Below are positions 1-64,000 of a DNA stretch of 64,000 bases, piece after piece. A program made the position numbers and the translations under genes. The DNA is from an uncultured archaeon (GTDB lineage Archaea > Thermoproteota > Nitrososphaeria > Nitrososphaerales > Gagatemarchaeaceae). The first letter of the stretch is position 1; the number at the start of each line of letters is the position of its first letter. The DNA is taken from positions 64,001 through 128,000 of the forward strand of contig CAWFOU010000001.1 of NCBI GenBank assembly GCA_963817525.1, read 5' to 3'. The notes under the pieces are model-generated. The model was not told where the DNA came from, searched no databases, and was given only the letters and a program-made list of their open reading frames with translations.

Positions 1-921
1 GGCTACGTCTCCTCTACCAAGGAGTGGGCGGAGAGGTCAGGCAACCCCGACAAGTGGGAGGACTTTTGGCTCGACCCCGAGACGAGAATCTACAACTTCC
101 TCGGGAAGGACAACATCCCCTTCCACACGATATTCTGGCCGGGGATGATGATGGCGAGCGGGGGCTTCAACCTCCCCTATGACGTTGTCGGCCTCCAGTA
201 TTGCAACTACGAGGGGGACAAGATATCAAAGTCCAAGAACTGGGGCATCTTCTGCGAGAAGGTCGTCCAGTCCGGGCTAGACCCAGACATCTGGCGCTAC
301 TACCTCGTGTACCTTATCCCCGAGACAAAGGATTCTGAGTTCAAGTGGGACGACTTCCAGTCAAGAATCAACAACGAGCTGGTCGCAGCGATAGGGAACT
401 TCGTCCATAGGACCCTCACCTTCGCCTCCAACTTCCTCGACGGGGAGATAGGGAAGAGGGAGCTCATGGACGAGGAGCGGCAGGTCGAGTCGAGGGTCGC
501 GGAGCAGGTCGCCCAGGCCGACGCGGCCCTCCAGGAAGCAAGGCTCAAGGATGCCCTCAAGAACGTCCTGCAGATAGCGATAATCGGGAACGAATACTTC
601 CAGAAGATGAAGCCTTGGGTCCTCGTCAAGGAGGACCCCGAGACGTGCAAGCGGGTGATCTACTGCTGCGCGAACATCTGCAAAGTGCTCGCCGTGACCA
701 TGGCGCCCTTCCTCCCCGGGTCGACGGCGAAGATCTACGGCTTCCTCGGCCTCGAGGGAGGCCCCTCGTGGGACGACGCCCTGGGCTTCTCGCTGCGGAG
801 CGTCAAGATGCCGGGCAAGCCGGACGTCCTCTTCAAGAAGATCGACGACAAAGAGGTGGCCCGCCTAAAGTCGACGGTGACGAAGAGCTCCGACGCCGCC
901 GAGTTCTTCAAGAAGCCGTGA
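1..921 (+). CDS. metG: Methionyl-tRNA synthetase, C-terminal part (5' end outside window)
   Basis: Frame open from base 1. FLGKDNIPFHTIFWPG, KISKS (KMSKS motif), DIWRYYL, INNELVAAIGNFVHRTL, anticodon-domain PW motif. Confidence 0.95.
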   Translation, partial: GYVSSTKEWAERSGNPDKWEDFWLDPETRIYNFLGKDNIPFHTIFWPGMMMASGGFNLPYDVVGLQYCNYEGDKISKSKNWGIFCEKVVQSGLDPDIWRYYLVYLIPETKDSEFKWDDFQSRINNELVAAIGNFVHRTLTFASNFLDGEIGKRELMDEERQVESRVAEQVAQADAALQEARLKDALKNVLQIAIIGNEYFQKMKPWVLVKEDPETCKRVIYCCANICKVLAVTMAPFLPGSTAKIYGFLGLEGGPSWDDALGFSLRSVKMPGKPDVLFKKIDDKEVARLKSTVTKSSDAAEFFKKP

Positions 922-956
922 CGCCGGTGGAGCGACGGACTCCGGCCGATGTGTCG

Positions 957-1153
957 TCAAGGGGACCACTCGCCAAAAGCCCAGAGCATGAGAAGGACAA
1001 AGAACACAACGACGACGATCAAGGGGATGATAAGGATCGTGTCTCCTCAAGGCGAAAGTAGTCCCTCCTGAAGAAGGGCCTTTGGCGCTCGTCCAGCCCT
1101 TCGTCTTCTTCTCCCAGACCCTTTTGGCTGGCGTCTAGTATTATCATTATCAT
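957..1153 (-). pseudogene. Small single-TM protein with apparent 2-nt frameshift near 1039-1042
   Basis: Minus strand reads ...GEEDEGLDERQRPFFRRDYFRLEE, then after an extra AC continues TILIIPLIVVVVFFVLLMLWAFGEWSP*. Confidence 0.35.
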
Positions 1154-1189
1154 CCGGACGACGAGGGCTCGCGCCCTCGGGAGCACCTG

Positions 1190-2230
1190 TCACTGGTCGC
1201 AGGAGGGGAGGATGTCCAGCCCGCCGACGAGGGCGCACTCTAGCGAGTCGTCGATGTTGTTCTTCGCGCCGAGGATCGCGTCGATAGGGTCGTACGTGTC
1301 GTATTTCGTCTGCGTGAACCCTGAGGCGAGCACGCTCACCTGGAGCTGGGAGCCCGCGCCGCTGCGGTAGCTGACCGCGTACTCCACGTCGAGCGAGGGG
1401 TTCCCTAACATTGAGCCCAGCCGTCTCACCGCCGTGGCGGTGTCGCCCGCCGAGAAGCTAGAGTCCCCGGAGAGGACGACCACCGCGTGGCTCGCATCCT
1501 TCATCTGGGCCTTCTTCCCGATGCCTATGATCGCGCGCGAGAGCGCCTCCTCGGTCTTGTCCACCGACCCGGACGAGGCGCTCGTGAGGAACGAATAGCC
1601 GGCCTGGGCCACCGTCCCGAGGACCTTGTTGAGACCGACTGGGATGGAATCCTGTGACTGCGTCGCGAGGAGCGAGCCCAGTGCCTTGACCGCCTCCTTG
1701 TTCGCCACCTCGTGCAGCTCCTTCAGGGTCGACTCGCTCCCGGTGTTGAAGAGTGAGCCGTTGTCGACCACCACCACGCCGTTCGAGACCGCCCTGAGCT
1801 TCTTGAGCGCGAGCCCCGCGTAGAACCTGAGCCTCTCCTCAAAGTCGAAGGGCATTACTGCTATGCTGACCGCGTCGGAGCCGGCCTCCCTCGCGAGACC
1901 GGCGACCACGGGCGCGAGCCCTGACCCGGTCGCCCGCCCCAGCCCCGCCACCACGAAGACCACCTTCGCGTCCTGCACAAGGGCCCTCAGCTCTGCGTGA
2001 TGGGACGCCGCGAAGCCCCTCACCATCGAGGGGCTGGGCTTGTGCACCAGGGGGGTCTCGATCAGCATCTTCTGGCCCTCCCCCGAGGATTCGAGGTCCT
2101 GCGGGTCGCACGTCACGTACGCGAACCGATTCACCAGGGTTGTCTCCCTGCTAAGGGCGGACACTATCCTGATTCCTGCGCTGCCTATCCCGATTGCGAC
2201 GACTTCTGACGTGGAGATTGAGCCAGACAT
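1190..2230 (-). CDS. Divergent FtsZ/tubulin-family protein
   Basis: GIGSAG, VAGLGRATGSGLAPVVA (variant tubulin signature), MPFDFE, VVVDN. Start placed at ATG 2230. Confidence 0.85.
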   Translation of the reverse strand: MSGSISTSEVVAIGIGSAGIRIVSALSRETTLVNRFAYVTCDPQDLESSGEGQKMLIETPLVHKPSPSMVRGFAASHHAELRALVQDAKVVFVVAGLGRATGSGLAPVVAGLAREAGSDAVSIAVMPFDFEERLRFYAGLALKKLRAVSNGVVVVDNGSLFNTGSESTLKELHEVANKEAVKALGSLLATQSQDSIPVGLNKVLGTVAQAGYSFLTSASSGSVDKTEEALSRAIIGIGKKAQMKDASHAVVVLSGDSSFSAGDTATAVRRLGSMLGNPSLDVEYAVSYRSGAGSQLQVSVLASGFTQTKYDTYDPIDAILGAKNNIDDSLECALVGGLDILPSCDQ

Positions 2231-2426
2231 GGACTTTTGACAGGGTCCATTAGCGGATTGGATTAATGAGCCAACGCACGAAAAAAGTGGACCAATGGTT
2301 ACGGAATGTTCACCTGTAACAAATTTCTGAAAAAATCCTACGTAGGACGACTCCATCTGAGGCTAAGAGATCTCGCTCGCGGAACGGAGCAAGAGCATCG
2401 TCCGCCCCGCCGAACCGGCGGCGGCT

Positions 2427-3923
2427 TCACCACTTGACCTTGAGGGTGAGCGGGTGCGAGGCCTTCACCTCGTCGATCCTCCCGACGCTCGTGTTCTTCG
2501 GCTCGTCCTCGAGCTCTCCCGCCTTTAGCTTCTCGAAGAGCGCGTTCAGGATCTCGGCGTAGTCGTCGAGGGACTCTATCGTCTCCGTCTCGGTCGGCTC
2601 GATCATCAGCGCCTCCTCGACTGTGAGCGGGAAGTACACCGTTGGGGAGTGGACCCCGTAGTCGAGCAGGGCCTTCGCGACCTTGCCCGCGCCGCCGTGC
2701 CCCCCCTTCACCGAGACGATGGCCTCGTGCTTCCTCCTGATGCCTCCCCCTACGGGGATGGAGTACCCCTGCGTGTTCAGCCTCGAGAGGAGGTAGTTCG
2801 CCCCGAGGACCGCGAGGCTCGAGACGTTGTCCAGCCCGTCCGCCCCGAGTAGCCTGATGTAGCAGTACGCCCTAAGCAGTATCGCCGAGTTCGCATAGAA
2901 GCCCTTGAGCCTCCCTATGCTCTTGGGGCGGGCGTAGTCGAGCACATACCCCTCTCCCGCCTTCTCGACCATCGGGACAGGCAGGTAGTCCTCGAGCTCC
3001 TTCGAGGCGCCCACCGGACCCGCGCCGGGCCCGCCGCCCCCGTGGGGGGTCGCGAAGGTCTTGTGAAGGTTGAGGTGGACGACGTCGAACCCCATGTCGC
3101 CCGGCCTCGCCTTGCCCAGAAGGGCGTTCATGTTGGCCCCGTCGTAGTACATCAGCCCGCCCGCGTCGTGCACTGCCTTTGAGATCTCGCTGACGTCCGG
3201 CTCGAAGAGCCCCAGGGTATTGGGCACCGTCAGCATCATCCCCGCGGTCCTCGGCGTGAGCTTCTCCTTCACGGCCTCGAGGGTCACCAGGCCGCTCTCG
3301 TTCGAGGGCACCTTGACCACCTCGAACCCCGCCATCGCCGCGCTCGCGGGGTTGGTCCCGTGGGCCGAGTCCGGGACGAGGATCTCCGTCCTGTCTCTCC
3401 TCCCATTGTCGCGGAGGTACTTCCTCATCATGAGCACACCCGCGAACTCGCCCTGGGCGCCCGCCGCGGTGCTGAGCGCGAACCTCCTCATCCCAGTTAT
3501 CTCGCAGAGCATGCCCGAGAGCTCGTAGAAGACCTGGAGGAGCCCCTGGACGGTCGAGTCGTGCTGGAGGGGGTGGGCCTCCCTCATCCTCGGGGACGAG
3601 GCTATCGCCTCGGAGACCTTGGGGTTGTACTTCATCGTGCAGCTCCCCAGGGGATACATGCCCGTCTCCACGGAGAAGTTCATCTGGGAGAGACGGTTGA
3701 AGTGCCTGAGCACCTGGAGCTCCGAGAGCTCCGGGAGCGGCGCGTCCGCGGACCTCCGCACGCCCTTCGGGAGGAGGCTGTCGCCCTTCCCCTTCGCCCA
3801 CTCCTTGACCTTGGCGTCCTCGGGGACGGTGAACCCGAGCCTCCCCTTCCTCCCTATCTCGGAGAGGAGCGGCTCGTCCCAGTAGGCCTGCCTGAACCTG
3901 CGCTTGGGCTTCTCGTCTCCCAT
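2427..3923 (-). CDS. gcvPB: Glycine dehydrogenase (decarboxylating) subunit 2
   Basis: YPLGSCTMKYNP, DSAHGTNPASA, HLNLHKTFATPHGGGGPG, MIEPTETE. Confidence 0.96.
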   Translation of the reverse strand: MGDEKPKRRFRQAYWDEPLLSEIGRKGRLGFTVPEDAKVKEWAKGKGDSLLPKGVRRSADAPLPELSELQVLRHFNRLSQMNFSVETGMYPLGSCTMKYNPKVSEAIASSPRMREAHPLQHDSTVQGLLQVFYELSGMLCEITGMRRFALSTAAGAQGEFAGVLMMRKYLRDNGRRDRTEILVPDSAHGTNPASAAMAGFEVVKVPSNESGLVTLEAVKEKLTPRTAGMMLTVPNTLGLFEPDVSEISKAVHDAGGLMYYDGANMNALLGKARPGDMGFDVVHLNLHKTFATPHGGGGPGAGPVGASKELEDYLPVPMVEKAGEGYVLDYARPKSIGRLKGFYANSAILLRAYCYIRLLGADGLDNVSSLAVLGANYLLSRLNTQGYSIPVGGGIRRKHEAIVSVKGGHGGAGKVAKALLDYGVHSPTVYFPLTVEEALMIEPTETETIESLDDYAEILNALFEKLKAGELEDEPKNTSVGRIDEVKASHPLTLKVKW

Positions 3924-3926
3924 CCT

Positions 3927-5312
3927 CTAAATCACCCCTGCGAGGGCCTCGACCAGCCGCTCGACATCCTCGCCCGAATGGACCTCGGTGACGCAGAACG
4001 CGCCCGCCTCGCGGATCTGCGAGTAGTGCTCCACGAGCGGGTAACCGCCCATCACGCCTCTCTTGGCGAGCTCGGCGAAGACCCACGGGGCCTTGCGCCT
4101 GTCATAGCCAACCGTGAACTCGTTGAAGAAGGGCCCGCTGAAGAGGGGGGACTTTACGCCGTTGAGCTTACCAATCCTCTCCGCCGCGTAGTGGGCGTTG
4201 GCGAGGTTCACCTCACCCAGCTTCCGAAAGCCGTTCTTCCCCAGCAGGGACATGTACGCCGCCGCGGCGAGCGCGAGGAGGGCCTGGTTGGTGCAGATGT
4301 TGGAGGTGGCCGCCTCCCTCCTGATGTGCTGCTCCCTCGTCTGGAGGACCATGCAAAAGGCCTTCTCGCTCCCCTCCTTCGTGGTGGTCATCCCGATCAA
4401 CCTCCCGGGCATGCTCCTCGCGAGACCGATGTCCTTGACCGCGAAGATCCCCATGTGAGGCCCGCCGAAGTTCATGGACACGCCGAGGGGCTGCCCCTCG
4501 CCCACCACGACGTCGGCTCCGTAGCTCCCCGGGTCCCGCAGCACCGAGAGCGAAATCGGGTTCAACCCTACGACCGCGAGCCCTCCGGCCGCGTGGACCA
4601 TCTCGACGGCCGAGTCCGCGCCCTCCTCTATCACCCCGAAAACGTTCGGGGTCTCGAAGTAGAGGGCCGCGACGTCTCCCGCGCCATCCGCGAGCTTGGA
4701 CTTGAGCGACTCGAGGTCCAGCCCCCCCGTCTCAGTGTTGAAATCAACCATCCGTAGTTTCACCCCCATCGGCTCGGCGTACGTCTTGATGACCTCAAGC
4801 CTCCCCAGGCCCACGTTCTTCGCGACGAGGATGGTCTCCCTCTGCTTCACGCGCGCCGCCATCCTCACGGCCTCTCCGGCGGCCGAGGCCCAGTCGTACA
4901 TCGAGCTGTTGCAGACCTGCATCCCGAGCAGGTCGCACATCATGCTCTGGTATTCGAAGAGCGCCTGGAGCATCCCCTGGCTTATCTCCGGCTGGTAAGG
5001 AGTGTACGCAGTGTAGAACTCCTGCCGCGAGAGTATCGAGTCGACCGCGGCGGGGATGTAGTGAGGGTACACGCCGCCACCCAGGAAGCACAGCTGGTCT
5101 GGCGGGGTTTTGTTCTTCGCGAGCCTCCCGTGCAGCTCCCTCCTCACGAGGGCCTCCCCCTGACCGTCGGGGATCGCTAGCTTCCTCCCGAGGCGGAGCC
5201 CTTGGGGGATGTCCGAGAAGAGATCCGCTATGGAGTCCGCCTTCACCTGCTTCAGCATCCTCTCGATCGTCTCGTCCTCGAGGTTGGGCAGGAACGGATG
5301 GGCTTCTACCAT
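3927..5312 (-). CDS. gcvPA: Glycine dehydrogenase (decarboxylating) subunit 1
   Basis: EFYTAYTPYQPEISQG, LQTREQHIRREAATSNICTNQ. Adjacent to gcvPB. Confidence 0.96.
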   Translation of the reverse strand: MVEAHPFLPNLEDETIERMLKQVKADSIADLFSDIPQGLRLGRKLAIPDGQGEALVRRELHGRLAKNKTPPDQLCFLGGGVYPHYIPAAVDSILSRQEFYTAYTPYQPEISQGMLQALFEYQSMMCDLLGMQVCNSSMYDWASAAGEAVRMAARVKQRETILVAKNVGLGRLEVIKTYAEPMGVKLRMVDFNTETGGLDLESLKSKLADGAGDVAALYFETPNVFGVIEEGADSAVEMVHAAGGLAVVGLNPISLSVLRDPGSYGADVVVGEGQPLGVSMNFGGPHMGIFAVKDIGLARSMPGRLIGMTTTKEGSEKAFCMVLQTREQHIRREAATSNICTNQALLALAAAAYMSLLGKNGFRKLGEVNLANAHYAAERIGKLNGVKSPLFSGPFFNEFTVGYDRRKAPWVFAELAKRGVMGGYPLVEHYSQIREAGAFCVTEVHSGEDVERLVEALAGVI

Positions 5313-5457
5313 TTCTTGGAGCGCCCGTCCTACCCCGCGGGTTTGTTAACCCTTCGGCTCGCAACGCTGGGCCAAATTGATTCTATCGATTCGGAGGATT
5401 GGGGAATTTGTGCCGCGAACGCTTAAAATACGCTCCCGGACTGGCTAACCAAATCCT

Positions 5458-7122
5458 TTGAACTGGAAAGTCTTGGCGGTGGCAGGCCTGGTAGCATGCC
5501 TGGCTTTGGGCTTCGCGCCCGCGTTCTCGCAGGCGGGGTCAAGCTCCTCCGGCGTGGCCACCATAACGCTCGCCCATTCTTACGCCCTGAACTCCCTGGG
5601 CTTCGGTGTTCTTAATGACACCTTCACGTTCTCCAACAACGGGACCTCGCCGGTCCAGATCCCCACGCTGCAGGTGGGCTTGCCCGCGAAGATCTCCGCT
5701 AGGGCCACCGGCCTGATACTGAGCCCCAGCTCCCAGTTCACCATGTCCCAGTCCCTGGTCAACGGCAACACATCGGTGACAATCACCCCCAACGAGCCCA
5801 CCCTGAACGCGGGCGCGAACGCCACGGTCGCGCTAAAGGGGATTCTCAACAATGTCCTCAACATCACGAGCCCGGGATTCTCGGGGCTCGCCCCGGTCCT
5901 GGTGATGTTCAGCCCCTCACTAAACGTGAACGTCAGCAGCCTGAGCTCGGTAGTCGGGCTCCCGTCAGGGGGCGAGTTCACGAACGTCCAGCCGGGCTTC
6001 ACGCCCAGCTCGACGGGTCAGCAGATCGTGGAGACCCAGAAGGCGATCCGCCCCGTCGCCTCCGAGGGCTACCTGCAGTTCAACTCCACTGTCCAGACCG
6101 CCTTCTCTCCGATAACCGTCACTAGCATCGTCAGGACCATAGTCCCGAGCTCCAACGGCTCCCCTGTAGTCCAGGACGAGTTCACGATCCACAGCCTCGC
6201 CAACTACAACATCGAGGACATCCACCTGAAGCTCATCAACAACGTCGGGTCGGTGACCGAAATCGCCAGCACGAGCCCCCCGCTGATCAATCCGCAGGTG
6301 GTGACGGTCAACGGCGGCGAAGTCACGTTCACGACGACGAACATCGGGAGCCCGCTCTACCCCAACAGCAGCGTGTCGCTGACGTTCACATACCCCTTCC
6401 CCACGAACATGACGAGCGTCTCCGGGAGCTCGGTGAAGCTCACCGTCCCGTACTCGCCCGTGATCCAGGCCCCCACGGACAACTACACGCTCATCCTCGC
6501 CTCCGCCAAGGGCATCTCCCCGTCCGGGCAGACCTCGTACAAGTTCCAGTCGGTCACGCCCCTCACCACCGGCGACGTGCAGTTCACCTACTCGGTGAGC
6601 GTGGGCTGGGCCGCCGACCAGGCCCTCCCCGCGGGCGTGCTCATATTCGCAGTCGCCTTCGCGATGTTCGCGATCCAGAACCCCTCGTCCAAGGAAGAGA
6701 GGGACGAGAAGGCCATTCGGACCGGCGACGTGCTGCGGGCATTCGAGGAGAAGACGGGCCTCGAGACGACCTACATGCAGCAGCTCGCCTCCGCCCCGAA
6801 GGGGTCCATCAGCAGGGCCGACTTTGACCGCATGAGGACCGAGGCAAGCGAGCTCAGGTCGCGCGCCATCCAGAGGCTCAAGGAGATGCAGCAGGTCCTC
6901 GGCTCGGGCAGGCAGTATGACGTGCTCTCTCGGGTAGCCGACGCCGAGAAGGACGAGGACAGGGCCTTCAAGGACCTGCTCAACCTGTACGCGCAGTTCC
7001 ACGGGAACAGGATGAACGAGGAGACCTTCAGGAGGCTCCAGCCCAACTATCGGAAGCGTGTGGAGACTTCGATCAACCACCTCTCCGACCTCCTCCACGA
7101 GACCCAGTCAGAAGAGAAGTAG
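5458..7122 (+). CDS. Type I membrane protein, possibly ribophorin-I/OST1-like
   Basis: Signal peptide, ~360-aa Ser/Thr/Asn-rich beta ectodomain with many N-x-S/T sequons, one TM (ALPAGVLIFAVAFAMFAI), charged helical cytoplasmic tail. Confidence 0.6.
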   Translation: MNWKVLAVAGLVACLALGFAPAFSQAGSSSSGVATITLAHSYALNSLGFGVLNDTFTFSNNGTSPVQIPTLQVGLPAKISARATGLILSPSSQFTMSQSLVNGNTSVTITPNEPTLNAGANATVALKGILNNVLNITSPGFSGLAPVLVMFSPSLNVNVSSLSSVVGLPSGGEFTNVQPGFTPSSTGQQIVETQKAIRPVASEGYLQFNSTVQTAFSPITVTSIVRTIVPSSNGSPVVQDEFTIHSLANYNIEDIHLKLINNVGSVTEIASTSPPLINPQVVTVNGGEVTFTTTNIGSPLYPNSSVSLTFTYPFPTNMTSVSGSSVKLTVPYSPVIQAPTDNYTLILASAKGISPSGQTSYKFQSVTPLTTGDVQFTYSVSVGWAADQALPAGVLIFAVAFAMFAIQNPSSKEERDEKAIRTGDVLRAFEEKTGLETTYMQQLASAPKGSISRADFDRMRTEASELRSRAIQRLKEMQQVLGSGRQYDVLSRVADAEKDEDRAFKDLLNLYAQFHGNRMNEETFRRLQPNYRKRVETSINHLSDLLHETQSEEK

Positions 7123-7154
7123 CGGCCCCAGTTCTAAGAACCTGATTCTGGGCT

Positions 7155-8618
7155 CTACGACTTCACCACAATGGTCCCGGTCATCCACGGGTGGATGCTG
7201 CAGTGGTATTGGTATGTGCCCGGAACTGTGAAGCTCATGGAGAAGGTGGCTCCTGGGGCTAGACTCCCGTCATTGAACGACTGAGCTCCCGCGGGGACGC
7301 TGAGCGACGTCACGGTGTGGGCAGCGACGTCATTATTCGTCCACGTCACAGTGTTGTTGACTCCGATGACTACCGTGACGCTGCTTGGGCTGAAGTTCAG
7401 GCTCTCGTTCGCCCCCGTGCCGCTGGGTATCGAAACGTTGACTGCCGCGGCCCCGGGGTTTGCAGAACCCAAGCCTGGCGGGACCGTCTGACCGATGTAG
7501 TCGCCTATCACTTGGGCCGAGTATGGCCAGTTGAGCTGGTCAGGGCCGTTACCGGGGGCGTTGGTCATCCCGTACTGGTAGACCGTCTGGTTGGCGTTGT
7601 TGACTATTATGACGCGGTCGTTGAGCGTGTCGGCGATGCTTGTGTCACCATTGGCGAGTCGGAATGCGTTGGAGGGGTATGGCGTGGGGTTGCTGTTCTC
7701 GGTGTCGTTGGTGAAGTACTGCCACACGACCTGTCCCGCCGGATTCACCTCTACGATGCGGGAATGTCCTGCGTCCGCAATGAGGGTGTCGTTGTTGGGG
7801 AGCCGGCTGGCGAACGCAGCGGTCTGAAGGCCTTGGCTGTACTGCCAGACGATGCCGCCACTCTGGTTGACCTCTATTACCCGGTTGTTGTCCTGGTCAG
7901 CGATGAGAATGTCGCCGTTGGGGAGTTGCTCCGCGCTGTTGGGGTTGTTGAGCGCTCCGGGTCCAGAGGCAGGTCCGTATGACCAGGTGATCTGCTTCGT
8001 CGAGTTGACCTCGATCACGCGATTGTTGCCCTGGTCGGTTATCAGGACGTTCCCATTCGTCAGTTGGACCGCGAAGACGGGAACGCTCAGCTGGTTAGGG
8101 CCAGAGCCGGTGACCCCCGCCTGCCCGTACTGCCAGACTATGCTCCCCGCCTGATTCACAATTATCACACGGTTGTCGACACAGGCAGCAACGGGCGGGA
8201 AGCCTGCGGGATTGCCCGTCCCCGCAATTAGTGTCAACCCGCCGGGTAGGCGCTCCGCGTCGTTGGGCCCTATCACCGAACCGGGACCTGGATTGCACAG
8301 CGACCCGTTCCCGGAGCCAAAGCTCCACACGATCTGGTTCGTAAGCGGGTCAAGCTCTATCACTCGGTTGTTGAACTCATCAGTGATTAACAGATTCCCG
8401 GGAGTGTTGAACGGGCCTCCGGACAGAGCAGACGTCGACATGTTGCCGATAGACGAAGCGACAGAGGAGCTGATGGCGGCAATGCTGGATGTGGTCTTCG
8501 AGCCGCTCTCGAGACTATAGGCTGCCAAGGCGCCGACCACCAGGATCAAGAGCACTACCGTGCCAGCGACAATCCGCACTCGGCTTTTCTTCAACTGGGT
8601 CGATTGTCCTACGCTCAA
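7155..8618 (-). CDS. Membrane-anchored beta-propeller (NHL/PQQ-like repeats) with C-terminal plastocyanin-like cupredoxin
   Basis: N-terminal TM, repeated LIxD-xNNRVIEV-x-IVWQY units, HTVTS...YHCSIHPWM type-1 Cu ligands. Confidence 0.85.
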   Translation of the reverse strand: MSVGQSTQLKKSRVRIVAGTVVLLILVVGALAAYSLESGSKTTSSIAAISSSVASSIGNMSTSALSGGPFNTPGNLLITDEFNNRVIELDPLTNQIVWSFGSGNGSLCNPGPGSVIGPNDAERLPGGLTLIAGTGNPAGFPPVAACVDNRVIIVNQAGSIVWQYGQAGVTGSGPNQLSVPVFAVQLTNGNVLITDQGNNRVIEVNSTKQITWSYGPASGPGALNNPNSAEQLPNGDILIADQDNNRVIEVNQSGGIVWQYSQGLQTAAFASRLPNNDTLIADAGHSRIVEVNPAGQVVWQYFTNDTENSNPTPYPSNAFRLANGDTSIADTLNDRVIIVNNANQTVYQYGMTNAPGNGPDQLNWPYSAQVIGDYIGQTVPPGLGSANPGAAAVNVSIPSGTGANESLNFSPSSVTVVIGVNNTVTWTNNDVAAHTVTSLSVPAGAQSFNDGSLAPGATFSMSFTVPGTYQYHCSIHPWMTGTIVVKS

Positions 8619-8648
8619 CTGATGGAACAGCTCCTGAGGCTCTCCATG

Positions 8649-8706
8649 CTACTATCGCAGTAGTATCTTCCCCCGACATATATAAAAGCTACTATCGCGA
8701 TAGTAG
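8649..8706. promoter_or_regulatory. Two BlaI/CopY-type operators flanking a TATA box in the divergent promoter
   Basis: Perfect 18-bp palindrome CTACTATCGCGATAGTAG (8689-8706), imperfect copy CTACTATCGCAGTAGTAT (8649-8666), ATATATAAAA between them. Confidence 0.75.
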
Positions 8707-9138
8707 ATGTGGCCAGCGAGGAGAGCGACAGTTTCAAGCAGAGACCCTGAGATAGGCGACCTTGAGGCAGACGTCCTCAAGACCCTGAAGCGGCTTGGCG
8801 GTGCCTCAGCGGGCGAGATAGTTGAGGAGCTCAAGCCAGGCAGGGTCCTCGCTTACACCACAGTGAGCACGACGTTGGACAGGCTTCACAGGAAGGGCTT
8901 GATCGCGAGGAAGTCTATATCAGGGAGGACCGGCCAGAAATACGTCTATTCCTTCCCGGGCAACCCTGGCCTCGAGAAACAAATGGTCAACAAGATGGTA
9001 GACAAGCTCGTGAGCGCGTTCGGTCCCTCGGTAGCCTCGACGATCTACGACAGGCTGAGCGAGGTCTCGCCTGATGAGGCCGCCAAGCTCAGGGAGGCCA
9101 TCGACGGCAAACTTAAGGCTCAGAAGGAGCGCCGATGA
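8707..9138 (+). CDS. BlaI/MecI/CopY family transcriptional repressor
   Basis: IGDLEADVL...LAYTTVSTTLDRLHRKGLI wHTH signature. Confidence 0.9.
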   Translation: MWPARRATVSSRDPEIGDLEADVLKTLKRLGGASAGEIVEELKPGRVLAYTTVSTTLDRLHRKGLIARKSISGRTGQKYVYSFPGNPGLEKQMVNKMVDKLVSAFGPSVASTIYDRLSEVSPDEAAKLREAIDGKLKAQKERR

Positions 9139-9144
9139 TCTAGC

Positions 9145-10083
9145 TTGGGCCTCCTTGACTTCGCCTCTGATTACTTCACCAGCCAGCCGATTCTCGAGAC
9201 TCTCGCCCTGATGTATTCCTTGCTCGCCCTGCTTTTCGTCGTCTTCAAGCTCGAAAAGCACCGGCCGCACACGAGGGTGCGGATACTCTTCGCCTCCTTC
9301 GCCGTCGTGATATCGATGTGGAGCTTCGTCGCGTCGAGCCTTCTCATCTGCAACGCCTTCCTCGGCCTTTACCAGAGCAACGAGGACCTCGCCGTCGGGA
9401 CCGTCTTCGGCCTCGCTCTCTTGGCGAGCTTAGTGATCGCCCTTCCCCTCTCTGCCTTCGTGACGTTCAGGGTGCCCGGAGTGATGACCGGAAGGCTCCT
9501 CGAGAGGCTCTCGGAGCCAGAGGTCGCGGTGACAGAGATGGCCGACAGGATTGCCAAGACCCTACGCGTACCCGCGCTCAGGATCCTCCAGTCACCGAGC
9601 GGGGTCGCGTTCGCCTATTCGGTGGAGAGCGCCGAGAGCGTGGTGGTCGTCTCGAAGGGCCTGACAGCCCGACTCGACGGAGACGAGCTCGAGACCGTGG
9701 TCGCCCACGAGCTGGCTCACCTCAAGAACCATGATTCCCTGCTGAATACCATTATGGCGGTCTACAGAAGGGTCCTCTTCTTCGACCCTTTCATCCGCGC
9801 CCTCCAGCGGGCGACCTACGGCGAAAACGAGTTTTCTGCGGACGAGCTTTCTGCACGCGTGACCGAGAAGCCTCTTTCGCTCGCGTCCGCCCTCCTGAAG
9901 ATCAGTTCCGCGCAGTCCGGCAGCCCGCCTTCCTCGGAAAGGGCAGAAGGTCTCTCCATCCTCGCGAACGGCAAGAGCCTAAGACCACCCAGCGTAAAAG
10001 AGAGGATCGAGAGGCTCATCAGCCTCTCGGGCGAATTCGCGCGCGACCGAGTCCATGCCAAGACCGCCCTCAGCGTCGGCTGA
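9145..10083 (+). CDS. BlaR1/M56-M48 membrane zinc metalloprotease (no penicillin-binding domain)
   Basis: TM helices, VVAHELAHL, EFSADE, LASALLKI. Downstream of the BlaI gene. Confidence 0.85.
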   Translation: MGLLDFASDYFTSQPILETLALMYSLLALLFVVFKLEKHRPHTRVRILFASFAVVISMWSFVASSLLICNAFLGLYQSNEDLAVGTVFGLALLASLVIALPLSAFVTFRVPGVMTGRLLERLSEPEVAVTEMADRIAKTLRVPALRILQSPSGVAFAYSVESAESVVVVSKGLTARLDGDELETVVAHELAHLKNHDSLLNTIMAVYRRVLFFDPFIRALQRATYGENEFSADELSARVTEKPLSLASALLKISSAQSGSPPSSERAEGLSILANGKSLRPPSVKERIERLISLSGEFARDRVHAKTALSVG

Positions 10084-10094
10084 GGGGATCAGCT

Positions 10095-11042
10095 TCAAAG
10101 AAATATCGGGCTGCTCGTCTTGCTCGAGGCGAGCACGGCCTCCGCTATCCGCGTCACCATGAGGCCGTCCTTCCCTGTGATGAGGGGCTGCCTCCCTTCG
10201 TCGATGGCTGACGTGTACCCCTTCAGCTCGAGCATCAGGGGCTCCCCGAAGGTGTGTTTCGGGACGCTCGTCCCCGACTCCTCGTGCACCTGTATCTCCT
10301 GAGAGATGAAGTCCAGGGTCACGACCGCCTTCTCGAACACCGCGCTCAGCTGCCTTACCCTGCTGGGCGTCACCCAGTTCGTGGTGATGAACGCGGTCCT
10401 TTCGTCGCCGAACCCGAGGAGGATGGTCGCGAAGTCCTCGTTCTTGCCCATCACGCTCCCCACCCGCGCGTAGACCGTCTTCGGCTCCTCCCCGAAGAGC
10501 CACCTCGCAGTGTCGATGTCGTGGACCGAGGCGTCCTTGACCACGCCCACGTCGACTATGTTCTCGCCTCTCCTGTTCTCTCGATGGTACTCGAAAAGGA
10601 TAGGCCTCCCTAGAGTCCCCTGGGTTATCATCTTCTTCAGCTCCGTGATGGCCGGGTTGAAGCGCTCGATGAACCCGACGGTCAGGATCTTCTTGACCTT
10701 CTCGGCCTCCTTGATGAGGTCCTGCGCCTCCCCCACGGTGCTCGTCATGGGCTTCTCCACGAAGGCGTTGACACCCGCCCTCAGCACCTTGCTCGCGACG
10801 GCGAAGTGCGTCGACGCGGGGGTGCATATCGTGACCCCGTCGGGCTTCTCCTTCTCGAGGAGGTCGTCGACGCTGGAGTATCCCTTGACGCGGAACTTCT
10901 CCGCGTAGGCGGCGGCCCTCGACGCGTCCAGGTCGCACACGGCGACGAGGCTCCCCAGCTCGCTGAGGACCCTCACGTGGTTCTTGCCCCAGCCGCCCGT
11001 GCCAATGACGGCGATTCTAGCCATGAGGTAGACTTTGGCCAC
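10095..11042 (-). CDS. Gfo/Idh/MocA oxidoreductase (UDP-sugar 3-dehydrogenase-like)
   Basis: GTGGWG, FVEKPM, VGFIERFNPA, DASVHDID. Confidence 0.9.
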   Translation of the reverse strand: MAKVYLMARIAVIGTGGWGKNHVRVLSELGSLVAVCDLDASRAAAYAEKFRVKGYSSVDDLLEKEKPDGVTICTPASTHFAVASKVLRAGVNAFVEKPMTSTVGEAQDLIKEAEKVKKILTVGFIERFNPAITELKKMITQGTLGRPILFEYHRENRRGENIVDVGVVKDASVHDIDTARWLFGEEPKTVYARVGSVMGKNEDFATILLGFGDERTAFITTNWVTPSRVRQLSAVFEKAVVTLDFISQEIQVHEESGTSVPKHTFGEPLMLELKGYTSAIDEGRQPLITGKDGLMVTRIAEAVLASSKTSSPIFL

Positions 11043-11077
11043 TTTCTGGCGGTTTTAACGGTTTATGGAAAGCCGAC

Positions 11078-12214
11078 TCATGCTCGAACGATCCCGCTGG
11101 TCGCCCTGAGTATGGTGATCTCGGAGCTCCTGAACGTCTTCTTGAGGCCCTTGAACCACTCGTAGTCAGCGGGGGTGCAGACTATCGCGAGCGTGTGCTT
11201 GTACCCGTCAATGATGTCGTCCGTCCTGGACCTGACGTCCACCTGCCTCACGTCGGTGACGTAGTCCCTCAGCTTCTCGGTGAGAGAGAGCGCGGTGGCC
11301 AGCCTGTCGGCGCGCATCTCGTATTTGTCTGCCGACCAGGCCACGAGCACTCGGGTCCTGCTCGCCTTGAGCTGGAGCTGCCTCAAGAGGTCCCGCGTCT
11401 CCTCGACGACGTAGCGCTCGTAGTTCTCCACGCTCTTGACCGCCGCGCCCGCAAGGTAAGTTATCGGCTCGCCCACGTCCTCGCTCGACTGGATGGCTGT
11501 AAGGTCGAAGATGAGCGAGGCCAGCTGGTCGACGTACCTCTCCGGCTCGGCCGCCCTCTCCACCTTCAGCTCTCGGGCCTTGCGCATGAGCTCGACCTCG
11601 GCAGCCATCGAGGTGCACAAGGCCAGGACGAGCGAAATGTACTCGAGCTCCGTCGCAGGGATGCCCCCGTAGCTCACCTTGAACCCAAGGTCCTCCAGCG
11701 AGACGAACTCCTTCGACGCGGCCTTCGACCCGAGGACCGCTACCTCGGAGCCATGCGCTTGGATCGGGCCGGTCGGGAGATAGGCGTAGTTGATCTTCTC
11801 CCCTGCCCTCATGCCCGTCTGCTTCTCGAGCATTGCGACGTTGTCCGCGTTCCCCCCCACCCCGGTCGGGAGGAGGTTGATCACCGTCGACCCCGTGGCC
11901 GCGTACTTCGAGACCTCCCTGAGCTTCGAGCTGGCCTCGATGACGGACTCGTCCCCCACCTTCCTAAGCTTGGGGGTGAACACGATGACGCCCGCCTCCG
12001 AGAGCACCTGCGAGACAGGCTTCAAGCCCATGAGGATCTCGTCATCGACGAGGTCCTGGACCGTCTTGTGCGCCTTCACCATCCCAGGCTCGAGGTCCAT
12101 GGCCATCTGGAGGGTCTCGTCCACAAGGGTGACGGAGGCCTTCTCGATGAGGCGGCCGGCCACGGAGTAACCTTCGCTGGTCATGCCGTAGACCGCAACC
12201 TTCGGCTTTGGCAA
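11078..12214 (-). CDS. Degenerate UDP-glucose/GDP-mannose dehydrogenase-like protein
   Basis: Rossmann-like KVAVYGMTSEGY start, similar size and layout, sugar-gene context. No GGxC catalytic motif seen. Confidence 0.5.
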   Translation of the reverse strand: MPKPKVAVYGMTSEGYSVAGRLIEKASVTLVDETLQMAMDLEPGMVKAHKTVQDLVDDEILMGLKPVSQVLSEAGVIVFTPKLRKVGDESVIEASSKLREVSKYAATGSTVINLLPTGVGGNADNVAMLEKQTGMRAGEKINYAYLPTGPIQAHGSEVAVLGSKAASKEFVSLEDLGFKVSYGGIPATELEYISLVLALCTSMAAEVELMRKARELKVERAAEPERYVDQLASLIFDLTAIQSSEDVGEPITYLAGAAVKSVENYERYVVEETRDLLRQLQLKASRTRVLVAWSADKYEMRADRLATALSLTEKLRDYVTDVRQVDVRSRTDDIIDGYKHTLAIVCTPADYEWFKGLKKTFRSSEITILRATSGIVRA

Positions 12215-12315
12215 AATGGGGGGCTCTGCGCCTCACGTGGCCTGCGTGAGATTATAGACTTGATGCCCCACGAGAGTCGTGTTTTTATCATATCTCAGGC
12301 GAGCGAGTTTTCGCC

Positions 12316-13377
12316 TTGAGGATCTGGATCGAAATAGTGACGCCGAAACAGGTCCTTTTCTTTCGACCCGTGATCGACATCCTGCGAAAGGAGGGCCACG
12401 AGGTCCTCGCGACCTCCAGGAGGTATCGGGAAGTGGAGCAGCTAGCGTCCATGCACAGGCTAGACCTCTCCTTCGTCGGCTCCAGGGGCGGGAAGGACCC
12501 GCGCGAGCAGCTCGCGAGAAGCATCGAGCGTATGGAGCTTCTCCTCCCCGTGGTCGCGGGATTCTCCCCGGACGTCTCGGTCTCGGTCGCGTCCGCGGAC
12601 TGCGCCAGGATCTCCTTCGGGCTCAGGGTCAGGCACGTCGCCGTCAACGACTCCCCCCACTCCCTCGTCGCAGGGAGGCTCTCCCTCCCTCTCTCTTACC
12701 ACCTGATTACCCCCTGGATAATCCCCTACTCCGCGTGGTCGGTCTTCGGGGTTTCCAGGAAAGAGATCTCAAGATACAAGGCCCTCGACCCCGCAGCGTG
12801 GCTCAAGCGCAGGCCGAGAGCCGCGCCGCGAAGGGACACGGGGAGCGGGGGGAGGGCGACGATCCTGGTGAGGCTGGAGGAGTCCTACGCCCCTTACTTG
12901 GCGGGCAGCGACGAGTCGTGGACCGAGAGGGTTCTGGTGCGCCTGGCGCGAGACTTTCAGGGGCACGAGCTCGTCGCGCTCTGCAGGTACGAGGACCAGC
13001 TCGCCAGCGTCAGGGAGAAGTTCGGCGATTCGTTCGAGGTGCCCACGAAGGCCGTGGACGGGGCGGGCATGATCGAGCGCTCCGACGTGTTCGTGGGCAT
13101 GGGCGGGACGATGACCGCCGAGGCCGCGCTGTTGGGGGTCCCGGCGGTCTCCGCGTTCCAGGGCGCGGAGCTATACACCGAGAAGTACCTGCTCTCCAAG
13201 AGGCTGCTCCTCAGGGCGAGGAGCGTCGCCGAGGTCTCAAAGTGCGTCAGCGCGTCCCTCGAACGCAGATACAGGGACGGCTATCAACGCAGGGGGCGAG
13301 CCGCCCTCGATTGGATGGAGGACCCCGCCGCTAACGTAGGAGGATACCTCAACGCTCTCGGGCCCGGCCGCCCCTGA
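12316..13377 (+). CDS. DUF354 glycosyltransferase-like protein
   Basis: IWIEIVTPKQVLFF, GMGGTMTAEAALLGVP. Confidence 0.85.
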   Translation: MRIWIEIVTPKQVLFFRPVIDILRKEGHEVLATSRRYREVEQLASMHRLDLSFVGSRGGKDPREQLARSIERMELLLPVVAGFSPDVSVSVASADCARISFGLRVRHVAVNDSPHSLVAGRLSLPLSYHLITPWIIPYSAWSVFGVSRKEISRYKALDPAAWLKRRPRAAPRRDTGSGGRATILVRLEESYAPYLAGSDESWTERVLVRLARDFQGHELVALCRYEDQLASVREKFGDSFEVPTKAVDGAGMIERSDVFVGMGGTMTAEAALLGVPAVSAFQGAELYTEKYLLSKRLLLRARSVAEVSKCVSASLERRYRDGYQRRGRAALDWMEDPAANVGGYLNALGPGRP

Positions 13378-13473
13378 TTCCTGGCTCAAGATATTGCGCC
13401 TCTATATTCCCTAGGACGCCCAATATACCCCATCGATAATCAATAAATCGCGATTCTGGGAAAACAGACGCAA

Positions 13474-13773
13474 GTGAATAGAGAAATGGAAAACCTAGTA
13501 GTGCGAAGAGAGGTCGAGGAGTCTGGCTCGTTAGCCAAGAAGCTCCCAATCATGAAGACGCTCGCCAGCCAGCACCAGTGCGACGTGGAGACGCTATACA
13601 GCAGCGTAGACGCGAGCGAGGTGGACGTCCACGACATCCTCACGGAGATGCTCTCCGAGAAGGAGGTGGAGTCCTCGTCCGGGAACGCGCGAGGAGGGAG
13701 GTTCGCCCTCACCCTCAAGGGCTGGGCAGAGTACCTGAAGGTCCTGGGCTCCATCTACGAGCTCCCGGAATAG
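13474..13773 (+). CDS. Small hypothetical winged-helix protein
   Basis: Host-like codon usage and FALTLKG wing motif. Confidence 0.55.
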   Translation: MNREMENLVVRREVEESGSLAKKLPIMKTLASQHQCDVETLYSSVDASEVDVHDILTEMLSEKEVESSSGNARGGRFALTLKGWAEYLKVLGSIYELPE

Positions 13774-13955
13774 CCAATCGGCGCGACCGAGGCCGAACGA
13801 CGCCTTTGTTTTTGCTTTCCCAGGACTGGGGCCTCGGCGCCGAGAAACCGGCAAGACCCCCAGATGATTTATATTGCAACCAAGGGCGAGACCACAAGGA
13901 TGCCTCGGAGCGGACCCTCACGCCCCCGAAGGGCAATCTGAGCGCGCGCTAGACC

Positions 13956-14453
13956 ATGGATATCTACTTGTTCAGACACGCGGAGGCGGGGAAGAGGATA
14001 CCTGCCCGCGCGAGGGACATCGAGCGCTCCCTGACGGTGGAGGGAAAGGAGGAGCTGGAGGACATCGCCCGCTCGCTTGCGAGGCTGAAGATAAAGCCCG
14101 ACCACATCGTCTCGAGCCCGCTGAAGCGGACGCGCGAGACCGCGGACATCGTCGCGAAGGCGCTGAAGCAGCGAGGCAAGGTGGAGATCTGGGACGAGCT
14201 AAAGCCCGAGGGGAGCAAACTGGATCTCTTCAAGAGGCTCTCGAAGCTAAAGCCGGAGGCGACCGTACTCTGCGTCGGCCACGAGCCCTACCTCTCGCAG
14301 GCGATCAACGAGGTGATGGGGCACCAGGGGCCGCCGAGGATACTGTTGAGGAAGTGCGGCTTGGCGCGGCTCTCGGTCAAGGCGTTCAGTCCGAAGGTGG
14401 AAGGAGAACTTAGATGGCTGTTGACACCAAGGCTCCTGAAGCGGATGTCGTAG
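13956..14453 (+). CDS. sixA: Phosphohistidine phosphatase SixA
   Basis: LFRHAEA, SSPLKRTRETA, VGHEP. Confidence 0.9.
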   Translation: MDIYLFRHAEAGKRIPARARDIERSLTVEGKEELEDIARSLARLKIKPDHIVSSPLKRTRETADIVAKALKQRGKVEIWDELKPEGSKLDLFKRLSKLKPEATVLCVGHEPYLSQAINEVMGHQGPPRILLRKCGLARLSVKAFSPKVEGELRWLLTPRLLKRMS

Positions 14454-16018
14454 GCTACGGTCCCGAGGGGTTCGCCCCCTCGACCGGCTTCACGGCCTCC
14501 GTCCTCGACCTCGGATTCAACTCCGCGAAGCTTGCGACATACCACGTGGGCGGGAGGACCAGCTACAGGATAGTCTCGCAGGAGGACGCCAAGGTGAAGC
14601 TGGGCGAGGAGCTGGACGAGACGGGCTTCCTCGCGGTCCCGCCGATGGAGAGGACGCTCAGGGTCCTGAAGATGTTCAGGGAGATCGTCGACTTCGAGTC
14701 GCCCAGGTACGTCCTTCCCGTAGCCACCAGCGCAGTGAGGGAGGCCGCCAACAGGGGCGAGTTCCTGCACCTCGCCGAGGAGACGTCCAAGTTCAAGTTC
14801 AGGGTCCTCTCGGAGCAGGAGGAGGCGCTCCTCTCGTACTTCGGGGCCGTCCAGGCGCTGAGGATCCCCACCGGGGTGTTCTTCGACCTCGGCGGAGGGA
14901 CCCTCGCCATGGTCTACGCGGAGGACTTCAGGGTCAAGAAGGTGATCTGCCTCCCGCTGGGGGCGAGGAGGCTCACCTACCTCTACGGCAACCCGAAGAA
15001 GGGAGGACTGTTCGTGCGGAAGGATTACGAGAGGATGAGGGAGCACATCACCGAGCTCCTGCCGAGCAGGAAGGAGCTCCGCCTTTCCAAGAAGACGCAG
15101 CTCATTGGGGTGGGAGGGACGGTCAGGGCCATCGCGAGCTACCACGCTGACAAGTCGAAGTACCCCTTCGAGAAGCTGCACAACTACGTGATGGACTACG
15201 ACGAGGTCGCCTGGACGACGTCGCAGTTCTTCAGGATGAAGAGGCGCCAAATGAGGGCGCTCAGGTCGATGGGCCAGGCGAGGGCGGAGACCATGGCCGC
15301 GGGCTCCTGCGTAGTGAGGCTGCTGATGAAGTCCCTCGGGGTCTCAGAGCTCGTGGCGAGCACCCACGGCCTCCGCGAGGGGACGCTCGCGCTCTTCCTC
15401 CATGACCACCGCTGGTTCAACGCGAGGAGCTTCGAGCCCGCGACGATAGACAGGCAGCTGAGCTCCGGCGGCAGGGCCTGGATGACCACCTGGGAGCGCC
15501 TCGTGGGCGAAGTCTTCTCCGCGCGGATGATCACCGAATACGAGCGCAGCCTGCTCCTGGAGGCGCTCAAGATAGTGAGGAACGCCCCCCAGGCCGCTGA
15601 CCTGAAGGCGAGGTTCCACGAGCTCATCGGCGTCGACTCGTCGCTGAGCCACGTCGACCAGCTGAAGGTCGTGATAGCGATCATGGTCGCCGCGAGCGGG
15701 AGCTACGCGAACGTCCTCGTCGACCAGTTCATGCCGCCGCTGAGACGGAAGGACAAGGAGACGATCAAGAGGCTCGCGGCAGCCTACCAGCTGCTCGAGC
15801 TCATCGAGCTGATGAAGGCCGGCCTTTCGATATCGGGCTCGGCGGACTCGGGGAGGCCGGTCAAGATGGAGATAGTCGTCAGAGGGGTCTACGCGGAGGA
15901 GCTCCTCGCCCGTGCCATCTCCACCGTCAGGGAAGACCTCAAGATAGACGTCGACTACTCGGTTATCAAGGAGCGCAAGGCCACCCCGCCCGGGGCCGAA
16001 CAGGTGATCGCATCGTGA
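14414..16018 (+). CDS. ppx: Ppx/GppA exopolyphosphatase
   Basis: DLGFNS, VATSAVREAAN, DLGGGT, GVGGTVR, GLREG. Confidence 0.9.
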   Translation: MAVDTKAPEADVVGYGPEGFAPSTGFTASVLDLGFNSAKLATYHVGGRTSYRIVSQEDAKVKLGEELDETGFLAVPPMERTLRVLKMFREIVDFESPRYVLPVATSAVREAANRGEFLHLAEETSKFKFRVLSEQEEALLSYFGAVQALRIPTGVFFDLGGGTLAMVYAEDFRVKKVICLPLGARRLTYLYGNPKKGGLFVRKDYERMREHITELLPSRKELRLSKKTQLIGVGGTVRAIASYHADKSKYPFEKLHNYVMDYDEVAWTTSQFFRMKRRQMRALRSMGQARAETMAAGSCVVRLLMKSLGVSELVASTHGLREGTLALFLHDHRWFNARSFEPATIDRQLSSGGRAWMTTWERLVGEVFSARMITEYERSLLLEALKIVRNAPQAADLKARFHELIGVDSSLSHVDQLKVVIAIMVAASGSYANVLVDQFMPPLRRKDKETIKRLAAAYQLLELIELMKAGLSISGSADSGRPVKMEIVVRGVYAEELLARAISTVREDLKIDVDYSVIKERKATPPGAEQVIAS

Positions 16019-16794
16019 TGGACCAGGCAAAGCGCTCGGGGAACGGCGGGACCAAGGCCCGCAAGTCCGGAGGCACCACATCCAGAAGGGTGACAAACCA
16101 CGCCTGGGATCCGGCGGCGGGAAGGCTGATCGCCGTGGAGGGCGTCGACGGGTCGGGCAAGTCAACGCAGCTGCACCTCCTAGAGCAGTGGCTGAGGCAC
16201 CAGAACCTCAAGGTCTTCAAGACGGAGTGGAACTCCTCCGAGACGGTCAAGGAGATAACGTCGCGGGGAAAGAAGAAGGGCCTCCTCACGCCGACGACCT
16301 TCAGCCTCCTTCACGCGACGGATTTCGCGGACAGGTACGAGAGGAACATCCTCCCGCTGTTGGAGGCGGGATACTTCGTCCTCGCCGACCGATACGTGTT
16401 CACCGCGTACGCCAGAGACATCGTCCGCGGTTGCCACCCGGGATGGGTGAGGAAGATCTACAGCTATGCCGCGAAGCCTGACCTGACGCTATACTTCCGG
16501 GTCCCAGTGGAGGTCGCCGTCTCCCGCATACTTGCGGGGCGGCCGAAGCTAAAGTACTACGAGGCGGGGATGGACCTCAACCTGTCAAACGACCCCTACG
16601 AGAGCTACAGGATCTTCCAGGGGAGGATAGTCGAGCAGTACGAGTCGATGGTCGAGACGGAGGGTCTCGTGGCGATCGACGCCAACCGCGGGATCGAAGA
16701 GCAGCAGATAGAGGTCAGAGAGCGCGTAAAGAAGCTGTTCGGCGATAGCAAGCTGGGGCCAGTCACGACACAGCCGGCGAGAGCACATGGCTAG
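16015..16794 (+). CDS. Thymidylate-kinase-fold protein 1 (candidate polyphosphate kinase catalytic subunit)
   Basis: Intact P-loop EGVDGSGKST, LADRY. Lies in the ppx/CHAD operon. Confidence 0.85.
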   Translation: MMDQAKRSGNGGTKARKSGGTTSRRVTNHAWDPAAGRLIAVEGVDGSGKSTQLHLLEQWLRHQNLKVFKTEWNSSETVKEITSRGKKKGLLTPTTFSLLHATDFADRYERNILPLLEAGYFVLADRYVFTAYARDIVRGCHPGWVRKIYSYAAKPDLTLYFRVPVEVAVSRILAGRPKLKYYEAGMDLNLSNDPYESYRIFQGRIVEQYESMVETEGLVAIDANRGIEEQQIEVRERVKKLFGDSKLGPVTTQPARAHG

Positions 16795-17587
16795 CGAGAG
16801 CCCCGAGTTCGACGACGACGACCAGGAGGCCGTCCCAAGGCCCTACTCGGTCCAGCAGCCCTTGCCTCCCGCGTCTGGCAAGGAGGGCGGGAAGAGGAGG
16901 CTCAAGTTCTACGGCCACGGGATGCCCTACCTCAAGGACCTCGAGGTGAAGGGGCACCTCATCGTGATAGAGGGGCCTGACGCCTCGGGGCGGAGCACCC
17001 ACACCCAGAGGATACAGGCCAAGCTCGAGGCCGACGGGCACGCCGTCCTGGGGACGGGACTGAAGCGCTCCGAGCTCATCAGCGAGGGGATCATCGAGGC
17101 GAAGGGCAACCTCGGGGTGGGGAAGCGCACCCTGTCGCTCTTCTACGCCGCGGACTTTGCAGACCAGCTCGAGAACAAGATAATCCCAGCGCTCGAGGCC
17201 GGGTACGTCGTGCTGGCTGACCGCTACATCTACACCCTCATAGCTAGGAACAACGTGAGGGGGATCGAGCGGCGGTGGTCGAGGAGCCTCTTCGGTTTCA
17301 CCCTCGTCCCCGACCTCATCTTCTACCTCGACGTGAGGCCTGAGGAGCTCGTCCACCGCGTGTTCCAGAAGAACTCCATCCTGGACTACTACGAGTCGGG
17401 GATGGACATCGGGCTCTCCGACGACATGTACAAATCCTTCCTGATCTATCAGGGCAAGATGGCGAAGGAGTTCGAGAAGATGAAGAAGCTCTTCGGGCTC
17501 CAGTTCGTCGACGGGAACCGCGCCATCGACAAGGTCGACTCTGACCTCCAGGCGCGCATAGACGAGTTCCTGAACCGGCCGAGATGA
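16787..17587 (+). CDS. Thymidylate-kinase-fold protein 2 (altered P-loop; candidate regulatory subunit)
   Basis: EGPDASGRST (K to R), LADRY. Paralog of the preceding gene. Confidence 0.85.
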   Translation: MASESPEFDDDDQEAVPRPYSVQQPLPPASGKEGGKRRLKFYGHGMPYLKDLEVKGHLIVIEGPDASGRSTHTQRIQAKLEADGHAVLGTGLKRSELISEGIIEAKGNLGVGKRTLSLFYAADFADQLENKIIPALEAGYVVLADRYIYTLIARNNVRGIERRWSRSLFGFTLVPDLIFYLDVRPEELVHRVFQKNSILDYYESGMDIGLSDDMYKSFLIYQGKMAKEFEKMKKLFGLQFVDGNRAIDKVDSDLQARIDEFLNRPR

Positions 17588-18399
17588 ACCCCACGCACAT
17601 CGCTTCGCAGCAGCTTGCCAAGGCCTTCAACCGAAACATCGCCACGGTCGACGCGCGCCTTGAGGAGTTCCTGAAGGCAGGGGACTCGCCAACCACCGCC
17701 TCCCTGAGGAAGGCCATCGCAAGGCTCAGGACGACCTATTCCGTACTTCCAAAGAGCGAGAGGCAGGAGGCGCAGACCGTGGGATACCTCTCGGCCGCCA
17801 AGAAGCTGTCCAAGGCGGTCGGTAGGGTGAGGGACATCGACACGATAGCGGCCTGGACGATGCAGCTCTCCGAAGGCAAGGACCAAAAGTCCTTCATCGC
17901 CGACCTGGGCAGGCTCAGGGGCATGGCGCTCCGGACTGCGATCGAGAGGGGCAGGAAGCTCCGGAAGAAAAGGTCGCCCTTCCTAGACCTCCGCGAGCTC
18001 GACGGGCACGGCGATGGGAGGCGCGTGGCGAAGGTCGAGAGGCGGCTCTCCAGGAGGGTCGACAAGGAGTTCGAGGAGTTTCTTTCGTCCCAGGAGGTGG
18101 AGGTCATGCACTCGTTGAGGAAGGACGCAAAGCGCCTCAGGCACCTGCTCGAGCTCACTGAGAGGGGGGAGGCCACGCCCCTGCTCGTGAGGCTCAGGTC
18201 GATCCAAGATGACCTTGGGGCGATACGCGACCACGACCTGGTGATCGACTACCTCCGCAGCAGGGTCAGGCTTACGAGCACGCGCTCCCTGATTCGGGAG
18301 GAGATAGCGAAGAGGCACGCTAGGCTCGAAGACTTTGTCACCAAGAACAGAGGGCAGGGGCACCTCGTCCCCCTCCCCGCAAAGCAGAGGTCTAGTTAG
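17584..18399 (+). CDS. CHAD domain (polyphosphate-binding) protein
   Basis: GRVRDID, HSLRKDAKRLRH, QDDLGAIRDHD. Confidence 0.9.
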   Translation: MNPTHIASQQLAKAFNRNIATVDARLEEFLKAGDSPTTASLRKAIARLRTTYSVLPKSERQEAQTVGYLSAAKKLSKAVGRVRDIDTIAAWTMQLSEGKDQKSFIADLGRLRGMALRTAIERGRKLRKKRSPFLDLRELDGHGDGRRVAKVERRLSRRVDKEFEEFLSSQEVEVMHSLRKDAKRLRHLLELTERGEATPLLVRLRSIQDDLGAIRDHDLVIDYLRSRVRLTSTRSLIREEIAKRHARLEDFVTKNRGQGHLVPLPAKQRSS

Positions 18400-18419
18400 C
18401 CCGAATCGCCTGACTATCC

Positions 18420-18469
18420 TTTTTAACATTGCAAGGGGCGGCAAGTCGCAACAGCCCGGTGGTGAAGCA
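18420..18469 (+). pseudogene. Orphan promoter and 5' fragment of intron-less tRNA-Gln
   Basis: TTTTTAAC (18420-18427), then AGCCCGGTGGTG (18453-18464), identical to nt 1-12 of the spliced tRNA downstream. Confidence 0.7.
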
Positions 18470-18508
18470 CTGCCATGGGCCTCTAAATACTGACCCGTCT
18501 TATCCAGC

Positions 18509-19285
18509 GTGGAAAGGTCTAACCTTGAGGGCGCATTCTCTCGAGTCGTTCGAATCGCCAAGATCAAACCTCGAGGTAAAGGGTTCGGTGTCAAAGGGTC
18601 TGCGCATACCGTGCTGTGGTCGAGATACGACGACTTCAGGCTTGGCATTCTCATCGGTATGACATATGGTGACGGTAATCTCATCAAGAGAAGCGCTGGA
18701 ATGAGAACTGGAAGATGGCGGGTGGAGTTCTGCGAGGGTGACCTCTCACTAGTAAGAAAGTATGCTACTCTCACCAGACGACTGTTCAATCTCCAACCGA
18801 GGATAAGGAATCGTGAAACCTGGTTTGAGATGTATTACAGTAGCAGAATCGCATACGAGTTCCTTACTTTCGTAGGGGAGCATCCTAACGGGAAAAAAGC
18901 AGGGCACCTGAGGATACCCGAAGTAGCGAGATTGTACCCGGAAACCCTTAGAGGGTTTCTGTGTGGTTTGTTTTCAGTCGAGGGGTATGTAAAGGGAGGG
19001 AGATATCTCAGGTTAACTGTGGAAATGCTCGAGCGGCGGCTTTTATGGTCGGTCGCGGATGAGCTGAGGAAGCTCGGCTTCCAACCACACTCGTATGCAT
19101 ACATGAAAGACGGGAAGAGAATGTTCGGAGTCTACTTGTATGGCTTTGAAGATTGCGGCAGATTCTTGGACAAGGTGGGCCTGTTAGGGAAGAGGAGAAT
19201 AAAGTTGAGCAGGTTTTTAACCACGACACTGCAGCCGAGGTTAGCTCGGAAGCAGCCCGGTGGAGGATTGGTCCGCCGAATGTAG
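18509..19285 (+). mobile_element. Two-motif LAGLIDADG homing endonuclease gene overlapping the tRNA-Gln 5' end
   Basis: Motifs GILIGMTYGDGNL and GFLCGLFSVEGYV. AT-richer than flanks. Stop TAG lies in tRNA exon 2. Confidence 0.85.
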
Positions 19286-19369
19286 TGGTCAAGCATGCTG
19301 GCCTTTGGAAGAGGCGGAAACGTCTCGAGAGGACAGCCGGCGACCCAGGTTCGAATCCTGGCCGGGCTA
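19254..19369 (+). tRNA. tRNA-Gln(UUG) with two introns (19264-19280 at 10/11; 19309-19334 at 37/38)
   Basis: Exons 19254-19263, 19281-19308 and 19335-19369 give a 73-nt cloverleaf: A1-U72 acceptor AGCCCGG/CCGGGCT, anticodon arm CTGGC-CTTTGGA-GCCGG, GGTTCGAATCC. Both introns form BHB-type motifs. Confidence 0.9.
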
Positions 19370-19476
19370 CCTATCTCAATGGAATCCTTTGCACCCAACT
19401 GGCCCTTGAAGCCAATGACCCAGGTTAGAATGCTGGATGGGCTACAGGTTTATGTACTAGCGGGAAAGTAAATGGG

Positions 19477-19728
19477 ATGGGAATTCTGATGGGCGAGGCA
19501 GTCATAGACGAGCGAGGAAGGATAGTGATTCCGAACGAGATAAGGTCAGAACTCAAACTGAGACCCGAGCAGAAACTCAGGATATCCAGGAAAGGGAAGG
19601 ATCTGCTGCTTTCGCCGGAGGTAAGTGCGGACGAGTTCATTTCAGAGCTGAGAGGCTGCGTGCACGGCTCGAAGATCAAGCCCGCCGACCTCAAGAACAT
19701 CTGGGGTGTCGGCCATGCTCACCATTGA
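19477..19728 (+). CDS. vapB: AbrB/MazE/SpoVT-type antitoxin
   Basis: IDERGRIVIPNEIR. Overlaps the PIN gene. Confidence 0.85.
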   Translation: MGILMGEAVIDERGRIVIPNEIRSELKLRPEQKLRISRKGKDLLLSPEVSADEFISELRGCVHGSKIKPADLKNIWGVGHAHH

Positions 19729-20128
19729 CACGAACATCTGGGCCTACTACTTGGACAGTGACTGTTCGGAGCATCGATCGGTCGTCGGACCGGTGGAGAA
19801 GGCACTCAGGTCAGAGCAGATAGCGATAAACACAATAATCGTGATGGAATTGGCCCACTTTCTCGTCAAGAGCCTTGGAGCTCCGATAGGCGGAGAGAAG
19901 TTGGACGAGTTCCTTCGATTCCCGCTGGTCATCACGGACTTTGATTACCGGCACGCCCTCGGCGCAATAGAGATGCTGAAGAAGTACTCGCACTTGGGCA
20001 TCGGGGGCAGGGACGCAACGCTCTTGGCCATGATGGACGGCGCCGGCGAAAAGAGGATAATGACTCACGACGAACCGCTGAAGAAGGTCGACTGGATCGA
20101 ATCTATCGACCCAGTCAAACTGGCCTGA
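19706..20128 (+). CDS. vapC: PIN-domain toxin
   Basis: IDTNIW, E, GRDATL, MTHD acidic residues. Likely start ATG 19715. Confidence 0.85.
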   Translation: MSAMLTIDTNIWAYYLDSDCSEHRSVVGPVEKALRSEQIAINTIIVMELAHFLVKSLGAPIGGEKLDEFLRFPLVITDFDYRHALGAIEMLKKYSHLGIGGRDATLLAMMDGAGEKRIMTHDEPLKKVDWIESIDPVKLA

Positions 20129-20284
20129 GACGGCGCCAAATTCCCGCCTGAAAACCCCTAAACAGGTGCGGCCCTGGACGGGCTATCTCCTCATTTTTGT
20201 GCCCTGTTGCGTCAACGGAGTCGAATACTTCTGTGTTGATTATCTTGCTCGGCAAGCAGATGCTTGGCGAAGACCCTGGCCTGA

Positions 20285-20696
20285 CTATTTAGCGGGACTA
20301 CCGCGTAGCACGCGACCGACTGGCCTACCGTAAAGATAGCCAATCACCATTGCAAGAGCCAGAAACCTTGGTAGGTTGATTATCGCACCGACCAAATTGA
20401 AGACAGAGAGATTGTTGAGATTGACAAGAGTTGAAAAGGCTTCGATGATCAGTAGGGCAGCAAAGCTGAGAATCACCGACTTCACAATCGAATTCTTAGA
20501 TGGGATCCTGTCATAGGCGCGAACTAAGGAATAGCTGACGAAGCATCCTATGACCAACCCACCGACCAAAGGCGACCTTGTTGGCCGTTGCAGTTGCATC
20601 TCCGGAGACAATGAACGTTGAGCGAAAGTATGACGCAAGAGCAAATGTCCCAATGAAGACCAGATAGAAGAAGCCAGCCATTCTTGCGGCTAGCAT
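20285..20696 (-). pseudogene. Fragmentary membrane-protein remnants (DUF4386-like N-terminus joined out of frame to another TM fragment)
   Basis: ARMAGFFYL...IVSGDATATAN breaks off, and a hydrophobic ORF continues in another frame. AT-rich. Confidence 0.45.
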
Positions 20697-20734
20697 CCCT
20701 TGCGATTTTAAGGGGCATAATGCTCCCTTCGGTC

Positions 20735-21457
20735 ATGGGTCAGAAAGAGCGGAAAGCGAGAACAACGTCATCGCCCATCAAGGGAAAGCTAGTGACTAAG
20801 ACCTTCAACTACGACGGTGGTCGGCAGGCGACGGTGTACGTCCCGCCAGTTCCGGCCGAGGCAGTCGTGTTCGCCGGTGACGGCCAGTTGATCTCGCAGT
20901 GGGGCGGTGTCCTTGAGGCCGCCGGCGTACCGCCGACCATGATTGTCGGCATCCACCGGCTGGACGACGAGATGCTCAGGCTCCACGAGTACTCGCCGGC
21001 CTTTGACGCGGAACGGTTCGCGGCGCACGAGAAGTTCTTCGTCGAAGACGTCCGCAAATGGGCGCGGAAACGTTTCGGAGTCGCGCTGCCCGCCGAGCGC
21101 ACGGCGGTGTTCGGCGTCTCCGCGAGCGGAGAGCTCGCCCTCGCCATGGGGCTTCGCCATCCCGACATCTATGGTTCGGTCTTCTGCGCATCGCCGGGCG
21201 GAGGATACCGACCGCCTGTCGTGATGCCGGATTCACTCCCGCGCGCTTACCTCGTCGCCGGCACGTTAGAGCCGTTCTTTCTCGAGAACGCGACCCGTTG
21301 GGCGGTCGCATTGCGCGACGCAGGTGCGGAGGTTGTCATGACCGAGCGGGTTGGGTCGCACGGCGACGCGTTTTGGAGAGAAGAGTTCCCGCTGATGGCG
21401 GCCTGGACGTTCGGACGCTTAGGGACTTCTCGGACAAATCGAACCGCGAGCCTCTAA
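20735..21457 (+). CDS. Alpha/beta-hydrolase putative esterase (Fes-like)
   Basis: TVYVPP, GVSASG nucleophile elbow, C-terminal GSH. Confidence 0.8.
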   Translation: MGQKERKARTTSSPIKGKLVTKTFNYDGGRQATVYVPPVPAEAVVFAGDGQLISQWGGVLEAAGVPPTMIVGIHRLDDEMLRLHEYSPAFDAERFAAHEKFFVEDVRKWARKRFGVALPAERTAVFGVSASGELALAMGLRHPDIYGSVFCASPGGGYRPPVVMPDSLPRAYLVAGTLEPFFLENATRWAVALRDAGAEVVMTERVGSHGDAFWREEFPLMAAWTFGRLGTSRTNRTASL

Positions 21458-21519
21458 TCCTGGACGCGCTATCTCTCCGAGCCAAACTCTTATATCGTTG
21501 CCGGCATCGTTGAACGGTA

Positions 21520-21738
21520 GTGGTATCGATGGAAACCGTCAAGGTCTCAAAAAAGTATCAAGTCGTCATCCCTGAGAAATTGCGCGATGACGCCAAGATA
21601 AGACCAGGAGACAAAATGCTCGTGATAACCAAGCACGGTATCCTTCAGTACATACCGGTTCGCCCGATCGAGAAGACCAAGGGAATGGTGAAGGGTTTGG
21701 ACACTAAGGTCATTCGTGACGAGCACGACCGTCCTTGA
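21520..21738 (+). CDS. vapB: AbrB-type antitoxin
   Basis: VKVSKKYQVVIPEKLR. Confidence 0.88.
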   Translation: MVSMETVKVSKKYQVVIPEKLRDDAKIRPGDKMLVITKHGILQYIPVRPIEKTKGMVKGLDTKVIRDEHDRP

Positions 21739-22106
21739 TCTCTATCGATAGCTACGGCTGGATAGAGCGATTCACAGATGGTCCGAAGGCGAAGCACTAC
21801 AACGCCGTAATCGACCAAAGACCCGGTGAAGAGATAGTCACAGCCCCTGTCATACTATACGAAGTCTACCGGAGGATCAAGCAGTTCAAAGGAGAAGAAA
21901 TGGCTCTCGAATCCGTCGCGGCCTTGAGCGGAACGAACGTCGTTTCTCTTGATCAGACCATTAGCCTCGAGGCCGCGGATTTCAGTTTTGAACACCACTT
22001 ACACATGGCGGATGCACTTGTCTACGCGACAGCACGCCACTACGACGCGGAACTCTACACTTGCGATGAAGACCTGCGTAAGCTAAGGTCTGTGACCTTC
22101 ATCTAA
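21735..22106 (+). CDS. vapC: PIN-domain toxin
   Basis: IDSYGWIE, LYEVY, MADALVYATA, TCD. Confidence 0.9.
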   Translation: MISIDSYGWIERFTDGPKAKHYNAVIDQRPGEEIVTAPVILYEVYRRIKQFKGEEMALESVAALSGTNVVSLDQTISLEAADFSFEHHLHMADALVYATARHYDAELYTCDEDLRKLRSVTFI

Positions 22107-22231
22107 ATCGCTAGCATCGCGGCCGGATCGACGGCCCAGAAGTAGCAGGCACCCGCGAGGCAAGTCTTCGGTCGTGGAGCTCCCAACGTAGGATTGGTAC
22201 AAAATCGGGCGCGGAACCCTTGACGCCTGCC

Positions 22232-22687
22232 CTAGCGCTTCGCTTTCTTTGATTCTTCTTCTCTGATTTGCGCGGCGAGCTTGCGCGGGTCGATCCTCGT
22301 GATTCTGGGGATTCTATCGTAGGCATCGTCGGTCGAGACCATCTTGTGCTCAGGATCTTCCAGCAGGCACGTGGCTGCGTGGTAGGAGTCGAAGATGGAG
22401 GACAATCCGTACGTCGTGACAAGCGAGAGGGCGAGCAAGTCGTGGTCAGTTGTTGTTGAGGCCCAGGATAGGTTCGAAATCCTCGTCAGTGCCCCGACCT
22501 TGGAAAGGATGTCCGCAGGAGGATGGCCTGTCCTGGCGAGGAGGTAGTAGAGCTCGTGAATGGCCTCTCTGCTCACCTGTACTTTGCCAAACCTGCCAGC
22601 GACAACATGCCTCAGAATCATCTCGGCATCCTCCTTGAGCCAATCCTCGTCCTTGATGTGTGAGAAGAGGATGTCCGTCTCAATCAT
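22232..22687 (-). CDS. vapC: PIN-domain toxin
   Basis: IETDIL, IHEL, IFDSYHAAT, VSTDDAYDRI. Confidence 0.85.
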   Translation of the reverse strand: MIETDILFSHIKDEDWLKEDAEMILRHVVAGRFGKVQVSREAIHELYYLLARTGHPPADILSKVGALTRISNLSWASTTTDHDLLALSLVTTYGLSSIFDSYHAATCLLEDPEHKMVSTDDAYDRIPRITRIDPRKLAAQIREEESKKAKR

Positions 22688-22935
22688 CAAAGCTGCTTCC
22701 GCCTCGTTGCCCTGTTTCTCGCGTCTTCGCCCGCGCCGTCCTCTGCCGCTCGCTTCAGCTCCTTCACGTCTCGATCCTCCTTCAGCCAAGATCCAGAGGA
22801 CAGAAGAGGATCCGAGGGGATCGGGATGCCGAGAAAGTACGAATTCGCGTCGATGATGATCACGGATTCTCCAGGAAAGACCATCTCTCGAGGCAGCTTG
22901 ATTCTCCCTCTGTCATCGACCTTGGTAACGGCCAT
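22687..22935 (-). CDS. vapB: AbrB-type antitoxin
   Basis: MAVTKVDDRGRIKLP. Coupled to the PIN gene. Confidence 0.8.
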   Translation of the reverse strand: MAVTKVDDRGRIKLPREMVFPGESVIIIDANSYFLGIPIPSDPLLSSGSWLKEDRDVKELKRAAEDGAGEDARNRATRRKQL

Positions 22936-23162
22936 TCTTACCCCAAATGCCAGAATCTGCCCCAATTATTATATCTTCCCCCACATTAGTGAATTTGCCC
23001 ACGGGCGGGCGACGGATTCGAACCTGTTTGGTGGCGGGCCCTCAACCGGCTGTTTTTCTCCCAATTCGCCAGCCGTGCCCAGAGGTGTTTCTCGGCCGGG
23101 TCACTGATGCCCAACGCGGCTGTTAAATAACTCACGGCCGAGAGACGCCACTCGACCACCCG

Positions 23163-23642
23163 ATGCCCGAATTTCGCATCCGGCGCGCTTCCATCCGGGA
23201 CCTGCGCACGATGGTCCACCAGCGCCGCGCGATGTTCGTCGACATGGGGCCCGCGACACAGGAGCAGCTCGCCGCACTCGACAGGACGTATGCAAGGTTC
23301 GTGCGGCGGGAGATGAAGGCAAGGCGCCTCTCCTGCTACCTTGCCGAGACGAAGGAAGGGAAGGTCGTGGCCGGCGGCGCGATCTGGCTCAGGGAGACTC
23401 CCCCTCGCGTCAACTTTCCAGGCGGCAGGATACCCTACCTCATGTCCTTTTACACCGAGCCAGCGTTTCGAGGCAAGGGTCTCGCCACCCGAATCGTGAA
23501 GGAGGCCATGAAGTGGGGCAGCGAGAGGGGATATCCGTGGATGATGCTCCACGCCACCGCGGCGGGGAGGGGCGTCTACGAGAAGCTCGGCTGGGAGCCG
23601 ACGAGCGAGATGCGATACAAAATCACGATGGCGGGGAATTGA
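23163..23642 (+). CDS. GNAT N-acetyltransferase
   Basis: YTEPAFRGKGLA, GRGVYEKLGW. Paralog at 55799-56329. Confidence 0.9.
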   Translation: MPEFRIRRASIRDLRTMVHQRRAMFVDMGPATQEQLAALDRTYARFVRREMKARRLSCYLAETKEGKVVAGGAIWLRETPPRVNFPGGRIPYLMSFYTEPAFRGKGLATRIVKEAMKWGSERGYPWMMLHATAAGRGVYEKLGWEPTSEMRYKITMAGN

Positions 23643-23648
23643 GGGCGC

Positions 23649-23836
23649 CTACGGACGATGGAACTGTTCGGGCTTTTGAGGAAGAGCCTGAAGGGAATCA
23701 ATCACCGGTCTTAGCTGCTTCTCCTTCTCGGTCAGCGAGTACCGCATTGAAAGGGCCGCGCGCTCCGCACGTCTCTTTTCACGATTTCCTCCGACTCTAG
23801 GTACTTCAAGACCCTAGAGAGAGTCTTGGGCTCCAT
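23649..23836 (-). pseudogene. HxlR-family regulator remnant (truncated, frameshifted)
   Basis: PKTLSRVLKYLESEEIVKR...RPF, then in another frame RYSLTEKEKQLRPVIDSL. Confidence 0.6.
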
Positions 23837-23898
23837 GCCTACCCCGAGCTTGGCCTTAGCCCAGGAGGGGCTAGTCCGCAATCCGAGCCCGAGGCCTT

Positions 23899-24447
23899 CT
23901 AGTCGAACAATTCGAGGCCGCAGGTGGCGAGGCTAGTCTTGACCGTCTCGACGTCCCGAGGGATCAGCTCCGTCCCGATCTGCGTTCGCGCCATGAGCTG
24001 GTTGGGCGGCCTGTCTGGAGGCGCGGGAGGGGGATGGTCGAGCCAGTGCTCGAGGCCGAAGAAGTGGCCCATCTCGTGCGCGACCGTGCGGTAGTCGGGC
24101 ATTTTCGTGTCGTCGACTATCACGAACGTCTTCTTGGGCCGGAACACCTTCCCATTCGACCCTCCGATCGAGCGCACGAAGATCCCCGTTATCTCATGAG
24201 GCTCTGGGCCTGTGAGGTCGAGGAGCGCGTCGGTGTCCCCCAGCCGGTCGTGGGCTGTTTGGACCAGGTGTTCGAGCCTCACTGGGTCGAACTCCCACTC
24301 CGACACTGACGCTTCGAAGCGGATGTCCGCCTGACGCCATATCTCGTTCGCCCGCCGGAAGATCTCGACAACCTCCTTGACCGTCCTTGATGAAGAGTGG
24401 ACAGGGTCGTTCTTTGCGATAAGGGCTCTGACCTTCAGCGTCGGCAT
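23899..24447 (-). CDS. Metzincin-type zinc metalloprotease
   Basis: HEMGHFFGLEH and downstream QLM Met-turn. Confidence 0.75.
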   Translation of the reverse strand: MPTLKVRALIAKNDPVHSSSRTVKEVVEIFRRANEIWRQADIRFEASVSEWEFDPVRLEHLVQTAHDRLGDTDALLDLTGPEPHEITGIFVRSIGGSNGKVFRPKKTFVIVDDTKMPDYRTVAHEMGHFFGLEHWLDHPPPAPPDRPPNQLMARTQIGTELIPRDVETVKTSLATCGLELFD

Positions 24448-24569
24448 CCGAGGAGTCGTCTGTCAAGGGCGGAGATCTTGCCGGTAAAAATTTTGTGATG
24501 GCTGAGGAAGACCCCGTGCGTCCGGTCGACTTGACTTTATGAGCAAGACCTCCTCGGGGGAGCAGGGCC

Positions 24570-25535
24570 ATGCCGAAGCCATACGGGGCAGACGACCCTA
24601 TCGCGGACCCGCAAGCCGTAGGCGCGCCCATAACTCGCACGGCGATCTTTCTTGTGGTCACCGTTAACCCAGGGGCCGCAAGCCGAGCCGCGGTCCGCTC
24701 CTTGTGCCACGACCTCTCCGCCCTCGTCCGCGCGGTGGGCCACCGCGTTCCCGAGGGGGAGCTCTCCTGCATCGCGGCTTTCGGGTCGGAGGCGTGGGAC
24801 TCGCTCTTCGGGAATCCACTGCCTGCGGAGTTGCACAAGTTCAAGGAGATAGCGAGCGGGAACCGCCGCGCGGTCTCGACCCCGGGCGACATCCTCTTCC
24901 ACATCCGCGCGGAGACGATGGACCTCTGCTTCGAGCTCGCGACCGAGGTGATGGCCAGGCTAGGTGAAGCGGTCTCCGCCGTCGACGAGGTCCACGGCTT
25001 CCGCTTCTTCGACCTTCGCAGCATCGTCGGGTTCGTCGACGGGACGGAGAACCCCCAGGACGATGAGTCCGTCAGGGCGACCCTCGTTGGGGACGAGGAC
25101 AAGGCCTTCGCGGGGGGCAGCTACGTGCTAGCGCAGAAGTACCTCCACGACATGACCGCGTGGAACGCGCTGACGACCGAGGAGCAGGAGGGGGTGATCG
25201 GACGCACGAAGCTCACGGACATCGAGCTCGACGACTCTGTGAAGCCGGCGTACGCCCACAACGCCGTGAGCAAGCTCGTGGAGGACGGGGTCGAGATAAA
25301 GATACTCAGGGACAACATGCCCTTCGGGGAGGCGGGTAAGGGGGAGTTCGGGACATACTTCATCGGGTACAGCCGGTCGCCCCGCACGACCGAGAAGATG
25401 CTGCAGAACATGTTCGTCGGAAAGCCGCCGGGCAACTACGACAAGCTCCTGGACTATAGCCGCGCGGTCACCGGGGGCCTGTTCTTCGCACCCTCCTCGA
25501 CCTTCCTGGACGCGGTCGCCGTCGACGAAGTGTGA
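24570..25535 (+). CDS. Dye-decolorizing (Dyp-type) peroxidase
   Basis: GFVDGTENP, QKYLHD, IGRTK, ILRDNMPFG. Confidence 0.93.
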   Translation: MPKPYGADDPIADPQAVGAPITRTAIFLVVTVNPGAASRAAVRSLCHDLSALVRAVGHRVPEGELSCIAAFGSEAWDSLFGNPLPAELHKFKEIASGNRRAVSTPGDILFHIRAETMDLCFELATEVMARLGEAVSAVDEVHGFRFFDLRSIVGFVDGTENPQDDESVRATLVGDEDKAFAGGSYVLAQKYLHDMTAWNALTTEEQEGVIGRTKLTDIELDDSVKPAYAHNAVSKLVEDGVEIKILRDNMPFGEAGKGEFGTYFIGYSRSPRTTEKMLQNMFVGKPPGNYDKLLDYSRAVTGGLFFAPSSTFLDAVAVDEV

Positions 25536-25646
25536 CCCGGAAAGACTTTCTACGGCCAGGGCGCCCGGCTGAGCGACGACGGTCTGTGACAATAATCGAC
25601 GCGTGGGTCTTGCTAATCGAGATAAACCGCTGAGGGTCGACGGGGC

Positions 25647-26196
25647 CTAGGCGCTCTGTTTCTTCCTTGCCTTCGGGTGGAAGTTCTTCCCTGCCCACGC
25701 GTCCGGGTACCTCTCAGGATGAAGGGCAAAGGCAACAAGGTGCGCGGCGTCTACGCGGATGAGGAGGTCAACCTTGAGCAAGGCGTCCCTCCCTCCCTCG
25801 AACGCCTCGACCCACTCATGCCCTAGCTCCTTGAAGCCCGAGGTCCCCTTCCGGAGCGGGACGGGGGTCCCGTGGCCGATTATCACGAGGTGGTTCTCAT
25901 AATACGTGAACCCCATGGTGGGGTTCATGAACAGCCGCTTGACCGTCGTCGACCGCGAGTCGGTGGCGAGGATGAACTTCCCGTGGAGGAACGCGGCCGA
26001 CCGGGGCGCTGCCCTGGGCTCACCCTTAGTTCACGGTCGCCACCGCTACGAGGTTTATCCCTTGGAAGCCAGCGAGCTGCCCCGCCGAAAGCCTGTGGCT
26101 GGCGTCGAAGCCCGAGTAGCGGATGTTCGGGGACTTTTCGTAGCTGGAGTCAAGCAGATCCTGAAGCTCGTCCAGCTCCGCCTTGGTCTCGAACAC
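25647..26196 (-). pseudogene. Pyridoxamine-5'-phosphate oxidase-family protein, frameshifted near 26028
   Basis: MFETKAELDELQDLLDSSY...VAVATVN, then a frame change to KGEPRAAPRSAAFLHGKF. Confidence 0.65.
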
Positions 26197-26279
26197 GGGG
26201 TCGATGACCTCCGAACGATATTTATCCGTTGGGCGCTTTTGGGAGACCTTCCGACGCCGACTAGAGGGTCACCCTACAG

Positions 26280-27449
26280 CTAGTGCGCCGCATAGTACGC
26301 GGCCACCGCCCTGAAGGATTCCTTCGGCTCCCACGGCAAATCCGGATATGTCACACCGTGCTCGCCCGTCGGACCTGAGAAGCCGTCCAGGACGTGGGGG
26401 TCGAGGTCAATCCCCATCATTTCCCTGGCCCCCTGAACGGCCTGTCTCCTGAACTCTTCCACCGTTTCTGCCTCGGGGAAGCTCTTCACCAGGCTGAAGT
26501 TCGCCATGTCGGTGTCGTACCTCGGATCCGAGCGGTATGGGGAGTTAGGAACCACGAAGGTTTGCACGAAGGCGCCTTCAACCCCCGCTGCGTCGAGCAC
26601 CCCCAACTGATCGACCAGCTCGCGCGCCTGGAGCCCCTCGTCGCGGATGTAATGCCCGTCGGCCCTGGGCGGGACGTGCGCCATATCCAAGAACATCTTG
26701 GGAAGCTTCTTGTTCGGCCCCAGCAGGCCTTCTATCATCCCGAAGCTTATCATGAAGCCGCTGCCTCCGAGCAGGTCCGCGCCCCTGAAGGTGCAGCATC
26801 CGAACTCCCCTACGATGACGGGCTTGCCAAAGGCTTTGTACTTGATCATCGTCTGGCCATAGGAGTCTTTGATTCGTGCGTCTCTGTAATGGTCTACCCC
26901 CACGAAGTCGAAGGGTCTCCAGTCGACGACTTCGAAGGGTAGGGAGAAGTAGGTCAGCGGGCCGCGGAACGGCTTCGCGGCCTGGCTCAGGTTCGACAGG
27001 TACGCATTGAGCGGGCCGTTCTGCTTCCCAGCCATTATGTTGCCCCAGAACGAGGGGCGGGACATCCGGTCAAAGACGTGCTTGCCCTCGATCATCCCCT
27101 GGGAGAAGAGGGTGAGCTCGGAGCCCACGCTGAAGACCAGCTTTCCTGGCCACTTCCGACGGAGCTCCTCTGCCCGCTCCGCCGCGCTCGCGATGTATTC
27201 GAGAGTCTCCTCCTGGCTGCTGTCCCACATCTCGGGGCAGAACCAGACCTCCAGTCCCGCGTCCAGCGCGGCCTCGCTCGCGACGGCAAGCCGGTCGATG
27301 TCGAGGCCGCAGATCCTCACGGCGTTGCAGTGAAGGTCTTCCTTGATTATGCCCAGCTCCCGCGTTGCGAGAGCCGCGTCAAACTTCGGGCGCCACGATG
27401 CCCCCATCATCACGCGCCCCGCGTCGTAGCAGACCCCCTTGCGGTTCAA
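26280..27449 (-). CDS. Glycoside-hydrolase-like TIM-barrel protein
   Basis: KGVCYD, DLHCNAVRI, VGSEL and VGEFG (clan GH-A-like Glu positions). TTG start overlaps the TetR stop. Confidence 0.7.
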   Translation of the reverse strand: MNRKGVCYDAGRVMMGASWRPKFDAALATRELGIIKEDLHCNAVRICGLDIDRLAVASEAALDAGLEVWFCPEMWDSSQEETLEYIASAAERAEELRRKWPGKLVFSVGSELTLFSQGMIEGKHVFDRMSRPSFWGNIMAGKQNGPLNAYLSNLSQAAKPFRGPLTYFSLPFEVVDWRPFDFVGVDHYRDARIKDSYGQTMIKYKAFGKPVIVGEFGCCTFRGADLLGGSGFMISFGMIEGLLGPNKKLPKMFLDMAHVPPRADGHYIRDEGLQARELVDQLGVLDAAGVEGAFVQTFVVPNSPYRSDPRYDTDMANFSLVKSFPEAETVEEFRRQAVQGAREMMGIDLDPHVLDGFSGPTGEHGVTYPDLPWEPKESFRAVAAYYAAH

Positions 27450-28069
27450 TTCGCGACCGCCTCCTTCGGGTCCGGCCTGACCATCCTCATGACGACCCTG
27501 GCGTCGGGGATGGACCCTCTCGCCTCGTCCGGGCTGAGGGTGAGCATCGCTCTGGACAGCCCGTCCAGGCAAGCCATCAACGCGCCCAGCAGCTGGTCAG
27601 GGTCGTCCTTGGCGATCTCCCCGGTTATCTGACCCTGCGCGATCAGCTTCCTCATCTCCGCTCGGACGACCCCCCCGCTCTTCCGGACGACGTCCCGGAG
27701 CTCGTTCGGAGCCTTGTAGTCGGTGAGCACCTGGTATAGCAGCTGATAGAACTCGGGCTCCCGCCGCCTCGCCGCCAGGATATACGAGATGAGAAGATAC
27801 AGCCTCTCTCCGGGGGTGCCTTTTATGGCCTTTAGGCGGGCGTTGAATCCCCCGCCCGCCTCGGTCGATTGCGCCACGAGAGTGGTGAGAATCGCCTCCT
27901 TGCTCGGGAAGTAGCGGTACGCCAGCCCCTGGCTGATACCCGCCTCCTCGGCGACCTCCGACATCGTGGCTGCCGTCCCCTTCCTGGCGAAGACCTTCCC
28001 AGCGGCCTCAAGGATCCTCGCTCTCGCCTCATCGCGCATCTCCTTACTCGCTTGCTTGCTTCTGGGCAC
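27446..28069 (-). CDS. TetR/AcrR family regulator
   Basis: ILEAAGKVF...SEVAEEAGISQGLAYRYFPSKE. Confidence 0.92.
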   Translation of the reverse strand: MPRSKQASKEMRDEARARILEAAGKVFARKGTAATMSEVAEEAGISQGLAYRYFPSKEAILTTLVAQSTEAGGGFNARLKAIKGTPGERLYLLISYILAARRREPEFYQLLYQVLTDYKAPNELRDVVRKSGGVVRAEMRKLIAQGQITGEIAKDDPDQLLGALMACLDGLSRAMLTLSPDEARGSIPDARVVMRMVRPDPKEAVAN

Positions 28070-28085
28070 TGCTCCCGGCACCTTT

Positions 28086-28106
28086 ATGAATGAACGATTC
28101 ATTCAT
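28086..28106. promoter_or_regulatory. Putative TetR operator
   Basis: Perfect inverted repeat ATGAATGAA-CGA-TTCATTCAT between a TATA-like element and the TetR start. Confidence 0.75.
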
Positions 28107-28178
28107 CTATAAGCCTATCTGCCTCACCGGAAGCGCCACGCGTGGGGCGCAAGGCGTAATATTCCGTCTTTCGGGACC

Positions 28179-28454
28179 ATGCTCATGTCGTCGCAAGGGC
28201 AGTCTTGGATTGACTTCCTCCCCCTCGTCCTCATAGTCTTCGCGGCGGTGGTCGTGATGCTCGCGGGAAGGGGCAAGATGCTAAAGTGCCCGGAGTGCGG
28301 AAACGTCTTTGCCCCGCCCTACTTCGACCTCAAGAGGTCGGGCATCGGATGGACGCTCCCCCGTCTGGGCGTGGTGAAGTGCCCAAAGTGCGACCAGACC
28401 CGCGCCAGGCGGGACTACATCAAAGGGCCGCCGATCTCGCAGGCCACTACCTGA
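28179..28454 (+). CDS. Small TM protein with zinc ribbon
   Basis: TM helix, CPEC and CPKC. Confidence 0.7.
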   Translation: MLMSSQGQSWIDFLPLVLIVFAAVVVMLAGRGKMLKCPECGNVFAPPYFDLKRSGIGWTLPRLGVVKCPKCDQTRARRDYIKGPPISQATT

Positions 28455-29304
28455 AGAGCTCCTCGAGGGGGTTCTCCATCTCGCGGACCTCCCTGATCTT
28501 CACGCCCTGGGCGACCAGGCTCGCGATCAGGGCCGGGACCTCTTCCGGCCCCTTTAGCTCGTAGACGTAAAAGTCGCCATCCTTCTTGATCGAATCTAGC
28601 ACGAGCTCTGGCGCCAGGGTCCGCACGCCCACGGTGTACGTCTGGGTCCGGATCTCGTCTATTCTGCCGAATAGCGCGAGCTTCCCTCCCTTGATGGCGA
28701 TTACCTGGGTCCCGATCTCCCTCGCCTCGAAGAGGTTGTGGGAGGAGTAGAGCACGACCTTGTCCTTGCTGAGCCTGAGGACCAGCTCCCTGATCTCCCT
28801 CGCGATCTTTGGGTCGAGGTTGCTCGTGGGCTCGTCCAGTAGGTATACGCTCTTCTCCTTCAGGAATATCCTCGCCACCGAGACCCTCTTCTTCTGCCCC
28901 TGGCTGAGCTGTCCGAAGCGCATGCTGGCGAGCTCCTTGAGGTCGAGCAGCTCGATGACCCTCTTCACGTCCTCCTCGCTCCCGCCTTCGACGTCCGCGT
29001 AGAACTTGAGGCCGTCGTGCACGTCCATCCCCTCGGGGATGCCGTCCAGGTGCGTGATGTAGTCGATCTGCCTCCTCGCCTCCTTGTTCTGGCTAGGGAT
29101 GCCGTTGATCTCCACCCTCCCGCTGTACGGCCTGAGGATCCCGGCCAGCGTCCTGAGGAGGGTGGTCTTGCCCGCGCCGTTAGGGCCCAGGACTATGTAG
29201 ACCCCGGGCTCCGAGATGGAGAACGAGACGCCGTCGAGGACCTTTTTGCCGTAGTATCCAGAAGCGACGTCCTCCACGAGGATCGCTTGCGGCGGAGTCG
29301 TCAG
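28447..29304 (-). CDS. ABC transporter ATP-binding protein
   Basis: GPNGAGKTT, LSQGQ, LLDEP. Likely CTG start at 29304 after a GGAGG SD (alternative GTG 29277). Confidence 0.9.
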   Translation of the reverse strand: MTTPPQAILVEDVASGYYGKKVLDGVSFSISEPGVYIVLGPNGAGKTTLLRTLAGILRPYSGRVEINGIPSQNKEARRQIDYITHLDGIPEGMDVHDGLKFYADVEGGSEEDVKRVIELLDLKELASMRFGQLSQGQKKRVSVARIFLKEKSVYLLDEPTSNLDPKIAREIRELVLRLSKDKVVLYSSHNLFEAREIGTQVIAIKGGKLALFGRIDEIRTQTYTVGVRTLAPELVLDSIKKDGDFYVYELKGPEEVPALIASLVAQGVKIREVREMENPLEELFR

Positions 29305-29325
29305 CTCCTCCTCCCTCCCGTGCGG

Positions 29326-30843
29326 TCAGCCATTCGAAAGGAACCTCTCTCTTTGCATCTTGCTTCCGGCCACAGAGGCCATCGCCGCGACCGCAAGTAT
29401 CATGGCAGCCGATGCCCCGCCGACGACATAGAGTATGTGTCCCGAGCCAGGGCCCACCGCCAAGATCAGGACGGCGAGCACCGGCGCCATCCCCAACAGG
29501 GGCGCTATCCCGACGGGGCTGTTTACGCCAGGGCGGCGAGCAGTGAGCTGAGACCACAGCATCCCCGCCATCGTCATGAACATCGCAGCGGCGAAGCTGA
29601 GCGGCAGCGTGTAGAAGACCACCAGCTCTCCGAACACTGGCGTGAGCGCCCCCGCGTTCGTAAAGGCTAGGACCCCCACGGAGACCGCGAGGGAGACGAC
29701 CAAGACGAGGGCGACTAGGCCCATCGTCGCCGCTATCATCGACCAGAATATCGTAGAGACGTCCACCCCGTAGGCGAGCGTGTACTCGTAGACTCCCTTG
29801 TCCCTGTCGCTAGCGAAGATCATCAGCGCCCCGCTCGCACCCAGCACGGTGAACACCGGTAGCAGAAGTGGGAAGATCTGGCTCAGCAGCGGTCCGCCCG
29901 CCGTGCCCGCCTGGGTTGCCGCGCTCCCCGCGACGGAAAGCTCCGCGATGAGGAGCAACGGGAGGACCATCCCGATTCCGACGTAGATTTTCCCGAAGCT
30001 GAGGGCCCTCCTGAAGTTGGTGGAGACCAGAGCGCCGAGGCGCGCGCCGCCCTCCGGAGGAGGGGGGCTCGTGAAGCTCGTGCTCGCTCGTCTGTAGTCG
30101 CCGCGAGTGATCCCCAGGGCCACCGCCGCGGACGCCACACCTATGACGAACACGATGCCCTCGAAGGCTCCAAGGCTGAACGAGCTTTCGAAGGGGACGA
30201 GGAAGTCGACCAGGCCCATCGGAAGGGCGGCCAGGAGGAAGACCCTCTTGTCGTAGACCGCGGCGAGGACGCAGAGGTAGCCCCAAGAGAAGTGAAGGAG
30301 CAGCGACGAGACCCTTTCGAGTATTTCGTACCCAACGAGGGGAAGCGCGTTCGATGACGAATAGAATAGCGAGGGCGCGCCCTGGCTGAGCGTGGTGAAC
30401 AACTGCTGGGCCGTGGCCCCGGGGCCAGAGAGCGTGGCGTAGTAGACGGCGTAGTCTATCGCGGCGATGCCGCCGATGAGCACACCGTTCTCCCAAAGCG
30501 CCAGGCTGATGCCATACCCCTCCGCGTCGTTCGCTCGGAAAAAGCCGTGGGTGACGGCGTACCTGGCGAAGAGATATGCGAACCCCACCTCTATGAAAAC
30601 GGTCTGCAACCCAAAGTACGGCCCCAGCACCCAAGGGTTTCCGCTGACAGCGGAGTCGAGCGGCGCGTAGGTGACGGCCTGTATGAGGGCCTTCGTCCCT
30701 ATCGCTCCGAAGTAGGCTACCACGGAGAAGAGGATGACCCAGCCGGTGAGCCTCCTCTGCCGGCGCCAATATGCGGCAAGGCCGAAGCTGAATGCGACGA
30801 CTACTATGGGTCCAACAAAGTAGATCGGGTCGATGTTCTCCGT
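29326..30843 (-). CDS. YhfC/PrsW-like intramembrane protease domain fused to an ABC-2-type permease
   Basis: QTVFIEVG, ALWEN, ILERVSSLLLH. C-terminal DRDKGVYEY. Reading frame extends upstream to ACG at 30843 after GAGGTGA. Confidence 0.7.
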   Translation of the reverse strand, partial: TENIDPIYFVGPIVVVAFSFGLAAYWRRQRRLTGWVILFSVVAYFGAIGTKALIQAVTYAPLDSAVSGNPWVLGPYFGLQTVFIEVGFAYLFARYAVTHGFFRANDAEGYGISLALWENGVLIGGIAAIDYAVYYATLSGPGATAQQLFTTLSQGAPSLFYSSSNALPLVGYEILERVSSLLLHFSWGYLCVLAAVYDKRVFLLAALPMGLVDFLVPFESSFSLGAFEGIVFVIGVASAAVALGITRGDYRRASTSFTSPPPPEGGARLGALVSTNFRRALSFGKIYVGIGMVLPLLLIAELSVAGSAATQAGTAGGPLLSQIFPLLLPVFTVLGASGALMIFASDRDKGVYEYTLAYGVDVSTIFWSMIAATMGLVALVLVVSLAVSVGVLAFTNAGALTPVFGELVVFYTLPLSFAAAMFMTMAGMLWSQLTARRPGVNSPVGIAPLLGMAPVLAVLILAVGPGSGHILYVVGGASAAMILAVAAMASVAGSKMQRERFLSNG

Positions 30844-30951
30844 CTTCTCACCTCACGACGGCGCTCTCGCACCAGCTGTTGCCGACCCGCGCATGCCGAT
30901 GGAGGCCAATGCAACCTTCATATATATAATCGATGAAACCGCTTTCATCGT

Positions 30952-31458
30952 ATGAAAGTCCTCCGGGTGCTCGACCAATCAGAGACGAGGCTCCTCACAG
31001 ACCTCCTCAACCAGATGATTCTGAGGGAGCTCGTGCTCTCCGAGCGCTCAGTCACCGGACTCGCGAAGAAACTCAACTCCTCGACCCTGAAGCTCTGGCG
31101 GAGGATGCAGAAGCTCGAGTCGTCGGGCTTGATCGAGCTGTCGCGGGTCAAAAGGTCGGGAAACATCGAGACCAAGCTGTATCGTGCTACCGCGGCGAGC
31201 TACGTCCCTGACCAGTTCCTGCGGTTCAGGCCCACAAATCCCCGGCTGATGGATGCATTCGCCGTCTTCTCGGAGTTCCAGCGGAGGCTCGCGGCCGTGA
31301 TGCAGGAGTCGAATAAGATCCCGGAGGGCGCCGACCCTGTGGACTATTCCCTCTATGTGACCATGAGGTCATTCGTCCGAGTCTACGACGAGCCAAGAGC
31401 CCAGGAGAGGATGACTGAACTCAAGAGAAAGCTGGAAGAGTTCGAGCGACCTGTGTAA
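30952..31458 (+). CDS. Winged-helix (ArsR-like) regulator
   Basis: SVTGLAKKL...LWRRMQKLESSGLI...KLYRA. Confidence 0.75.
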   Translation: MKVLRVLDQSETRLLTDLLNQMILRELVLSERSVTGLAKKLNSSTLKLWRRMQKLESSGLIELSRVKRSGNIETKLYRATAASYVPDQFLRFRPTNPRLMDAFAVFSEFQRRLAAVMQESNKIPEGADPVDYSLYVTMRSFVRVYDEPRAQERMTELKRKLEEFERPV

Positions 31459-31464
31459 GCGAGC

Positions 31465-32295
31465 TCAGCCCACGCTTCTGCTGAGTTGGAACTCGCAGTA
31501 GGGGTCGCCCATCGCGACACACCGCGTCTCCTCGCACCGCATCTGGGTGTCGAGCGTAACCGTGGCGCCACCCTTGAGATGTCCCCGTATCCACTGGCTG
31601 TTCGGCTTGGCGGTCCGCTTGCCCTGACACTCGATGCTGTCTGTGATCTGCACGACGAAATGCATCAGGTCGAAGTTCATCTCGACGAACTGACACCTGC
31701 CCACGCCCGTCGCCCCGTAGAGCTTCGCGAGCTGGCCCAAGAAGCGGCGAATGTCGCCCCTAAGGAGGCTGCGAAGACCCCCGGCGTAGATCGACCCCAG
31801 CGCCTCCCCTTCCTGGTAAGCGATCACGCTCTCTCCCGTGCCTAGCATCTGCCCCATGGCACCCAGCATCCTCTGGAAGGAGTCCTGCGAGATGAGCATC
31901 ACCCTGCTCCCCAGTCCCGACAGCGTCAGGGGGAAGAAGAGCTCCTCCACTACGAGCTCCTCGCCCGCTGACATCCTGACGTCCTTGAGGTTGCTTTGGG
32001 CCTTGAGCCTCGGCCAGATTGCCTCTGCGGTCAGGGAGAAGTTTGCGCAGTCGACGAAAACGTCCCAGGAGCCGATGCGCCCGTCGGGGGACGAGACATT
32101 TGCGTTCAGGATCCTGATGCCCAGGTCTGCCAGCGCCTCGCAGACCGTTGCGAGGGGCGCGCTCGCCATCTCCGCCTTGAAAGCTATCTGGAAGAGCTTG
32201 TGGTCCGGCTTGTAGAGCATGGTGACGATCTCCTTCGGCTCTACAGCCCCGCTCTGTGGCTTCATGCTGTCGATGACGAGGCGGGGGTCGGGCAT
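31465..32295 (-). CDS. ACT plus V4R domain protein
   Basis: N-terminal ACT-like region, SIEC and CEETRCVAMGDPYCEF. Confidence 0.8.
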   Translation of the reverse strand: MPDPRLVIDSMKPQSGAVEPKEIVTMLYKPDHKLFQIAFKAEMASAPLATVCEALADLGIRILNANVSSPDGRIGSWDVFVDCANFSLTAEAIWPRLKAQSNLKDVRMSAGEELVVEELFFPLTLSGLGSRVMLISQDSFQRMLGAMGQMLGTGESVIAYQEGEALGSIYAGGLRSLLRGDIRRFLGQLAKLYGATGVGRCQFVEMNFDLMHFVVQITDSIECQGKRTAKPNSQWIRGHLKGGATVTLDTQMRCEETRCVAMGDPYCEFQLSRSVG

Positions 32296-32385
32296 TCTCT
32301 TACCGTTTTCCTGAAATTATTTCAACGCTCCCGCTATTTATCGGCGATGAATCGTCAGTCCATCCCAGCGCTGTGCGCCCGCTTC

Positions 32386-33216
32386 TCAGAGCTTTCTCGT
32401 ATAGAGCGCAAGTATCCTCTCGACCGACGCCTTTTGGATGCGAGGCACTCCGGGGACCTTCATCAGGATTCCCGACACCTTCCTCGGGTCGCTCCCGTCG
32501 TCGATGACGTCGAAGGCGAGGGTCTCGTCGACTATCACCATCACGCCCGCGCCCTGCATCGTCGCGAAGGTCTCGATCACCGGCTCGTCGAGAGGTTGGA
32601 CCCTCATCTTGAGAGTCGGAGACGACTTTACCGTCCTGAACTCTATCACGGACTTGTCCTCGTTGGAGATCCCCGATGTCTCCTGCGTCGGCCTTATCAT
32701 CGAGACGGGCCTCACCTTCACCCCCCGCGCCGAGGCGGCCTTGAGGGCGGTCTTCGCGGATAGGAGGTACTTCGGGGGATATCCTCCGACCCCGAATATG
32801 TCGTGCTTTGCCTCGTAGATCAGCTCGGCGAGCCTCCTCTTCACCGCCTGCTCCCCCTTCACCATCCACGCGTAGGTCCTCTCCCCTTGGGGCTCCGCGG
32901 ACTCTCCCCGGCCGGTCTCCTGCCTCTCCTCGAGGGCGGCCAAGGCGCCCTTGGCCTCCCGGTCGTAGCCGTCCACGAGTTGCGCGATGACGCTCTTCGC
33001 CTCGCTGGCCCTGTAGAGTATCGGCCTGCCGGGCTGGACCTCCACAACCCCGCGGCTCGCCAGCCTCTCGAGGGACTCGTAGGCCTTGTTCCTGGGCATG
33101 CCCGAGAACTTGTGGACGTCGGCCGCCCCGGAGGGTCCCAGCGCCATCAAGGCGTCGAGGGCCTTCGCTTCGTTGCTGTTCAGGCCCAGGCGTTTCAGGT
33201 ATTCGATTGAGCTCAA
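32386..33216 (-). CDS. TrmB family transcriptional regulator
   Basis: LGLNSNEAKAL...SGMPRNKAYESLERLASRG...GRPILYRA. Confidence 0.88.
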   Translation of the reverse strand: MSSIEYLKRLGLNSNEAKALDALMALGPSGAADVHKFSGMPRNKAYESLERLASRGVVEVQPGRPILYRASEAKSVIAQLVDGYDREAKGALAALEERQETGRGESAEPQGERTYAWMVKGEQAVKRRLAELIYEAKHDIFGVGGYPPKYLLSAKTALKAASARGVKVRPVSMIRPTQETSGISNEDKSVIEFRTVKSSPTLKMRVQPLDEPVIETFATMQGAGVMVIVDETLAFDVIDDGSDPRKVSGILMKVPGVPRIQKASVERILALYTRKL

Positions 33217-33225
33217 GGCATCCCG

Positions 33226-33249
33226 GATGTTACGTCGGAGGTAACAACA
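33226..33249. promoter_or_regulatory. TGTTAC-N7-GTAACA operator (copy 1)
   Basis: GATGTTACGTCGGAGGTAACAACA between trmB and the divergent gene. Confidence 0.7.
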
Positions 33250-33292
33250 TCAATATTAGTTTTCGCCGCCGCGGACTTTCAGTGAAGTCAAG

Positions 33293-33646
33293 ATGAACTC
33301 GAGTTACGGTCCTAGGCCTACGAGATGGGTGCTTTTCCCGGTGTTGCTGGTGGTCGCGTTCGCCGCGATAGCCCTTGGCGCGTCGTATTACTTCAGGCCA
33401 GCCGCGCCCCAGGCCTACTACTGGTGGCCTTGGGCCCCCTTCGGGTGGTTCCTGCTCATCCCTCTGTTCTTCGTCGCCTTCTTCGCCCTGCGTTTCTTCC
33501 TTTGGGGCTGGTGGGGCCCTTGGGGCGGACGAGGTTCGTATTATCGCGGCGACTCGGCGATGCAGGCGCTACGCGAGAGGTTCGCGCGCGGGGAGATAAC
33601 CAAGGATCAGTTCGACCAGATGAGGAAGGATCTGGCGCAGGCCTAG
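33293..33646 (+). CDS. SHOCT-domain membrane protein
   Basis: Two TMs, ALRERFARGEITKDQFD. Confidence 0.85.
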   Translation: MNSSYGPRPTRWVLFPVLLVVAFAAIALGASYYFRPAAPQAYYWWPWAPFGWFLLIPLFFVAFFALRFFLWGWWGPWGGRGSYYRGDSAMQALRERFARGEITKDQFDQMRKDLAQA

Positions 33647-33697
33647 CCCGGAAACAGTTATTGCCGCTGCAGAATCGCAGACCGTGACGGCTGCAGC

Positions 33698-34000
33698 TTG
33701 GTCCACGAGCACAGGGAGCGGATCTACATCAGGAAGGACATCATCCTCAAGCTCGCGGAGCACGGCCGGCTCAACCAGAGCCAGCTCATGAGCTACTGCG
33801 GCTTGAACAACGTCAAGCACAAGCCCATCCTAGACGAGATGGTCGAGCGGGGGCTGATCACCAGGGTGGAAGAGCCGTGGGGCTCGAAGAAGATCATCTT
33901 CTACAACGTCTCGGACGTCGGAAAGAAGCTCGCAAGGGAGATCCTCGAGCCATACGAGTCGCTATTCCCGAGAAGCGAGGACAGGAGGGAGCAGAAATGA
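33698..34000 (+). CDS. Small archaeal winged-helix regulator
   Basis: QSQLMSYCGLN...YNVSDVG. Confidence 0.75.
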   Translation: MVHEHRERIYIRKDIILKLAEHGRLNQSQLMSYCGLNNVKHKPILDEMVERGLITRVEEPWGSKKIIFYNVSDVGKKLAREILEPYESLFPRSEDRREQK

Positions 34001-34055
34001 GCTTAGGTAACTTGGTGCCTTCACCGTTTTTAAGAGATGGGGAGGCCCTATAGTC

Positions 34056-34442
34056 GTGGCCGACTCGCCGAAGAACGGGGACGAAGACATACTCTCCGAC
34101 AACATCCTCCGCATAGCGGACGAGCTGGTCAGCCAAGTGGACAAGACCAAGAAGGTCGTGATCGTCATGGTGATCGCAGTGATCGTTGGGATCCCGGTCT
34201 CGTGGCACGTCACGCCCCTCCTCCTCCCCGGCGCCCCCTACAACTTCAGGGTGGCGGGCATAGTGACGATCCTGATAGCGCTCGTGTTCGTCGCCGTCGC
34301 CATCAACCAGTGGATGGCCTTCTCGAAGTGGACCGAGCGATACAAGGCCTACAAGGAGCTGCAGAAGAAGATAGACGAGAAGCTCGACTTTGAGGCCGCC
34401 GCCGCCGGGAAGAACGGCGACGACAAGCCATCAGGTAACTGA
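34056..34442 (+). CDS. Two-TM hypothetical protein
   Basis: Host-like codon usage, two hydrophobic helices. Confidence 0.75.
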   Translation: MADSPKNGDEDILSDNILRIADELVSQVDKTKKVVIVMVIAVIVGIPVSWHVTPLLLPGAPYNFRVAGIVTILIALVFVAVAINQWMAFSKWTERYKAYKELQKKIDEKLDFEAAAAGKNGDDKPSGN

Positions 34443-34497
34443 GTTACGTATCAGATGTTACCAGTGGCTATAACCAAAGCGCCATCTCCGGTCAGGT

Positions 34498-35070
34498 ATG
34501 ACGGGTTCGAAGCTCGTAGCCGCAGAGGGGATGGCCGTTGTCTCCATCATCACCACAATAGTCAATGACATCGACCTGGGCCTTCCCAAGGCCCCCGTAG
34601 GGACACTCTCCCTTCTCTTTGCCATCGCCGCGTTCGCGCTCGCTCTCAGTACCGGGTCGCCGGTGGTGTCAATCTCCTTGCTCGCCAAGGGCCTGATCGA
34701 TACCTGGCTGGCGGCCGCCTCATCGGCGTCAGGCGCGAAGATAGGACTCGCATTCGGGCTGCTGGTCCTAGCTTTCGGCGCTGTGGTGGCGCTGATAACG
34801 ATACGGAAGACCAGAAGCGCGACGCCGATGCCCAAGTCGGGGGCTTCCCAGGTGCCTTCCCTCTTGGAGGCATCCGCGCGCTTGGTGGTGGTCCTTTCCG
34901 CCACGATGCCCTCGCTCGCATTGATGCTGATGGTCCCGCTTCTCGCTCTCCGCCCGACTTCGGGGGCGGACTCGGCCCTCCAAGGCGCGCCAGCAGACGA
35001 TATTACTCATGGAGTAACACCATCGCTATCTGACTTTGGGATCCACGCTCTCCCGGTGAGTCTACCATGA
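34498..35070 (+). CDS. Possible membrane protein (boundaries uncertain, may be decayed)
   Basis: Hydrophobic segments. The C-terminal part overlaps the predicted operator of the next gene. Confidence 0.35.
   Translation: MTGSKLVAAEGMAVVSIITTIVNDIDLGLPKAPVGTLSLLFAIAAFALALSTGSPVVSISLLAKGLIDTWLAAASSASGAKIGLAFGLLVLAFGAVVALITIRKTRSATPMPKSGASQVPSLLEASARLVVVLSATMPSLALMLMVPLLALRPTSGADSALQGAPADDITHGVTPSLSDFGIHALPVSLP
35001..35019. promoter_or_regulatory. TGTTAC-N7-GTAACA operator variant (copy 2)
   Basis: TATTAC-TCATGGA-GTAACA upstream of the ABC ATPase. Confidence 0.55.
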
Positions 35071-35798
35071 ACCCGACCCAGCCTGCTACGGAGGGGAACA
35101 TCGTCGAGGCGCAAGGCGTGAGGAAGGTCTACGGGTCGGGACTGATACAAGTCGAGGCCCTGCGAGGCGTCGACCTTGTCGTGAAGCGACGGGAGATGGT
35201 CGCGGTGACGGGGCCGTCAGGATGCGGCAAGACAACCCTCCTCAACTGCTTCTCCGGGCTCGACGACCTCTCGGCTGGGCAAGTCAAGGTCGGCGGGGTG
35301 GACGTTCACAAGATGTCCGACAACGCAAAGTCAGAGTTCCGCGCGAAGAAGATGGGCTTCATCTTCCAGGCCTACAACCTTCTCCCTGTCCTTACCACGC
35401 TCGAGAACGTGGAGCTGCCCCTGCTCGTCTCCCACGTCAACGAGTCGGACGCGAAGAGACGCGCCATCGACGCTCTGAAGCTGGTCGACCTGGCCGATTG
35501 GCAGCACCACAGGCCTGCGGAGCTCTCGGGCGGCCAGCAGCAGAGGGTCGCCATCGCTCGCGGGCTCGTGAACAAGCCAGAGATAGTCTGGGGCGACGAG
35601 CCGACGGGCAACCTCGACAGCGAGCGCTCTCAGGAGATCGTGGACCTCCTGAGGAGGCTGAACAGGGAGGTCGGGCTCACCCTGGTGGTGGTCACCCACG
35701 ACCATGGCGTCGCCCGGAAGACCGACCGCGTGGTACAGATGAGGAACGGCGCGATAGAAAGGATAGTCGGACCGTCTTCGGTCGCGCCGGACGAATGA
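35067..35798 (+). CDS. LolD/MacB-type ABC ATPase
   Basis: [31 protein letters not shown]. Confidence 0.93.
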
Positions 35799-35811
35799 CA
35801 CACGGGGTCCC

Positions 35812-38769
35812 TTGAACATGGCCTCCCTCTCTCCCCTGCTGCTCGTCGTCGCAGTAGTCATACTGGTTACCGCTGTGCTGATGTCTCGGGACAAGATAAT
35901 CACGCGGCTCGCGGTCAGGAACGTCAGGCGCAGGAAGGCGTCTACCGCGCTCGTGGTGGCGGGCTTGTTCATCGGGACGGCCATGATAACGGGGGCTCTT
36001 GTGACAGGGGACACGATGAACGCGCTCTTCACGCGTCCCGCGCACCTGACATACCGGGCGGTGGACGAGGGCGTCTACAGCCTGAACACCCAGGGAGGAT
36101 ACTCGTTCTTCAACGAGTCTGTCTACCCCCAGGTCGCGCCGCACCTCTTGGGGATCCAGGGCGTGGCCGGTGTCACTCCGATGATAATCTCCGAGGTCTC
36201 GCTATTGGACAACAGCACCCGGGTCGGGCAGTCCGGCGTGGTCCTCATCGGGGTCGACCCGAACGCGACGGCCGCCCTGGGCAACTTCGCCAGCGCCAAC
36301 GGGACGACCATAGACCCTGACACGGGTGCTGTGGGAGTCATTCTGAACCTCCCCGCAGCCACCGACCTCAACGCCTCCGTGGGGAACACGATACAGCTCA
36401 TCGCGTCGGGCAAGTCCGAGTCCTTCACCTTGATGGGCATAGACCAGAGCCTCGACAGGTCGGGCTTTCCCGGCGACGATGACCACGCTGTAGTGAGCCT
36501 CGCCGCAGCCCAGTCTCTTGTCGGAGAGGCAGGGGAGATCAACTTCCTCGCCATCACGAATTCGGGAGGCGCCCAGGACGGCGTCGCCCTGACGGACCAG
36601 GTAGGCCCCGAGGCGAACGCGACGCTCTCGAGCTACACCTCTAACGCGGGAGGCCAACTCTACGACTTCGGGAACGAGCAGACGGCGGTGGCCACCGCGA
36701 CGAAGGACGCGGCCGGCCTCTCCAGCTTCATGCTCGTCGCCAGCTCGTTCACCATCATAGCCGGGGCCATCCTCATCGTCAACATCTTCGTCATGCTCGC
36801 GGAGGAGAGGAAGAAGGAGATGGGGATGGCCAGAGCCGTGGGCATGAAGAGGCTCCACCTCATGAAGATGTTCCTCTTCGAGGGGACGCAGTACGCCATC
36901 ATCGCCTCCCTCGTCGGGGTGATAGCGGGGATAGGCATCGCCTACGCGGTCCTCTACATCATCGGGTCGATTCTCATCGGGGTCGTCGCAACCCTCAACA
37001 CGGGTGCCATACTCCAGAGCTTCACCTTCACGCCGGAGACCCTCGTGCTAGGGTTCTCGGCGGGGCTGCTCATCACCTTCGCCACCGTCGTCCTGGCGTC
37101 GTGGAGGGTCAGCAACCTGAACATAATCAGGGCTATCAGGGACATCCCCGAGCCCCCCACCAGCGGGAGGACGTACGCATGGCTCTCCGTCATGGGAGTC
37201 GTGCTGTTTGCGGTCGGGGCGCTCATGTTCTTCGAGGGAAGGTCGAGGTCTGACCTCTCCCTGTTCCTCGTCGGGCCCTCCGTGTCCATTGTCGGCGCCG
37301 GACTGGGACTGTCGCGACTCGTGAAGAGCCGCTACGCTTTCACCGCGAGCTCGGTCGGGGTACTTGTCTACTGGACCCTCCCCTCCCTCTCGTGGAGGAG
37401 CCCTCTGGCCCCTGCGTCGGCGGGAGGCGCTCCTACGACGGTCGACATCCTCGCGGGGATGCTGATGGTCTCCGCGGGCGTCGCATTGGTGATACTCAAC
37501 ACCGAGGCCCTCGTCGGAGGGCTCTCGCGCCTGCTCCGGACCCGGCCCAGCCGGGTCCCGGTTCTCAAGATCGGCCTGTCCTACCCGGGGAGCAAAAAGT
37601 TCAGGACGGGCGTCACGGTCTTCATGGTCGCCCTCGTCATGTTCAGCGTGGTCTTCACGTCGGTCCTCATAAGCGTCAACCAGCAGACGCAGGCCGCGGC
37701 TTCGAAGGCGGACTCCGGTGGGTACGACCTGGTGGCGACTACGGCATTCCCGCTCCACGACCTCGCCGCGTCGATAGAAAGCGACTCGAACGTCTCCTCC
37801 TCCATAGGCGGAGTGAGCGCGTTCTCGGGCGGCTACGTCCTAGCCAAAGACTCGAGCCAGAAGGGCTCGACAGCCTCGTACACCGAATATCTGGGGGCGA
37901 ACAGCAGCGCCGTCGGCCAGAACAATTTCTTCCAGGCGAACACCTTCAACCTGACGAGCGCCCTGCCTGCCTATGTCCTCCCCGACGGCCAGGTCGACGC
38001 CCAAAAGGTGTGGGCTGCCGTTGAGAGCGACCCCGACTACGTCGTGTTCTCGGTCTCCGCCTTCAGGCCCTACGGCTCGCCCGCCCCCACCCAGCAGGCG
38101 GGGGATGTGGAGACGATCACCCTCCCCGACAGGACGACTTCGAACGCGACGATCATCGCGACGATGGAAGGAGGCGCGATCGGCGGTCTCCTGAGCACCT
38201 CCCAGTTCGTGGACGCGAGGATGCACACCAATTCCTCTCAGCTGGCCCTGATCTCCCTCCCCGTCTCTGGGCAGGGCGACAGCGTGGCGATCAGCCTGAA
38301 GCGCGACTTCCTCTCCTCCGGAATGCAGGTCACGGTCATCCCGGACGTCCTGGCGAAGGAGCTCTCCACCGACAACTCGTTCTTCACCCTTTTCCAGGGA
38401 TTCTTCGCCCTAGGCCTTGTGGTGGGAATCGCCGGACTCAGCATCATCTCAATAAGGGCGATAGTGGAGCGTCGGCAGGAGATAGGGATGGTGAGGGCGC
38501 TGGGGTTCACCAAGAGGATGGTGCTAGGCAGCTTCCTACTCGAGAACAGCTTCGTGGCGCTGCTGGGGATAGTCCTCGGGGCGCTCCTGGCCGTAGACCT
38601 GGGGTACCCGTTCGCGACCTCGATCCGGAACGCGACCTATGCGCCACCCCTCCTCGGCATCGCCGAGATCATGGTGGCTGTCTACCTCTTCGCGATGCTA
38701 GGGACGACCTTCTCGGCCCTCAGGGCTGCGCAGACCACTCCGGCGGAAGCGCTACGATACAACGAGTAA
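35812..38769 (+). CDS. FtsX/MacB-like ABC permease (duplicated domains)
   Basis: EERKKEMGMARAVG and ERRQEIGMVRALG, ending PAEALRY. Confidence 0.9.
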   Translation: MNMASLSPLLLVVAVVILVTAVLMSRDKIITRLAVRNVRRRKASTALVVAGLFIGTAMITGALVTGDTMNALFTRPAHLTYRAVDEGVYSLNTQGGYSFFNESVYPQVAPHLLGIQGVAGVTPMIISEVSLLDNSTRVGQSGVVLIGVDPNATAALGNFASANGTTIDPDTGAVGVILNLPAATDLNASVGNTIQLIASGKSESFTLMGIDQSLDRSGFPGDDDHAVVSLAAAQSLVGEAGEINFLAITNSGGAQDGVALTDQVGPEANATLSSYTSNAGGQLYDFGNEQTAVATATKDAAGLSSFMLVASSFTIIAGAILIVNIFVMLAEERKKEMGMARAVGMKRLHLMKMFLFEGTQYAIIASLVGVIAGIGIAYAVLYIIGSILIGVVATLNTGAILQSFTFTPETLVLGFSAGLLITFATVVLASWRVSNLNIIRAIRDIPEPPTSGRTYAWLSVMGVVLFAVGALMFFEGRSRSDLSLFLVGPSVSIVGAGLGLSRLVKSRYAFTASSVGVLVYWTLPSLSWRSPLAPASAGGAPTTVDILAGMLMVSAGVALVILNTEALVGGLSRLLRTRPSRVPVLKIGLSYPGSKKFRTGVTVFMVALVMFSVVFTSVLISVNQQTQAAASKADSGGYDLVATTAFPLHDLAASIESDSNVSSSIGGVSAFSGGYVLAKDSSQKGSTASYTEYLGANSSAVGQNNFFQANTFNLTSALPAYVLPDGQVDAQKVWAAVESDPDYVVFSVSAFRPYGSPAPTQQAGDVETITLPDRTTSNATIIATMEGGAIGGLLSTSQFVDARMHTNSSQLALISLPVSGQGDSVAISLKRDFLSSGMQVTVIPDVLAKELSTDNSFFTLFQGFFALGLVVGIAGLSIISIRAIVERRQEIGMVRALGFTKRMVLGSFLLENSFVALLGIVLGALLAVDLGYPFATSIRNATYAPPLLGIAEIMVAVYLFAMLGTTFSALRAAQTTPAEALRYNE

Positions 38770-38774
38770 GATCC

Positions 38775-39536
38775 ATGCCCACCCTCACTCGGCAGGCCAT
38801 CCGCGGCGCGACAGCCCTCCTCGCAGGCCTGTTCCTGCTCTCATCGTCACTTAACTTCGGGGCGAAGATACCCCTCGGAGTGACGACGCTGAACTTCTCG
38901 GCGCCGAACACGTCCATCGCCGAGTTCGAGGTGGTCATCGGCCTGGTCCTCCTCGCAGCGGCCCTGGTCTCGCGCCTCTATCCGTACGCGGGGGCATACA
39001 TCTTGGCGACCGTGGGGATCGCGGAAGGGCTCCTCTCGCCCGGAGTCCAGGGGTTCGCCCGCAGCCTGCACGAGACCATGGTGCCCGTCGCTATTGCTGG
39101 ATGGGCCCTCATGGCCGTCGAGACCCGCACCGTCTTAAAGTCCAGAGCGGGCCGTTCTGGCAGCGGGCCGAGGCGAGAGCTCGTCACGGCGCTGCAGTTC
39201 TTCGTCGGCGCCCTCGTCACCCTGGGCGGCCTCGGCTACGCGAACACGGCGGCCTATCCCGTCGGGACCACTCTCGGGCTGATACACATCGTGATCGGGC
39301 TCGTAGGCCTTTACGCGGGCTACTCGTTCCTGAAGCGAAGGAAGGGCTCTGCGCGCCTCCTCCTTTGGATAAACGGCGTGACCATTGTTTACAGCGCCTT
39401 CTCGGAGGGTGCCGCGGAGATCTATGCGCTGATGACTCCCGGCATAGGGGACGCGTTGATTGGGACCATCATCGCGATCATCGTGAGCGCGGTCATAATC
39501 TATCTCGTCCTCAGACAAGGCTATCTGGACGCGTGA
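38775..39536 (+). CDS. Multi-pass membrane protein
   Basis: About eight hydrophobic helices. Follows the permease. Confidence 0.75.
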   Translation: MPTLTRQAIRGATALLAGLFLLSSSLNFGAKIPLGVTTLNFSAPNTSIAEFEVVIGLVLLAAALVSRLYPYAGAYILATVGIAEGLLSPGVQGFARSLHETMVPVAIAGWALMAVETRTVLKSRAGRSGSGPRRELVTALQFFVGALVTLGGLGYANTAAYPVGTTLGLIHIVIGLVGLYAGYSFLKRRKGSARLLLWINGVTIVYSAFSEGAAEIYALMTPGIGDALIGTIIAIIVSAVIIYLVLRQGYLDA

Positions 39537-39554
39537 AGGGGCGGGCGCCCCCCC

Positions 39555-39578
39555 GATGTTACCTGTTGAGTAACAACA
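39555..39578. promoter_or_regulatory. TGTTAC-N7-GTAACA operator (copy 3)
   Basis: GATGTTACCTGTTGAGTAACAACA, with the same flanks as copy 1. Confidence 0.7.
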
Positions 39579-39624
39579 GGGCTATCAAACCAGAGTCGGT
39601 CGAGGGGCCTGAGAGGAGCAAAGT

Positions 39625-40083
39625 ATGATCGAGATAGAGAAGAGCAGAGAGATGCATGCGGGCGTCGACCGGGTCTGGGAGCTGCTCTCCGACACGGACA
39701 AGGACGAGGAGTACTGGGGCGCCATCAGAGACATCAAGGTCCTAAAGAGGGAAGGCAACACCATAGAGCGCGAAGCGACAGTGGGGCCCCGCGCTTTCGG
39801 CCACAAGGGCAGGCAGACCATCGTCCTGAACCCGAAGAAGTCCATAGGGCTCACAATGTCGGGGGAGGGGGTGGGAGGAGAACGGACCATCACACTCGTC
39901 CCCAAGGGAGAAAGCAGCACCCGGGTGGACGTGTCTTGGAAGATAGACGTCAGGGACGTGCCAGGATTCGTCCAGGGCATCGTGAAGGGGCAGATATCCA
40001 AGGCCACGGAGGACGCTCTCAAGAAGTTCCAGCAAGAGGCAGAGAGCGCCCCACGCGCCAAGCGTGAAGTGGGCGCCAGATGA
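39625..40083 (+). CDS. SRPBCC/polyketide cyclase-like protein
   Basis: IEKSREMHAGVDRVWELLSD pattern. Confidence 0.8.
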   Translation: MIEIEKSREMHAGVDRVWELLSDTDKDEEYWGAIRDIKVLKREGNTIEREATVGPRAFGHKGRQTIVLNPKKSIGLTMSGEGVGGERTITLVPKGESSTRVDVSWKIDVRDVPGFVQGIVKGQISKATEDALKKFQQEAESAPRAKREVGAR

Positions 40084-40766
40084 GGAGCACGTCCGCTGAG
40101 GCGCTCGCTTCGCGCGCGAAGGAGTCGGACGTCAGGCGCACGGGCTCGCTCTTCGTCTTCGGAGGCTTGTTGTTTCTTCTCCTTACCACGGCCGCCGAGG
40201 CAATCTATCCGAGCTTCAGCCTGCAAGTCAATTCGATGAGCGACCTCGCCGCCACCACCGCAAACACGACCGTGGTGGAGGAGACCGCGATCCTAAGCCT
40301 CTCGCTCTGCTGGATGGTCGGAGGGTACTACCTCTATCGGAACACGGGCCGGCGAGGACTGCTCGTGCTGAACGTTCTGCCGGGCGCGGCATTCCTGCTG
40401 GCCGGGCTGTCGCCCGAGAATGTCAACATCGTGCTTCACTCGATCGGGGCCTTGTTGGGTTTCCCTGTCGGGGCTGTAGCAGCGGTCTTGTCATACCGGG
40501 TAATCAAGACGCCGTTCAAGTTTATCGCGGCTGCCTTGGGGGCACTTAGCCTAGCCGCAACTCTCGTGACCTTCCTCGGGGAGCGGGTGGTAGGACCATG
40601 CGGGACTTGCACCGGCAACACGCCCGCCTACCTACAGAGCCTCCATCAGCTTGTGCTAGGTCTGGGCGGATGGGAGAGCATGATCGTGTACCCTCTGATG
40701 ATCTGGCTGATAGGATTCGGAAGCTATCTTCTCAGCTCGGGAGGGGCGGGAGGCGGAGCGCGATGA
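40080..40766 (+). CDS. DUF998 membrane protein
   Basis: AEAIYPSFS...NSMSDL, LHSIGA, LGLGGWESMIVYP. Confidence 0.75.
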   Translation: MRSTSAEALASRAKESDVRRTGSLFVFGGLLFLLLTTAAEAIYPSFSLQVNSMSDLAATTANTTVVEETAILSLSLCWMVGGYYLYRNTGRRGLLVLNVLPGAAFLLAGLSPENVNIVLHSIGALLGFPVGAVAAVLSYRVIKTPFKFIAAALGALSLAATLVTFLGERVVGPCGTCTGNTPAYLQSLHQLVLGLGGWESMIVYPLMIWLIGFGSYLLSSGGAGGGAR

Positions 40767-40830
40767 ACGCGGGCCACCCCACCCTTCCTTCGCATCAAGC
40801 GGTCTAGCCAAAAAAACCGGGGGGGAGGAC

Positions 40831-41337
40831 CTACTTGAGGTCTACCCTGCGGGGGCTGTCCTTGAGCTTCGAAGCCCTTTTGGGGAGCTTGAGCTCCAGG
40901 ATGCCGTTCTTCATGGTCCCGTCGACCTTCTCGGCGTCGACCTGGTCTGGAAGGCTGAGAAACTGGTAGTAAGAGCGGGAGCTCGCCTGGTACGAGCCGT
41001 CCTTGCCCTTGGTCTTGCGTTCGGTCTTGTCCGCCCTGAGTTCGATGCCGCCGGAGCCCACCTTCACCTGGACTTCGTCCTTCGTGAAGCCGGGTAGCTC
41101 AGCGGTCAAGCTGAAGTGGTCGCCGCGGTCCTGGACGTCGAGGATGGGCTGGCGCGAGCCGGTCTGCCCCGACAGGAATGAGCTGGATGCGCTGGGGATG
41201 TGAGGCTGGAAGAGCTCGTCGAAGGGCTTGAAGAGCTCCTCGAACACGCTTGCAAACCCTTTGTTGGATCTCACTGCGAGACCCGTGCCCTTCTGGCCTG
41301 CCTTGGTCGGTTGGGACTTTGCTTTCTTTTCTGTCAT
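40831..41337 (-). CDS. Small heat-shock protein Hsp20
   Basis: AELPGF, LPDQVDAEKV, MKNGILELKLPK. Confidence 0.92.
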   Translation of the reverse strand: MTEKKAKSQPTKAGQKGTGLAVRSNKGFASVFEELFKPFDELFQPHIPSASSSFLSGQTGSRQPILDVQDRGDHFSLTAELPGFTKDEVQVKVGSGGIELRADKTERKTKGKDGSYQASSRSYYQFLSLPDQVDAEKVDGTMKNGILELKLPKRASKLKDSPRRVDLK

Positions 41338-41355
41338 CTTTGCATTACACCTCTT

Positions 41356-41378
41356 GTATACTACTGCACGTAGTATAC
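41356..41378. promoter_or_regulatory. Inverted repeat upstream of hsp20
   Basis: GTATACTAC-TGCAC-GTAGTATAC. Confidence 0.55.
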
Positions 41379-41410
41379 GTTAATAAACATTGCGGCCGGA
41401 GCTCTCGGTC

Positions 41411-42058
41411 TCACCGTTTTGGCGAGCCCTGGCCGCCGGTCCCCCCTGCTGGGACCTTCCCGGAGGTCAGCCTGTCCATGTACTCACCCGTGATCGAGCC
41501 GGTCCCCGGCTGCGAGAGCTTCTTGTACAGCCTCTCGAAGAAGAAGTAATAGTCCTCGGCGGCGAACCTCTGCCGCATGCCCAGGATAAAGGGCCTGGTC
41601 ATCTCCCAGGCGGTCTTGGTCGCGAACATGTCGTCGACTATCTCTGCCTTCACGAACCCCCTCTCGACGAGGAACCCCAGGGACTCGAAGAGGGAGGCGA
41701 CCTGGTAGAACGCGAGCTGCTTGTCCTCGGGGAGGCTATCGAAGTCCTCCAGAGAGCCGACCTTGGCGCGGAGGACCGTGAACCAAGACTTTTGGACCTC
41801 CATGCTGTCGGCGAACTCGTAGATTCTCATCACCAGGTCCATCGTGGCGAGCTCGCTGTTCTGGAGGAACTGCTTCATCGTGAGACTCGCCTGCTCGGCG
41901 TTGGCGTCGGCCGCTCTCACTTGGGCGGCGAGCATGTCCTTGTCCTGCCGTATCTGGTAGACGACGAAGACCGCCCCGAGGATGATGGCGACGGAGCTGA
42001 GTATCGAGGTGTCTGTGGCGATAGCCCCGACGTTGACCTGGAGCGGTGAAAGGAGCAT
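41411..42058 (-). CDS. DUF4760-like membrane-anchored protein
   Basis: N-terminal TM ending YQIR, FESLGFLVERG, FFERL. Confidence 0.7.
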   Translation of the reverse strand: MLLSPLQVNVGAIATDTSILSSVAIILGAVFVVYQIRQDKDMLAAQVRAADANAEQASLTMKQFLQNSELATMDLVMRIYEFADSMEVQKSWFTVLRAKVGSLEDFDSLPEDKQLAFYQVASLFESLGFLVERGFVKAEIVDDMFATKTAWEMTRPFILGMRQRFAAEDYYFFFERLYKKLSQPGTGSITGEYMDRLTSGKVPAGGTGGQGSPKR

Positions 42059-42132
42059 CGCTTCTCTAGGGAGTTCGGCCCCCCCGATTCCATATAAGCT
42101 CTATCGGAAGGGCCTCCGAGGACTCTCGCTCC

Positions 42133-42672
42133 TCAGGGGGCTCTCTGAGTCGCTGGGGCCGGGTCGTTCCTTCTGTTCCTGATGAACGCGATGAAGGCGG
42201 CGTCGCTCCTCTCCTTGAATCGGGTCGAGACGATCGCCGTGGTCAGGCCTGCAGTCATGGGCTCCAGCGCCCTCAGGACGTCTTCCCTGAGCCCCTGCAA
42301 GTCCTCCTCCAGCACTACGAAGAAGTACTCCGACGACCCGACGGTTGAGTAGGCCGAGACCACCCGCGGCTCCCCTCTGATAAAGTCGTATAGCTTCGTC
42401 TTAGCCTCCCCCAGCTCGGTCTGTGCACCGACGAATGCGTACGCCCCCATGCCGAGCATCGCCCAGTCGATCTCCGCCCCTATCCTCAGGACCCCGTTCT
42501 TTTTCATCGCCTCTGTGTGCTTCGCCACGGTCCTCTTGTCGACGCCTGTCGCCTTCGCAAGCTCGGTATATCCAACACTCCCGTCCTTGGACAGCAGCTC
42601 TAGGATCTTGAGGTCCAGGTCATCCGCCTCAAAGTGCGGCGCTTTTGTCCAGGGAATGCTATTCAATGTCAT
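42133..42672 (-). CDS. Lrp/AsnC family regulator
   Basis: DDLDLKILELLSKDG...TELAKATGV. Confidence 0.85.
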   Translation of the reverse strand: MTLNSIPWTKAPHFEADDLDLKILELLSKDGSVGYTELAKATGVDKRTVAKHTEAMKKNGVLRIGAEIDWAMLGMGAYAFVGAQTELGEAKTKLYDFIRGEPRVVSAYSTVGSSEYFFVVLEEDLQGLREDVLRALEPMTAGLTTAIVSTRFKERSDAAFIAFIRNRRNDPAPATQRAP

Positions 42673-42795
42673 TGTTTTGGATTCTAATGTATCTGAATGA
42701 CAAGAATAATTAAATCTTTGTATAACCGATGCTTGAGGGTGAAGCAGATGTTTACCCTCGGGATTTACGGAATCTGGGGAGGGATGTGAGACCAG

Positions 42796-43074
42796 ATGGC
42801 CGCAAGAACCATTTTCAGGTCGGAGCCGGAGATGCTGAAGGTTGTCATGGAATCTATCCTCTCGGAGGGCGGCCAGGACCTTCGCTGGACTCGGATAATG
42901 TCGGCGTCCAGGACAAATTACAGGCAGATAATGCGCTACAGACGTATCATCGTGGACAATGGAATGATCACTCTCGACGGAGACGCCGTTGAGGTCACCC
43001 CGAAAGGCTTCGAATTCGTCGCCTTGAGCAGGAAGTTCTTCGGGATGCTCAAGAACGAGCAAGTACGCGACTAA
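42796..43074 (+). CDS. Small archaeal winged-helix regulator
   Basis: TRIMSASRTNY...VTPKG. Confidence 0.75.
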   Translation: MAARTIFRSEPEMLKVVMESILSEGGQDLRWTRIMSASRTNYRQIMRYRRIIVDNGMITLDGDAVEVTPKGFEFVALSRKFFGMLKNEQVRD

Positions 43075-43221
43075 GCCGGCTTGCGATTCCGAGCTTTGCT
43101 CGGACCGTCGCCCCGCGGCTCTTCGCCTGCAATCGCCTGATAAGTCTCGCCGAGTTGAGGATGAAGGTTAGCTCGGAGGGCGGCGTTGGCTTAAGAGGTG
43201 GCGGGGAGGAGGGTGAATTTT

Positions 43222-44010
43222 ATGAGCCTCGGAGCGATTGGCCCTTGTCCCGCTGCTTGCGGGTGCACCGAGAGATACTGTGGAAACTGCCATACCCCTT
43301 CTGAATGCGCCAACTGCTCATCTTGTTGCTGCGCTCCGGCACATCGGTCGTGGAGGCGGACGCGAATGGAGGCTGGGATCAGGGTCGAGTACTTCAGCTC
43401 CGCGTGGATGATCGTCGAGGCCTTGGGCTCGATAGGATTTGGTCTGATGGCGGGAAGCTTCGCCCTGTTGGCCTTCGGGGGAGATTCCATCATCGAGCTC
43501 ATCTCAGGTCTTGCGGTATTGACGCATCTGCGAAGGGATACGGCCGGCTCGGAGATTCGAGGCCTAAGAACAGAACGATTCACCGGCGCGCTCCTCTTCG
43601 CTCTGATTCCCGTCATCGGGCTAGGATCGGCCTACTCCTACCTGACGGGATCGAGGCCGGAGGGCTCGCCCCTTGGAATCGCCATCGCGGTTGGCGCGGT
43701 TATCGTGATGCCCTACCTTTACTTCCGGAAGAAGAGGATAGGCGAGGAGACTCGCTCGTCGCCGCTCAAGATTGATGCCATAGAGTCGGTCACTTGCCTC
43801 TTCATGTCGATCGCGCTGCTGGGAGGCTTGCTGGCCGAGTATTTCTTCGGCCTCTGGTGGGCCGACTACTTGGCCACAGCGGTGATACTCGCATTCGTAG
43901 CACGAGAGGCCCTCGAATCATACCACGAACTGCATGAAGACGAGTCGGGAGCGGAGGCAATCAGGGAAGCGCGGGCGCCTCGTGGGACTCAGCCCGCTGA
44001 GAGTACGTAG
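43222..44010 (+). CDS. CDF-like cation transporter TM domain with Cys-rich N-terminus
   Basis: GSFALLAFGGDSIIE, LKIDAIES, GLWWAD. N-terminal CPAACGC...CANCSSCCC. Confidence 0.8.
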   Translation: MSLGAIGPCPAACGCTERYCGNCHTPSECANCSSCCCAPAHRSWRRTRMEAGIRVEYFSSAWMIVEALGSIGFGLMAGSFALLAFGGDSIIELISGLAVLTHLRRDTAGSEIRGLRTERFTGALLFALIPVIGLGSAYSYLTGSRPEGSPLGIAIAVGAVIVMPYLYFRKKRIGEETRSSPLKIDAIESVTCLFMSIALLGGLLAEYFFGLWWADYLATAVILAFVAREALESYHELHEDESGAEAIREARAPRGTQPAEST

Positions 44011-44156
44011 ACCCCGACTGCAGCCCCCTGGCAGAACGCGTCTGTTGGGCCAGACCTGCTGCCGATAGCGAATGGTGTCGCATTCGCATGGACTTTTTGC
44101 GAAGAAACCCTCTAACTAACAACCCGAGTGCATGTCGTAATCGGTTTGGCCACGCG

Positions 44157-44843
44157 CTACCCGTAGAAGTAGATGAACGCCGCAACCAAGACCAAGGCCA
44201 GGGCAACGAGGTAGTCCACATACTGAGGGCTAATCTTGGAAAGCGCTTTCGACAGTCCCATGGTTGCCAAGAAGACAACTATGACTAGAGATGCGACAGC
44301 TGCCGCGATGAAGGCGCCGACCATCACGTAGGTGTACCCGGCCCCGAACCCGTTCGCAACGAGGATGAACGGTACGAGAGCGGGATCCGGTATCACGCTG
44401 ACAACCATCGAGACGCTCTCGGCCTTAGTCCCCTCCTTGGCTTCTCTTGCGGCCTTTACTACGATGTAAACCGCGATGCCCAGCAGGAGAACGACCGCGA
44501 AGAGAGTCACATAGTAAGCGGGAAAGAACAGAGCGCCCACCGCGGCTATGACCAAAGAAAGGGCTGCGGAACTTACGGAGTGGCCCAGCCCAATCGCGAC
44601 GGCGAGTAGGTAGGTTCTGGATCTAGCGAGGTGCTTCTTATGTGAAGTTATGGTAACGGGGAGCCAATGGTCCGGAGCGACCATGTGGAGCGCTGACAGA
44701 GCTATCACAACACCGAGCAAGACTGACGGGGTGGTAGTCAAGTCGATATTGCACAAACTGCCAGCGGTATGCCATTGGCACGAACGGCGCTCCGTCCATT
44801 GGAGCCAGATTCTAATTCCGCTGGAGACCACAGCAACAGCCAT
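44157..44843 (-). CDS. NiCoT/RcnA-like nickel/cobalt transporter (true start may be ~44740-44760)
   Basis: ALHMVAPDHWLP and GLGHSVSS motifs. Confidence 0.7.
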   Translation of the reverse strand: MAVAVVSSGIRIWLQWTERRSCQWHTAGSLCNIDLTTTPSVLLGVVIALSALHMVAPDHWLPVTITSHKKHLARSRTYLLAVAIGLGHSVSSAALSLVIAAVGALFFPAYYVTLFAVVLLLGIAVYIVVKAAREAKEGTKAESVSMVVSVIPDPALVPFILVANGFGAGYTYVMVGAFIAAAVASLVIVVFLATMGLSKALSKISPQYVDYLVALALVLVAAFIYFYG

Positions 44844-44946
44844 GATTGAGAGCCGGATGAGGTCTGTCCTGGAGTTCCGATCCTCGGGCTCACCTGGTTC
44901 TGCCGTCTGCTAGTTAGCCGTTGAGCCTTCGCTTCGAAGAACATCT

Positions 44947-45210
44947 TCATCTTATCTTGGCGACGACCTGCTGAAGCTCCGCCAAGCTTTCGGTCAGGGG
45001 CTCCTTCCGGTCCGCTCTCGCCACGCAGTCTTCGACGAGGTCATCCACGATCACTTGGATCACGCTGTCCAGCGCCGACCTTACCGCGACTATCTGGTGG
45101 ACGATTTCGGAGTACGATCGGCCGTGGTCTAGCATCTCGTTGACCGCGTGGACGTGGCCATTAATCCTAGCTACCCTCCTCGCGACCTCGGCCCTCTTGT
45201 GGGTTGCCAT
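44947..45210 (-). CDS. CsoR/RcnR metal-sensing repressor
   Basis: RVARINGHVHAV...QIVAVRSAL...EDCV. Confidence 0.88.
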   Translation of the reverse strand: MATHKRAEVARRVARINGHVHAVNEMLDHGRSYSEIVHQIVAVRSALDSVIQVIVDDLVEDCVARADRKEPLTESLAELQQVVAKIR

Positions 45211-45215
45211 ATATG

Positions 45216-45236
45216 CCATCCGGGGGGAGGGGATGG
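45216..45236. promoter_or_regulatory. Putative CsoR/RcnR operator
   Basis: CCATCC-GGGGGGAGG-GGATGG, an inverted repeat around a G-tract as is typical for this family. Confidence 0.5.
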
Positions 45237-45365
45237 GTGTATTTTAGCTATCGCCATTTCTCCGACTGGCTCAATCTCGGCGCGGTCTGCGTCCGATGAC
45301 CTCTAAGGTCGTCTTTGCAACGCAGGTTGTTGACGAAGAAATACGAGCAATCTCTGGCCGTCTGG

Positions 45366-46685
45366 TCACAGGCTAGTGTAGATTAGCGCGATGTTGAGCG
45401 CGATTATCGCTCCCCCGACGACGAGCCCGATGATGGCCGTAGCGCGCCTGTTCACATAAGGGCCCATCACCTGCTTCTTGCACGTGTACCAGATCAACGG
45501 GATCATGGGGAGGGGGATGAGGATGCTCAGGAAGACCTGGCTGTAGAAGAGGAGCGCCAGCGGGCTGATCCCCAAGAGTATGCAGAGGGTCGTGGGAAAG
45601 ACGTTGATGCCTCTCGTGATGATCCGCCTCAGGTATGGGTTCACCTTGACTCCGAGCAAGCCGGTCATGACTTCCTGCCCGGCGAGGGTCCCTACGACCG
45701 ACGAGGCGATCCCTGAGAACAGGAGCGTTATTGCGAAGATCACCGCCGCACCGGTGCCGAAGAGCGGGCCCAGGATCTCGTACGCCTGACTGATTTGCTG
45801 GATGTTCGTGTACCCGTGACCGTAGAACGCCGCGGCGCCCACGACCAGTATCGCCACGTTCACGCATCCCGCGATCGCAAGGATCAGGACCGTCTCCCGA
45901 AGGTGGAGCCCGAGGAACTTCCTCTTCGGGCCGTGGTCTTCCGCCTTGATCCCCCACCTTCCGAGCTTGGAGGAGGTGAGCGACGAGTGGAGCCAGAGGA
46001 CATGGGGCATGACAGTGGCGCCGACTATACCGACGACGACGAGCAGGGTGCCGTTGGAGAAGTCCGGCGAAACGGAGCCCAAAGCGAACAGCCTGGGGTT
46101 CGGCCCGACCCTGAGGAGCTCGTAGAGGAAGCCTATGGCTATCACCGAGACGAAGACCATGAAGAAGTACTCTATCACGCGGAAGCGGTTGCTGGTCAGC
46201 GCCAGGAGGATGATCACGTCAAGGGCTCCGAAGATGCTGGCGTAAAGGAGGGGGATGCCGAAGAGTATGTTCAGCGCGATGACGGTCCCCAGATACTCGG
46301 CCAGGTCGGTCGCGGCTATCGCGACCTCGGCCGCCAGCCAGTACGGGATTATTCGCTTCCTGGTCTTCAGCGAGGCCCGGAGCAGCTGCGGGAGGCTCTT
46401 CCCCGTCGCGATGCCAAGCTTTCCAGACATGTACTGGAGGACCATGGCCATCGCGCTGGCCATCCAGACTGCCCAAATCAGGGCGTAGTTGAACTCCGAC
46501 CCCCCGGCGATGTCGGTCCCGAAGTTCCCCGGGTCGATGTAGGCCAGGCTGACTATCAGGGTAGGGCCAAGGTACCCTACAAAGTCGCGGACGGAGATGT
46601 GCGGGTTGTTCTTCTGCTGGTCCGTGACCTCGGGCCTGTCGGTGGTTTCCTGGGGTGCGAGGCTTCTGGCCGGAGGCGAGCTCAT
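45366..46685 (-). CDS. mntH: Nramp divalent metal transporter
   Basis: AYIDPGNFGTD, GATVMPHV, GTLAGQ. Confidence 0.95.
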   Translation of the reverse strand: MSSPPARSLAPQETTDRPEVTDQQKNNPHISVRDFVGYLGPTLIVSLAYIDPGNFGTDIAGGSEFNYALIWAVWMASAMAMVLQYMSGKLGIATGKSLPQLLRASLKTRKRIIPYWLAAEVAIAATDLAEYLGTVIALNILFGIPLLYASIFGALDVIILLALTSNRFRVIEYFFMVFVSVIAIGFLYELLRVGPNPRLFALGSVSPDFSNGTLLVVVGIVGATVMPHVLWLHSSLTSSKLGRWGIKAEDHGPKRKFLGLHLRETVLILAIAGCVNVAILVVGAAAFYGHGYTNIQQISQAYEILGPLFGTGAAVIFAITLLFSGIASSVVGTLAGQEVMTGLLGVKVNPYLRRIITRGINVFPTTLCILLGISPLALLFYSQVFLSILIPLPMIPLIWYTCKKQVMGPYVNRRATAIIGLVVGGAIIALNIALIYTSL

Positions 46686-46721
46686 GGGTCGGTTTGTTTG
46701 GCCAACCACTCTCTATATAAA

Positions 46722-46737
46722 CTTAGACGCCTCTAAG
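46722..46737. promoter_or_regulatory. Putative DtxR/MntR operator
   Basis: CTTAGA-CGCC-TCTAAG next to the mntH TATA box in the divergent intergenic region. Confidence 0.55.
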
Positions 46738-46870
46738 ATTTTTTGAGGCTTCGAAAATTCATCGACCATGCGCATTTTATTCTACTAGTCTAAAATCTGT
46801 GAGCCCGCCCCAGGACCGCGGCCCTCCCAAGCTTTTTATCGCAAGGCAATGGCGACCGTCGTCGAGGACC

Positions 46871-47305
46871 TTGGCGAAGGCCGTTCCCCTGAAGAACGAG
46901 ACACCCAGGCTAGAGGACTACCTCGAGGCGATCTACTCCCTCTTCGAGGAGAAGGGCTACGCGAGCGCGGTGGACATCTCCGACCGCCTCCAGGTGAGGC
47001 CCCCCACTGTCACGAGCATGGTGCAGAAGCTGGCGAAGAAGGGCTACCTGATACACGAGCCCTACAGGGGGATGAGGCTGACCGAGAGCGGCGAGAGGCT
47101 TGCCAGGTCGGTCGTCTCGAGGCACCACGTCATATCAGAATTCCTTGGGATGATCGGGGTGGAGGACAAGGTCGCCTACGAGGACACCGAAGGGATAGAG
47201 CACCACATGCAGCCGGTGACCTTCCGCAAGATAGAGCGCCTAGTGGAGTTCCTGCGGAAGAACCCCGGCCAGCTGAAGGCCATCCGGGAATACGTGGACG
47301 GCTGA
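46871..47305 (+). CDS. mntR: DtxR/MntR metal-dependent repressor
   Basis: EDYLEAIY, PPTVTSMVQKL, EGIEHH. Confidence 0.9.
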   Translation: MAKAVPLKNETPRLEDYLEAIYSLFEEKGYASAVDISDRLQVRPPTVTSMVQKLAKKGYLIHEPYRGMRLTESGERLARSVVSRHHVISEFLGMIGVEDKVAYEDTEGIEHHMQPVTFRKIERLVEFLRKNPGQLKAIREYVDG

Positions 47306-47356
47306 GGCACGCCCGACCAAGGTTTATCTCGGCCTGCCGGTCCGACGGGTGTTGCA

Positions 47357-47632
47357 TTGAGGGTCCTCAAGCTGGAGTACGCGCCCACCGTGATCCTGAT
47401 GCTCGCGGTGGCGCAGATGGCCTCCTTCGCGAACGCCGGGCTCTTCCAGGATAGCTACGCCGTGGCGGGGCTCTTCAGCTTCTGCTCGCTGGTCAGCGGG
47501 GTGGCCGTCTTTTTCTACCTCAGGAACAGGGACGTCACCGCGGCCCGAATAGCCATAGCGACGGGGGTGTTGTTCTTCATCATGCTCTTCGCCATCGGCG
47601 AGTACCTGTTCGCCACCTACATCCCGAGCTGA
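47357..47632 (+). CDS. Small three-TM protein
   Basis: Host-like codon usage, hydrophobic helices. Confidence 0.65.
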   Translation: MRVLKLEYAPTVILMLAVAQMASFANAGLFQDSYAVAGLFSFCSLVSGVAVFFYLRNRDVTAARIAIATGVLFFIMLFAIGEYLFATYIPS

Positions 47633-47659
47633 CGCGGTCGACGCCGGCCGCGGCTTCGC

Positions 47660-49240
47660 TCACCTTGCGGGCTTTACGAGGGCCTGGATCTGCTTTTGGC
47701 TCGTCTGCGCCAATTTGGTCATCCCGCCCGATAGGCTCTGGCTCTTGATCCCCTTGGATTGGAGGACCTGGGCCGCCCTGAGGGACGTGTTCCCCGACAT
47801 GCAGACGAGGATGGCCCTCTTGTCTCCGCTGGAGCCTCCCGCGTCGAAAATGGCCTTGAGCGACGGAGGGACCTCCTGCCCGGTGATGAGCTTCACGACG
47901 TCGCCCGGCGATGCCACCTTCACGGAGCTCTCAGGGACGCCTAGCGAGCTGGCGATCAGCCTCTTCCCTTCTTCGCTCGGGACGTATCCCATGTGCGTCC
48001 AGACCACCTCGTCGAACCTCCCCGGCTTGGCCCTTGCACCCTCGACGGTCACCTCTAGCCCTTCCTCTTGCTCCTCCTGGCTCTCCTCGGATTCCAGCAC
48101 GCGCCTGTACTTCTTCGCGCCGTCCGCCAGGACCACCACGAACTCCCCGCCGATCCCGAAGTTCACCATCTGAAGGACTGCGTAGAGCGCGAGCGCGCTG
48201 CTCTCGCCGATGTCGAACCCTCTCCTGACCATAAAGCCGAAGAGCCTCTTCGCCTGGTCGAAGTCGACCTCGTGCTCGCCCGCGTACCTCTCGGGCTCGT
48301 AGAACTTCAGCCCCTCGGCCTTGCCCTTGGTGCGTATACCCGCCACGTCCTTCCCCTCGGGCGGGAAGACCACATGGACGACCTTCTTGCCGCCGTACTT
48401 GGCCTGCACGTACCTGCTCAGGCCCACCGATGTCCCGCCCGTCCCGAACGCGCAGACGACGCTGCACTCCCCGAGCGAGTGCCCGAGCCCTCGCAGCTGC
48501 TGGTCGATCTCAGGACCCGTGATCGTCGCGTGGGCGTCGACGTTCTGCTCGTTGTCGTACTGCTCGGGGCAGTAGCCGCCGTATGCGTCAGCGAGGACCT
48601 TGGCGAGGTTGATGACGTCCTGCCTCGCGAGGAACTCCTCGATCCTGGGCCGCGAGGAGTCGAAGACCGCGATGTCGAGCCCTATCTCGGCGAACCTCTC
48701 GCGCATGGCCGTGGCCACGACCTTGGCGAGCAGCATGTTGGGGTCCATCTGCATGCCTGGAGCGGGGCAGACGTCCACGTCGAGGTCGACCGTCTTGACG
48801 TTGCTCTTCTCCAGCTCCTCGAGCACTCCCTCTTGCAGCTTCCTTGACACCAGCACTACGACCTTGACCCCCAGGTTCCCCAGGAGTCCAAGCGCTATCC
48901 CGAAGTTGCCAGAGGTGGCCTCGAAGACCACCATCCCCCTCCTCAGCATGCCCGACTTGATCGCCTCGTGGACGATCTGCGTGGCGGCCCTGCTCTTCAC
49001 CGAGCCTCCCAGGAGCGGCGCTTCCAGCTTCCCAAAGACTCGAAAGTCCCTGTCCGACAGGTCGAGCCCGTACTCGTCGCGCGCGCACTCCTTGAGCGCC
49101 TGCGTGATGTCTAGCAGCGGCGTCGGGTTGACCACCTCGCCCCCCTCAACGTGGGGGGTCCTGGCCAGTATCTGCTGCTCGAACGCCCGGAGGAGCTCCG
49201 TGTCGACGTCGGCGCCGCCCGCCTTGACGGGTGCCTGCAT
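47660..49240 (-). CDS. PLP-dependent cysteine synthase-like enzyme with C-terminal rhodanese-like domain
   Basis: GGSVKSRAA, EATSGNFG, FGTGGT. C-terminal LVCMSGNTS. Confidence 0.85.
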   Translation of the reverse strand: MQAPVKAGGADVDTELLRAFEQQILARTPHVEGGEVVNPTPLLDITQALKECARDEYGLDLSDRDFRVFGKLEAPLLGGSVKSRAATQIVHEAIKSGMLRRGMVVFEATSGNFGIALGLLGNLGVKVVVLVSRKLQEGVLEELEKSNVKTVDLDVDVCPAPGMQMDPNMLLAKVVATAMRERFAEIGLDIAVFDSSRPRIEEFLARQDVINLAKVLADAYGGYCPEQYDNEQNVDAHATITGPEIDQQLRGLGHSLGECSVVCAFGTGGTSVGLSRYVQAKYGGKKVVHVVFPPEGKDVAGIRTKGKAEGLKFYEPERYAGEHEVDFDQAKRLFGFMVRRGFDIGESSALALYAVLQMVNFGIGGEFVVVLADGAKKYRRVLESEESQEEQEEGLEVTVEGARAKPGRFDEVVWTHMGYVPSEEGKRLIASSLGVPESSVKVASPGDVVKLITGQEVPPSLKAIFDAGGSSGDKRAILVCMSGNTSLRAAQVLQSKGIKSQSLSGGMTKLAQTSQKQIQALVKPAR

Positions 49241-49329
49241 GTTTCCAGCGTCGGGGATGCCGCCCTGAATATAAGGCGAATGATTCGGCAGCGCAATCAG
49301 TTTATCAGCCGTCGCGCCCAGGAGCGCTC

Positions 49330-49407
49330 ATGGCAGGCCCCAAACCCGTCAATTTCATAGCCGACGACGCGAAGCTCGGGAAGAACGTCAAGGTGTGGCA
49401 CTTTTGA
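49330..49407 (+). pseudogene. Orphaned original N-terminus (25 aa) of the hexapeptide acetyltransferase
   Basis: MAGPKPVNFIADDAKLGKNVKVWHF*, host-like codons, TTTAT at 49301. Aligns with AKIGKGVSIWNL of the 50102 gene. Confidence 0.85.
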
Positions 49408-49446
49408 TGGCAGGGGCGCTAATATTCTCCTAACACTTCATGATGC

Positions 49447-50105
49447 ATGCCGTGGGTACTTGGGAAAGCAGGCAATCACCCAATTGGTCGAAAATCCAAC
49501 CGCAGGACGAGGAGGAAGATACTATGGTCAAATGAGGAAATCCGCAACCTGAAATCGTCGTATTCGAGCGAGCCGATTTCTGTGTTGCTGGAAGTCTTTC
49601 CATTGCGTAGCTGGCGTTCGATTTCGGCAAAAGCAATAACACTGGGCCTGAGGAGACCGCGTACCGCGCCGCTCAGCACCACATTGAAATCTGAAGGCGA
49701 CATAGGATTCTGGGCGGGAATGGTTATCGCCGACGGTTCAGTCCTTGAAACTTGCATAAGCTCGGGGACAAGAAGAGCGAGATCCGAAGGAGGCGGAGCA
49801 AGACCGCCAAGATATTATAGCATGCCTCAAGTCAGGATTTCGATGGAAGACAAAGAGTCCCTTGAGCGGGTAGGGCGATTGTGGGGCAGGAAAGTGACCT
49901 TTTGCCAGACGAGTTCAACTGGTAACAGTGTTTGGAGCGTCAAGTCGGTGGCAAGAAAGCGATGGAGTTGCTCCAGCTGATGATGCCATATCTAGCTGGG
50001 CCGAAAAAGAAAAAGGCTCTCTATTTGCTGCAGAAATACGCTGATAGGACTAGCTTACCTGTTAAAGTGAAAGATACCTTTTTTCCATTTAGTGGAATGA
50101 CTTGA
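49447..50105 (+). mobile_element. Single-motif LAGLIDADG endonuclease with N-terminal HTH; frameshift near 49941
   Basis: WSNEEIRNL...RSWRSISAKAITLGL, GFWAGMVIADGSV. The -1 frame continues QVGGKKAMELLQLMMPYLAGPKKKKA...GMT* to TGA 50103-50105. AT-rich. Confidence 0.8.
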
Positions 50106-50602
50106 AACCTTCGAGACTCGGAAAGGGGGCGGTGGTTGATCCCAGCGCGAAGATCGGCAAAGGCGTCTCAATTTGGAACCTGTCATACGTGGGATCGAGG
50201 ACTCGAGTGGGCGACAACGTCTCGATAGGCTCCCTCGCCCACGTAGACTACAACGTCTGGATAGGCGCCGACACCAGGATAGAGGGCTCGGTCTACATCC
50301 CCCCGATGACGAGGATAGGGAAGAACGTCTTCATCGGGCCTGCAGCGGTCATCACAAACGACCCCTACCCGATGAGCAAGAAGATGGTGGGCGTGACAAT
50401 AGATGACGGCGCCGTCATCGGGGGCGGTTCGGTCATCAAGGCTGGCGTCACGATAGGAAAGAACAGCGTCGTCGCGATGGGCGCGGTGGTGACCAAGGAC
50501 GTGGCCCCTGGGGTCGTGGTCCTGGGAGTCCCGGCCCGCGTCGTCTACACCAGAGAGGAGTATGACGCTAAGAAGCTGGCCTGGGAGTCTGGAAAGACCT
50601 GA
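50102..50602 (+). CDS. Hexapeptide-repeat acetyltransferase (WbpD/WlbB-like) with replacement N-terminus
   Basis: LbH repeats, FIGPAAVITNDPYP, GVPARV. TTG start overlaps the endonuclease stop. Confidence 0.9.
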   Translation: MKPSRLGKGAVVDPSAKIGKGVSIWNLSYVGSRTRVGDNVSIGSLAHVDYNVWIGADTRIEGSVYIPPMTRIGKNVFIGPAAVITNDPYPMSKKMVGVTIDDGAVIGGGSVIKAGVTIGKNSVVAMGAVVTKDVAPGVVVLGVPARVVYTREEYDAKKLAWESGKT

Positions 50603-50843
50603 GGTACAGCCGCGACATCGCGAACATGGCGAAGACCAGGAACGCTCCCAGCCCCATCGTGAGCGCTATCTTCACGATCGATGACGGGAGGCCTGCCTCG
50701 TGGAGGGGTGGGCCGAGCGGCCTGACGATCACGAAGAAGACATAGGTCTCCCCGAGTATGAGGACCCACGACGCGGCCACGACGAACAGCATCGCGATGA
50801 GGCTGGCGACGCTCCTGTCTATCCCGCTACTCATAGCAACCAC
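50568..50843 (-). CDS. Small two-TM protein
   Basis: Hydrophobic, follows the glycosyltransferase. Confidence 0.6.
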   Translation of the reverse strand: MVAMSSGIDRSVASLIAMLFVVAASWVLILGETYVFFVIVRPLGPPLHEAGLPSSIVKIALTMGLGAFLVFAMFAMSRLYLRSFQTPRPAS

Positions 50844-51886
50844 GTCATAACCGATGTGACCACCGAGAGGAGCGCGGCGAAGGCCGTTATCATGAGGATC
50901 CTGTTCACGAGTTTCCTCTCGTCTAACGGTCCACCCACAAGCATCATCCTCACCAACGTTATCGGAGCCCGGGGGTCGACCGAAGCGTGAAGCATCATGT
51001 CGTCTCCGACGAAGGTGGGCCTCGCCGCCATCCTCTTCCTCTCGACCAGCCCCCTCACGCTGGAGAGGGTGTAGTAGGAGTTCAGGACGGCAGGGATGAG
51101 CGCGACCAGCGCCGCGATCTCGATGCCGCCGAGGAACGACAGGATGACATACATCGCGCCGAAGGAGAGGGCGCCCGAGTCCCCGTCGAATATCTTGGAC
51201 GGGTACCGGTTGAAGTAGTAGAAGGAGGCCGAGACCGCCAAGAGCGGGAGGGCTATCGCCACAGTGGCCGCGGAGGTGCCGGGCAGCGCGTATGCTCTCA
51301 GGACTATCGCGACCACCAGCGCGGCGGAGACGATGGCGGTGAACCCCGCAATCTCGCCGTTGAACGCGTCGAGCATGTTGAAGGCGTTGGATGAGACCGG
51401 GATGGAAGCCACCACGATGAGGGCGAATATGATGAAGTGCGTCCCCGTCTCGGTGAACAAGGGGAAGTAGAGTATCGGGCTGTAGACGCTCGGGTAGATG
51501 TGCTCCGCCAGGGCCACGAAGACCCCGACCGCCATCAGGAGTGCCGGCTTGACCACCCCGCCCAGCCCTTTAAGGTCGTCGTAGAGACCAATGAGCCCGG
51601 CCGACAGGACCACCACGACGAGGACCAGCGGGAGCACGGTGCCGTAGAACGCCCAGGCGACGACCTCTCCCACCACCATCGCAGCTATGATCAGAGGCCC
51701 CGCGGGAGTAGGCACCCTGACGTCGCCCTTCTTGTGGGCGTCGTTGGTCGTCCTGCCCCTGGAGACGAGGAACGTGATGTATCGGGGCATGAGCAGAAAG
51801 ACGGCCGCCGCGGGGATGAGGAAGACGAGGAGCAGAGGGATGGCATCGCCCGCACCTGGAAGCAACAGTCGCCGCCCCCTCCACAC
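50831..51886 (-). CDS. UDP-GlcNAc:dolichyl-phosphate GlcNAc-1-P transferase (MraY/GPT, AglH-like)
   Basis: DAHK, GLYDD, NAFNMLDAFNG, FNRYPSKIFDGDSG. Confidence 0.88.
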   Translation of the reverse strand: MWRGRRLLLPGAGDAIPLLLVFLIPAAAVFLLMPRYITFLVSRGRTTNDAHKKGDVRVPTPAGPLIIAAMVVGEVVAWAFYGTVLPLVLVVVVLSAGLIGLYDDLKGLGGVVKPALLMAVGVFVALAEHIYPSVYSPILYFPLFTETGTHFIIFALIVVASIPVSSNAFNMLDAFNGEIAGFTAIVSAALVVAIVLRAYALPGTSAATVAIALPLLAVSASFYYFNRYPSKIFDGDSGALSFGAMYVILSFLGGIEIAALVALIPAVLNSYYTLSSVRGLVERKRMAARPTFVGDDMMLHASVDPRAPITLVRMMLVGGPLDERKLVNRILMITAFAALLSVVTSVMTWLL

Positions 51887-51992
51887 GAACCTTAAAGCCT
51901 TAGACGCCTTCGCGGGGCGAAGCGGACGAGGCCGGCGCCCTCACACAAGAATAAATATCTCTCGCGGACGGGTAGGACGCGACCAGCCCAAG

Positions 51993-52283
51993 ATGAACAT
52001 CAAAGATCTCAGGGACGGAATGAGGACTGTTGAGGCGGAAGGGGAAATAATCGACATATCGAGCCCGAGGGAGGTGTCCCTACGCACCGGAGGGCAGGCA
52101 AGGGTGGCGGACGCCACTCTGAAGGACGCGACAGGCACGATAAAGCTCTCGCTCTGGGACAACCAGATCGACATGGTGAGCAAGGGAGCGAAGGTGAAGG
52201 TCAGCAATGGCTACACCAATAATTTTAGAGGGGAAGTTCAGCTGAACATAGGCCGGTATGGAAAGCTCGAGATCCTTCAGTAG
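51993..52283 (+). CDS. ssb: Single-OB-fold ssDNA-binding protein
   Basis: MNIKDLRDG, DATGTIKLSLW, NGYTNNFRGEVQLNIGRYG. Confidence 0.9.
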   Translation: MNIKDLRDGMRTVEAEGEIIDISSPREVSLRTGGQARVADATLKDATGTIKLSLWDNQIDMVSKGAKVKVSNGYTNNFRGEVQLNIGRYGKLEILQ

Positions 52284-52528
52284 CGGCAGTGCCCTCTTCA
52301 TCCAATTGCGATTCGCGCAAAGCAGCTGATTCCTCTCCTCTCAGCTTCTATTGCTCTACGCGGTTTTTTGGTGATATCCAGAGTGCTTTATGCGGCCATC
52401 TATCGATCGGAGAGCCCCACGTCCGACATCTTCTCCGATGTGGCCGGACTGAAACGACCTGTGGTCTGCGATTTTGATTTCCTCTAGGCGCAGTCCTTCC
52501 AGCAGCATTATACGCACCTCACCCCGCG

Positions 52529-53083
52529 GTGGCCAGGGACATGGGCAGGACCGGCAAAGTCTACCGGCGCATTCGAGCCAATCTGACAGACAAGCCCACC
52601 TTCTTCAGTTGGGTGAGGGAGGGGAGTCTCGCGGCCTCCGGGCGGCCGTACTCGAAGCGCCAGGTGGACTGGCTCAGGAGCAACGGGGTGAGCGCCATCC
52701 TCAGCCTTACCGAGGAGCCCCTCCCCGCCGAGTGGACCCGGGGCATGGAGGCCCGGCACATCCCCATGAAGGACCACGCCCCGGTCAGCCACTCGGACAT
52801 GCTCCTGGGCGCAGAATACGTCTCCTCCGCGCTCTCCGAGGGCAAGGTGGTCCTCGTCCACTGCCTCGCGGGCAAGGGGAGGACGGGGTGCGTCCTCGCG
52901 GCGTACCTCATCGTCCGCGAAGGGAAGACCGCGCGCCAGGCGGTGGACGAGCTGCGCGCAGCCCGCCCGGGCTCCGTAGAGCACCAGCAGGAGCAGCGGG
53001 TGCTGGACTTTGGGGCGGAGGCCCTCAAGCGAAGGCCGTCAGCAGCCCCTCGACCAGAAACCAAGCCGCGAACCCGACCATGA
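52529..53083 (+). CDS. Dual-specificity protein phosphatase
   Basis: VHCLAGKGRTG (CX5R). Confidence 0.9.
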   Translation: MARDMGRTGKVYRRIRANLTDKPTFFSWVREGSLAASGRPYSKRQVDWLRSNGVSAILSLTEEPLPAEWTRGMEARHIPMKDHAPVSHSDMLLGAEYVSSALSEGKVVLVHCLAGKGRTGCVLAAYLIVREGKTARQAVDELRAARPGSVEHQQEQRVLDFGAEALKRRPSAAPRPETKPRTRP

Positions 53084-53651
53084 TTGCCGCGGAGCAGTAG
53101 GCTATCGCCGGAGCGAGCCGCTGGTACTTCCTCACCCCAGAGTGGACGAGCGCGGTGAACGCCAGCGTCCATGCGAGGATGCCGACGAAGAAGCCGGCAG
53201 CCACCGTCACGCCGTAGTCGGCCACCATGCCCGCCCCCACCGCCACCCACCACCCCAGCTGAAACGGGCTGGTCAGGCCCACGGAGAGGCCGAGGAGGAA
53301 CGGGAAGCGCCTCACCGAGGAGGACGACCACCTGCCCGAACTCGGCAGGGAGCCGGCCGGGAGGCGCACGGCCCTCCTTACGATCGTCAGGGCAAGGTAT
53401 AGCATGAGTGCGCCCCCTGCGAGGAAGAGGACGCCCCTCTCGCCCGTGGTGACGAGCCTGGCCACCCCGTAGTACGTCAGGACGAAGAAGACCCCGTCCG
53501 CAGCGGTCGCCCCGAGCATGACGAGCCACCCCGCCGACCAGGAGCGCGAGACGACCTGCTGCGCCGAAAGCGCCGTGACCGGCCCAGGAGGCGCGGCGAT
53601 CGAGAACCCCAGCGCAGCCCCGCTGAGGAAGATCTGGATGGCGTCAGGCGT
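53025..53651 (-). CDS. LysE family transporter
   Basis: LGFSIAAPPGP lies in frame upstream of the listed ATG. Probable start is ACG at 53651. Confidence 0.8.
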   Translation of the reverse strand, partial: TPDAIQIFLSGAALGFSIAAPPGPVTALSAQQVVSRSWSAGWLVMLGATAADGVFFVLTYYGVARLVTTGERGVLFLAGGALMLYLALTIVRRAVRLPAGSLPSSGRWSSSSVRRFPFLLGLSVGLTSPFQLGWWVAVGAGMVADYGVTVAAGFFVGILAWTLAFTALVHSGVRKYQRLAPAIAYCSAAIMVGFAAWFLVEGLLTAFA

Positions 53652-53822
53652 TCTGCCCCAACCCCAAGGGAGTCACTCGCCCGCCTCTACCCCCTAAAAG
53701 CATTGGCCAGGAAATGAAGAACCCCCCGTCCGCCCCGAGTGAGAATTCGCACGACTCCGCGGTGGCGCCCTTCGTGGCGATGTCTATAGCCTTAAATCTA
53801 TCAGGATGCCCTTATTGGAGTC

Positions 53823-53942
53823 ATGACCCTAGAAGACAAGGTAAGATACGGAGTGATGGCACTGAGCGGCGCGTCAATCGTCTTTGCGACGCTGGGCGTC
53901 CACGTCTCCCCCTTGGAAGTCATCGGCGGCTACGGCAACTAG
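53823..53942 (+). CDS. Unannotated 39-aa hydrophobic peptide
   Basis: MTLEDKVRYGVMALSGASIVFATLGVHVSPLEVIGGYGN*, with TTAAAT (53792-53797) and GGAG upstream. Confidence 0.65.
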   Translation: MTLEDKVRYGVMALSGASIVFATLGVHVSPLEVIGGYGN

Positions 53943-53961
53943 AGCCAGAGCAAAAACGGGC

Positions 53962-55113
53962 CTAAGGCCCTCTCTTGATCTGGAGCAACAGCTGTTCGAA
54001 CTTTCCGAGGACCTCGGACTGGTTGAACTTCCAGGACTTTGACTCGCTGTCGTAGAGCCTCGGCTCGAGGCCGAACGAGAGGCAGTGTGTCTGGTCCACC
54101 ATGAACCATCGAGCCTTTTCCCTAACGGGGAGCAGGGCGCGCGAGAGGAACTGCATCGCCTCCGAGATCGTGTCGGTCGGGAAGACGAGCTGCGCGTAGT
54201 AGCTGTTCCTCCCGGAAGCCTCCCACCAGAGGAACGGGAGGGTGTTGACGAGGCCCATCACGGTCGCCTTCTCGCCAGGGGTGACGTCCTTCAACATTAT
54301 GTCTATCGGCTGGTATGCGTGCCTCCTATGCTTTCCCCTGTCGTTCTCGGGGTTGTAGGCCGTTCCGATCCAGTTGACCTTGTGCCCCTTTAGCATCTGC
54401 TTGCCTAGCACGTGCTTCCTGTGATGGAAGCTCAACGTCTTGTAGTTGATCCCGGTCTCCTTCTGGACCTCCGAGAGGGGCTTTGTCTCGTCCCTCTGCA
54501 GCCGCTTGATTATCTCAAGGTCGATCTTGTCGACGTGGACCTTCGCCGAAGGCCCCTCCATCGGCGTGGGGTAGAGCTTCGCGGGCGTCGACCACTCGAA
54601 CTCCCACCGCCCCGCCTCGAAGTCGTACAGGTCGGACTTCATTGGGGCGTTCCTCGCCCAGTCGAAGGCTGCGAAGTCGACCGCTGTGAAGAGGCCCTCC
54701 TCCCCCAGGCGGCGCATCATCTCCATCCAGGCGCCCACCGACTCCACCGGGACCGCCCCGTGGACGATGTAGTGCCCCTCGGGCAGGGTCATCACGAAGC
54801 TCTGGACGTAGCAGAGCTGGCTCATCGCGGTGAGGATGGGCTCGGCCTGCTCCTCGTAGTCCTTCCCGAAGTCCACTATGGCGATAACCCTCGCGAGCCC
54901 CAGCTTCTCGAAGTTCACGGAGGGCTGTATCACGAACCCCTGCTTGAGGAGCTTCTTGAACCAGTAGCGTACGGACTCCTTGTGCTCCCCCATCCTCTTC
55001 GAGATGGCTGGGATGTCCGGGCCTACCTCGGTCACCAACTTGGCGAACTCTCCGATCTTCGCGTTGATGTCCCTGGGTTCGTCCTTGCGGGCCATTGCAG
55101 GTTCCGAGACCAT
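53962..55113 (-). CDS. Tandem Lrp/AsnC-like (two HTH plus RAM-like) regulator
   Basis: HTH1 AISKRMGEHKESVRYWF...FEKLGL and HTH2 DKIDLEIIKRLQRD...GINYKTLSFH. Confidence 0.75.
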   Translation of the reverse strand: MVSEPAMARKDEPRDINAKIGEFAKLVTEVGPDIPAISKRMGEHKESVRYWFKKLLKQGFVIQPSVNFEKLGLARVIAIVDFGKDYEEQAEPILTAMSQLCYVQSFVMTLPEGHYIVHGAVPVESVGAWMEMMRRLGEEGLFTAVDFAAFDWARNAPMKSDLYDFEAGRWEFEWSTPAKLYPTPMEGPSAKVHVDKIDLEIIKRLQRDETKPLSEVQKETGINYKTLSFHHRKHVLGKQMLKGHKVNWIGTAYNPENDRGKHRRHAYQPIDIMLKDVTPGEKATVMGLVNTLPFLWWEASGRNSYYAQLVFPTDTISEAMQFLSRALLPVREKARWFMVDQTHCLSFGLEPRLYDSESKSWKFNQSEVLGKFEQLLLQIKRGP

Positions 55114-55266
55114 GCGTCTGGTTCCATGACAAGTTGGTATTTAATCTTGTGTGAAATCTCAATAACTCTCTATAGGCACAATACTGTATTTCGGCAAACG
55201 CAGGCGTCTTGCGCCTCACGCCTATATGGAGGGGGTGGGCGAAAGCCACGTGCAGGTTGACTCGCG

Positions 55267-55848
55267 ATGAAGATCAGCAGGTTCTCGACCGTCACCCTCG
55301 TCCTCGTCTTCCTCTTCTCTTTGGGCGCGCTCTTCCTCCTCCCCCTCTCCCCGCGCCCGTATTTCTTCGGGATAGGCTCGCTGGGAGACCTCTTCGGCTT
55401 CCTCGCCCTCGCGCTCATCGCGGCGACGGGCGTCCTCATGCTCTTCAAGAGGAGCCTCGCCGGGTGGATGGGTAGCAATGAAAGGTTGTGGAGGCTCCAC
55501 GTCGTCATCGCCGGGGCGGGCGGGCTCTTCCTCGGGCTGCACGTGGTGATATTCCTCGTGTTCCCGCTCTCGCTCCCCGTCCTCCTGGGCTACGCCGCGA
55601 CAGGGGCTGCACTCTTCGTCTGGATCACCGGGGGGATATACTTCCAGGGAGTCCGCAACTCCATGTTCTCCCACGGGCTCCTCTCGATTGGCGCGATCTT
55701 CTTCATGGTCGTGCACACCATCGGGTCTGGGCGAAACATCCCCGTGGAGCTCTCAGGGATCAGCCTCGCCCTGACCGCCGTCGCGGTGCTCGCGGGGGTC
55801 ACCTGGAGGCTCGTGAAGGCCTGGAGGGCCGAGGGGCCCCTCGCCTGA
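55267..55848 (+). CDS. Multi-TM protein with His residues (ferric-reductase/cytochrome b-like)
   Basis: WRLHV...GLH and SHG...VHT His pairs in TM helices. Confidence 0.6.
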   Translation: MKISRFSTVTLVLVFLFSLGALFLLPLSPRPYFFGIGSLGDLFGFLALALIAATGVLMLFKRSLAGWMGSNERLWRLHVVIAGAGGLFLGLHVVIFLVFPLSLPVLLGYAATGAALFVWITGGIYFQGVRNSMFSHGLLSIGAIFFMVVHTIGSGRNIPVELSGISLALTAVAVLAGVTWRLVKAWRAEGPLA

Positions 55849-56329
55849 CGCCGGCTGGCTTCTCGTCGTAGCGGAACTCCATCTCCCAGGTGCGCTTCCA
55901 GCCTAGCTTCGAGTAGACCTTCCTGCCCATGAGGGATGAGTGCAGCACCATCTTGTAATGGCCGTTCTTCCTGCCCCACTCCATGGCCTCTTCCACTATC
56001 ATCGACGCGAGGCCCTTCCTCCTGAACTCAGGCCGGGTGTAGACGGAGAGGACGTAGGGCACCATCCCGTGAGGGTGGCCCGGCGAAGGCTGCACCCCGC
56101 GCAGCCACACTCCTCCGCTCGCGACTGGCCTGCCGTCGCTCGTCTCCAAGATGTAGACGTGGAAGAGCTCGCGCCTCATCATGTCCTTGGCCCAGGCCGC
56201 GTACGCCTCGTCGTGGAGGCGGAGCTCCTCCTCCGTGGGGCTGATCATCTCCTGAAACATCCTATGCCTGTGCTCGACGAGGAGCCCCACGTCCTTGAGG
56301 TTCGCCCGCCTTATCTTGAACTCCGGCAC
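55799..56329 (-). CDS. GNAT N-acetyltransferase
   Basis: YTRPEFRRKGLA, GRKVYSKLGW. Confidence 0.9.
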   Translation of the reverse strand: MPEFKIRRANLKDVGLLVEHRHRMFQEMISPTEEELRLHDEAYAAWAKDMMRRELFHVYILETSDGRPVASGGVWLRGVQPSPGHPHGMVPYVLSVYTRPEFRRKGLASMIVEEAMEWGRKNGHYKMVLHSSLMGRKVYSKLGWKRTWEMEFRYDEKPAGVRRGAPRPSRPSRASR

Positions 56330-56372
56330 GCCCGCTCTCCCGAGCCGGGATGCCGGGACTTTATCCTTGCGC

Positions 56373-57776
56373 CTAGGGCCACGACATCTTCACGTACTTG
56401 TAGGCGTATTCTGCTGCGAGCAGCCCCGTCACCGTAGCCTGGGAGATCCCGCCCACGTATCCGCCGTTCGGCCCTCCCATCAGGCCCCCGACGACGTCGC
56501 CCGCCGCGTACAGCCCCGGGATCGACTTGCCGTGCCTGTCGACGACGTTCGCCCTCCTGTTGACGAGGGGGCCGCCCATCGTCGAGATTATCCCGGGGAC
56601 CACCTTCATCCCGTAGTAGGGAGGCTTCAGCGCGCCGGGGTTGTTTATCCTGGGGACAGGCAGCTCCCCGAGCCTGCGCCTCATCGCCGCCGTGTTGAAC
56701 TTCTCGACCGTAGCCTCGAGGGCCTTGCCGTTAATGCCGAGCTTGACCGCCAGCTCCGCCAGGCTGTCGGCCTTGTAGATGTCGCCCCCCTTCTCGATGA
56801 GCCACGGGTTCGCGGGGACCAGCGTCTGGGTGTCCATCTTCGAGCGCTCCCACGCCTTCTCGTCGAAGATCAAGCGCGCCTCCCCTACCTCGTCCCACCT
56901 CGCGACCGCGTTGGCTACGGCCACGTCCCCCCACCCTTCGTCACGGAATCGCCTCCCGGTCCCGTCCACGATTATCCCATCCTCGATGAGCGTCTCCAGG
57001 GTCGGGTAAGGCCAGAACCTGTCGTCCGTGAATGCCATCGCCGAGACCATGTGCGCGTTGAGGTACTGTAGGTTCACGACCTTCGCCCTGATGGCCAGCG
57101 CCATCTTCAGGCCGTCACCCGTGGCGGTCGCAGACCCCATCAGCTTGCATCCGTCGGCACGGCGGCCTATGTTCTTCCTGAGCAGCTCCCTGTCCGCCTG
57201 GAAGCCACCCGTGGCGAGCACCGTCGCGCCGGCCGGGAGCTTGACCCGCTTTCCCGTGCTGTCCAAGGCCTCGACGCCCACCACCTTGCCCTTGTGGGTG
57301 AGCAGCTTCGTCGCCTCTGTGTTCGTGGCGCTCACGCCTTGGTGGGCGTCGAAGAAGGCCCTCAGCTTCTTTACTATGTTGGGGCCGACGTCCACCTTGT
57401 AGACTGGCGCCGTGGAGATCTTGGACTTGACCTCCAGTCGCGGGGTGTCTCCCCCCGTCCTGTCCACCTGGACGCCCGCGGACTCTAGCCACTCCATGCC
57501 CCTCCGGCAGTTGTCCGCCCAGGCGCGTGCGAGCTCCGGGAGCGCGGTGCCCCTGGTCATCACCCGGTTGTTTAGCTCGTCGGCGGTAGACCCGTAGCTG
57601 ATCCCGGCCGTGTAGTAAGCGCCGGTCGTCGTGAGCGTGTTCCCCTCGCCCATGAAACCGCCCCTCTCCACGAGGAGGACCACGGCGCCCAGCTCGGCCG
57701 CTCTCGAAGCCGCGACGAGCCCGGCCAACCCTCCGCCCACGACCAGGATGTCGTGCTTCTCCTGACCAGCGGACAT
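56373..57776 (-). CDS. FAD-dependent oxidoreductase (flavocytochrome c/TcuA/KstD-like)
   Basis: GGGLAG, LATGGF, ATGDG, STMGG, IPGLYAAG. Confidence 0.88.
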   Translation of the reverse strand: MSAGQEKHDILVVGGGLAGLVAASRAAELGAVVLLVERGGFMGEGNTLTTTGAYYTAGISYGSTADELNNRVMTRGTALPELARAWADNCRRGMEWLESAGVQVDRTGGDTPRLEVKSKISTAPVYKVDVGPNIVKKLRAFFDAHQGVSATNTEATKLLTHKGKVVGVEALDSTGKRVKLPAGATVLATGGFQADRELLRKNIGRRADGCKLMGSATATGDGLKMALAIRAKVVNLQYLNAHMVSAMAFTDDRFWPYPTLETLIEDGIIVDGTGRRFRDEGWGDVAVANAVARWDEVGEARLIFDEKAWERSKMDTQTLVPANPWLIEKGGDIYKADSLAELAVKLGINGKALEATVEKFNTAAMRRRLGELPVPRINNPGALKPPYYGMKVVPGIISTMGGPLVNRRANVVDRHGKSIPGLYAAGDVVGGLMGGPNGGYVGGISQATVTGLLAAEYAYKYVKMSWP

Positions 57777-57870
57777 CTCTGGCCTCAGAGGCACTCGCCG
57801 GATATTAATGCGTCCCGGTTTCCGCGTTCAGTTTGGCGCTCTGGGTCTACCTCGGGCCCCACCACGCCCG

Positions 57871-58470
57871 TTAGTCCGGCCGGCGATTGCCAGGGCCCGA
57901 GGGGCGCTGTCCAGCAGGGTATTGCTTTCGAAGCTCAGCGACTCGGCCAAGCCACTCTGGCATGGGCTTGCCGTCGAGCTGCGCCTCCAGGCGCTCGAGG
58001 AAGGCGTGCATCCCCGACGCGAAGCCTATCGCGGTCCCGCGCGTCAGCTTGCGGAATGTGAACGTCATGAGAGTCTCCTGCCCGTCCCGGGCGAGCTCCC
58101 AGCGGACTATCGAGTCCTCCCCCGAGGGAAGCTCGGGGCGCGGCGCGACCTTCCATTCGTGCTCGAAGAGGTGCGGCGGGTCCCAGGAGAGTATCCGGCC
58201 GGTGACGTGGAATTGCGACGGCCCGCTGACGAAGTCGATCGACCCGTCCCTCCCGGCAGTTATCTTGACGCGTGTCATGTACCACCCTTTGAGTTCCTCC
58301 GGGTCAGTGATGGCCGACCACACGTCCTCCGGGGGGTGCCCGATGCGGCGGGTGAACGTCATCGTCGCGCAGTCGCCATCGAACGCGAGGGTCCCCACCG
58401 GGGTGACCTGCCTATCGGAGTTCGACACGGTCTCACTTCGCCCCCCTGGATGCGGCGCGCCTCTTGTCAA
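57871..58470 (-). CDS. SRPBCC (AHA1-like) protein
   Basis: FTRRIGHPPEDVWSAITDPEEL, WDPPHLFE. Confidence 0.85.
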   Translation of the reverse strand: MTRGAPHPGGRSETVSNSDRQVTPVGTLAFDGDCATMTFTRRIGHPPEDVWSAITDPEELKGWYMTRVKITAGRDGSIDFVSGPSQFHVTGRILSWDPPHLFEHEWKVAPRPELPSGEDSIVRWELARDGQETLMTFTFRKLTRGTAIGFASGMHAFLERLEAQLDGKPMPEWLGRVAELRKQYPAGQRPSGPGNRRPD

Positions 58471-58765
58471 GGTGCTCCTCGAGCGCGCCCAAGCGGTCGG
58501 ACCAGAAGGGACGGTATATGGACACCCAGCGGTCGAGCTCTCGGAGCTTCTCCGGCCTGAGTGTGTAGATCCTCTGCTGCGCCTGCGGTCGCACGTCGAC
58601 CAGGCGCGCCTCCCGCAAGACCCTCAGGTGCCTCGAGACGGCAGGCTGAGTGAGCCAAGGGAAGGCGTCAACGAGTTCTCCCGCAGAGCGCTCCCCCTTC
58701 GCCAGCAGGACGAGCATCTCCCGCCTGGTGGGCTCGGCCACCGCGGAGAAGACGTCCATCGCCAT
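58433..58765 (-). CDS. ArsR/SmtB family regulator
   Basis: VAEPTRREML...TQPAVSRHLRVLRE. Confidence 0.92.
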   Translation of the reverse strand: MAMDVFSAVAEPTRREMLVLLAKGERSAGELVDAFPWLTQPAVSRHLRVLREARLVDVRPQAQQRIYTLRPEKLRELDRWVSIYRPFWSDRLGALEEHLDKRRAASRGAK

Positions 58766-58773
58766 CCTCTAGG

Positions 58774-59202
58774 TCACTTTTTCCAGTCTGAGGAGGCGGG
58801 CATCGCCTTCGGCTCCGTTATGCCGAAGGAATTGCCGTCAGGGTCGGTGAAGGCCGCGGCTATCGACCAGGGGTATTCGACGGGCTCCGACCTGAACTCG
58901 ACCCCGCGGGCCTTCAGATCCGCGTACGCCTGGCGGCAGTCCCTGACCTGGAAGTTCCAGGAGGTCCCGTTCCCGGCCTGATTGTGGCTGGGCGGGACGC
59001 CTTCGGTCCTCGACCCGGCCTGCCATAGCGAGATCTCGATGTCCTGGCCCTTGGGGGCGACCGTCACCCACCTGGGGGCACCCGGGGGAGCAACGTCCGC
59101 CCGCTTCTCCAGCCCCAGCGTCTTGGTGTAAAAGTCGAGCGCGGCCTCCTGATTCTTCACAACTACCGTGACGAGAGTCAGCTTCTCAATCGGTGAGTCC
59201 AT
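58774..59202 (-). CDS. VOC/glyoxalase family protein
   Basis: ALDFYTKTLG, FTDPDGN. Confidence 0.9.
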   Translation of the reverse strand: MDSPIEKLTLVTVVVKNQEAALDFYTKTLGLEKRADVAPPGAPRWVTVAPKGQDIEISLWQAGSRTEGVPPSHNQAGNGTSWNFQVRDCRQAYADLKARGVEFRSEPVEYPWSIAAAFTDPDGNSFGITEPKAMPASSDWKK

Positions 59203-59380
59203 GAGCCGGGTATGACTGATACGTGATATAAGCGTTAGCGTATATTCAGACGAAGGTTTGGGCCGCGGGCTCGATCTACAAGTGGTAGATGCCGCGGACT
59301 CACCTCGAACGCAGTCATTGGGCGCTCGAGTATCCGAATGGATCCTTACTAGAATCCTTGGCGCGCTCGACGGGATGCGC

Positions 59381-59668
59381 CTAGTCGCCCGCGATCGCGA
59401 ATATGCTTATCACGGCGACGACGAGAAACGCGATTCCGGCATAGAAGAAACTGCCCGTAACGAACAAGATGAGGACCGCGACCAGGATGGCAGGCAGCAG
59501 GACTATGGCGGCAGCCACGATGAATACGATAATCACCACGCCTATTGCCAGAAGGATGATGCCACCGAAGAGGTCGGCCACGCCTTTCAGAACCCTTTCT
59601 CCCACGTAGAGGGGAGTGCCCGACAGCGCTTGAATCAAGCTGAGCAGGGAAGCGTCCAGGGCTATCAA
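59381..59668 (-). CDS. Small hydrophobic membrane protein
   Basis: Long hydrophobic ORF, start uncertain. Confidence 0.6.
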   Translation of the reverse strand: MIALDASLLSLIQALSGTPLYVGERVLKGVADLFGGIILLAIGVVIIVFIVAAAIVLLPAILVAVLILFVTGSFFYAGIAFLVVAVISIFAIAGD

Positions 59669-59821
59669 GGCAGAGAACTCTGCTCCATCAATACTGAGTC
59701 TGGATTATAAAAGCGACGCGCCTCATTTTCACTTCTCATTCCATGGTTCAGTCAGGTGTGCCTCTGATTGCGCGACCCTATCGCCATCTTTATTATTCCA
59801 TTGACGCTCTCGGGGTGAGGC

Positions 59822-59959
59822 TTGCCAGGCCGGAATCCTAAGAAGAAGACTCGCCAAGGTATCGGTAAAAGAGGGAAGAAGACCGTCTCGAAAGGAAAAC
59901 GTGAGGAAGAGGACCCAGCGAGCTTCAAGGCAGGCGAATCTGACGAAGACGATGACTGA
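59822..59959 (+). CDS. Possible 45-aa basic/acidic microprotein
   Basis: TTG start after GGGGTGA SD. MPGRNPKKKTRQGIGKRGKKTVSKGKREEEDPASFKAGESDEDDD*. Confidence 0.4.
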   Translation: MPGRNPKKKTRQGIGKRGKKTVSKGKREEEDPASFKAGESDEDDD

Positions 59960-60240
59960 CCGGAGGGCGAAGCCCGAAGACGCAGGACCAGAACAGATAT
60001 TTCTCAGGTGGTCCGCAACCCGCACGCATTTCTGCTCGGCTCTTGCAATACCGACGTCTGCTTAACAACGCTCAATTACCTCGCCTGGGAACAAAAGGTG
60101 TACCCGCGGTTGAAAGTGACGGAACTGAGGCTCGAGCAGAAGCTGGGACCCGTGGAAGCCGATGCGATCCCTAGCTCGATTTCGCGTCGGAGTCCTCACC
60201 TGGCTCTTCCAAAGGGCGTGTGCTCTTCCAGTGAGAGGGA

Positions 60241-61353
60241 ATGAAGTCTACTTCTCGCAATTCGAAGGGATTGAAGATCTTCAACGCGGCCTTCATGGTC
60301 TATATCCTGGCCATGGCGGGCGGGGCCTTCTACGTCGAGGCAGCGGGGCAGCACAACACGTCTTCCTCAAGCATCAAGTTTCCCTCCGGCGGTGCATTCG
60401 ATACTGCCGGCAACCTGCTCATATCCGACCAATACAACAACCGGGTAATAGAACTCGACCCGTTGACCGACCAGATCGTCTGGAGCTTCGGCTCCGGGAA
60501 CGGGTCGCTGTGCAACCCGGGACCGGGCTCTGTGATAGGTCCCAACGACGCAGAGCGATTGGCCGGCGGGTTGACCCTGATAAGCGGATCAGGGATCCCG
60601 GCTGGGTCACCTGTGCCCCCCTGCGTGGACAACCGGGTCATCATCGTCAACCAGCAAGGGGAGATCACGTGGCAGTATGGGCGAGCGGGGGCCAATGGCT
60701 CGGGTCAGGACCTTCTAAACGTCCCAGTCTTTGCGATGCAGCTTCCAAACAAAGACATCATGATAGTCGACCAAGGTAACAATCGGGTGATCGAAGTGAA
60801 CTACACGACGAAGCAAATCGACTGGTCATACGGGCCCACTTCCGGGCCGGGAGTGCTCAGCAGCCCGAACTCCGTGCAACTTCTACTCAACGGCGACGTC
60901 CTAATCGCCGACCAAGGCAACAACAGGGTGATCGAGGTAAACCACCAAGGCGACATCGTCTGGCAATATGACCAAGGACTGAACACAGCGGCTTTCGCGA
61001 GCCGCCTGCCGAACAACGACACGCTGATCGTGGACTCGGGGCACTCACGCGTTGTCGAGATCTCGAGCCAGGGTAGCATCGCGTGGCAGTACTACACCAA
61101 CCAGTCCCAGGGCAGTAACCCTGCCCCGTCTCCCTCCTACGCGCTCCGCCTGGCCGGTGGAGACACGGTCATCTCGGACACGCTGAACGACCGAGTCATC
61201 GTCGTCGACACCTCAGGCCAGATAGTGTACCAATATGGCATGACCAACGTTCCTGGAGCAGGCCCGAACGAGCTCGACGGCCCCTACTCAGCGTACGTGA
61301 TCGGGGATTACACAGGCCAGACGGCACCACCCGGTGCGAGCTGGGGCGGATAG
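60241..61353 (+). CDS. Membrane-anchored beta-propeller protein, paralog of 7155-8618 lacking the cupredoxin
   Basis: Shared NNRVIELDPLTxQIVWSFGSGNGSLCNPGPGSVIGPNDAERL. Confidence 0.85.
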   Translation: MKSTSRNSKGLKIFNAAFMVYILAMAGGAFYVEAAGQHNTSSSSIKFPSGGAFDTAGNLLISDQYNNRVIELDPLTDQIVWSFGSGNGSLCNPGPGSVIGPNDAERLAGGLTLISGSGIPAGSPVPPCVDNRVIIVNQQGEITWQYGRAGANGSGQDLLNVPVFAMQLPNKDIMIVDQGNNRVIEVNYTTKQIDWSYGPTSGPGVLSSPNSVQLLLNGDVLIADQGNNRVIEVNHQGDIVWQYDQGLNTAAFASRLPNNDTLIVDSGHSRVVEISSQGSIAWQYYTNQSQGSNPAPSPSYALRLAGGDTVISDTLNDRVIVVDTSGQIVYQYGMTNVPGAGPNELDGPYSAYVIGDYTGQTAPPGASWGG

Positions 61354-61482
61354 AGGGTCGGATGCTTCACCGGAAGATTAGCGACAGGATCCCGATGAAG
61401 ACCCGCCAGCCCGAGCGCAGCAGACCCCAAGGCTTTCGCTGGAATATTTAAAAGGCAGGACGCCGCCGTCTTTTCACCCAAG

Positions 61483-61668
61483 TTGATTCCTGACCTCGCC
61501 ATTGTCACCCTGGCTCTATACGCGCTAGTGATGGTTGCGAGGTTCAACAGGCTGTTGCAGGGGCTCTTGTCAGGCCTGCTGACCCAACTCTTCGGGAAAG
61601 ACCTGATTGGCTCGTTGAGAGCCGCCAGGAACGCCCGCCGACCCCAGGCTCTTCCGACCTCTGAGTAG
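61483..61668 (+). CDS. Small hypothetical membrane peptide
   Basis: ATTTAAAA TATA-like element upstream, hydrophobic N-terminus. Confidence 0.35.
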   Translation: MIPDLAIVTLALYALVMVARFNRLLQGLLSGLLTQLFGKDLIGSLRAARNARRPQALPTSE

Positions 61669-61803
61669 GGTCGGATTTCGAACGCGTCAAAACACGCGTC
61701 TCGGACACCGAGTTTCGACACCCCCCTTGATACGAAAATGTACACAAACGCGTATAACTGCTTATTACACAGCATTCCTTGACCGTCCCCGAGTGCAAGA
61801 TGG

Positions 61804-63240
61804 GTGACCACCTTTGGCAGCGAGCTCAAACTGGCTCAACTTTCCCTGAAGGCTGAGCGCCTAGAGACCAGGGAGACGCCCCGCTCTCTCTTCGTAAAGA
61901 TTCACGAGGAATTCGATAACGCCTTCCTGCTAGAGTCGGCGATAGGCGCCAAGAGGCTGGCGGAGTACTCCTTCATCGGCTTCGAGCCGGACACCATCGT
62001 CCGGGTGAAGGACGGCGCGCTGGCGATGACCTCCCTCGACGGCTCGAAGGAGACCCTCAAGACCGAGGACCCCCTTAATGACCTCAGGACGATCATCGCC
62101 GCCTACTCGTTCGAGCAGAGGGCGCGCAGCCCCTTCCGGTTCATCGGGGGCGCGGTGGGCTACATATCCTACGACTCTATCAGGTACTGGGAGCGGCTCC
62201 CGGCCAACTCAAGAGACGACCTGCAGCTCCCCGACATGGAGTTCGCAATCTACACCGACGGCATCGTCTTCGACCACATCAACAAGGGCATCCATTACTA
62301 CACTCTGGGGCCCGAGAACAGGCTGAAGCAGGTCCAGTCCCTGCTGCGGAGGGCCCGGAGCGCGGGTGGCGAGCTGACCGCGCCCTCGCCTGCGAAGTCC
62401 ACCATGCCCAAGGAGAAGTTCATGGGCATCGTCGAGGCCGCGAAGAAGCAGATCACGGCCGGCGACATCTTCCAGGTAGTGCTCTCCAAGCGCTACGACT
62501 TTCAGCTCGAGGGAGACCTGTGCGTCTTCTACGAGGCGCTGAGCGAGATCAACCCCTCGCCCTACATGTACTTCCTAAAGTTCGGCGAGCGCCTGATCAT
62601 CGGGTCGAGCCCGGAGATGCTCGTCCGCGTCGAGGACCGCCAGGTAGAGACCTTCCCCATCGCTGGCACGCGCCCCCACCTTGCCGACGAGAAGGCGAAC
62701 GAGAAGCTCACGAGGGAGCTCCTCGCCGACCCTAAGGAGCGGGCCGAGCACACCATGCTCGTCGACCTCGCCAGGAACGACGTGGGGAGGGTCGCAAAGT
62801 ACGGGAGCGTGAAGGTCCCGGAGCTCTTCACCGTCCAGCAGTTCAGCCACGTCCAGCACATCGTCTCCAGGGTTGTCGGGACGTTGAGGCCTGAGTTCGA
62901 CTCCTTCGACGCGATGCGCGCGATGTTCCCCGCGGGCACCGTCTCCGGGGCGCCCAAGCCCCGGGCGATGGAGATAATCGAGGAGCTCGAGCCGCTGAGG
63001 CGTGGCCCCTACGCGGGCGCGCTTGGCTACTTCTCGTTCAACGGGAACGCGGACTTTGCCATCACCATCAGGACACTGGTCGCGCGGGGCTCGCGCTGCA
63101 GCATCCAGGCAGGCGCGGGGATAGTCGCCGACTCCGACCCCGAGAAGGAGTGGTATGAGGCCGAGTCCAAGGCGGCCGGGCTGATGAAGGCCGTCGAGAA
63201 GGCCACCGGGAGGCGCCTCGTCGGGGAGGGGAGAAGCTGA
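61804..63240 (+). CDS. trpE: Anthranilate synthase component I
   Basis: FLLES, NPSPYMY, PIAGTR, EHTMLVDLARND, GTVSGAPK. Confidence 0.95.
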   Translation: MTTFGSELKLAQLSLKAERLETRETPRSLFVKIHEEFDNAFLLESAIGAKRLAEYSFIGFEPDTIVRVKDGALAMTSLDGSKETLKTEDPLNDLRTIIAAYSFEQRARSPFRFIGGAVGYISYDSIRYWERLPANSRDDLQLPDMEFAIYTDGIVFDHINKGIHYYTLGPENRLKQVQSLLRRARSAGGELTAPSPAKSTMPKEKFMGIVEAAKKQITAGDIFQVVLSKRYDFQLEGDLCVFYEALSEINPSPYMYFLKFGERLIIGSSPEMLVRVEDRQVETFPIAGTRPHLADEKANEKLTRELLADPKERAEHTMLVDLARNDVGRVAKYGSVKVPELFTVQQFSHVQHIVSRVVGTLRPEFDSFDAMRAMFPAGTVSGAPKPRAMEIIEELEPLRRGPYAGALGYFSFNGNADFAITIRTLVARGSRCSIQAGAGIVADSDPEKEWYEAESKAAGLMKAVEKATGRRLVGEGRS

Positions 63241-63821
63241 AGGTCCTCGTCATCGACAACTACGACTCTTTCGTCTACAACCTCGCCCAGTACGTGGGCG
63301 AGCTGGGCGGGGAGCCGCAGGTCTTCAGGAACGACGCGATAACGATGCGCCAGGTGCGCGACATGGCCCCTGACCGCATAATCATCTCGCCCGGCCCCGG
63401 CCACCCTGCCGACAAGCGGTACTTCGGAGTCTGCGAGAGGATTCTCCAAGAGGTGAGCCCGAATGTCCCCACCCTGGGCGTATGCCTCGGCCATCAGGGC
63501 ATCGGGACATCTTATGGCGCGAAGGTGAGCGGCGCTTCCCGGCTGATGCACGGAAAGACCAGTCGGATAGTCCACGACGGCCAGGGGGTCCTCAAGGGCG
63601 TGAAGAACCCCTTCGAGGCCACGCGCTACCATTCGCTCGCCATCCAGAAAGACGACATCCCAGCGGAGCTGCGGGTGACGGCCCTTTCGATGGACGACGC
63701 GGAGATAATGGGGGTCAGGCACAGGAAGTATCCAATCGAGGGCGTCCAGTTCCATCCCGAGTCGATAATGACCCCCGAGGGCAAGAAGATCATCAGGAAC
63801 TTCCTCAGGGGAACTCGATGA
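63237..63821 (+). CDS. trpG: Anthranilate synthase component II (CTG start)
   Basis: KVLVIDNYDSF directly after CTG overlapping the trpE TGA. SPGPG, GVCLGHQ, QFHPES. Confidence 0.93.
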   Translation: MKVLVIDNYDSFVYNLAQYVGELGGEPQVFRNDAITMRQVRDMAPDRIIISPGPGHPADKRYFGVCERILQEVSPNVPTLGVCLGHQGIGTSYGAKVSGASRLMHGKTSRIVHDGQGVLKGVKNPFEATRYHSLAIQKDDIPAELRVTALSMDDAEIMGVRHRKYPIEGVQFHPESIMTPEGKKIIRNFLRGTR

Positions 63822-64000
63822 CCGCGACGCAGGGCGCCATCCAGGACATGCTGGACGGCAAGGACCTTACGAGCGAGACCATAGAGGCCTGCCTCAAGGA
63901 GATAGTCGAGGGGACCGCGTCCCCCGTCCAGATCGGCGGGCTCCTCGTCGCGCTCAGGAAGAAGGGCGAGACCGTCGAGGAGATCGCGGCGTTCGCCTCG
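63818..64000 (+). CDS. trpD: Anthranilate phosphoribosyltransferase, N-terminal part (truncated by window)
   Basis: ATG overlapping the trpG stop. SPVQIGGLLVALRKKGETVEEIAAFA. Confidence 0.9.
   Translation, partial: MTATQGAIQDMLDGKDLTSETIEACLKEIVEGTASPVQIGGLLVALRKKGETVEEIAAFAS

Follow-up and report, generated by a model that had tools for sequence, protein, structure and literature searches.

The 64-kb window, i.e. the whole stretch of DNA that was analysed, belongs to a soil archaeon and carries two endonuclease cassettes, one in the start of a tRNA-Gln(UUG) gene and the other in the start of a gene for an LbH (hexapeptide-repeat) acetyltransferase. At both loci, the full target gene stands on one side of an endonuclease gene, and on the other side lies a piece of the same gene end that has been displaced. 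The tRNA locus is composed of the following parts:

18420-18426, + strand: TATA-like box TTTTTAA of the original tRNA-Gln gene, now 5' of the orphan and the endonuclease gene; putative host promoter
18453-18464, + strand: orphan tRNA-Gln(UUG) 5' fragment, 12 nt, AGCCCGGTGGTG, identical to nt 1-12 of plain alleles
18509-19285, + strand: HEG1 ORF, 258 aa, GTG start, two-motif LAGLIDADG protein (Pfam LAGLIDADG_3)
19214-19220, + strand: internal TATA-like box TTTTTAA in the 3' end of HEG1; putative promoter of the rebuilt tRNA
19243-19249, + strand: extra copy of the acceptor 5' strand, AGCTCGG, 7 nt, 4 nt upstream of the new head
19254-19263, + strand: replacement head, tRNA-Gln nt 1-10, AGCCCGGTGG (ARAGORN after in-silico removal of the mini-intron)
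19264-19280, + strand: predicted BHB mini-intron, 17 nt, between tRNA nt 10 and 11 in the D-stem (covariation, shuffles)
19281-19308, + strand: tRNA-Gln exon, nt 11-38, including the anticodon TTG (sequence reading, ARAGORN)
19309-19334, + strand: canonical anticodon-loop intron, 26 nt (ARAGORN i(39,26))
19335-19369, + strand: tRNA-Gln 3' exon to the discriminator base (sequence reading, ARAGORN)

A TTTTTAA box with the same spacing as the upstream one also precedes the plain tRNA genes L026 and L035 of relatives, and the promoter context of the orphan matches that of plain tRNA-Gln(UUG) genes (L026). The 26-nt anticodon-loop intron likewise occurs in a plain allele, that of G012 (L026). HEG1 overlaps the new head, because its stop codon (19283-19285) falls within the tRNA D-loop, and its 3' end thereby also covers the internal box and the mini-intron. 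HEG1 has two LAGLIDADG domains in one chain; it matches Pfam LAGLIDADG_3 in 2 stretches (E 7.4e-8, 33 bits versus a cut-off of 22.5), its orthologue in G022 matches the same family with E 7.9e-7, and it may act as a site-specific cutter of the unoccupied tRNA allele. Just downstream of the locus, there is a degenerate, separate tRNA-Gln 3' fragment (19399-19444).

In case of the acetyltransferase, the gene itself spans 50102-50602, and the locus reads as follows:

49301-49306, + strand: TATA-like box TTTATC, about 29 nt 5' of the orphan ATG, conserved in L005 and L010, where it likewise precedes the orphan; candidate host promoter
49330-49407, + strand: orphan LbH head, 25 codons plus TGA, equal to the N-terminus of 12 empty alleles
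49447-50105, + strand: HEG2, frameshifted copy; N-terminal domain of three helices, then one LAGLIDADG-like domain
50102-50185, + strand: replacement LbH head, codons 1-28; its TTG start overlaps the TGA stop of HEG2 (50102-50105)
50186-50602, + strand: LbH acetyltransferase body, common to empty alleles (Pfam Hexapep, E 4.1e-24)

HEG2 is split over two frames in the window (49447-49980 and 49932-50105) by one frameshift near 49941-49959, and this copy is therefore probably dead. The HEG2 alignment contains an invariant G..M..ADG stretch, which we take to be the LAGLIDADG motif. In Pfam, the window copy stays below the LAGLIDADG cut-off (E 0.16, 12.7 bits versus 22.5) and the intact copies of G001 and G012 give no LAGLIDADG match, and a profile search of PDB sequences yielded 0 matches. 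In a Foldseek search with an AlphaFold model (pLDDT 69.3), ranks 1-7 are taken by I-MsoI and I-CvuI as weak matches (E 0.07-0.2, probability 0.80-0.94, about 70 aligned columns).

Occupied and empty alleles in relatives

The layouts of both loci recur within the genus, that of the tRNA in 8 and that of the LbH gene in 7 further genomes. In the comparison of relatives, 9 occupied tRNA-Gln(UUG) alleles stand against 12 plain ones, which have neither insert nor endonuclease, and among 20 LbH loci 8 are occupied and 12 are empty; in the empty ones, the peptide of the orphan is the N-terminus and runs straight into the gene body. All occupied alleles carry the new head (9/9 tRNA, 8/8 LbH), and the orphans and the endonucleases are found in all stages of erosion. 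Of the 9 occupied tRNA alleles, 4 have an intact orphan, 2 a mutated one and 3 none; at the LbH locus, 3 of the 8 have kept the orphan, 1 contains a remnant of it, and in 4 it was not detected. An open HEG1 frame is found in G000, G022 and G007 and, with one ambiguous codon, in G020 (where the homology search places one TAA within the match), whereas the ORF is broken in G019 and G013 and reduced to a 3' remnant of 70-100 nt in G009, G010 and G005. The latter three also miss the orphan, and a search of their genomes found no further tRNA-Gln(UUG) locus. HEG2 is intact in G001 (221 aa) and G012 (219 aa), frameshifted in G000, truncated in G017, degenerate in G013 and G005, and undetectable in the occupied alleles of G014 and G008. 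As the new head is kept even in some alleles that have lost the orphan and the endonuclease or retain them in eroded form only, it is the new head that works.

The new head of the LbH gene is under purifying selection as coding sequence, like the gene body: dN/dS is 0.12 for the head (computable for 11 of 28 pairs) versus 0.13 for the body. The overlap of the endonuclease stop with the start of the gene is found in 8/8 occupied LbH alleles (TTGAA in 7, ATGAA in 1), an arrangement that would permit translational coupling. At the tRNA locus, the internal TTTTTAA box is kept in 9/9 occupied alleles, including the three that have lost the endonuclease, and ARAGORN, after removal of the mini-intron in silico, lets tRNA-Gln(ttg) begin exactly at the new head in all nine.

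Close homologues of HEG1 occur at the tRNA locus only, in 6 of the 23 genus genomes and at a single site per genome, and none were found in 400 other genomes of the class; HEG2 is likewise confined to the LbH locus, in 6/23 genomes with a single site each. The two endonucleases are unrelated and independently distributed, and only G000, G005 and G013 have both. On a tree of rpoB fragments, a single-gene tree in which 7 of 17 forks are unsupported, at least 7 changes of state are needed for the tRNA locus and at least 6 for the LbH locus, and both states occur in both of the 100/100-supported clades. In the tree of LbH bodies, the occupied alleles do not group, and a single occupied clade is rejected (p-AU 1.4e-5), with a head-versus-body discordance that is based on 84 nt.

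The first-pass annotation, made from this DNA alone, described the shared layout of the two loci correctly, including the displacement of a host 5' end, its substitution by a working copy and the independence of the two events. The lower G+C content that it had seen in the endonuclease ORFs amounts to 49.8-49.9%, about 12 points below the 61.5% of the window, and the empty alleles that it had expected do exist at both loci. Its concern about a mis-assembly is answered by the recurrence in further genomes and by contigs from four soil sequencing runs that belong to one study (the source sample may be among them), which span both junctions of the tRNA locus with zero differences. A mere artefact of the metagenome-assembled genome has a negligible probability in view of these junctions, even if the bin has 15 contigs and an estimated contamination of 8.75% and contains one radical-SAM gene three times at 100% identity.

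The predicted mini-intron of the rebuilt tRNA

The earlier annotation had spoken of a diverged second head at both loci and of elements that do without splicing. For the LbH gene the divergence is real, as 12 of 27 junction-proximal nucleotides differ between new head and orphan (own count). At the tRNA locus, in contrast, the 10 nt of the exon part are identical, and an insert of 17 nt (19264-19280) precedes the body instead, so that the replaced end differs from the sensitive alleles at the presumed cleavage site in both cases, by recoding in the one and by an insert of 17-19 nt (9/9 occupied alleles) in the other. The term non-splicing was mistaken for the tRNA: judging from the predicted BHB fold, this mini-intron, and not the whole insert, must be spliced from the transcript.

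The mini-intron is present in 9/9 occupied and 0/12 plain tRNA alleles. It folds into a 4-bp central helix between two 3-nt bulges, which contain the predicted splice sites, and an inner helix. In the alignment of the nine sequences, 98.5% of the cells are paired and 4 of 8 pairs show compensatory changes, a score reached by 0/500 shuffles; the central helix is paired in 9/9 sequences, and all four pairs of the inner helix are compensatory. Outside the 3' bulge only a single pair is possible, and because the outer helix of the canonical hBHBh' structure is thus missing, the motif is a relaxed one. Two EndA paralogues are encoded in the genome, both about 185-190 aa long and both composed of an N-terminal and a catalytic domain, which fits the (alpha-beta)2 type of the enzyme. 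This type cleaves non-canonical introns, as described in the available text of PMC5829648. D-arm inserts are also seen in other tRNAs of the genome.

The 7-nt AGCTCGG copy, found in 9/9 occupied alleles and degenerate in some, is probably a leader or a relic. It is unaccounted for by the homing model outlined below and counts against it.

Proposed homing cycle, alternatives and consequences

We consider it likely that both loci are end-replacement homing elements, in which a free-standing endonuclease gene travels with a duplicate of the target's 5' end that is putatively resistant to cleavage. The enzyme would cut an unoccupied allele near the 5' end, i.e. at about nt 10-13 of tRNA-Gln or around the W-H-F / S-Y-V codons of the LbH gene, and repair would copy the occupied allele, with the gene body on the one side and the orphan head plus promoter on the other side as homology arms. 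As a result, the old head of the recipient would be left on its own upstream, and behind it would come the endonuclease gene, then the new head and finally the old body. The LbH enzyme would stay functional by means of its recoded N-terminus, translated from the TTG that overlaps the endonuclease stop, and the host promoter would probably drive the short orphan ORF, the endonuclease and the LbH enzyme as a single transcript. The head of a tRNA is not recodable, and the element would therefore bring a TATA-like box of its own and a head with the same 10 nt, together with the BHB mini-intron, which would interrupt the target site in the tRNA DNA. Splicing by the endonuclease and ligase of the host would then yield a complete tRNA, the leader of which would be removed by RNase P. 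Endonuclease and orphan would decay later, and the new head, together with the mini-intron in case of the tRNA, would stay.

What alternatives exist for such a homing cycle? Each locus may have acquired its duplicated head and a resident endonuclease gene by a single rearrangement in an ancestor within the genus, and plain or empty alleles may have arisen later by gene conversion or loss, with no homing today. The identity of HEG1 indeed drops with the distance of the hosts (71% in G022, 60% in G020, 53% in G007, 47% in G013), as would likewise be expected after long vertical inheritance and repeated losses, and both the many broken endonuclease copies and the lack of HEG1 in a search of 400 other genomes of the class would agree with an immobile arrangement. 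This would however require the at least 6-7 changes of state on the rpoB tree, and the observed derivatives that lack the endonuclease retain the new head, none of them reverting to the plain state by simple deletion. Moreover, the flanks 5' of the orphan match the plain tRNA alleles of the local lineage in both major clades, and intact ORFs persist in several species. The orphan of G020 has a T at nt 7, like the plain allele of G006, and the present 3' strand pairs with a G, which suggests that the tRNA body was co-converted from a donor. We therefore assign a low probability to the immobile arrangement.

A site-specific recombinase could have integrated an element the attP of which contains a copy of the 5' end of the gene, with the LAGLIDADG ORF as a passenger, as has been modelled for the Caldiarchaeum tRNA-Thr. 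An orphan, an insert and a rebuilt gene are what integrative elements leave at tRNA genes (available text of PMC3293823), and the tRNA-Gln 3' fragment downstream hints at other integrations at this gene. Such an integration is nevertheless very unlikely here, as the insert has a size of only about 0.8 kb, the endonuclease is the sole long ORF of each insert, and no integrase or recombinase was seen in either of them. Furthermore, a protein gene has the same layout with a different endonuclease, each endonuclease occupies one site per genome, and the repeat shared by orphan and new head comprises only 10-12 nt in the tRNA and is diverged by 12/27 nt in the LbH gene.

Finally, the entire insert could be one large BHB intron, extending from the orphan to 19280 in the tRNA and from the orphan stop to the body in the LbH mRNA, with the orphan as the actual first exon and the internal head as an incidental feature. 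In the window, the orphans are intact at both loci, and as the tRNA orphan and the internal head share 10 nt, either of them could pair with the 4 nt before the 3' splice site. In genomes with an intact orphan, the orphan may act as a 5' exon. As a general explanation, a large intron is highly improbable: the new head is kept without a detectable orphan in G009, G010 and G005 (tRNA) and in G017, G014, G005 and G008 (LbH), the orphan of G020 mismatches the present acceptor 3' strand, and that of G022 is mutated. In addition, the LbH head shows coding selection and a conserved start that overlaps the stop, and the hairpin of the internal tRNA head has a covarying inner helix, whereas no such pairing was seen for the orphan.

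We thus favour end-replacement homing, and for the mini-intron several claims of different strength follow. It was very likely delivered to the tRNA by the element, and we lean slightly towards the view that it serves as the immunity device of the element, splitting the target site where the RNA cannot be recoded. The combined proposal, that non-canonical BHB introns reach archaeal tRNA genes by way of endonuclease cassettes and that the mini-intron provides immunity, is put forward tentatively and with some doubt, and it appears unlikely that homing cassettes are a general route of tRNA intron gain in archaea.

How tRNA introns arrive is still open according to a 2026 preprint on Asgard tRNA genes, the available text of which considers several tested arrival routes (10.64898/2026.10.13.758758). 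The tRNA-Gln locus shows one concrete route of non-canonical intron gain, as a D-arm intron can be traced from the plain gene to the endonuclease cassette and on to a gene with intron and new promoter only, and the availability of this series makes the route directly testable. The mini-intron outlives the endonuclease (G009, G010, G005), and the tRNA gene that is left looks ordinary, with an intron in the D-arm and a promoter that is new. If this were general, some of the non-canonical introns scattered over archaeal tRNA genes would be remnants of earlier homing events. Free-standing endonuclease genes are generally held to be confined to intergenic sites, where they spare host genes (available text of PMC13619312). 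The elements represent an archaeal way around this limit, in which the start of a gene is substituted together with its expression signals. The same strategy would let such genes invade 5' or 3' ends of protein genes, and for the 3' end the radical-SAM tail copies of the genus may be such an example.

Comparison with known systems

LAGLIDADG genes are found in archaea inside BHB rRNA introns and inteins, where the ORF is part of the spliced element. HEG1 is of the same enzyme family, and the same host splicing machinery would be used here, but the ORF lies outside the mini-intron, in the 5' leader region of the tRNA or upstream of the coding sequence. In phages, collaborative homing (said to have been described by Bonocora & Shub 2009 and Zeng et al. 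2009) reportedly involves a free-standing endonuclease gene beside a gene the intron of which interrupts the target site. The intron, a self-splicing group I intron without gene-end duplication, is said to provide immunity and the enzyme mobility. In contrast, the intron described here is a BHB intron of 17-19 nt that is predicted to be spliced by proteins and that comes with a duplicated head and a promoter.

Fungal mitochondrial genes with partial C-terminal duplications beside LAGLIDADG or GIY-YIG ORFs, e.g. cob and atp6 of Endoconidiophora resinifera (PMC6279837), resemble this layout, as an endonuclease ORF separates the host gene from a displaced partial duplicate of its end. The cases in the available part of that account differ in that they concern 3' ends in organelles and involve no tRNA target, promoter delivery or mini-intron.

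The first-pass annotation had known of no such 5' replacement in archaea. This did not hold, as the tRNA-Thr(GGU) of Caldiarchaeum subterraneum has the same layout (Sugahara et al. 2012, PMC3293823). A 5' fragment of the tRNA is followed there by 1.87 kb of inserted DNA, in which an 813-bp ORF is located, and then by the tRNA itself, which has gained an intron. In the available text, the insert is read as integration of a pNOB8-type plasmid, and the ORF is classed by SVMProt only. Both cases share an archaeal tRNA with an upstream 5' fragment, one ORF that adjoins the tRNA on the same strand, and a non-canonical intron gained within the duplicated part. The dimensions differ, with fragment nt 1-27, intron position 24/25 and a 1.87-kb insert in Caldiarchaeum versus a 12-nt orphan, position 10/11 and a 0.8-kb insert with a LAGLIDADG ORF here. 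Our data thus offer a new reading of the 2012 case.

Most similar in principle are the WHO elements of Torulaspora and Lachancea yeasts, which replace the 3' end of FBA1 without splicing (Coughlan et al. 2020, PMC7282813). End-replacement homing is established for them, and together with the Caldiarchaeum layout this means that the principle is already in print. As far as the available text describes, the endonuclease gene adjoins its target in WHO as well, the unit consists of an endonuclease gene and a resistance-conferring copy of one target end, the old end of the recipient is pushed aside, decays and doubles as homology arm, and the insert needs no intron or intein splicing. Cleavage by WHO enzymes has been demonstrated experimentally, whereas HEG1 and HEG2 are presumed to cleave. 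WHO elements act on a 3' end in a eukaryotic nucleus and encode intein-zinc-finger fusion proteins, whereas the present ones act on 5' ends in an archaeon and encode plain proteins of the LAGLIDADG type (HEG2 putatively so). A Pfam search gave no match to the intein-zinc-finger WHO/HO family, HEG1 matching LAGLIDADG_3 only and HEG2 nothing above the cut-off. Unlike WHO in the part of its description available, the archaeal elements also have to restore expression signals, by a TATA-like box or by a start that overlaps a stop, and one of their targets is a tRNA with a mini-intron. The elements would work like WHO but outside the WHO/HO protein family, and they carry the WHO principle beyond yeast, as archaea, 5' ends and an RNA gene are now included.

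Layout of the two loci and their reading

The genome of this uncultured soil archaeon (G000; 2.82 Mb on 15 contigs, with an estimated bin contamination of 8.75%) carries in the window, which spans positions 64001-128000 of contig C1, two loci with one shared layout. The first-pass annotation had recognized this layout, and it is confirmed here: each locus consists of an orphan, i.e. the displaced old 5' end of a host gene, an endonuclease ORF, and a new head, i.e. a replacement 5' end that is fused to the gene body.

Features of locus 1, the tRNA-Gln(UUG) gene with its two-motif endonuclease ORF HEG1
18420-18426, + strand, TATA-like TTTTTAA
18453-18464, + strand, orphan, 12 nt that correspond to the start of tRNA-Gln(UUG)
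18509-19285, + strand, HEG1, 258-codon ORF matching LAGLIDADG_3 (E 7.4e-8) in two stretches
19214-19220, + strand, second TTTTTAA, within the 3' end of HEG1
19243-19249, + strand, 7-nt copy of the acceptor strand
19254-19263, + strand, new head, repeating the first 10 nt of tRNA-Gln
19264-19280, + strand, 17-nt insert
19281-19369, + strand, remainder of tRNA-Gln
19309-19334, + strand, canonical 26-nt intron of tRNA-Gln

Features of locus 2, the acetyltransferase gene with its single-domain endonuclease-like ORF HEG2
49330-49407, + strand, orphan, 25-codon ORF ending with TGA
49447-49980 and 49932-50105, + strand, HEG2, a single endonuclease-like ORF split over two frames
50102-50602, + strand, hexapeptide-repeat (LbH) acetyltransferase gene, whose TTG start overlaps the TGA of HEG2

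Both endonuclease ORFs have a G+C content of 49.8-49.9%, as compared with 61.5% for the window, and HEG2 has no match among the PDB sequences. The four sequencing runs examined at locus 1 are DNA contigs of one study, of which single runs leave parts uncovered, and none of the runs listed is an RNA run that contains 18400-19400.

End-replacement homing is the best reading of both loci. The functional unit would comprise the endonuclease gene and the downstream head, which is predicted to resist cleavage, and the upstream orphan together with the host promoter would act as a homology arm; the promoter on the orphan side probably drives the endonuclease gene. In case of the LbH gene, resistance would result from recoding, as 12 of 27 nt differ. 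In the tRNA, where acceptor pairing leaves the exon bases no room for change, resistance would come from a mini-intron instead.

Among other readings, a single large intron that comprises the whole insert was considered and rejected. A group I intron is out, as there is no Rfam match in the window, and an intein is out because neither endonuclease continues the reading frame of the host gene.

The insert in the tRNA-Gln gene

The 3' end of the insert contains a 3-nt bulge, and the 4 nt before this bulge form base pairs with nucleotides 5-8 of the head in the nine occupied alleles, i.e. alleles with the new head. The 5' boundary of the insert lies within a second 3-nt bulge, and the insert is closed by an inner helix. 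Pairing is found in 98.5% of 66 cells, with changes on both sides in 4 of the 8 pairs; the covariation score was reached by none of 500 shuffles, and slid controls pair at 18-52%. An outer helix is absent, and the motif is therefore a relaxed one. Judged from this comparison, the insert is a predicted bulge-helix-bulge (BHB) mini-intron. The earlier view that endonuclease elements replace the head of the gene is retained, whereas its claim that they do so without splicing is not borne out for the tRNA, where the predicted mini-intron separates head and body.

When the insert is removed in silico, ARAGORN recognizes a tRNA-Gln(ttg) in 9/9 alleles, with its 5' end at the first base of the new head. 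From the untouched occupied alleles, it calls nothing in four, a wrong isotype in two, and in the remaining three a tRNA-Gln whose boundaries are shifted or whose intron is misplaced, while all 12 plain genes, i.e. those without an insert, are called. Because of the mini-intron, neither ARAGORN nor Rfam at gathering scores finds a tRNA in the raw window, and a genome-wide tRNA model search covers only model positions 9-63 at this locus (19279-19361). The genome encodes two EndA paralogues with both domains in each. As it yields only 27 full tRNA matches, many of its tRNA genes are probably interrupted. Two further tRNA genes with inserts in the D-arm region (G000:C1:38490-38543 and C7:743115-743168) likewise match model positions 9-63 only.

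Some 30 nt past the working tRNA, at 19399-19444, the 3' two-thirds of tRNA-Gln recur in degenerate form, intronless and reaching from the anticodon arm to the acceptor end; this copy may be an att-like scar of another element. A relative of the same genus, G019, has a 31-nt copy of T-arm and acceptor 218 nt downstream of its tRNA, and no such copy occurs in G022 and G012. Two small ORFs, 83 and 140 aa long and overlapping each other, directly follow the tRNA at 19477-20128; by eye they resemble an AbrB-type antitoxin and a PIN-domain toxin.

Alleles and probable mobility within the genus

The first-pass annotation had proposed to look in relatives for alleles without the insert, and such alleles were found at both loci. 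Plain tRNA-Gln(UUG) genes, which have neither the D-arm insert nor the endonuclease, make up 12 of 21 distinct loci. The other nine are occupied (G000, G019, G022, G020, G009, G007, G013, G010, G005), and all nine have the TATA-like box, the extra 7-nt copy, and then the new head with a 17-19 nt insert. The extra copy of the acceptor 5' strand, degenerate in some alleles, ends 1-4 nt upstream of the new head in 9/9 and lies where the 5' end of the tRNA is expected relative to the internal TATA-like box.

State of the endonuclease genes in occupied alleles
HEG1, open: G000, G022, G007
HEG1, open with one ambiguous codon (the homologue search counts one TAA): G020
HEG1, broken: G019, G013
HEG1, reduced to a 3' remnant of 70-100 nt: G009, G010, G005
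HEG2, intact: G001, G012
HEG2, frameshifted: G000
HEG2, truncated: G017
HEG2, degenerate (30-37% identity): G013, G005
HEG2, undetectable at E ≤ 1: G014, G008

The tRNA orphan is intact in four occupied alleles, G022 and G020 carry a mutated copy, and the three alleles that lack the endonuclease gene have none. As the search for tRNA-Gln loci found no other tRNA-Gln(UUG) gene in these three genomes (G009, G010, G005), the new head suffices, and several genomes have no other head available. The only other Gln tRNA of G000 reads CUG.

In case of the LbH gene, 12 of 20 loci in the genus are empty, with the peptide of the orphan continuing directly into the body, and one more empty allele exists in G002 beyond these 20. 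The eight occupied alleles (G000, G017, G012, G014, G001, G005, G013, G008) have the alternative head at their start. The orphan is kept in G000, G012 and G001, with its left junction shifting by 0-6 nt among these three, is reduced to an 8-codon remnant in G013, and is undetected in the other four. The overlap of start and stop codon is kept in all eight (TTGAA in seven, ATGAA in one), and the dN/dS ratio of the new head, 0.12 from 11 of 28 pairs with the remainder saturated, compares with 0.13 for the body. In a genome of a neighbouring genus (G023, L086, G023:C2:61192-63674), the LbH orthologue has a native N-terminus similar to the new head and not to the common head, and this may reflect either the source lineage or an old, fully decayed invasion.

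In the genomes searched, both endonucleases are confined to their sites. Close homologues of HEG1 are limited to the tRNA-Gln locus, where 6 of 23 genus genomes have one, and a sample of 400 other genomes of the class has none; a scan of public genome contigs with HEG1 gave one locus only. HEG2 is restricted to the LbH locus, also in 6 of 23 genus genomes, with only 11 relatives in a large protein collection. G000, G005 and G013 are the only genomes that have both elements.

A tree of rpoB fragments from 20 genomes has two fully supported clades, and each of them contains both states of both loci. At least 7 (tRNA) and 6 (LbH) state changes are needed on this tree, in which 7 of 17 forks are unsupported. 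The tree of the LbH body gives the same two groups and rejects a single clade of occupied alleles (p-AU 1.4e-5). The identities of the head do not track those of the body; head and body identities amount, for example, to 74% and 77% for G012-G001 and to 67% and 83% for G012-G000. With a head of only 84 nt, this discordance is weak evidence. In each clade, the sequence upstream of the tRNA orphan matches the type of the local lineage. In G020, the orphan has a T at nt 7 as in the plain gene of G006, while the present 3' strand needs a G, which fits a co-conversion of the tRNA body from a donor. The drop of HEG1 identity with host distance and the many broken copies argue against recent mobility.

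Other endonuclease loci and known systems

The whole G000 genome has 31 LAGLIDADG_3 matches, many of them in open frames of 500-1800 aa, which are probably inteins, and about nine in short free-standing frames. Free-standing LAGLIDADG ORFs adjoin five tRNA-bearing loci with six tRNA genes, at a distance of about 50-300 nt and in the same or opposite orientation.

LAGLIDADG ORFs near tRNA genes of G000
C7:401125-401603
C7:1045108-1045664
C7:269484-269942
C1:706071-706571
C1:676465-676896

Queries with the terminal 12-16 nt of each tRNA, from both the 5' and the 3' end, found no orphan tRNA ends at these five loci. A scan for peptide repeats around 12 LAGLIDADG-bearing open frames (10 candidates and 2 controls) had too little power, as the LbH control reached only the null maximum and the tRNA control stayed below it. 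The scan pointed to one locus outside the window (G000:C10:8661-16910, L080/L127), where a radical-SAM gene (8661-10376) is followed by an ORF of 395 aa on the opposite strand (402 aa from stop to stop; start ATG, GTG or TTG) with a sub-threshold LAGLIDADG_3 match (E 3.9e-4). Beyond this ORF lies a 34-nt repeat of the radical-SAM segment coding for '...NVIPEWYR', and an orphan C-terminal tail, 84-90% identical, is found 6.3 kb downstream. Such tails form arrays of four within 5 kb in G014, of three plus shorter fragments in G012, and of at least two in G018; the ORFs between the copies in G014 and G012, of 301 and 302 aa, match no Pfam family and are not called endonucleases. By its sequence arrangement, the locus looks like a replacement of the 3' end, i.e. 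the mirror image of the window loci, as in the clusters of yeast WHO elements, which replace the 3' end of FBA1. A segment of this radical-SAM gene is present at 100% identity on three contigs (C10:9135-10376, C7:43867-45108, C14:6045-7286), which suggests redundant contigs in the bin.

The main value of the window elements lies in a route of tRNA-intron gain that can be traced, and they represent a means by which free-standing endonuclease genes can reside within archaeal genes. Beyond the papers cited here, a replacement of 5' ends by a homing endonuclease in archaea was not found in the openly accessible literature. The combination of archaeal host, 5'-end replacement, delivery of expression signals, and a predicted protein-spliced mini-intron as interrupter was not found in print in these searches.

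Its parts have precedents. For tRNA-Thr of Caldiarchaeum, Sugahara et al. (PMC3293823) described an insert of 1,868 bp that holds an ORF of 813 bp, together with a 5' fragment of the tRNA and a rebuilt tRNA that has gained an intron at 24/25; they attributed this to the integration of a plasmid and suggested that the intron could shield the element from further invasion. According to PMC6279837, collaborative homing involves a free-standing endonuclease and an intron at its target site, and fungal mitochondria have duplicated C-terminal parts of cob and atp6, between which degenerate LAGLIDADG ORFs are located. The window elements combine these ideas.

Follow-up and report, generated by a model that had tools for sequence, protein, structure and literature searches.

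A LAGLIDADG cassette with a duplicate promoter, a duplicate first exon and a 17-nt intron in an archaeal tRNA-Gln(UUG) gene: a probable case of collaborative homing

The sole tRNA-Gln(UUG) gene found on searching the genome under study (G000) lies in the 64,000-nt stretch of DNA that was analysed, referred to below as the window. From comparison of its sequence with related alleles, this gene was probably invaded by a mobile LAGLIDADG cassette, in collaborative homing with an intron-bearing allele that already existed. Direct observations comprised the architecture of the locus, an empty site, alleles with a decayed or missing ORF, an intact exon beside a decaying stump, and covariation of a hairpin within the intron. 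How archaeal tRNA genes acquire introns, notably at non-canonical positions, is an open question in the field, and the locus would provide one concrete way: an endonuclease gene that brings a promoter, a replacement exon and a tiny intron with it.

Anatomy of the interrupted tRNA-Gln gene

Relative to the empty-site allele of G012, the insertion measured 818 bp and followed nucleotide 10-12 of the tRNA-Gln(UUG) gene. An exact direct repeat, CAGCCCGGTGG, was located at 18452-18462 and 19253-19263 with a spacing of 801 (repeat family D10), and the TATA-like sequence TTTTTAAC was present twice, at 18420-18427 and 19214-19221. The anatomy had been described in an earlier note on this DNA, and every element of it was found in place. 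The parts of the locus, from the upstream TATA-like box to exon 3, all lie on the forward strand.

The upstream TATA-like box (18420..18427) belongs to the native tRNA-Gln promoter, which now stands 5' of the endonuclease ORF: over the 33 nt that run from the box to 18452, 28 positions matched, by eye, the promoter directly 5' of the intact intron-less tRNA-Gln gene of G012, and the same promoter preceded the intron-less gene of G006. It presumably drives the endonuclease gene. Next comes a stump, AGCCCGGTGGTG (18453..18464), the 12 nt at the start of the old tRNA-Gln gene that stayed in place when the cassette was inserted, identical to positions 1-12 of intron-less alleles; the upstream copy of CAGCCCGGTGG continues with TG, as in the spliced tRNA, and diverges after that. 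The inserted cassette (818 bp, 18465..19282, or equally 18463-19280, given the TG ambiguity at both junctions) is the block missing in G012 between the same promoter and tRNA body.

The LAGLIDADG homing-endonuclease ORF (258 aa, 18509..19285) begins with GTG, a start kept across the alignment of same-genus endonuclease loci, and ends with TAG (19283-85) within exon 2, so that its last 24 codons overlap the second TATA box (19214), the second exon 1 and the 17-nt intron. It was matched by the Pfam family LAGLIDADG_3 (E 7.4e-8, 33 bits against a cut-off of 22.5) and, weakly, by PDB profiles of PI-PfuI, a putative homing endonuclease (2dch) and I-DmoI. The single chain carries both motifs expected of a double-motif LAGLIDADG enzyme: motif 1, LGILIGMTYGDGNL (about 18641-18682), contains GMTYGDG, motif 2, LRGFLCGLFSVEGYV (about 18947-18991), contains LFSVEG, and the catalytic acidic residues D55 and E158 were invariant among three intact homologues. 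The LAGLIDADG protein is all that the insert encodes, with no recombinase ORF in the ORF list or by Pfam.

Downstream, the internal TATA-like box (19214..19221), situated in ORF codons R-F-L-T, is the putative promoter of the functional tRNA unit and was kept in 6/6 loci as well as in genomes without the ORF. It is followed by a leader pseudo-acceptor, AGCTCGG (19243..19249), which mimics tRNA positions 1-7, by exon 1 (positions 1-10, 19254..19263), by the 17-nt BHB intron at tRNA position 10/11 (19264..19280), by exon 2 (positions 11-37, 19281..19308), which holds the anticodon TTG (19305-19307) and the ORF stop, by a 26-nt intron at the canonical position 37/38 (19309..19334) and by exon 3 (positions 38-73, 19335..19369). 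Once 19264-19280 and 19309-19334 had been removed in silico, ARAGORN returned a 75-nt tRNA-Gln(UUG) from 19254, and the 26-nt intron was reported by ARAGORN -i. No tRNA was obtained with ARAGORN from the unspliced stretch, nor by default ARAGORN over the window; the Rfam tRNA match at 19279-19361 was sub-threshold (27 bits against a gathering score of 29), and no Rfam covariance model of a group I intron matched within 18000-20000 at E up to 10. The 26-nt intron was also present in G019, G022 and the empty-site genome G012 and absent from G020, G007 and G013; occurring irrespective of the cassette, it is independent of it.

The 11-mer repeat alone is weak evidence, since an exact 10-mer repeat (D18) lies in the same 1.8 kb. 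Chance was discounted because the two-copy architecture recurs at 6/6 same-genus endonuclease loci and on metagenome contigs. Short contigs identical to the window, from soil DNA runs (n=4, possibly the source samples), bridge 18358-18914 and 19143-19377 and argue against mis-assembly; these contigs extend no further than short pieces, without joints. A decayed copy of the 3' part of the tRNA was noted at 19397-19445, beside a duplicated vapBC block; this pseudo-copy is found only in G000 and at none of the other endonuclease loci. An apparent second tRNA-Gln(UUG) on contig C7 was rejected as the antisense of a tRNA-Arg.

The 17-nt intron and its leader

The 17-nt insert has the two 3-nt bulges and the 4-bp central helix of a BHB motif. 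In the central helix H, CGGT (19258-61) is paired with GCCG (19275-78). GGA and AAT form the bulges, in which the splice points fall beside the CGGU/GCCG helix, between GG and A and between AA and U; the inner hairpin is GGA/TCC. The outer helix h has at most one pair (C57-G82, window numbering), and because a strict outer helix is missing the motif was assigned to the relaxed HBh' form. Helix H paired at 4/4 positions in 33/33 alleles, two of the four pairs being fixed by the search pattern, with the variants GCCG, ACCG, GUCG and AUCG. The inner hairpin h' averaged 3.6 bp, against 0.59 bp in shuffled sequences, with nine different arm starts among the 33 alleles; it covaries and is local to the 17-nt intron. 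Two EndA-domain genes are carried by G000 and in-silico intron removal gives a canonical tRNA-Gln(UUG); the 17-nt intron is probably excised by the host splicing endonuclease.

A pseudo-acceptor (at most one mismatch, at most 22 nt from +1) was present in 33/33 intron-bearing alleles versus 4/36 intron-less ones. The earlier note had remarked on a small hairpin before the downstream copy of the repeat; CCGAG/CTCGG is not conserved as a hairpin, and what is conserved instead is the pseudo-acceptor, AGCYCGG. In 14/14 single-sequence MFE folds the pseudo-acceptor paired with the 3' acceptor strand, and did so only with the leader included. RNAalifold on 12 pre-tRNAs, in which the leader columns were misaligned, gave the ordinary acceptor stem and did not recover the leader pairing. 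The leader may let the splicing motif form near the acceptor stem, and this unreported element may be needed for splicing there; if so, the acceptor mimic would be a built-in RNA device that makes a splicing motif possible where it overlaps the acceptor stem. The end of a TATA box lay 21-25 nt 5' of the pseudo-acceptor in 28/33 intron alleles, as judged by a crude TATA regex that found no box in 5/33 intron alleles and 20/36 intron-less alleles.

Distribution of cassette and intron among relatives

G012, a genome of the same genus, shares the CHAD neighbour gene and the promoter, and there an intron-less tRNA-Gln gene follows directly. This empty site supports the view that endonuclease gene and intron arrived in an intron-less gene as one 818-bp block, and so bears out the suggestion, made in the earlier note, that the two were gained jointly. 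Across the 23 genomes of the genus, the ORF together with the downstream module was present in six, the module without the ORF in four and an intron-less gene in 10; in the remaining three the gene was not found. The ORF is intact in G000, G022 and G007, frameshifted in G019 and G013, and open apart from two N in the assembly of G020. The four genomes with the module alone (G005, G009, G010 and G011) retain only the internal unit. A 49-nt, in-register piece of the ORF's 3' end survives in G009; in G005, G010 and G011 the sequence 5' of the TATA box showed no ORF remnant, local alignments not exceeding shuffles or controls, and these three may never have carried the ORF.

Precise-site presence and absence, together with decayed copies, thus occur within one genus, as in a homing cycle, and all stages were seen in close relatives: the empty gene, the invaded gene, the decayed endonuclease and the lone intron. 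On a GcvPB gene tree with 16 tips, presence of cassette or intron requires at least six changes, and sister pairs that differ in state had supports of 98/96, 98/97 and 100/100. The same architecture was found at one locus of another genus (G137). The downstream module was present at all nine metagenome loci that reach the tRNA, and the intron in each of the 13 endonuclease alleles with sequence across the site.

The earlier note had the 3' end of the endonuclease gene encode a new promoter and an intron. A reading in which the intron and its promoter are creations of this gene was not upheld: among the 301 genomes of the order, the 10/11 intron with the same type of leader and TATA spacing was detected by a strict pattern in 63, and the endonuclease in five, all of one family, four of which are among the 63. 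Intron without endonuclease was accordingly found in at least 59/301 genomes, always with an acceptor-mimicking leader. Because the intron is so much commoner (63/301 versus 5/301), the endonuclease appears to mobilise an older intron allele, and most intron-bearing lineages need no endonuclease to explain them. Nor is the intron universal in endonuclease-free relatives, at least 10 of the 17 such genomes of the genus being intron-less; the earlier note had proposed this check of co-occurrence.

Between the same genome pairs, nucleotide identity was 52-75% for the endonuclease genes versus 73-83% for GcvPB. The endonuclease genes are therefore old, show no sign of recent transfer, and fit a single ancient insertion with later losses. 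Endonuclease and host trees conflict in placing G007 with G137 (support 99/97), a conflict that involves the two longest branches and is hence not taken as main evidence.

Mechanism, rival readings and related systems

In the proposed mechanism, the old promoter and the 12-nt stump would start the endonuclease mRNA, and the tRNA would be transcribed from the internal TATA box. The leader mimic would pair with the 3' acceptor strand, so that C5-U8 of exon 1 become free to base-pair with the intron's GCCG and the splicing motif can form; both introns (17 nt and 26 nt) would then be excised by the two-subunit splicing endonuclease and the leader removed by RNase P. The enzyme is predicted to cut intron-less tRNA-Gln DNA at about position 10-12, because the insertion point (10-12) coincides with the intron position (10/11); for the same reason its own allele, with the target split by the intron, would be immune. 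Break repair would transfer the endonuclease gene to the cleaved copy along with the promoter, exon 1 and the intron, and the cassette is presumably still mobile. The endonuclease gene could later decay and be deleted, and the intron would stay.

The internal unit, with its 17-nt intron, is the most likely source of the tRNA, because the downstream exon 1 was perfect in 13/13 distinct endonuclease-bearing alleles covering the site and the stump was intact in five and changed in nine of 14 distinct endonuclease-bearing alleles. The stump of G020 has U7, as does the intron-less allele of G006 (U7:A66), and the working copy of G020 has G7:C66; exon 1 and the 3' half therefore arrived jointly. The alternative of the earlier note, in which 18453-18462 is the true exon 1 and an 818-nt ORF-containing BHB intron (18463-19280) is excised, appears very improbable. 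Such an intron would resemble the ORF-bearing introns of archaeal rRNA, and the excised RNA could circularise and serve as endonuclease mRNA. The upstream copy can form the same CGGT/GCCG helix with the same 3' bulge, relaxed bulge-helix-loop motifs are reportedly cleaved by crenarchaeal-type enzymes, an in-silico join of 18462 to 19281 also yields a tRNA-Gln(UUG) with ARAGORN, and ARAGORN -i calls one gene with a long intron across the locus, starting at 18453, but gives it the wrong identity. The stump and native promoter are moreover conserved above their surroundings, the stump being recognisable in 13/14 alleles between unalignable flanks, a persistence for which pure neutral decay is not an obvious explanation. 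Against excision of 818 nt, however, the nine changed stumps carry changes that would break the acceptor stem or helix H (C3A, C4G, G6A, G2A with U7, U7 opposite C66, U8C, a 1-nt deletion and heavy decay), and several of these alleles have intact ORFs; four genomes that lack stump and native promoter retain the internal unit; no conserved pairing closes the 818 nt, the sequence after the stump being unalignable between clades; and the covarying hairpin is confined to the 17-nt intron. The conserved stump may also permit a second splicing reaction, a long one, from which the endonuclease mRNA is released as a circle.

It is also unlikely, if less so, that the locus is a static relic, a free-standing LAGLIDADG gene that entered the tRNA-Gln gene of a family ancestor a single time, long ago, and has passed down by vertical descent since then, with decay or loss in many lines, no ongoing homing and perhaps an enzyme that no longer targets tRNA-Gln. 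The endonuclease genes have diverged more than the housekeeping gene and broadly follow the two host clades, the type of promoter 5' of the stump matches the host's own clade, and the endonuclease is confined to one family. Vertical descent would, however, require a precise 818-bp excision for each intron-less allele with an intact native promoter, and recombination between the exon-1 repeats would leave the intron and not an intron-less gene. The number of state changes on the gene tree, the U7 stump of G020 beside its G7:C66 working copy, which points to import of a foreign allele, and the intact ORFs with catalytic residues in at least three genomes and several metagenome contigs likewise count against it. 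Scarcely credible is an integrase-type event, in which the attachment site of a plasmid or virus carrying the 5' end of an intron-bearing tRNA recombined with the gene and duplicated its 5' part, the mechanism proposed, in the available text of PMC3293823, for Caldiarchaeum tRNA-Thr. The layout agrees with that described there (5' tRNA fragment, enzyme-gene insert, tRNA with an extra intron), and the decayed 3' copy at 19397-19445 by the duplicated vapBC suggests integrative events at tRNA-Gln. The insert nevertheless encodes a LAGLIDADG protein without a recombinase and, at 818 bp, is far below plasmid or virus size; the repeat is 10-12 nt and at the 5' end; and the 3' pseudo-copy is specific to G000.

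Invasion by a homing cassette, the preferred reading, can be set beside several known systems. In the model of Sugahara et al. 2012 for Caldiarchaeum subterraneum tRNA-Thr(GGU), as far as the available text goes, a mobile element delivered the intron (PMC3293823). That locus is alike in its upstream 5' tRNA fragment with its own upstream sequence, its same-strand enzyme-gene insert, its tRNA copy one intron richer than the uninterrupted allele, and its filled and unfilled alleles in close relatives; it differs in that the insert described is 1.8 kb and carries a putative DNA recombinase, with site-specific integration (PMC3293823). The tRNA-Gln cassette is 0.8 kb, encodes a LAGLIDADG protein and implies break-repair homing, and its ORF overlaps promoter, exon 1 and intron. 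In the open-access literature this was the sole mobile-element case found, with a recombinase and not a homing endonuclease in the text available (PMC3293823), and the search found no archaeal tRNA case of such an endonuclease-associated intron.

Collaborative (trans) homing in phages pairs a free-standing endonuclease with an endonuclease-less group I intron, according to the available part of PMC2790892. As described there, the endonuclease gene lies outside the intron, adjoins the intron-bearing gene and is inherited with it as one block, and the intron sits at or near the presumed cleavage site, so that its own allele would be immune (PMC2790892). Comparison of filled and empty tRNA-Gln alleles likewise revealed an adjacent endonuclease gene and a single block. 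The phage examples reportedly include cyanophage psbA with F-CphI and T4 mobE with the nrdB intron. The tRNA-Gln locus differs in residing on an archaeal chromosome, in a tRNA host gene and with a protein-spliced BHB intron instead of a ribozyme; its cassette adds a duplicate promoter and first exon and leaves a stump of the old gene, and cleavage at the site is predicted. Collaborative homing, known from phage group I introns, would thereby be extended to protein-spliced introns and archaeal chromosomes.

The BHB introns of archaeal rRNA (I-DmoI and relatives) share double-motif archaeal LAGLIDADG enzymes and BHB-spliced genes with the tRNA-Gln locus. In those that bear ORFs, the ORF is within the spliced intron; the tRNA-Gln locus has a working intron of 17 nt, with the ORF placed 5' of the tRNA transcription unit. 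The ORF is also placed differently from that of a classical mobile intron, being outside the 17-nt intron with only 17 nt of its tail intronic. In the part of Nawrocki et al. 2018 that was available, 39/39 archaeal group I introns were in rRNA genes. Transposition-like spread of tRNA introns in Thermoproteales served as a positive control in the available text of bioRxiv 10.64898/2026.10.13.758758. This spread, too, has been put forward as a way in which non-canonical BHB introns can proliferate. By that route intron sequences are copied between different tRNA genes, and no protein agent is known to have been identified for it. The tRNA-Gln intron, unlike these, would move at one site, between alleles of one gene and along with an endonuclease gene.

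An arrangement of the same design was found at tRNA-Leu(UAA) in G001, G003 and G018. It has a distantly related LAGLIDADG ORF (25-28% identical), preceded by the native promoter and a stump and followed by a second copy of the promoter and then the complete tRNA, which contains one additional small intron; in G000 the tRNA-Leu(UAA) allele is free of the ORF and lacks the extra intron. Two unrelated-looking cases are thus at hand so far, tRNA-Gln at 10/11 and tRNA-Leu near 26/27. They raise the tentative idea that LAGLIDADG cassettes of this kind form a class in soil Nitrososphaeria and carry BHB mini-introns into tRNA genes as they spread. Each member might bring a second promoter, a second 5' exon and an intron by which the target of its enzyme is interrupted; invasion would make an intron-less tRNA gene intron-bearing, and subsequent loss of the endonuclease would leave an orphan non-canonical intron. 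If true, this would be a general and directly observable route of archaeal tRNA intron gain.

A different LAGLIDADG ORF beside tRNA-Gln in G018 belongs to a multi-copy family; a hot spot for this family at tRNA-Gln was not supported, since the G018 locus is the only one of 12 Rfam-scanned loci that adjoins a tRNA. Genes interrupted in the way of the tRNA-Gln(UUG) gene are missed or miscalled by tRNA finders (default ARAGORN and ARAGORN -i). Over the whole genome, ARAGORN -i miscalled the tRNA-Gln locus as 'tRNA-Glu with an 838-nt intron' and gave four other long-intron calls. Two of these (C1:825835-827385 and C7:177304-179094) contain ORFs of 364 aa and 411 aa with no LAGLIDADG motif by eye and were for that reason read as false positives; another of the four is at C1:740825-741207. 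One long-intron call falls inside the FtsX gene of the window.

Anatomy of the tRNA-Gln(UUG) locus

The tRNA-Gln(UUG) locus of the source genome (G000) is flanked upstream by a CHAD-domain gene (17584-18399) and downstream by a MazE/PIN pair (19477-20128). The working tRNA gene (19254-19369) carries two interruptions, a 17-nt insert after tRNA position 10 (19264-19280) and a 26-nt insert at the canonical 37/38 site (19309-19334). Upstream, a stump (AGCCCGGTGGTG, 18453-18464) repeats nt 1-12 of the mature tRNA, and the box TTTTTAAC (18420-18427) is located 25 nt ahead of it, with a second copy at 19214. A LAGLIDADG ORF of 258 codons occupies the space between stump and working tRNA (GTG at 18509 to TAG at 19285); its final 24 codons span the downstream TATA box together with exon 1 and the 17-nt insert, ending in a stop at tRNA U13-A14-G15. 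The repeat, the boxes, the ORF overlap and the 17-nt insert had all been described correctly in the earlier note.

The working tRNA-Gln was not seen by default ARAGORN, and only its 3' two thirds were matched by Rfam (27 bits, under threshold). With the 17-nt and 26-nt inserts deleted in silico, ARAGORN returned a 75-nt tRNA-Gln(UUG) from 19254, and no further tRNA-Gln(UUG) gene was found in the whole source genome using ARAGORN -i. With introns allowed, G000:C1:82453-83371 (window 18453-19371) was called as 'tRNA-Glu(ctc) with an 838-nt intron'; further long-intron calls fell in ordinary protein genes, among them an FtsX permease gene and two ORFs of 364 and 411 aa without LAGLIDADG motifs. 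Automated annotation of such genomes will mis-describe loci of this kind.

The ORF product matched Pfam LAGLIDADG_3, with weak profile matches to PI-PfuI, a putative archaeal homing endonuclease (2dch) and I-DmoI. The acidic residues of its two motifs (D55 and E158) were invariant in the three intact homologues compared. The endonuclease gene was present, always in the same architecture, in 6 of the 23 genomes of the genus: intact in G000, G022 and G007, open except for two N in the assembly in G020, and frameshifted in G019 and G013.

An empty site was found in G012, which has the CHAD neighbour of G000 and a promoter (TTTTTAACATTGGAATGGGCGGCGAGTCCCAAC) like the upstream box region of G000, unlike the internal one. 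This promoter leads straight into an uninterrupted AGCCCGGTGGTGTAG... tRNA-Gln that retains the 37/38 intron; G000 therefore corresponds to G012 plus 818 bp, the junction being ambiguous by a TG dinucleotide (18463-19280 or 18465-19282). Ten genomes had an intron-less tRNA-Gln (G001, G002, G003, G004, G006, G008, G012, G015, G016 and G018), and tRNA-Gln(UUG) was not found in G014, G017 and G021. The internal unit (TATA box, leader, exon 1 and 17-nt intron) was present without ORF and without stump in G005, G009, G010 and G011. Of these, G009 shares the synteny of G000 and retains an in-register 49-nt remnant of the ORF 3' end; a remnant could not be shown in the other three. Among the intron-less genes, D-loops varied 3' of the insertion point (GTAGTGGTC, GTAGCTGGTC, GTAGATAGGCC and GTAGTCGGTC in loci L028 of G012, L043 of G008, L038 of G018 and L041 of G006). 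Such variation in length and sequence among close relatives is unusual for a D-loop; that its cause might be evasion of recognition by the endonuclease is pure speculation.

The 17-nt intron and its leader

The 17-nt insert is predicted to be a bulge-helix-bulge (BHB) intron. Exon-1 C5-U8 (CGGU) pairs with GCCG close to the 3' end of the insert, each splice site falls within a 3-nt bulge (GG|A and AA|U), and the insert is closed by an inner hairpin GGA/UCC. With virtually no outer helix h, the motif takes the relaxed HBh' form. Across 33 distinct intron-bearing alleles from the collected loci, 4/4 central-helix pairs were retained in every allele, two of the four being set by the search pattern, while the free positions varied (GCCG, ACCG, GUCG, AUCG). 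The inner hairpin averaged 3.6 bp, versus 0.59 bp in shuffled sequences, with diverse arms (GGA/UCC, AAGG/CCUU, AGGG/CCCU, GGAC/GUCC, GAGCAU/AUGCUC and others). Two EndA-domain genes were found in G000, as expected for the heteromeric type of splicing endonuclease, which is reported to cut non-canonical introns (PMC5829648).

The acceptor 5' strand, AGCCCGG, was duplicated 1-13 nt ahead of +1 in all intron-bearing alleles (AGCUCGG at 19243-49 in G000). Allowing one mismatch at most, this pseudo-acceptor was present in 33/33 intron alleles versus 4/36 intron-less ones, related sequences not being independent. Variants inside it are C-to-U changes, with which the 3' strand can still form G.U pairs. 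When single sequences were folded by MFE, the leader paired with the 3' acceptor strand in 14/14 alleles, and exon 1 paired with the intron in most of the 14; on removal of the leader, an ordinary acceptor stem was obtained and the central helix was lost. The leader mimic would hold the 3' acceptor strand, allowing the splicing motif that overlaps the acceptor stem to form. RNAalifold, run on a MAFFT alignment with the leader misaligned, did not recover the leader pairing, so the proposed role rests on the allele association and the single-sequence folds. A TATA-like box ended 21-25 nt ahead of the pseudo-acceptor in 28/33 intron alleles and, in intron-less alleles, mostly 25-27 nt ahead of +1; the crude regular expression found no box in 5/33 and 20/36 alleles, respectively. 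This spacing suggests that transcripts of intron alleles start at the acceptor mimic. The intron-less alleles with a similar leader (e.g. ..CCCGGTAGCCCGTGT ahead of +1; L131, L152, L132 of genus g23, L135, L151) may be intron-loss derivatives of the module.

Probable source of the mature tRNA and proposed spread of the cassette

Exon-1 copies were compared in genome loci and 11 metagenome contigs, with the duplicates L171/L172, L179/L180 and L173/G022 merged. The downstream exon 1 was perfect (10/10) in all 13 distinct alleles covering that region. The stump was perfect (12/12) in only 5 of 14 alleles (G000, G019, G007, G013 and L170); the other nine had varied acceptor-stem or helix changes, namely C3A, C4G, G6A, G2A with U7, U7 (twice), U8C with more divergence, a 1-nt deletion, and an extensively decayed copy in G137, from a second genus. 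These differences, and the four stump-less genomes, argue that mature tRNA-Gln is derived from the internal unit with its 17-nt intron. The alternative put forward in the earlier note, splicing of an ~818-nt intron from the upstream exon, is disfavoured as the main route by the same counts; the same helix can form with the stump, which is recognisable in 13/14 alleles despite unalignable flanks, and such splicing might be a minor parallel route. In G020, the stump has U7, as in the intron-less allele of G006 (where it pairs with A66), whereas the working copy has G7:C66, which indicates that exon 1 arrived as part of the incoming block, and that the block also converted the 3' half.

In an order-wide survey of 301 sampled genomes, the strict 10/11-intron pattern was found in 63 genomes and 26 of 75 genera (one match for the reversed control pattern) and the intron-less pattern in 28 genomes. 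The endonuclease profile (E <= 1e-15) was found in five genomes of a single family: G000, three more of its genus, and G137, which carries the 10/11 intron though missed by the strict pattern. In many lineages the intron-bearing tRNA-Gln directly follows a DUF354 gene, with no space for an ORF. The intron allele is thus older and more widespread than the endonuclease. Most of the main reading in the earlier note, a LAGLIDADG gene spreading together with the intron that its 3' end encodes, is retained, with one correction: the intron and promoter were there before the endonuclease. The endonuclease gene would have become attached 5' of an existing intron allele, its C-terminus over the promoter, and would carry that allele into intron-less genes. 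The position immediately 3' of DUF354, on the same strand, recurs across many families of the order (L033, L039, L065, L081, L091 and others); CHAD replaces DUF354 in the G000 clade, which implies a rearrangement of the tRNA or its surroundings in that clade.

Allele states were interleaved on a host tree of one gene only, GcvPB (16 tips), requiring at least six changes, and supported sister pairs differed in state (G012 empty/G019 endonuclease; G013 endonuclease/G004 empty; G011 module only/G001 empty). The endonuclease genes are old, with 52-75% pairwise nucleotide identity versus 73-83% for GcvPB in the same genome pairs; the single supported endonuclease-versus-host conflict, G007 grouping with G137, involves long branches. 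The native promoter in front of the cassette was of three types, each characteristic of intron-less alleles in the host's own clade, which fits repeated homing within clades and also old insertion with co-divergence. An argument against purely vertical descent is that it would require precise 818-bp excision for every intron-less allele; recombination between the exon-1 repeats would keep the intron.

Known systems, related cassettes and neighbouring elements

A classical ORF-in-intron element, a group I intron (no Rfam match at the locus) and an integrase event were considered for the cassette and rejected. Its logic resembles collaborative or trans homing in phage, where a free-standing endonuclease mobilises a neighbouring endonuclease-less intron (PMC2790892). 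Its layout resembles the Caldiarchaeum tRNA-Thr locus, in which a 5' fragment, a recombinase-gene insert and a tRNA with an extra intron have been explained by mobile-element integration (PMC3293823). It differs from both in its LAGLIDADG agent, in a protein-spliced intron within a tRNA gene, and in the fusion of the ORF to a promoter/exon/intron module, and may be regarded as a variant on the known themes of homing and BHB introns. Searches of open-access articles turned up no homing endonuclease associated with an archaeal tRNA gene, and the word 'homing' is nowhere in the text of a tRNA-intron review. According to a 2026 preprint (bioRxiv 10.64898/2026.10.13.758758), how tRNA introns reached Asgard archaea is still an open matter. 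With the tRNA-Gln locus, the acquisition of tRNA introns by archaea can be tested directly.

ORFs with weaker homology to that of the cassette (25-28% identity; Pfam LAGLIDADG_3) were located at tRNA-Leu(UAA) in G001 (L012, 1215-2300), G003 (L017, 1216-2290) and G018 (L018, minus strand). There, the native promoter and tRNA 5' part remain as a stump. The ORF that follows is 269-284 aa long and is degenerate in G018, and behind it come a second promoter copy AACGCTTTTGACAG and a complete tRNA-Leu with an additional 16-20-nt insert near position 26/27; ARAGORN -i called a single tRNA-Leu with a 991-nt intron in G001. The tRNA-Leu(UAA) of G000 (C8:109487-109587) has the native promoter type, without ORF or extra insert. 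This recurrence suggests that the stump-ORF-duplicate design is general.

In G018 (L038, 505-1461), the interval from the CHAD gene to a tRNA-Gln(UUG) lacking the 10/11 intron holds a 319-aa HTH and LAGLIDADG ORF whose product has no similarity to that of G000. This ORF extends over a TATA-like box and a leader GCCCGAGGC that looks like the pseudo-acceptor seen in intron alleles. The ORF belongs to a multi-copy family (six matches in G000; 1-6 per genome in 19/41 genomes), and only 1 of 12 Rfam-scanned loci, that of G018, adjoins a recognisable tRNA. Weak LAGLIDADG similarity at G000:C1:934670-935068, in a frame of ~1129 aa with homologous frames in G006, G014, G017 and G022, most likely represents the endonuclease domain of an intein within a large host protein.

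Downstream of the real tRNA-Gln by 27 nt, and in G000 only, a pseudo-tRNA (19397-19445) lacks the 37/38 intron and corresponds to tRNA-Gln from the anticodon arm to the 3' end (81% over 36 nt). A 759-bp block (19428-20185) comprising its tail and the vapB/vapC-like MazE-PIN pair is repeated with 99% identity at G000:C1:784545-785303, and an esterase-like ORF (20689-21471) has an 86% match to DNA just upstream of that second copy. The pseudo-tRNA and the repeat have the appearance of a scar left at the tRNA 3' end by integration or duplication, unrelated to the cassette.

Follow-up and report, generated by a model that had tools for sequence, protein, structure and literature searches.

A probable free-standing homing-endonuclease cassette in the 5' coding region of an archaeal nucleotide-sugar N-acetyltransferase gene

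The window, by which we mean the whole stretch of 64,000 nucleotides of a Nitrososphaerota archaeon analysed here, contains an orphaned gene start, a frameshifted endonuclease gene and a nucleotide-sugar N-acetyltransferase (AT) gene with a divergent substitute start, and this arrangement is confirmed as an observation. Very probably it is the product of a free-standing homing-endonuclease cassette inserted in the 5' coding region of the AT gene. The cassette would consist of a spacer, the gene of an endonuclease with a Myb-like domain and a single LAGLIDADG motif, and a substitute start codon with about 27 codons. The features of the locus are collected in Table 1.

Table 1. Features of the acetyltransferase locus, in positions of the window.
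Feature	Position	Strand	Remark
Two TATA-like boxes, intergenic	49267..49307	.	from sequence only
TATA-like box TGAATATAAGG	49267-49277		
TATA-like box GTTTATCA	49300-49307		about 25-30 nt 5' of the orphan ATG
Orphan, the native AT N-terminus MAGPKPVNFIADDAKLGKNVKVWHF, then TGA	49330..49407	+	25 codons
Cassette 5' spacer	49408..49446	+	GC 0.48
Endonuclease gene, broken by one missing base	49447..50105	+	219 codons on read-through
Predicted Myb/SANT-like DNA-binding domain of the endonuclease	~49525-49659	+	
Predicted LAGLIDADG helix GFWAGMVIADGS of the endonuclease	49705-49740	+	
Frameshift site in the endonuclease gene	49945..49946	+	2 bases remaining of one codon
Substitute N-terminus MKPSRLGKGAVVDPSAKIGKGVSIWNL, cassette-borne, TTG start	50102..50182	+	27 codons
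Native AT body, hexapeptide-repeat sugar N-acetyltransferase, through the stop codon	50183..50602	+	

The two boxes are presumed to be divergent promoters, serving a PLP-enzyme gene on the minus strand (start at 49240) and a transcript of orphan, endonuclease and AT. The orphan ORF, which ends in ...DDAKLGKNVKVWHF and TGA, would also form the left homology arm of the cassette. The spacer behind it is homologous to the spacer of locus L003 (...GCTAATAT...TGATGC-RTG) when the two sequences are compared side by side. Base composition changes along the locus, with GC dropping from about 0.62 to 0.38-0.57 across 49400-50200. An earlier note on this DNA had described the codons of the orphan as host-like, and their GC3 of 0.80 is indeed near that of the neighbouring genes (0.87-0.90); the endonuclease has a GC3 of 0.48-0.55. 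For the 27 substitute codons GC3 is 0.67, for the next 10 codons (50183-50212) it is 0.60, and thereafter it is 0.90. The idea that atypical codons persist to about 50210 is compatible with these values, of which the one that matters is informed by just 10 codons. The protein sequence is native-like from 50183 on, and the DNA of the first ~10 codons of the AT body may still be part of the co-converted tract. At the 3' end of the endonuclease gene, its TGA (50103-50105) overlaps the TTG start of the AT (TTGA), and a G-rich Shine-Dalgarno-like motif precedes this start codon. All 13 distinct loci in which the 3' end of the endonuclease gene is complete share the NTGA overlap, and the same pattern is used elsewhere in the window, as had been remarked: in a crude scan for ORFs, long open frames overlap as NTGA in 11 other places.

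The AT body matches the Pfam Hexapep family (E 4e-24) and the PDB sequences of QdtC (3fs8, E 7e-24) and a WlbB-type enzyme (3mqg, E 1e-16); no NCBIfam equivalog attains its cut-off. These matches assign the predicted protein to the left-handed beta-helix sugar N-acetyltransferases, QdtC/WlbB-like. When orphan and body are compared separately, the body follows the host clades in its phylogeny and the orphans group with the native N-termini of their hosts. All 10 orphans examined fit the native type of their own genus, with a mean identity of 72% to genus natives (73-91% to the best native) and of 34% to substitute copies, and the orphan of the window shares 91% identity with the native N-terminus found in L006. 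This bears out the proposal that the 25-codon ORF is the original N-terminus. The codon-for-codon alignment of the orphan with the substitute (...PSAKIGKGVSIWNL, in the ORF from 50102), on which that proposal was built, is reproduced with 23 of 36 nucleotides identical. Taken alone it is a weak match (tblastn 46% over 13 aa, E 0.07); the identity of the orphan is decisive because 12 of the 19 relatives' loci fetched first join an orphan-type N-terminus to the same body.

The substitute N-terminus had been described as a recoded version of the native one. We find instead a divergent homologous segment, with 27% amino acid identity to the orphan of the window over 22 residues. Substitute copies are 65% identical among themselves, and with 26 native N-termini they reach at most 55% in any comparison. 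The substitute (WNL) type is present in 18 loci and in 23 of the best 120 database homologs. A search for its donor, using residues 1-40 against a collection of 5.8 billion proteins, returns no scored match. As the earlier note had it, the endonuclease gene and the N-terminus now in use travel together. Where the endonuclease is lost, the TTG start and the G-rich motif before it persist. The orphans have pN/pS of 0.22-0.28 and are apparently constrained.

Joined to the sequence from 50183 onward, the orphan would yield a native-looking protein. This would be the outcome if the locus held a self-splicing group I intron or an intein that joins orphan to body, with the "substitute" being a part of the spliced-out element, and PMC6125680, in the part available, reports LAGLIDADG genes within group I introns of archaea. 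Over 49000-50700, no Rfam family matches at E values up to 1. Stop codons follow the orphan and the endonuclease lies in a different frame, therefore the element is not an intein. The substitute and its start codon are kept without orphan and endonuclease in six loci (L002, L004, L013, L080, L081 and L082), and the substitute is under purifying selection (pooled pN/pS of 0.19 in 8 pairs, versus 0.17 for native N-termini). We give almost no credence to splicing, and take the substitute to be translated as the start of the AT.

The endonuclease was searched against the curated LAGLIDADG profiles of Pfam (PF00961, PF14528 and others), each with its own cut-off. For the fragment in the window, the best LAGLIDADG match (E 0.16) has 12.7 bits against a cut-off of 22.5 and is not significant; for three intact relatives, the Pfam search gives no LAGLIDADG match, and a profile search of PDB sequences with the endonuclease gives 0 matches. 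Class membership therefore rests on the predicted fold and the motif. Distant relatives of the same Myb plus LAGLIDADG architecture do pass the Pfam cut-offs (P0110 with 30.5 bits, P0140 with 25.5 bits). The AlphaFold2 model of an intact relative (pLDDT 79.9) has a predicted alpha-beta-beta-alpha-beta-beta-alpha core (H83-96, E97-106, E122-133, H136-146, E151-155, E161-168, H169-182). The top Foldseek matches of this model in the PDB are I-MsoI, I-CreI, I-CvuI and I-TnaI (E 9e-5 to 1e-3, TM to target ~0.5); for the first three the E value is ~1e-4 and the probability 1.00, at a sequence identity of 14-18%. The motif residues A95-D96-G97 are invariant in 7 of 7 relatives and are kept in the window, where the endonuclease retains 61 of the 62 columns invariant in those relatives. 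By its predicted fold, the protein is a single-motif LAGLIDADG endonuclease with a Myb-like N-terminal domain, in agreement with the class proposed before. We also modelled it as a homodimer. The model scores 0.63, compared to a best score of 0.00 among three controls. Of 30 proteins whose solved structures are pairs of one chain, 20 reach the mark that this model reaches, as does 1 of 23 whose solved structures are single chains; because similar dimers have already been solved, the score may reflect likeness rather than binding. Between runs at least 97% of the contacts are the same, the partner pLDDT is at least 83, and the modelled interface is formed by residues 82-97, the LAGLIDADG helix.

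Relative to the intact genes of L003, L008 and L052, the endonuclease gene of the window lacks one base at about 49945-49946, and what remains there belongs to a codon that reads I in the relatives (V-x-I-G-G-K-K-A). Frame 1 runs over 49447-49980, and the C-terminal part lies in another frame at 49947-50105. As it stands, this copy is therefore inactive. In this window the translational coupling proposed for endonuclease and AT is doubtful, because the endonuclease frame closes at 49980, 122 nt before the AT start. The genome of the window (G000) contains no second endonuclease copy by DNA or protein search, where one weak match has an E of 0.002. Copies are also absent from 400 other genomes of the class sample, and two endonuclease peptide patterns have no match in viral contigs.

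All genomes used here are metagenome bins, and that of the window consists of 15 contigs with 8.75% contamination, so that it has to be considered whether the join is chimeric or the frameshift stems from an error in the consensus. The frameshifted EF-2 genes of relatives, typical of error-prone assemblies, would also suit such an artefact. The architecture nevertheless recurs in 13 distinct loci, which come from various bins and metagenomes. Contigs of 2-3 public runs extend across both junctions, and contigs of two runs, X1 and X2, span 49841-50041 with 0 differences and 0 gaps at the frameshift; these runs belong to one study, may be the source data and have a depth of only 2-5. We consider an assembly or binning artefact very improbable.

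In the genus of the window, 13 of 21 genomes have an orphan-type N-terminus contiguous with the AT body, which we name empty, and 8 of 21 have the substitute. The eight occupied genomes represent different states of the endonuclease. It is intact and preceded by an orphan in L003 and L008, has a single frameshift in the window, is truncated at the 5' end in L002 (HMM E 1e-41) and is reduced to remnants in L010 (3e-16) and L012 (8e-11), and in L004 and L013 an HMM search detects no trace of it. For L013, we discarded the string RRYSMPQ as a remnant of the motif RRYYSMPQV, a trace seen by eye and not detected by the HMM. The earlier note had named close relatives with the MKPSRLGKG-type N-terminus but no endonuclease as a finding that would refute its reading. 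Such loci do occur, since L004, L013, L081 and L082 have this type without a recognisable endonuclease; they fit relics left after decay, because L002, L010 and L012 show graded remnants in the same place. Searching metagenomes with an endonuclease profile recovers ten loci, and in all ten this AT is directly 3' of the endonuclease. The orphan is present in 11 of 13 distinct loci, being truncated in L079 and absent in L080. Outside the genus, L052 is occupied and has an intact endonuclease, and in another order G136 and G099 have the substitute N-terminus without endonuclease, with the native type in three congeners.

Occupancy does not follow the host phylogeny. On the tree of the neighbouring glycosyltransferase (19 rows) it has to change 7 times, and well-supported branches force at least 5 of these changes; on the tree of the unlinked EF-2 (18 rows) it has to change 5 times, with at least 4 changes forced. 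Several relatives have frameshifted EF-2 genes. Occupied and empty alleles, a distribution set against the host phylogeny and degenerate copies are all found for this element.

A single ancient insertion followed by vertical descent would have to explain this patchiness by loss and by recombination with native alleles, not by homing. The endonuclease would have been domesticated, perhaps to act as a regulator of Myb type or because translation of the AT depends on it as an upstream cistron. The endonuclease ORF is under purifying selection (dN/dS of 0.16-0.36 in 5 close pairs), which counts for this reading; that its dS is below that of the adjacent AT in 4 of the 5 pairs counts against it. 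The overlap at the AT start is strictly kept in the 13 loci mentioned above, and the G-rich motif and the TTG start outlast the endonuclease; the endonuclease ORF itself is decayed or gone, with the AT intact, in 5 of the genus's 8 occupied genomes, and is therefore dispensable. The endonuclease copies are deeply diverged (45-65% identity), and within the genus their tree collapses to a polytomy that neither clearly matches the host tree nor clearly contradicts it, which counts for vertical descent. Against it count the 7 changes on the neighbour-gene tree and the 5 on the EF-2 tree, the relics in another order, and the orphans, which still resemble host-clade natives and are mostly an open frame, not expected after neutral decay over the time that the divergence of the endonucleases suggests. 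A single old insertion appears distinctly improbable to us, and we prefer homing. Given the polytomy and the deep divergence of the copies, transfer need not have been recent, and the sliding identity between L008 and L073 is a mosaic, without a sharp cassette-shaped block. Part of the patchiness could result from an old presence, with empty alleles then replacing occupied ones through ordinary recombination.

How the cassette would have moved we infer from how such enzymes work. A homodimeric enzyme would cut empty alleles near codons 20-29 (...AAG AAC GTN AAG RTN TGG CAY TTC GCN TAC GTG GG...). An occupied allele would template the repair of the break, with the native N-terminal codons as the left arm and the gene body as the right arm, and repair would copy in the spacer, the endonuclease gene and the substitute N-terminus. 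Among L001/L002 and L003/L008 the tract ends at variable points on its right-hand side. The native N-terminus and its promoter would be stranded upstream as the orphan. The target site would be split and its left half exchanged (KNVKVWHF to KGVSIWNL), and the AT would stay whole because translation now begins at the start of the cassette. The element would have repeatedly invaded, or been exchanged within, the genus, and would have reached another genus and left relics in another order. Decay would follow invasion, and the copy of the window would be at the first step, with a one-base frameshift and the rest intact.

Candidate native sites are the sequences of L006 and L007 around AAGAACGTCAAGGTGTGGCACTTCGCNTACGTGGG. 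In most lineages the insertion falls after the Y codon (W-x-F-A-Y|), not after F as first suggested. We could not uphold the suggestion that the empty site is a pseudo-palindrome. In a scan of about 60 windows of the empty-site consensus, the best 22-bp window pairs at 6 of 11 positions, and 3% of the windows of these genes do equally well. The two 8-mers GTGTGGCA and TGTCATAC, given as near-complementary, are complementary at 6 of 8 positions, but the second one sits in the substitute copy, not in the empty site.

A further possibility, which we put forward tentatively and judge unlikely, is that this is the first of a type of prokaryotic "gene-start-swapping" homing cassettes that tie the expression of the host gene to their own translation. 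The native promoter and a leaderless start would then drive a relay of cistrons from orphan to endonuclease to AT. The Shine-Dalgarno-like motif would be encoded by the codons of the conserved C-terminal F-x-P-F-x-G of the endonuclease. Together with the NTGA overlap, it would make nonsense and frameshift mutations in the endonuclease polar on the AT, so that the selfish gene would decay more slowly under the selection that acts on its host gene. If true, such a relay would explain why the endonuclease is under purifying selection and deeply diverged, and why the orphans look constrained.

If the locus is the product of homing, as we think very probable, then a homing endonuclease can colonise an ordinary archaeal chromosomal gene that has neither intron nor intein, and can do so non-destructively by supplying a substitute gene start. 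The mechanism would make chimeric genes and shift gene segments across genera and orders. A single genus displays all the stages, from empty and intact alleles to those with one frameshift, a truncation, a remnant, or a relic in which the presumably resistant N-terminus alone is left, a decay series usable for studying the life cycle of the endonuclease and its co-conversion tracts. It also points to a family of Myb-domain LAGLIDADG enzymes that is invisible to Pfam, with a narrowly defined candidate target of ~30 bp.

Amongst known enzymes, the homodimers I-CreI, I-MsoI and I-CvuI resemble the archaeal one in the predicted core fold, in the motif helix placed at the modelled dimer interface and in the conserved acidic residue that ends the motif. 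The archaeal enzyme differs in its extra N-terminal Myb-like domain, in its free-standing rather than intron-encoded gene and in a candidate target that is not clearly palindromic. As to mode of spread, in the intronless homing of phage T4 (SegF and SegG) flanking markers are co-converted and a resistant flanking sequence travels with the gene. The available part of PMC2790892 describes how the free-standing T4 seg and mob endonuclease genes spread by cutting genomes that lack them. The phage genes are intergenic and are not known to leave a duplicated and orphaned gene end, their products belong to the GIY-YIG and HNH families, and they spread via co-infection, not in cellular chromosomes. 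The nrdA gene of phage Aeh1 is split by mobE and its host function is retained. Another parallel is found in the "fractured genes" with split inteins, where, in the part of PMC2677866 available, a free-standing endonuclease gene lies inside a coding region and host function is retained. In those genes, and in that of Aeh1, the host protein is restored when inteins splice in trans or when two polypeptides assemble, whereas the archaeal cassette would replace the lost piece and the protein would be made as one chain.

The closest known parallel, by analogy, are the fungal mitochondrial mORFs that carry a foreign C-terminus, namely those of Glomus atp6, atp9, cox2 and nad3 in the available part of PMC3630166 and that of Allomyces macrogynus atp6 as cited there. 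As far as these are described, a LAGLIDADG (or GIY-YIG) ORF lies inside a protein-coding gene without intron or intein, and the gene terminus is duplicated, with the native copy orphaned and the foreign copy brought by the insertion serving in its place. Of the two, the native one resembles its counterparts in close relatives and the inserted one is divergent, as in the archaeal loci. Compared to the mORFs in that account, the archaeal cassette replaces the N-terminus and not the C-terminus, and therefore has to bring a start codon and a context for ribosome binding as well; the orphan retains the presumed promoter. The archaeal enzyme has a Myb-like N-terminal domain, and its gene is followed by the substitute, which overlaps the endonuclease stop, where the fungal copy is fused in phase upstream of the endonuclease. 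The locus is in an archaeal chromosome (a contig of at least 1.17 Mb, in a genome with aEF-2) and not in an organelle. The "foreign terminus" strategy would then apply at the opposite gene end as well, and would reach into a cellular chromosome and a further domain of life. What is new here is this N-terminal, archaeal-chromosome version of an arrangement known so far mainly from C-terminal ends and fungal mitochondria.

Across 49400-50200 of the window, between a divergent PLP-enzyme gene and a sugar N-acetyltransferase gene (AT, body 50183-50602), G+C falls from about 0.62 to 0.38-0.57. The features that the earlier note had described in this low-G+C insert (an orphaned N-terminus, its alignment with the AT, the overlap of a TTG start with the endonuclease TGA, and the AT) are all present at the coordinates it gave. 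We think it very probable that the locus is a gene-start-replacing homing cassette in Archaea, comprising a spacer, an endonuclease gene and a substitute AT N-terminus. The orphan ORF upstream has a host-like third-position GC (0.80, vs 0.87-0.90 in neighbouring genes), and its end is matched by AT residues 15-27 (SAKIGKGVSIWNL; 23/36 nt identical). Read from the DNA, a promoter and a probable leaderless start appear to have remained with the orphan. The AT resembles solved nucleotide-sugar N-acetyltransferases (QdtC, E 7e-24; a WlbB-type enzyme, E 1e-16); it has no NCBIfam equivalog at its cut-off.

Features at and around the insert in the window
Feature	Position	Strand	Remarks
PLP-enzyme gene	47660-49240, start 49240	minus	neighbour upstream of insert; 526-aa fusion: cysteine-synthase-like, PLP-dependent domain (Pfam PALP, E 1e-24), then a C-terminus weakly rhodanese-like (E 0.02); below cut-off for every NCBIfam equivalog
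TATA-like boxes	49267-49277; 49300-49307		sequence only
Orphan ORF, MAGPKPVNFIADDAKLGKNVKVWHF-TGA, 25 codons	49330-49407	plus	upstream of insert
Endonuclease, first frame, 177 codons	49447-49980	plus	ORF reading
Myb/SANT-like N-domain	49525-49659		
Motif helix GFWAGMVIADGS	49705-49740		its Asp invariant
Endonuclease, second frame, 57 further codons	to 50105	plus	ORF reading
AT, 166 codons	from 50102	plus	TTG start overlaps endonuclease TGA; Pfam Hexapep E 4e-24
Probable membrane-protein gene, conserved, 91 aa	50568-50843	minus	convergent with AT, overlaps its last ~35 nt (AT end 50602); syntenic in most relatives
MraY-like glycosyltransferase gene	50831-51886		behind the 91-aa gene

The AT search covered 40 relatives; the loci read were the 20 best and a further 16, taken from other genera and from genome G002. 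Thirteen genomes of the genus carry a native N-terminus, M..KP(V/L)N(F/Y)IA(D/E)DAKLGKNVK(V/I)W(H/N)(F/Y)-(A/S)-YVG, contiguous with the body (empty loci L005, L006, L007, L009, L011, L014-L020 and L053). Eight, the window's among them, carry the substitute, (M/L)KP(A/S)RLG.G.V...IGKGVSIWNL-x-YVG (occupied loci L001, the window's, and L002, L003, L004, L008, L010, L012 and L013). In the final 22 residues ahead of the junction, the 10 extractable orphans average 72% identity to the native N-termini of the genus (best native per orphan 73-91%) and only 34% to the substitute copies, which bears out the proposal that the orphan is the native N-terminus. The 18 substitute copies share 65% identity with one another and at most 55% with any native N-terminus in the comparison set of 26. 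In a large protein collection, the 120 best AT homologs divide into 23 with the substitute (WNL) type and 97 with the native one. The residues after WNL are native-like, YVGS(R/K)T, in L001, L002 and L012, YVGN(N/G/D)T in L003, L004, L013 and L008, and YVGRDT in L010. The right end of the foreign tract varies by lineage, as variable co-conversion tracts would predict; later divergence could also explain it. The core of the earlier interpretation is right. Its "recoded" is too strong a word: the replacement segment is a divergent homolog rather than a synonymous rewrite. The pseudo-palindromic empty site that it proposed finds no support: the best 22-bp window of the consensus pairs at 6/11, as do 3% of the windows in these genes, and one arm of the 8-mer pair put forward comes from the substitute copy.

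The insertion is specific to this gene. The AT lies directly 3' of the endonuclease in all 10 metagenome endonuclease loci (one is the same contig as L008), and in all 13 distinct loci whose endonuclease 3' end is complete, the endonuclease TGA is overlapped by the AT start codon (TTG or ATG). In 12 of 18 loci a G-rich motif (GGAGG, GGTGG, GAGGG or similar) stands 10-11 nt 5' of this codon; the window's is weaker, AGTGGA. The orphan is found 5' of the endonuclease in 11 of 13 loci, being shortened in L079 and missing in L080. In L008, L072, L073, L052 and L078 it extends through W-x-(F/Y)-(A/S)-Y, which places the insertion point just 3' of the Y codon. The junction is slightly altered in the window and in L003. 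An assembly artefact is excluded for this architecture, which recurs in 13 distinct loci and whose junctions are bridged by contigs of public runs. Within the reach of these tools a self-splicing element is excluded: Rfam gives no match, stops and frame changes separate the parts, and some alleles retain the substitute N-terminus alone. In L052, L079, L080, L081 and L082 a same-strand gene ending ...SSSSG(A/T)PIYLG or ...SSEKGLPI(F/Y)LQL, possibly encoding an oxidoreductase, precedes the AT. The upstream gene in these other genera differs from the window's PLP-enzyme gene, so the cassette entered the same gene in different contexts. Between L008 (589-739) and L073, 150 nt of intergenic or promoter sequence 5' of the orphan are only 62-78% identical, vs 92-100% elsewhere, marking a locally hypervariable or recombined segment beside the cassette's left arm.

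The endonuclease is one intact ORF of 218-219 codons in L003, L008 and L052 (the last from another genus of the family, occupied and intact). In the window copy a single base is missing at about 49945-49946, from a codon reading I in relatives; 61 of the 62 columns invariant in seven relatives are retained. An artefact is unlikely for this frameshift: across the site, contigs from two public runs show no difference, at a depth of only 3-4 and from one study that may be the assembly's source. Since the frameshift stops translation at 49980, any coupling to the AT start that intact copies may have cannot operate in the window; the AT is intact there despite it. Pfam gives E 0.16 for the window fragment and nothing for three intact copies, and a profile search of PDB sequences gave no match. 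An AlphaFold2 model of the L008 protein (7-row alignment, pLDDT 79.9) predicts a three-helix N-domain followed by an alpha-beta-beta-alpha-beta-beta-alpha core, for which Foldseek ranks the single-motif enzymes I-MsoI, I-CreI, I-CvuI and I-TnaI first (E 9e-5 to 1e-3, probability 1.00). By this model, the inserted gene is a predicted endonuclease of LAGLIDADG fold. A two-copy model scores 0.63, vs at best 0.00 in three controls, a mark reached by 20/30 proteins solved as one-chain pairs and 1/23 solved as single chains. At least 97% of contacts are shared between its runs, partner pLDDT is at least 83 and the interface is on the motif helix; as similar dimers are already solved, it indicates likeness, not binding.

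A profile search of 1.84 billion representatives returned 2882 proteins at E <=0.001. Most cover only the N-domain, which Pfam labels Myb-like in multi-repeat proteins, and Pfam LAGLIDADG cut-offs are exceeded by a few distant proteins that share the endonuclease's two-domain architecture. The N-domain matches are a large, poorly annotated repeat-protein family; many hold 4-14 tandem copies, and P0010 (among the examined P0010-P0156) also has a VRR-NUC nuclease match. The endonuclease family itself is tiny, with 6 clusters in 5.8 billion proteins (word-indexed search) and three loci in 185,579 species genomes, a scan that may leave out the window's own genome; all three were already in our set. 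The nuclease domain was found in 0/400 other genomes of the class sample. In the window's genome (G000), its sole other match is weak (38 residues, E 0.002), at C7:1093839-1093952 (L090) inside a 365-aa open frame.

Decay series and scattered occupancy point to a mobile element that passes through a life cycle. Within the genus the endonuclease is intact in L003 and L008, has one frameshift in the window, is 5'-truncated, frameshifted and without orphan in L002 (HMM E 1e-41), survives as remnants in L010 (3e-16) and L012 (8e-11), and is not detectable by HMM in L004 and L013. A tree of the neighbouring glycosyltransferase (19 rows, without L016, whose short contig lacks the gene) requires 7 changes of occupancy, of which well-supported branches force at least 5. 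The unlinked EF-2 tree requires 5, at least 4 forced (18 rows, several partial or frameshifted; G005, G006, G012, G019 and G022 have no usable EF-2). In several relatives (EF-2 loci L035, L036, L037, L039, L045-L050 of G010, G021, G020, G015 and others; also L005), EF-2 and the glycosyltransferase lie in 2-5 frame-shifted pieces; such breakage is typical of indel-prone assemblies, so frameshifts in those genomes should not be called pseudogenes without reads. The AT occurs in 339 of 401 genomes of the class sample (four unpublished genomes are counted in its tallies, and no claim depends on them). Two of the 7 loci fetched, among the best 150 matches listed, have a substitute-type N-terminus without endonuclease or orphan; their genomes, G136 and G099, are of a different order (one congener has a protein labelled Conexivisphaerales), and three congeners have the native type. 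A single ancient insertion, later domesticated, is hard to square with scattered occupancy, repeated endonuclease decay beside a still intact AT, host-like orphans and relics in another order, although the endonuclease tree, a polytomy within the genus, leaves it some room. The endonuclease has dN/dS 0.16-0.36 in five close pairs with unsaturated dS; in four of these (all but L076/L077) dS is lower for the endonuclease (0.11-0.18) than for the neighbouring AT (0.23-0.44). Pooled pN/pS is 0.19 for the substitute and 0.17 for native N-termini; orphans have 0.22-0.28.

For the homing cassette, the analysis shows the architecture, site specificity, empty and occupied alleles, the decay series, selection on endonuclease and substitute, and the predicted fold; established knowledge of homing endonucleases suggests the steps of cutting, repair, target splitting and AT initiation. 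The enzyme would cut empty alleles near codons 20-29, and repair from an occupied allele, with homology arms formed by the native N-terminal codons on one side and the body of the gene on the other, would copy in spacer, endonuclease gene and substitute N-terminus. The copy-in would split the target and replace its left half in the copy abutting the body, KNVKVWHF becoming KGVSIWNL (AAG AAC GTC AAG GTG TGG CAC TTC to AAA GGC GTC TCA ATT TGG AAC CTG). AT translation would then begin at the cassette's start.

What would be new is a homing cassette that replaces a gene start in Archaea, with a LAGLIDADG subfamily missed by current profiles. Split but functional phage genes are one answer to an endonuclease gene inside a coding region. 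Split-intein "fractured genes" (PMC2677866) are another prokaryotic one; both rescue the host protein differently from the archaeal cassette. Literature searches of open-access full texts yielded no example from a prokaryote or at an N-terminus, which is not proof of absence. Among described systems, fungal mitochondria have the closest, their mobile endonuclease ORFs: PMC3630166, which cites the Allomyces atp6 case, describes atp6, atp9, cox2 and nad3 with an inserted foreign C-terminus and endonuclease ORF, the native C-terminus remaining downstream. Compared with those systems, the archaeal cassette is a mirror image, at the 5' end of a gene on an archaeal chromosome, and must additionally supply translation initiation.
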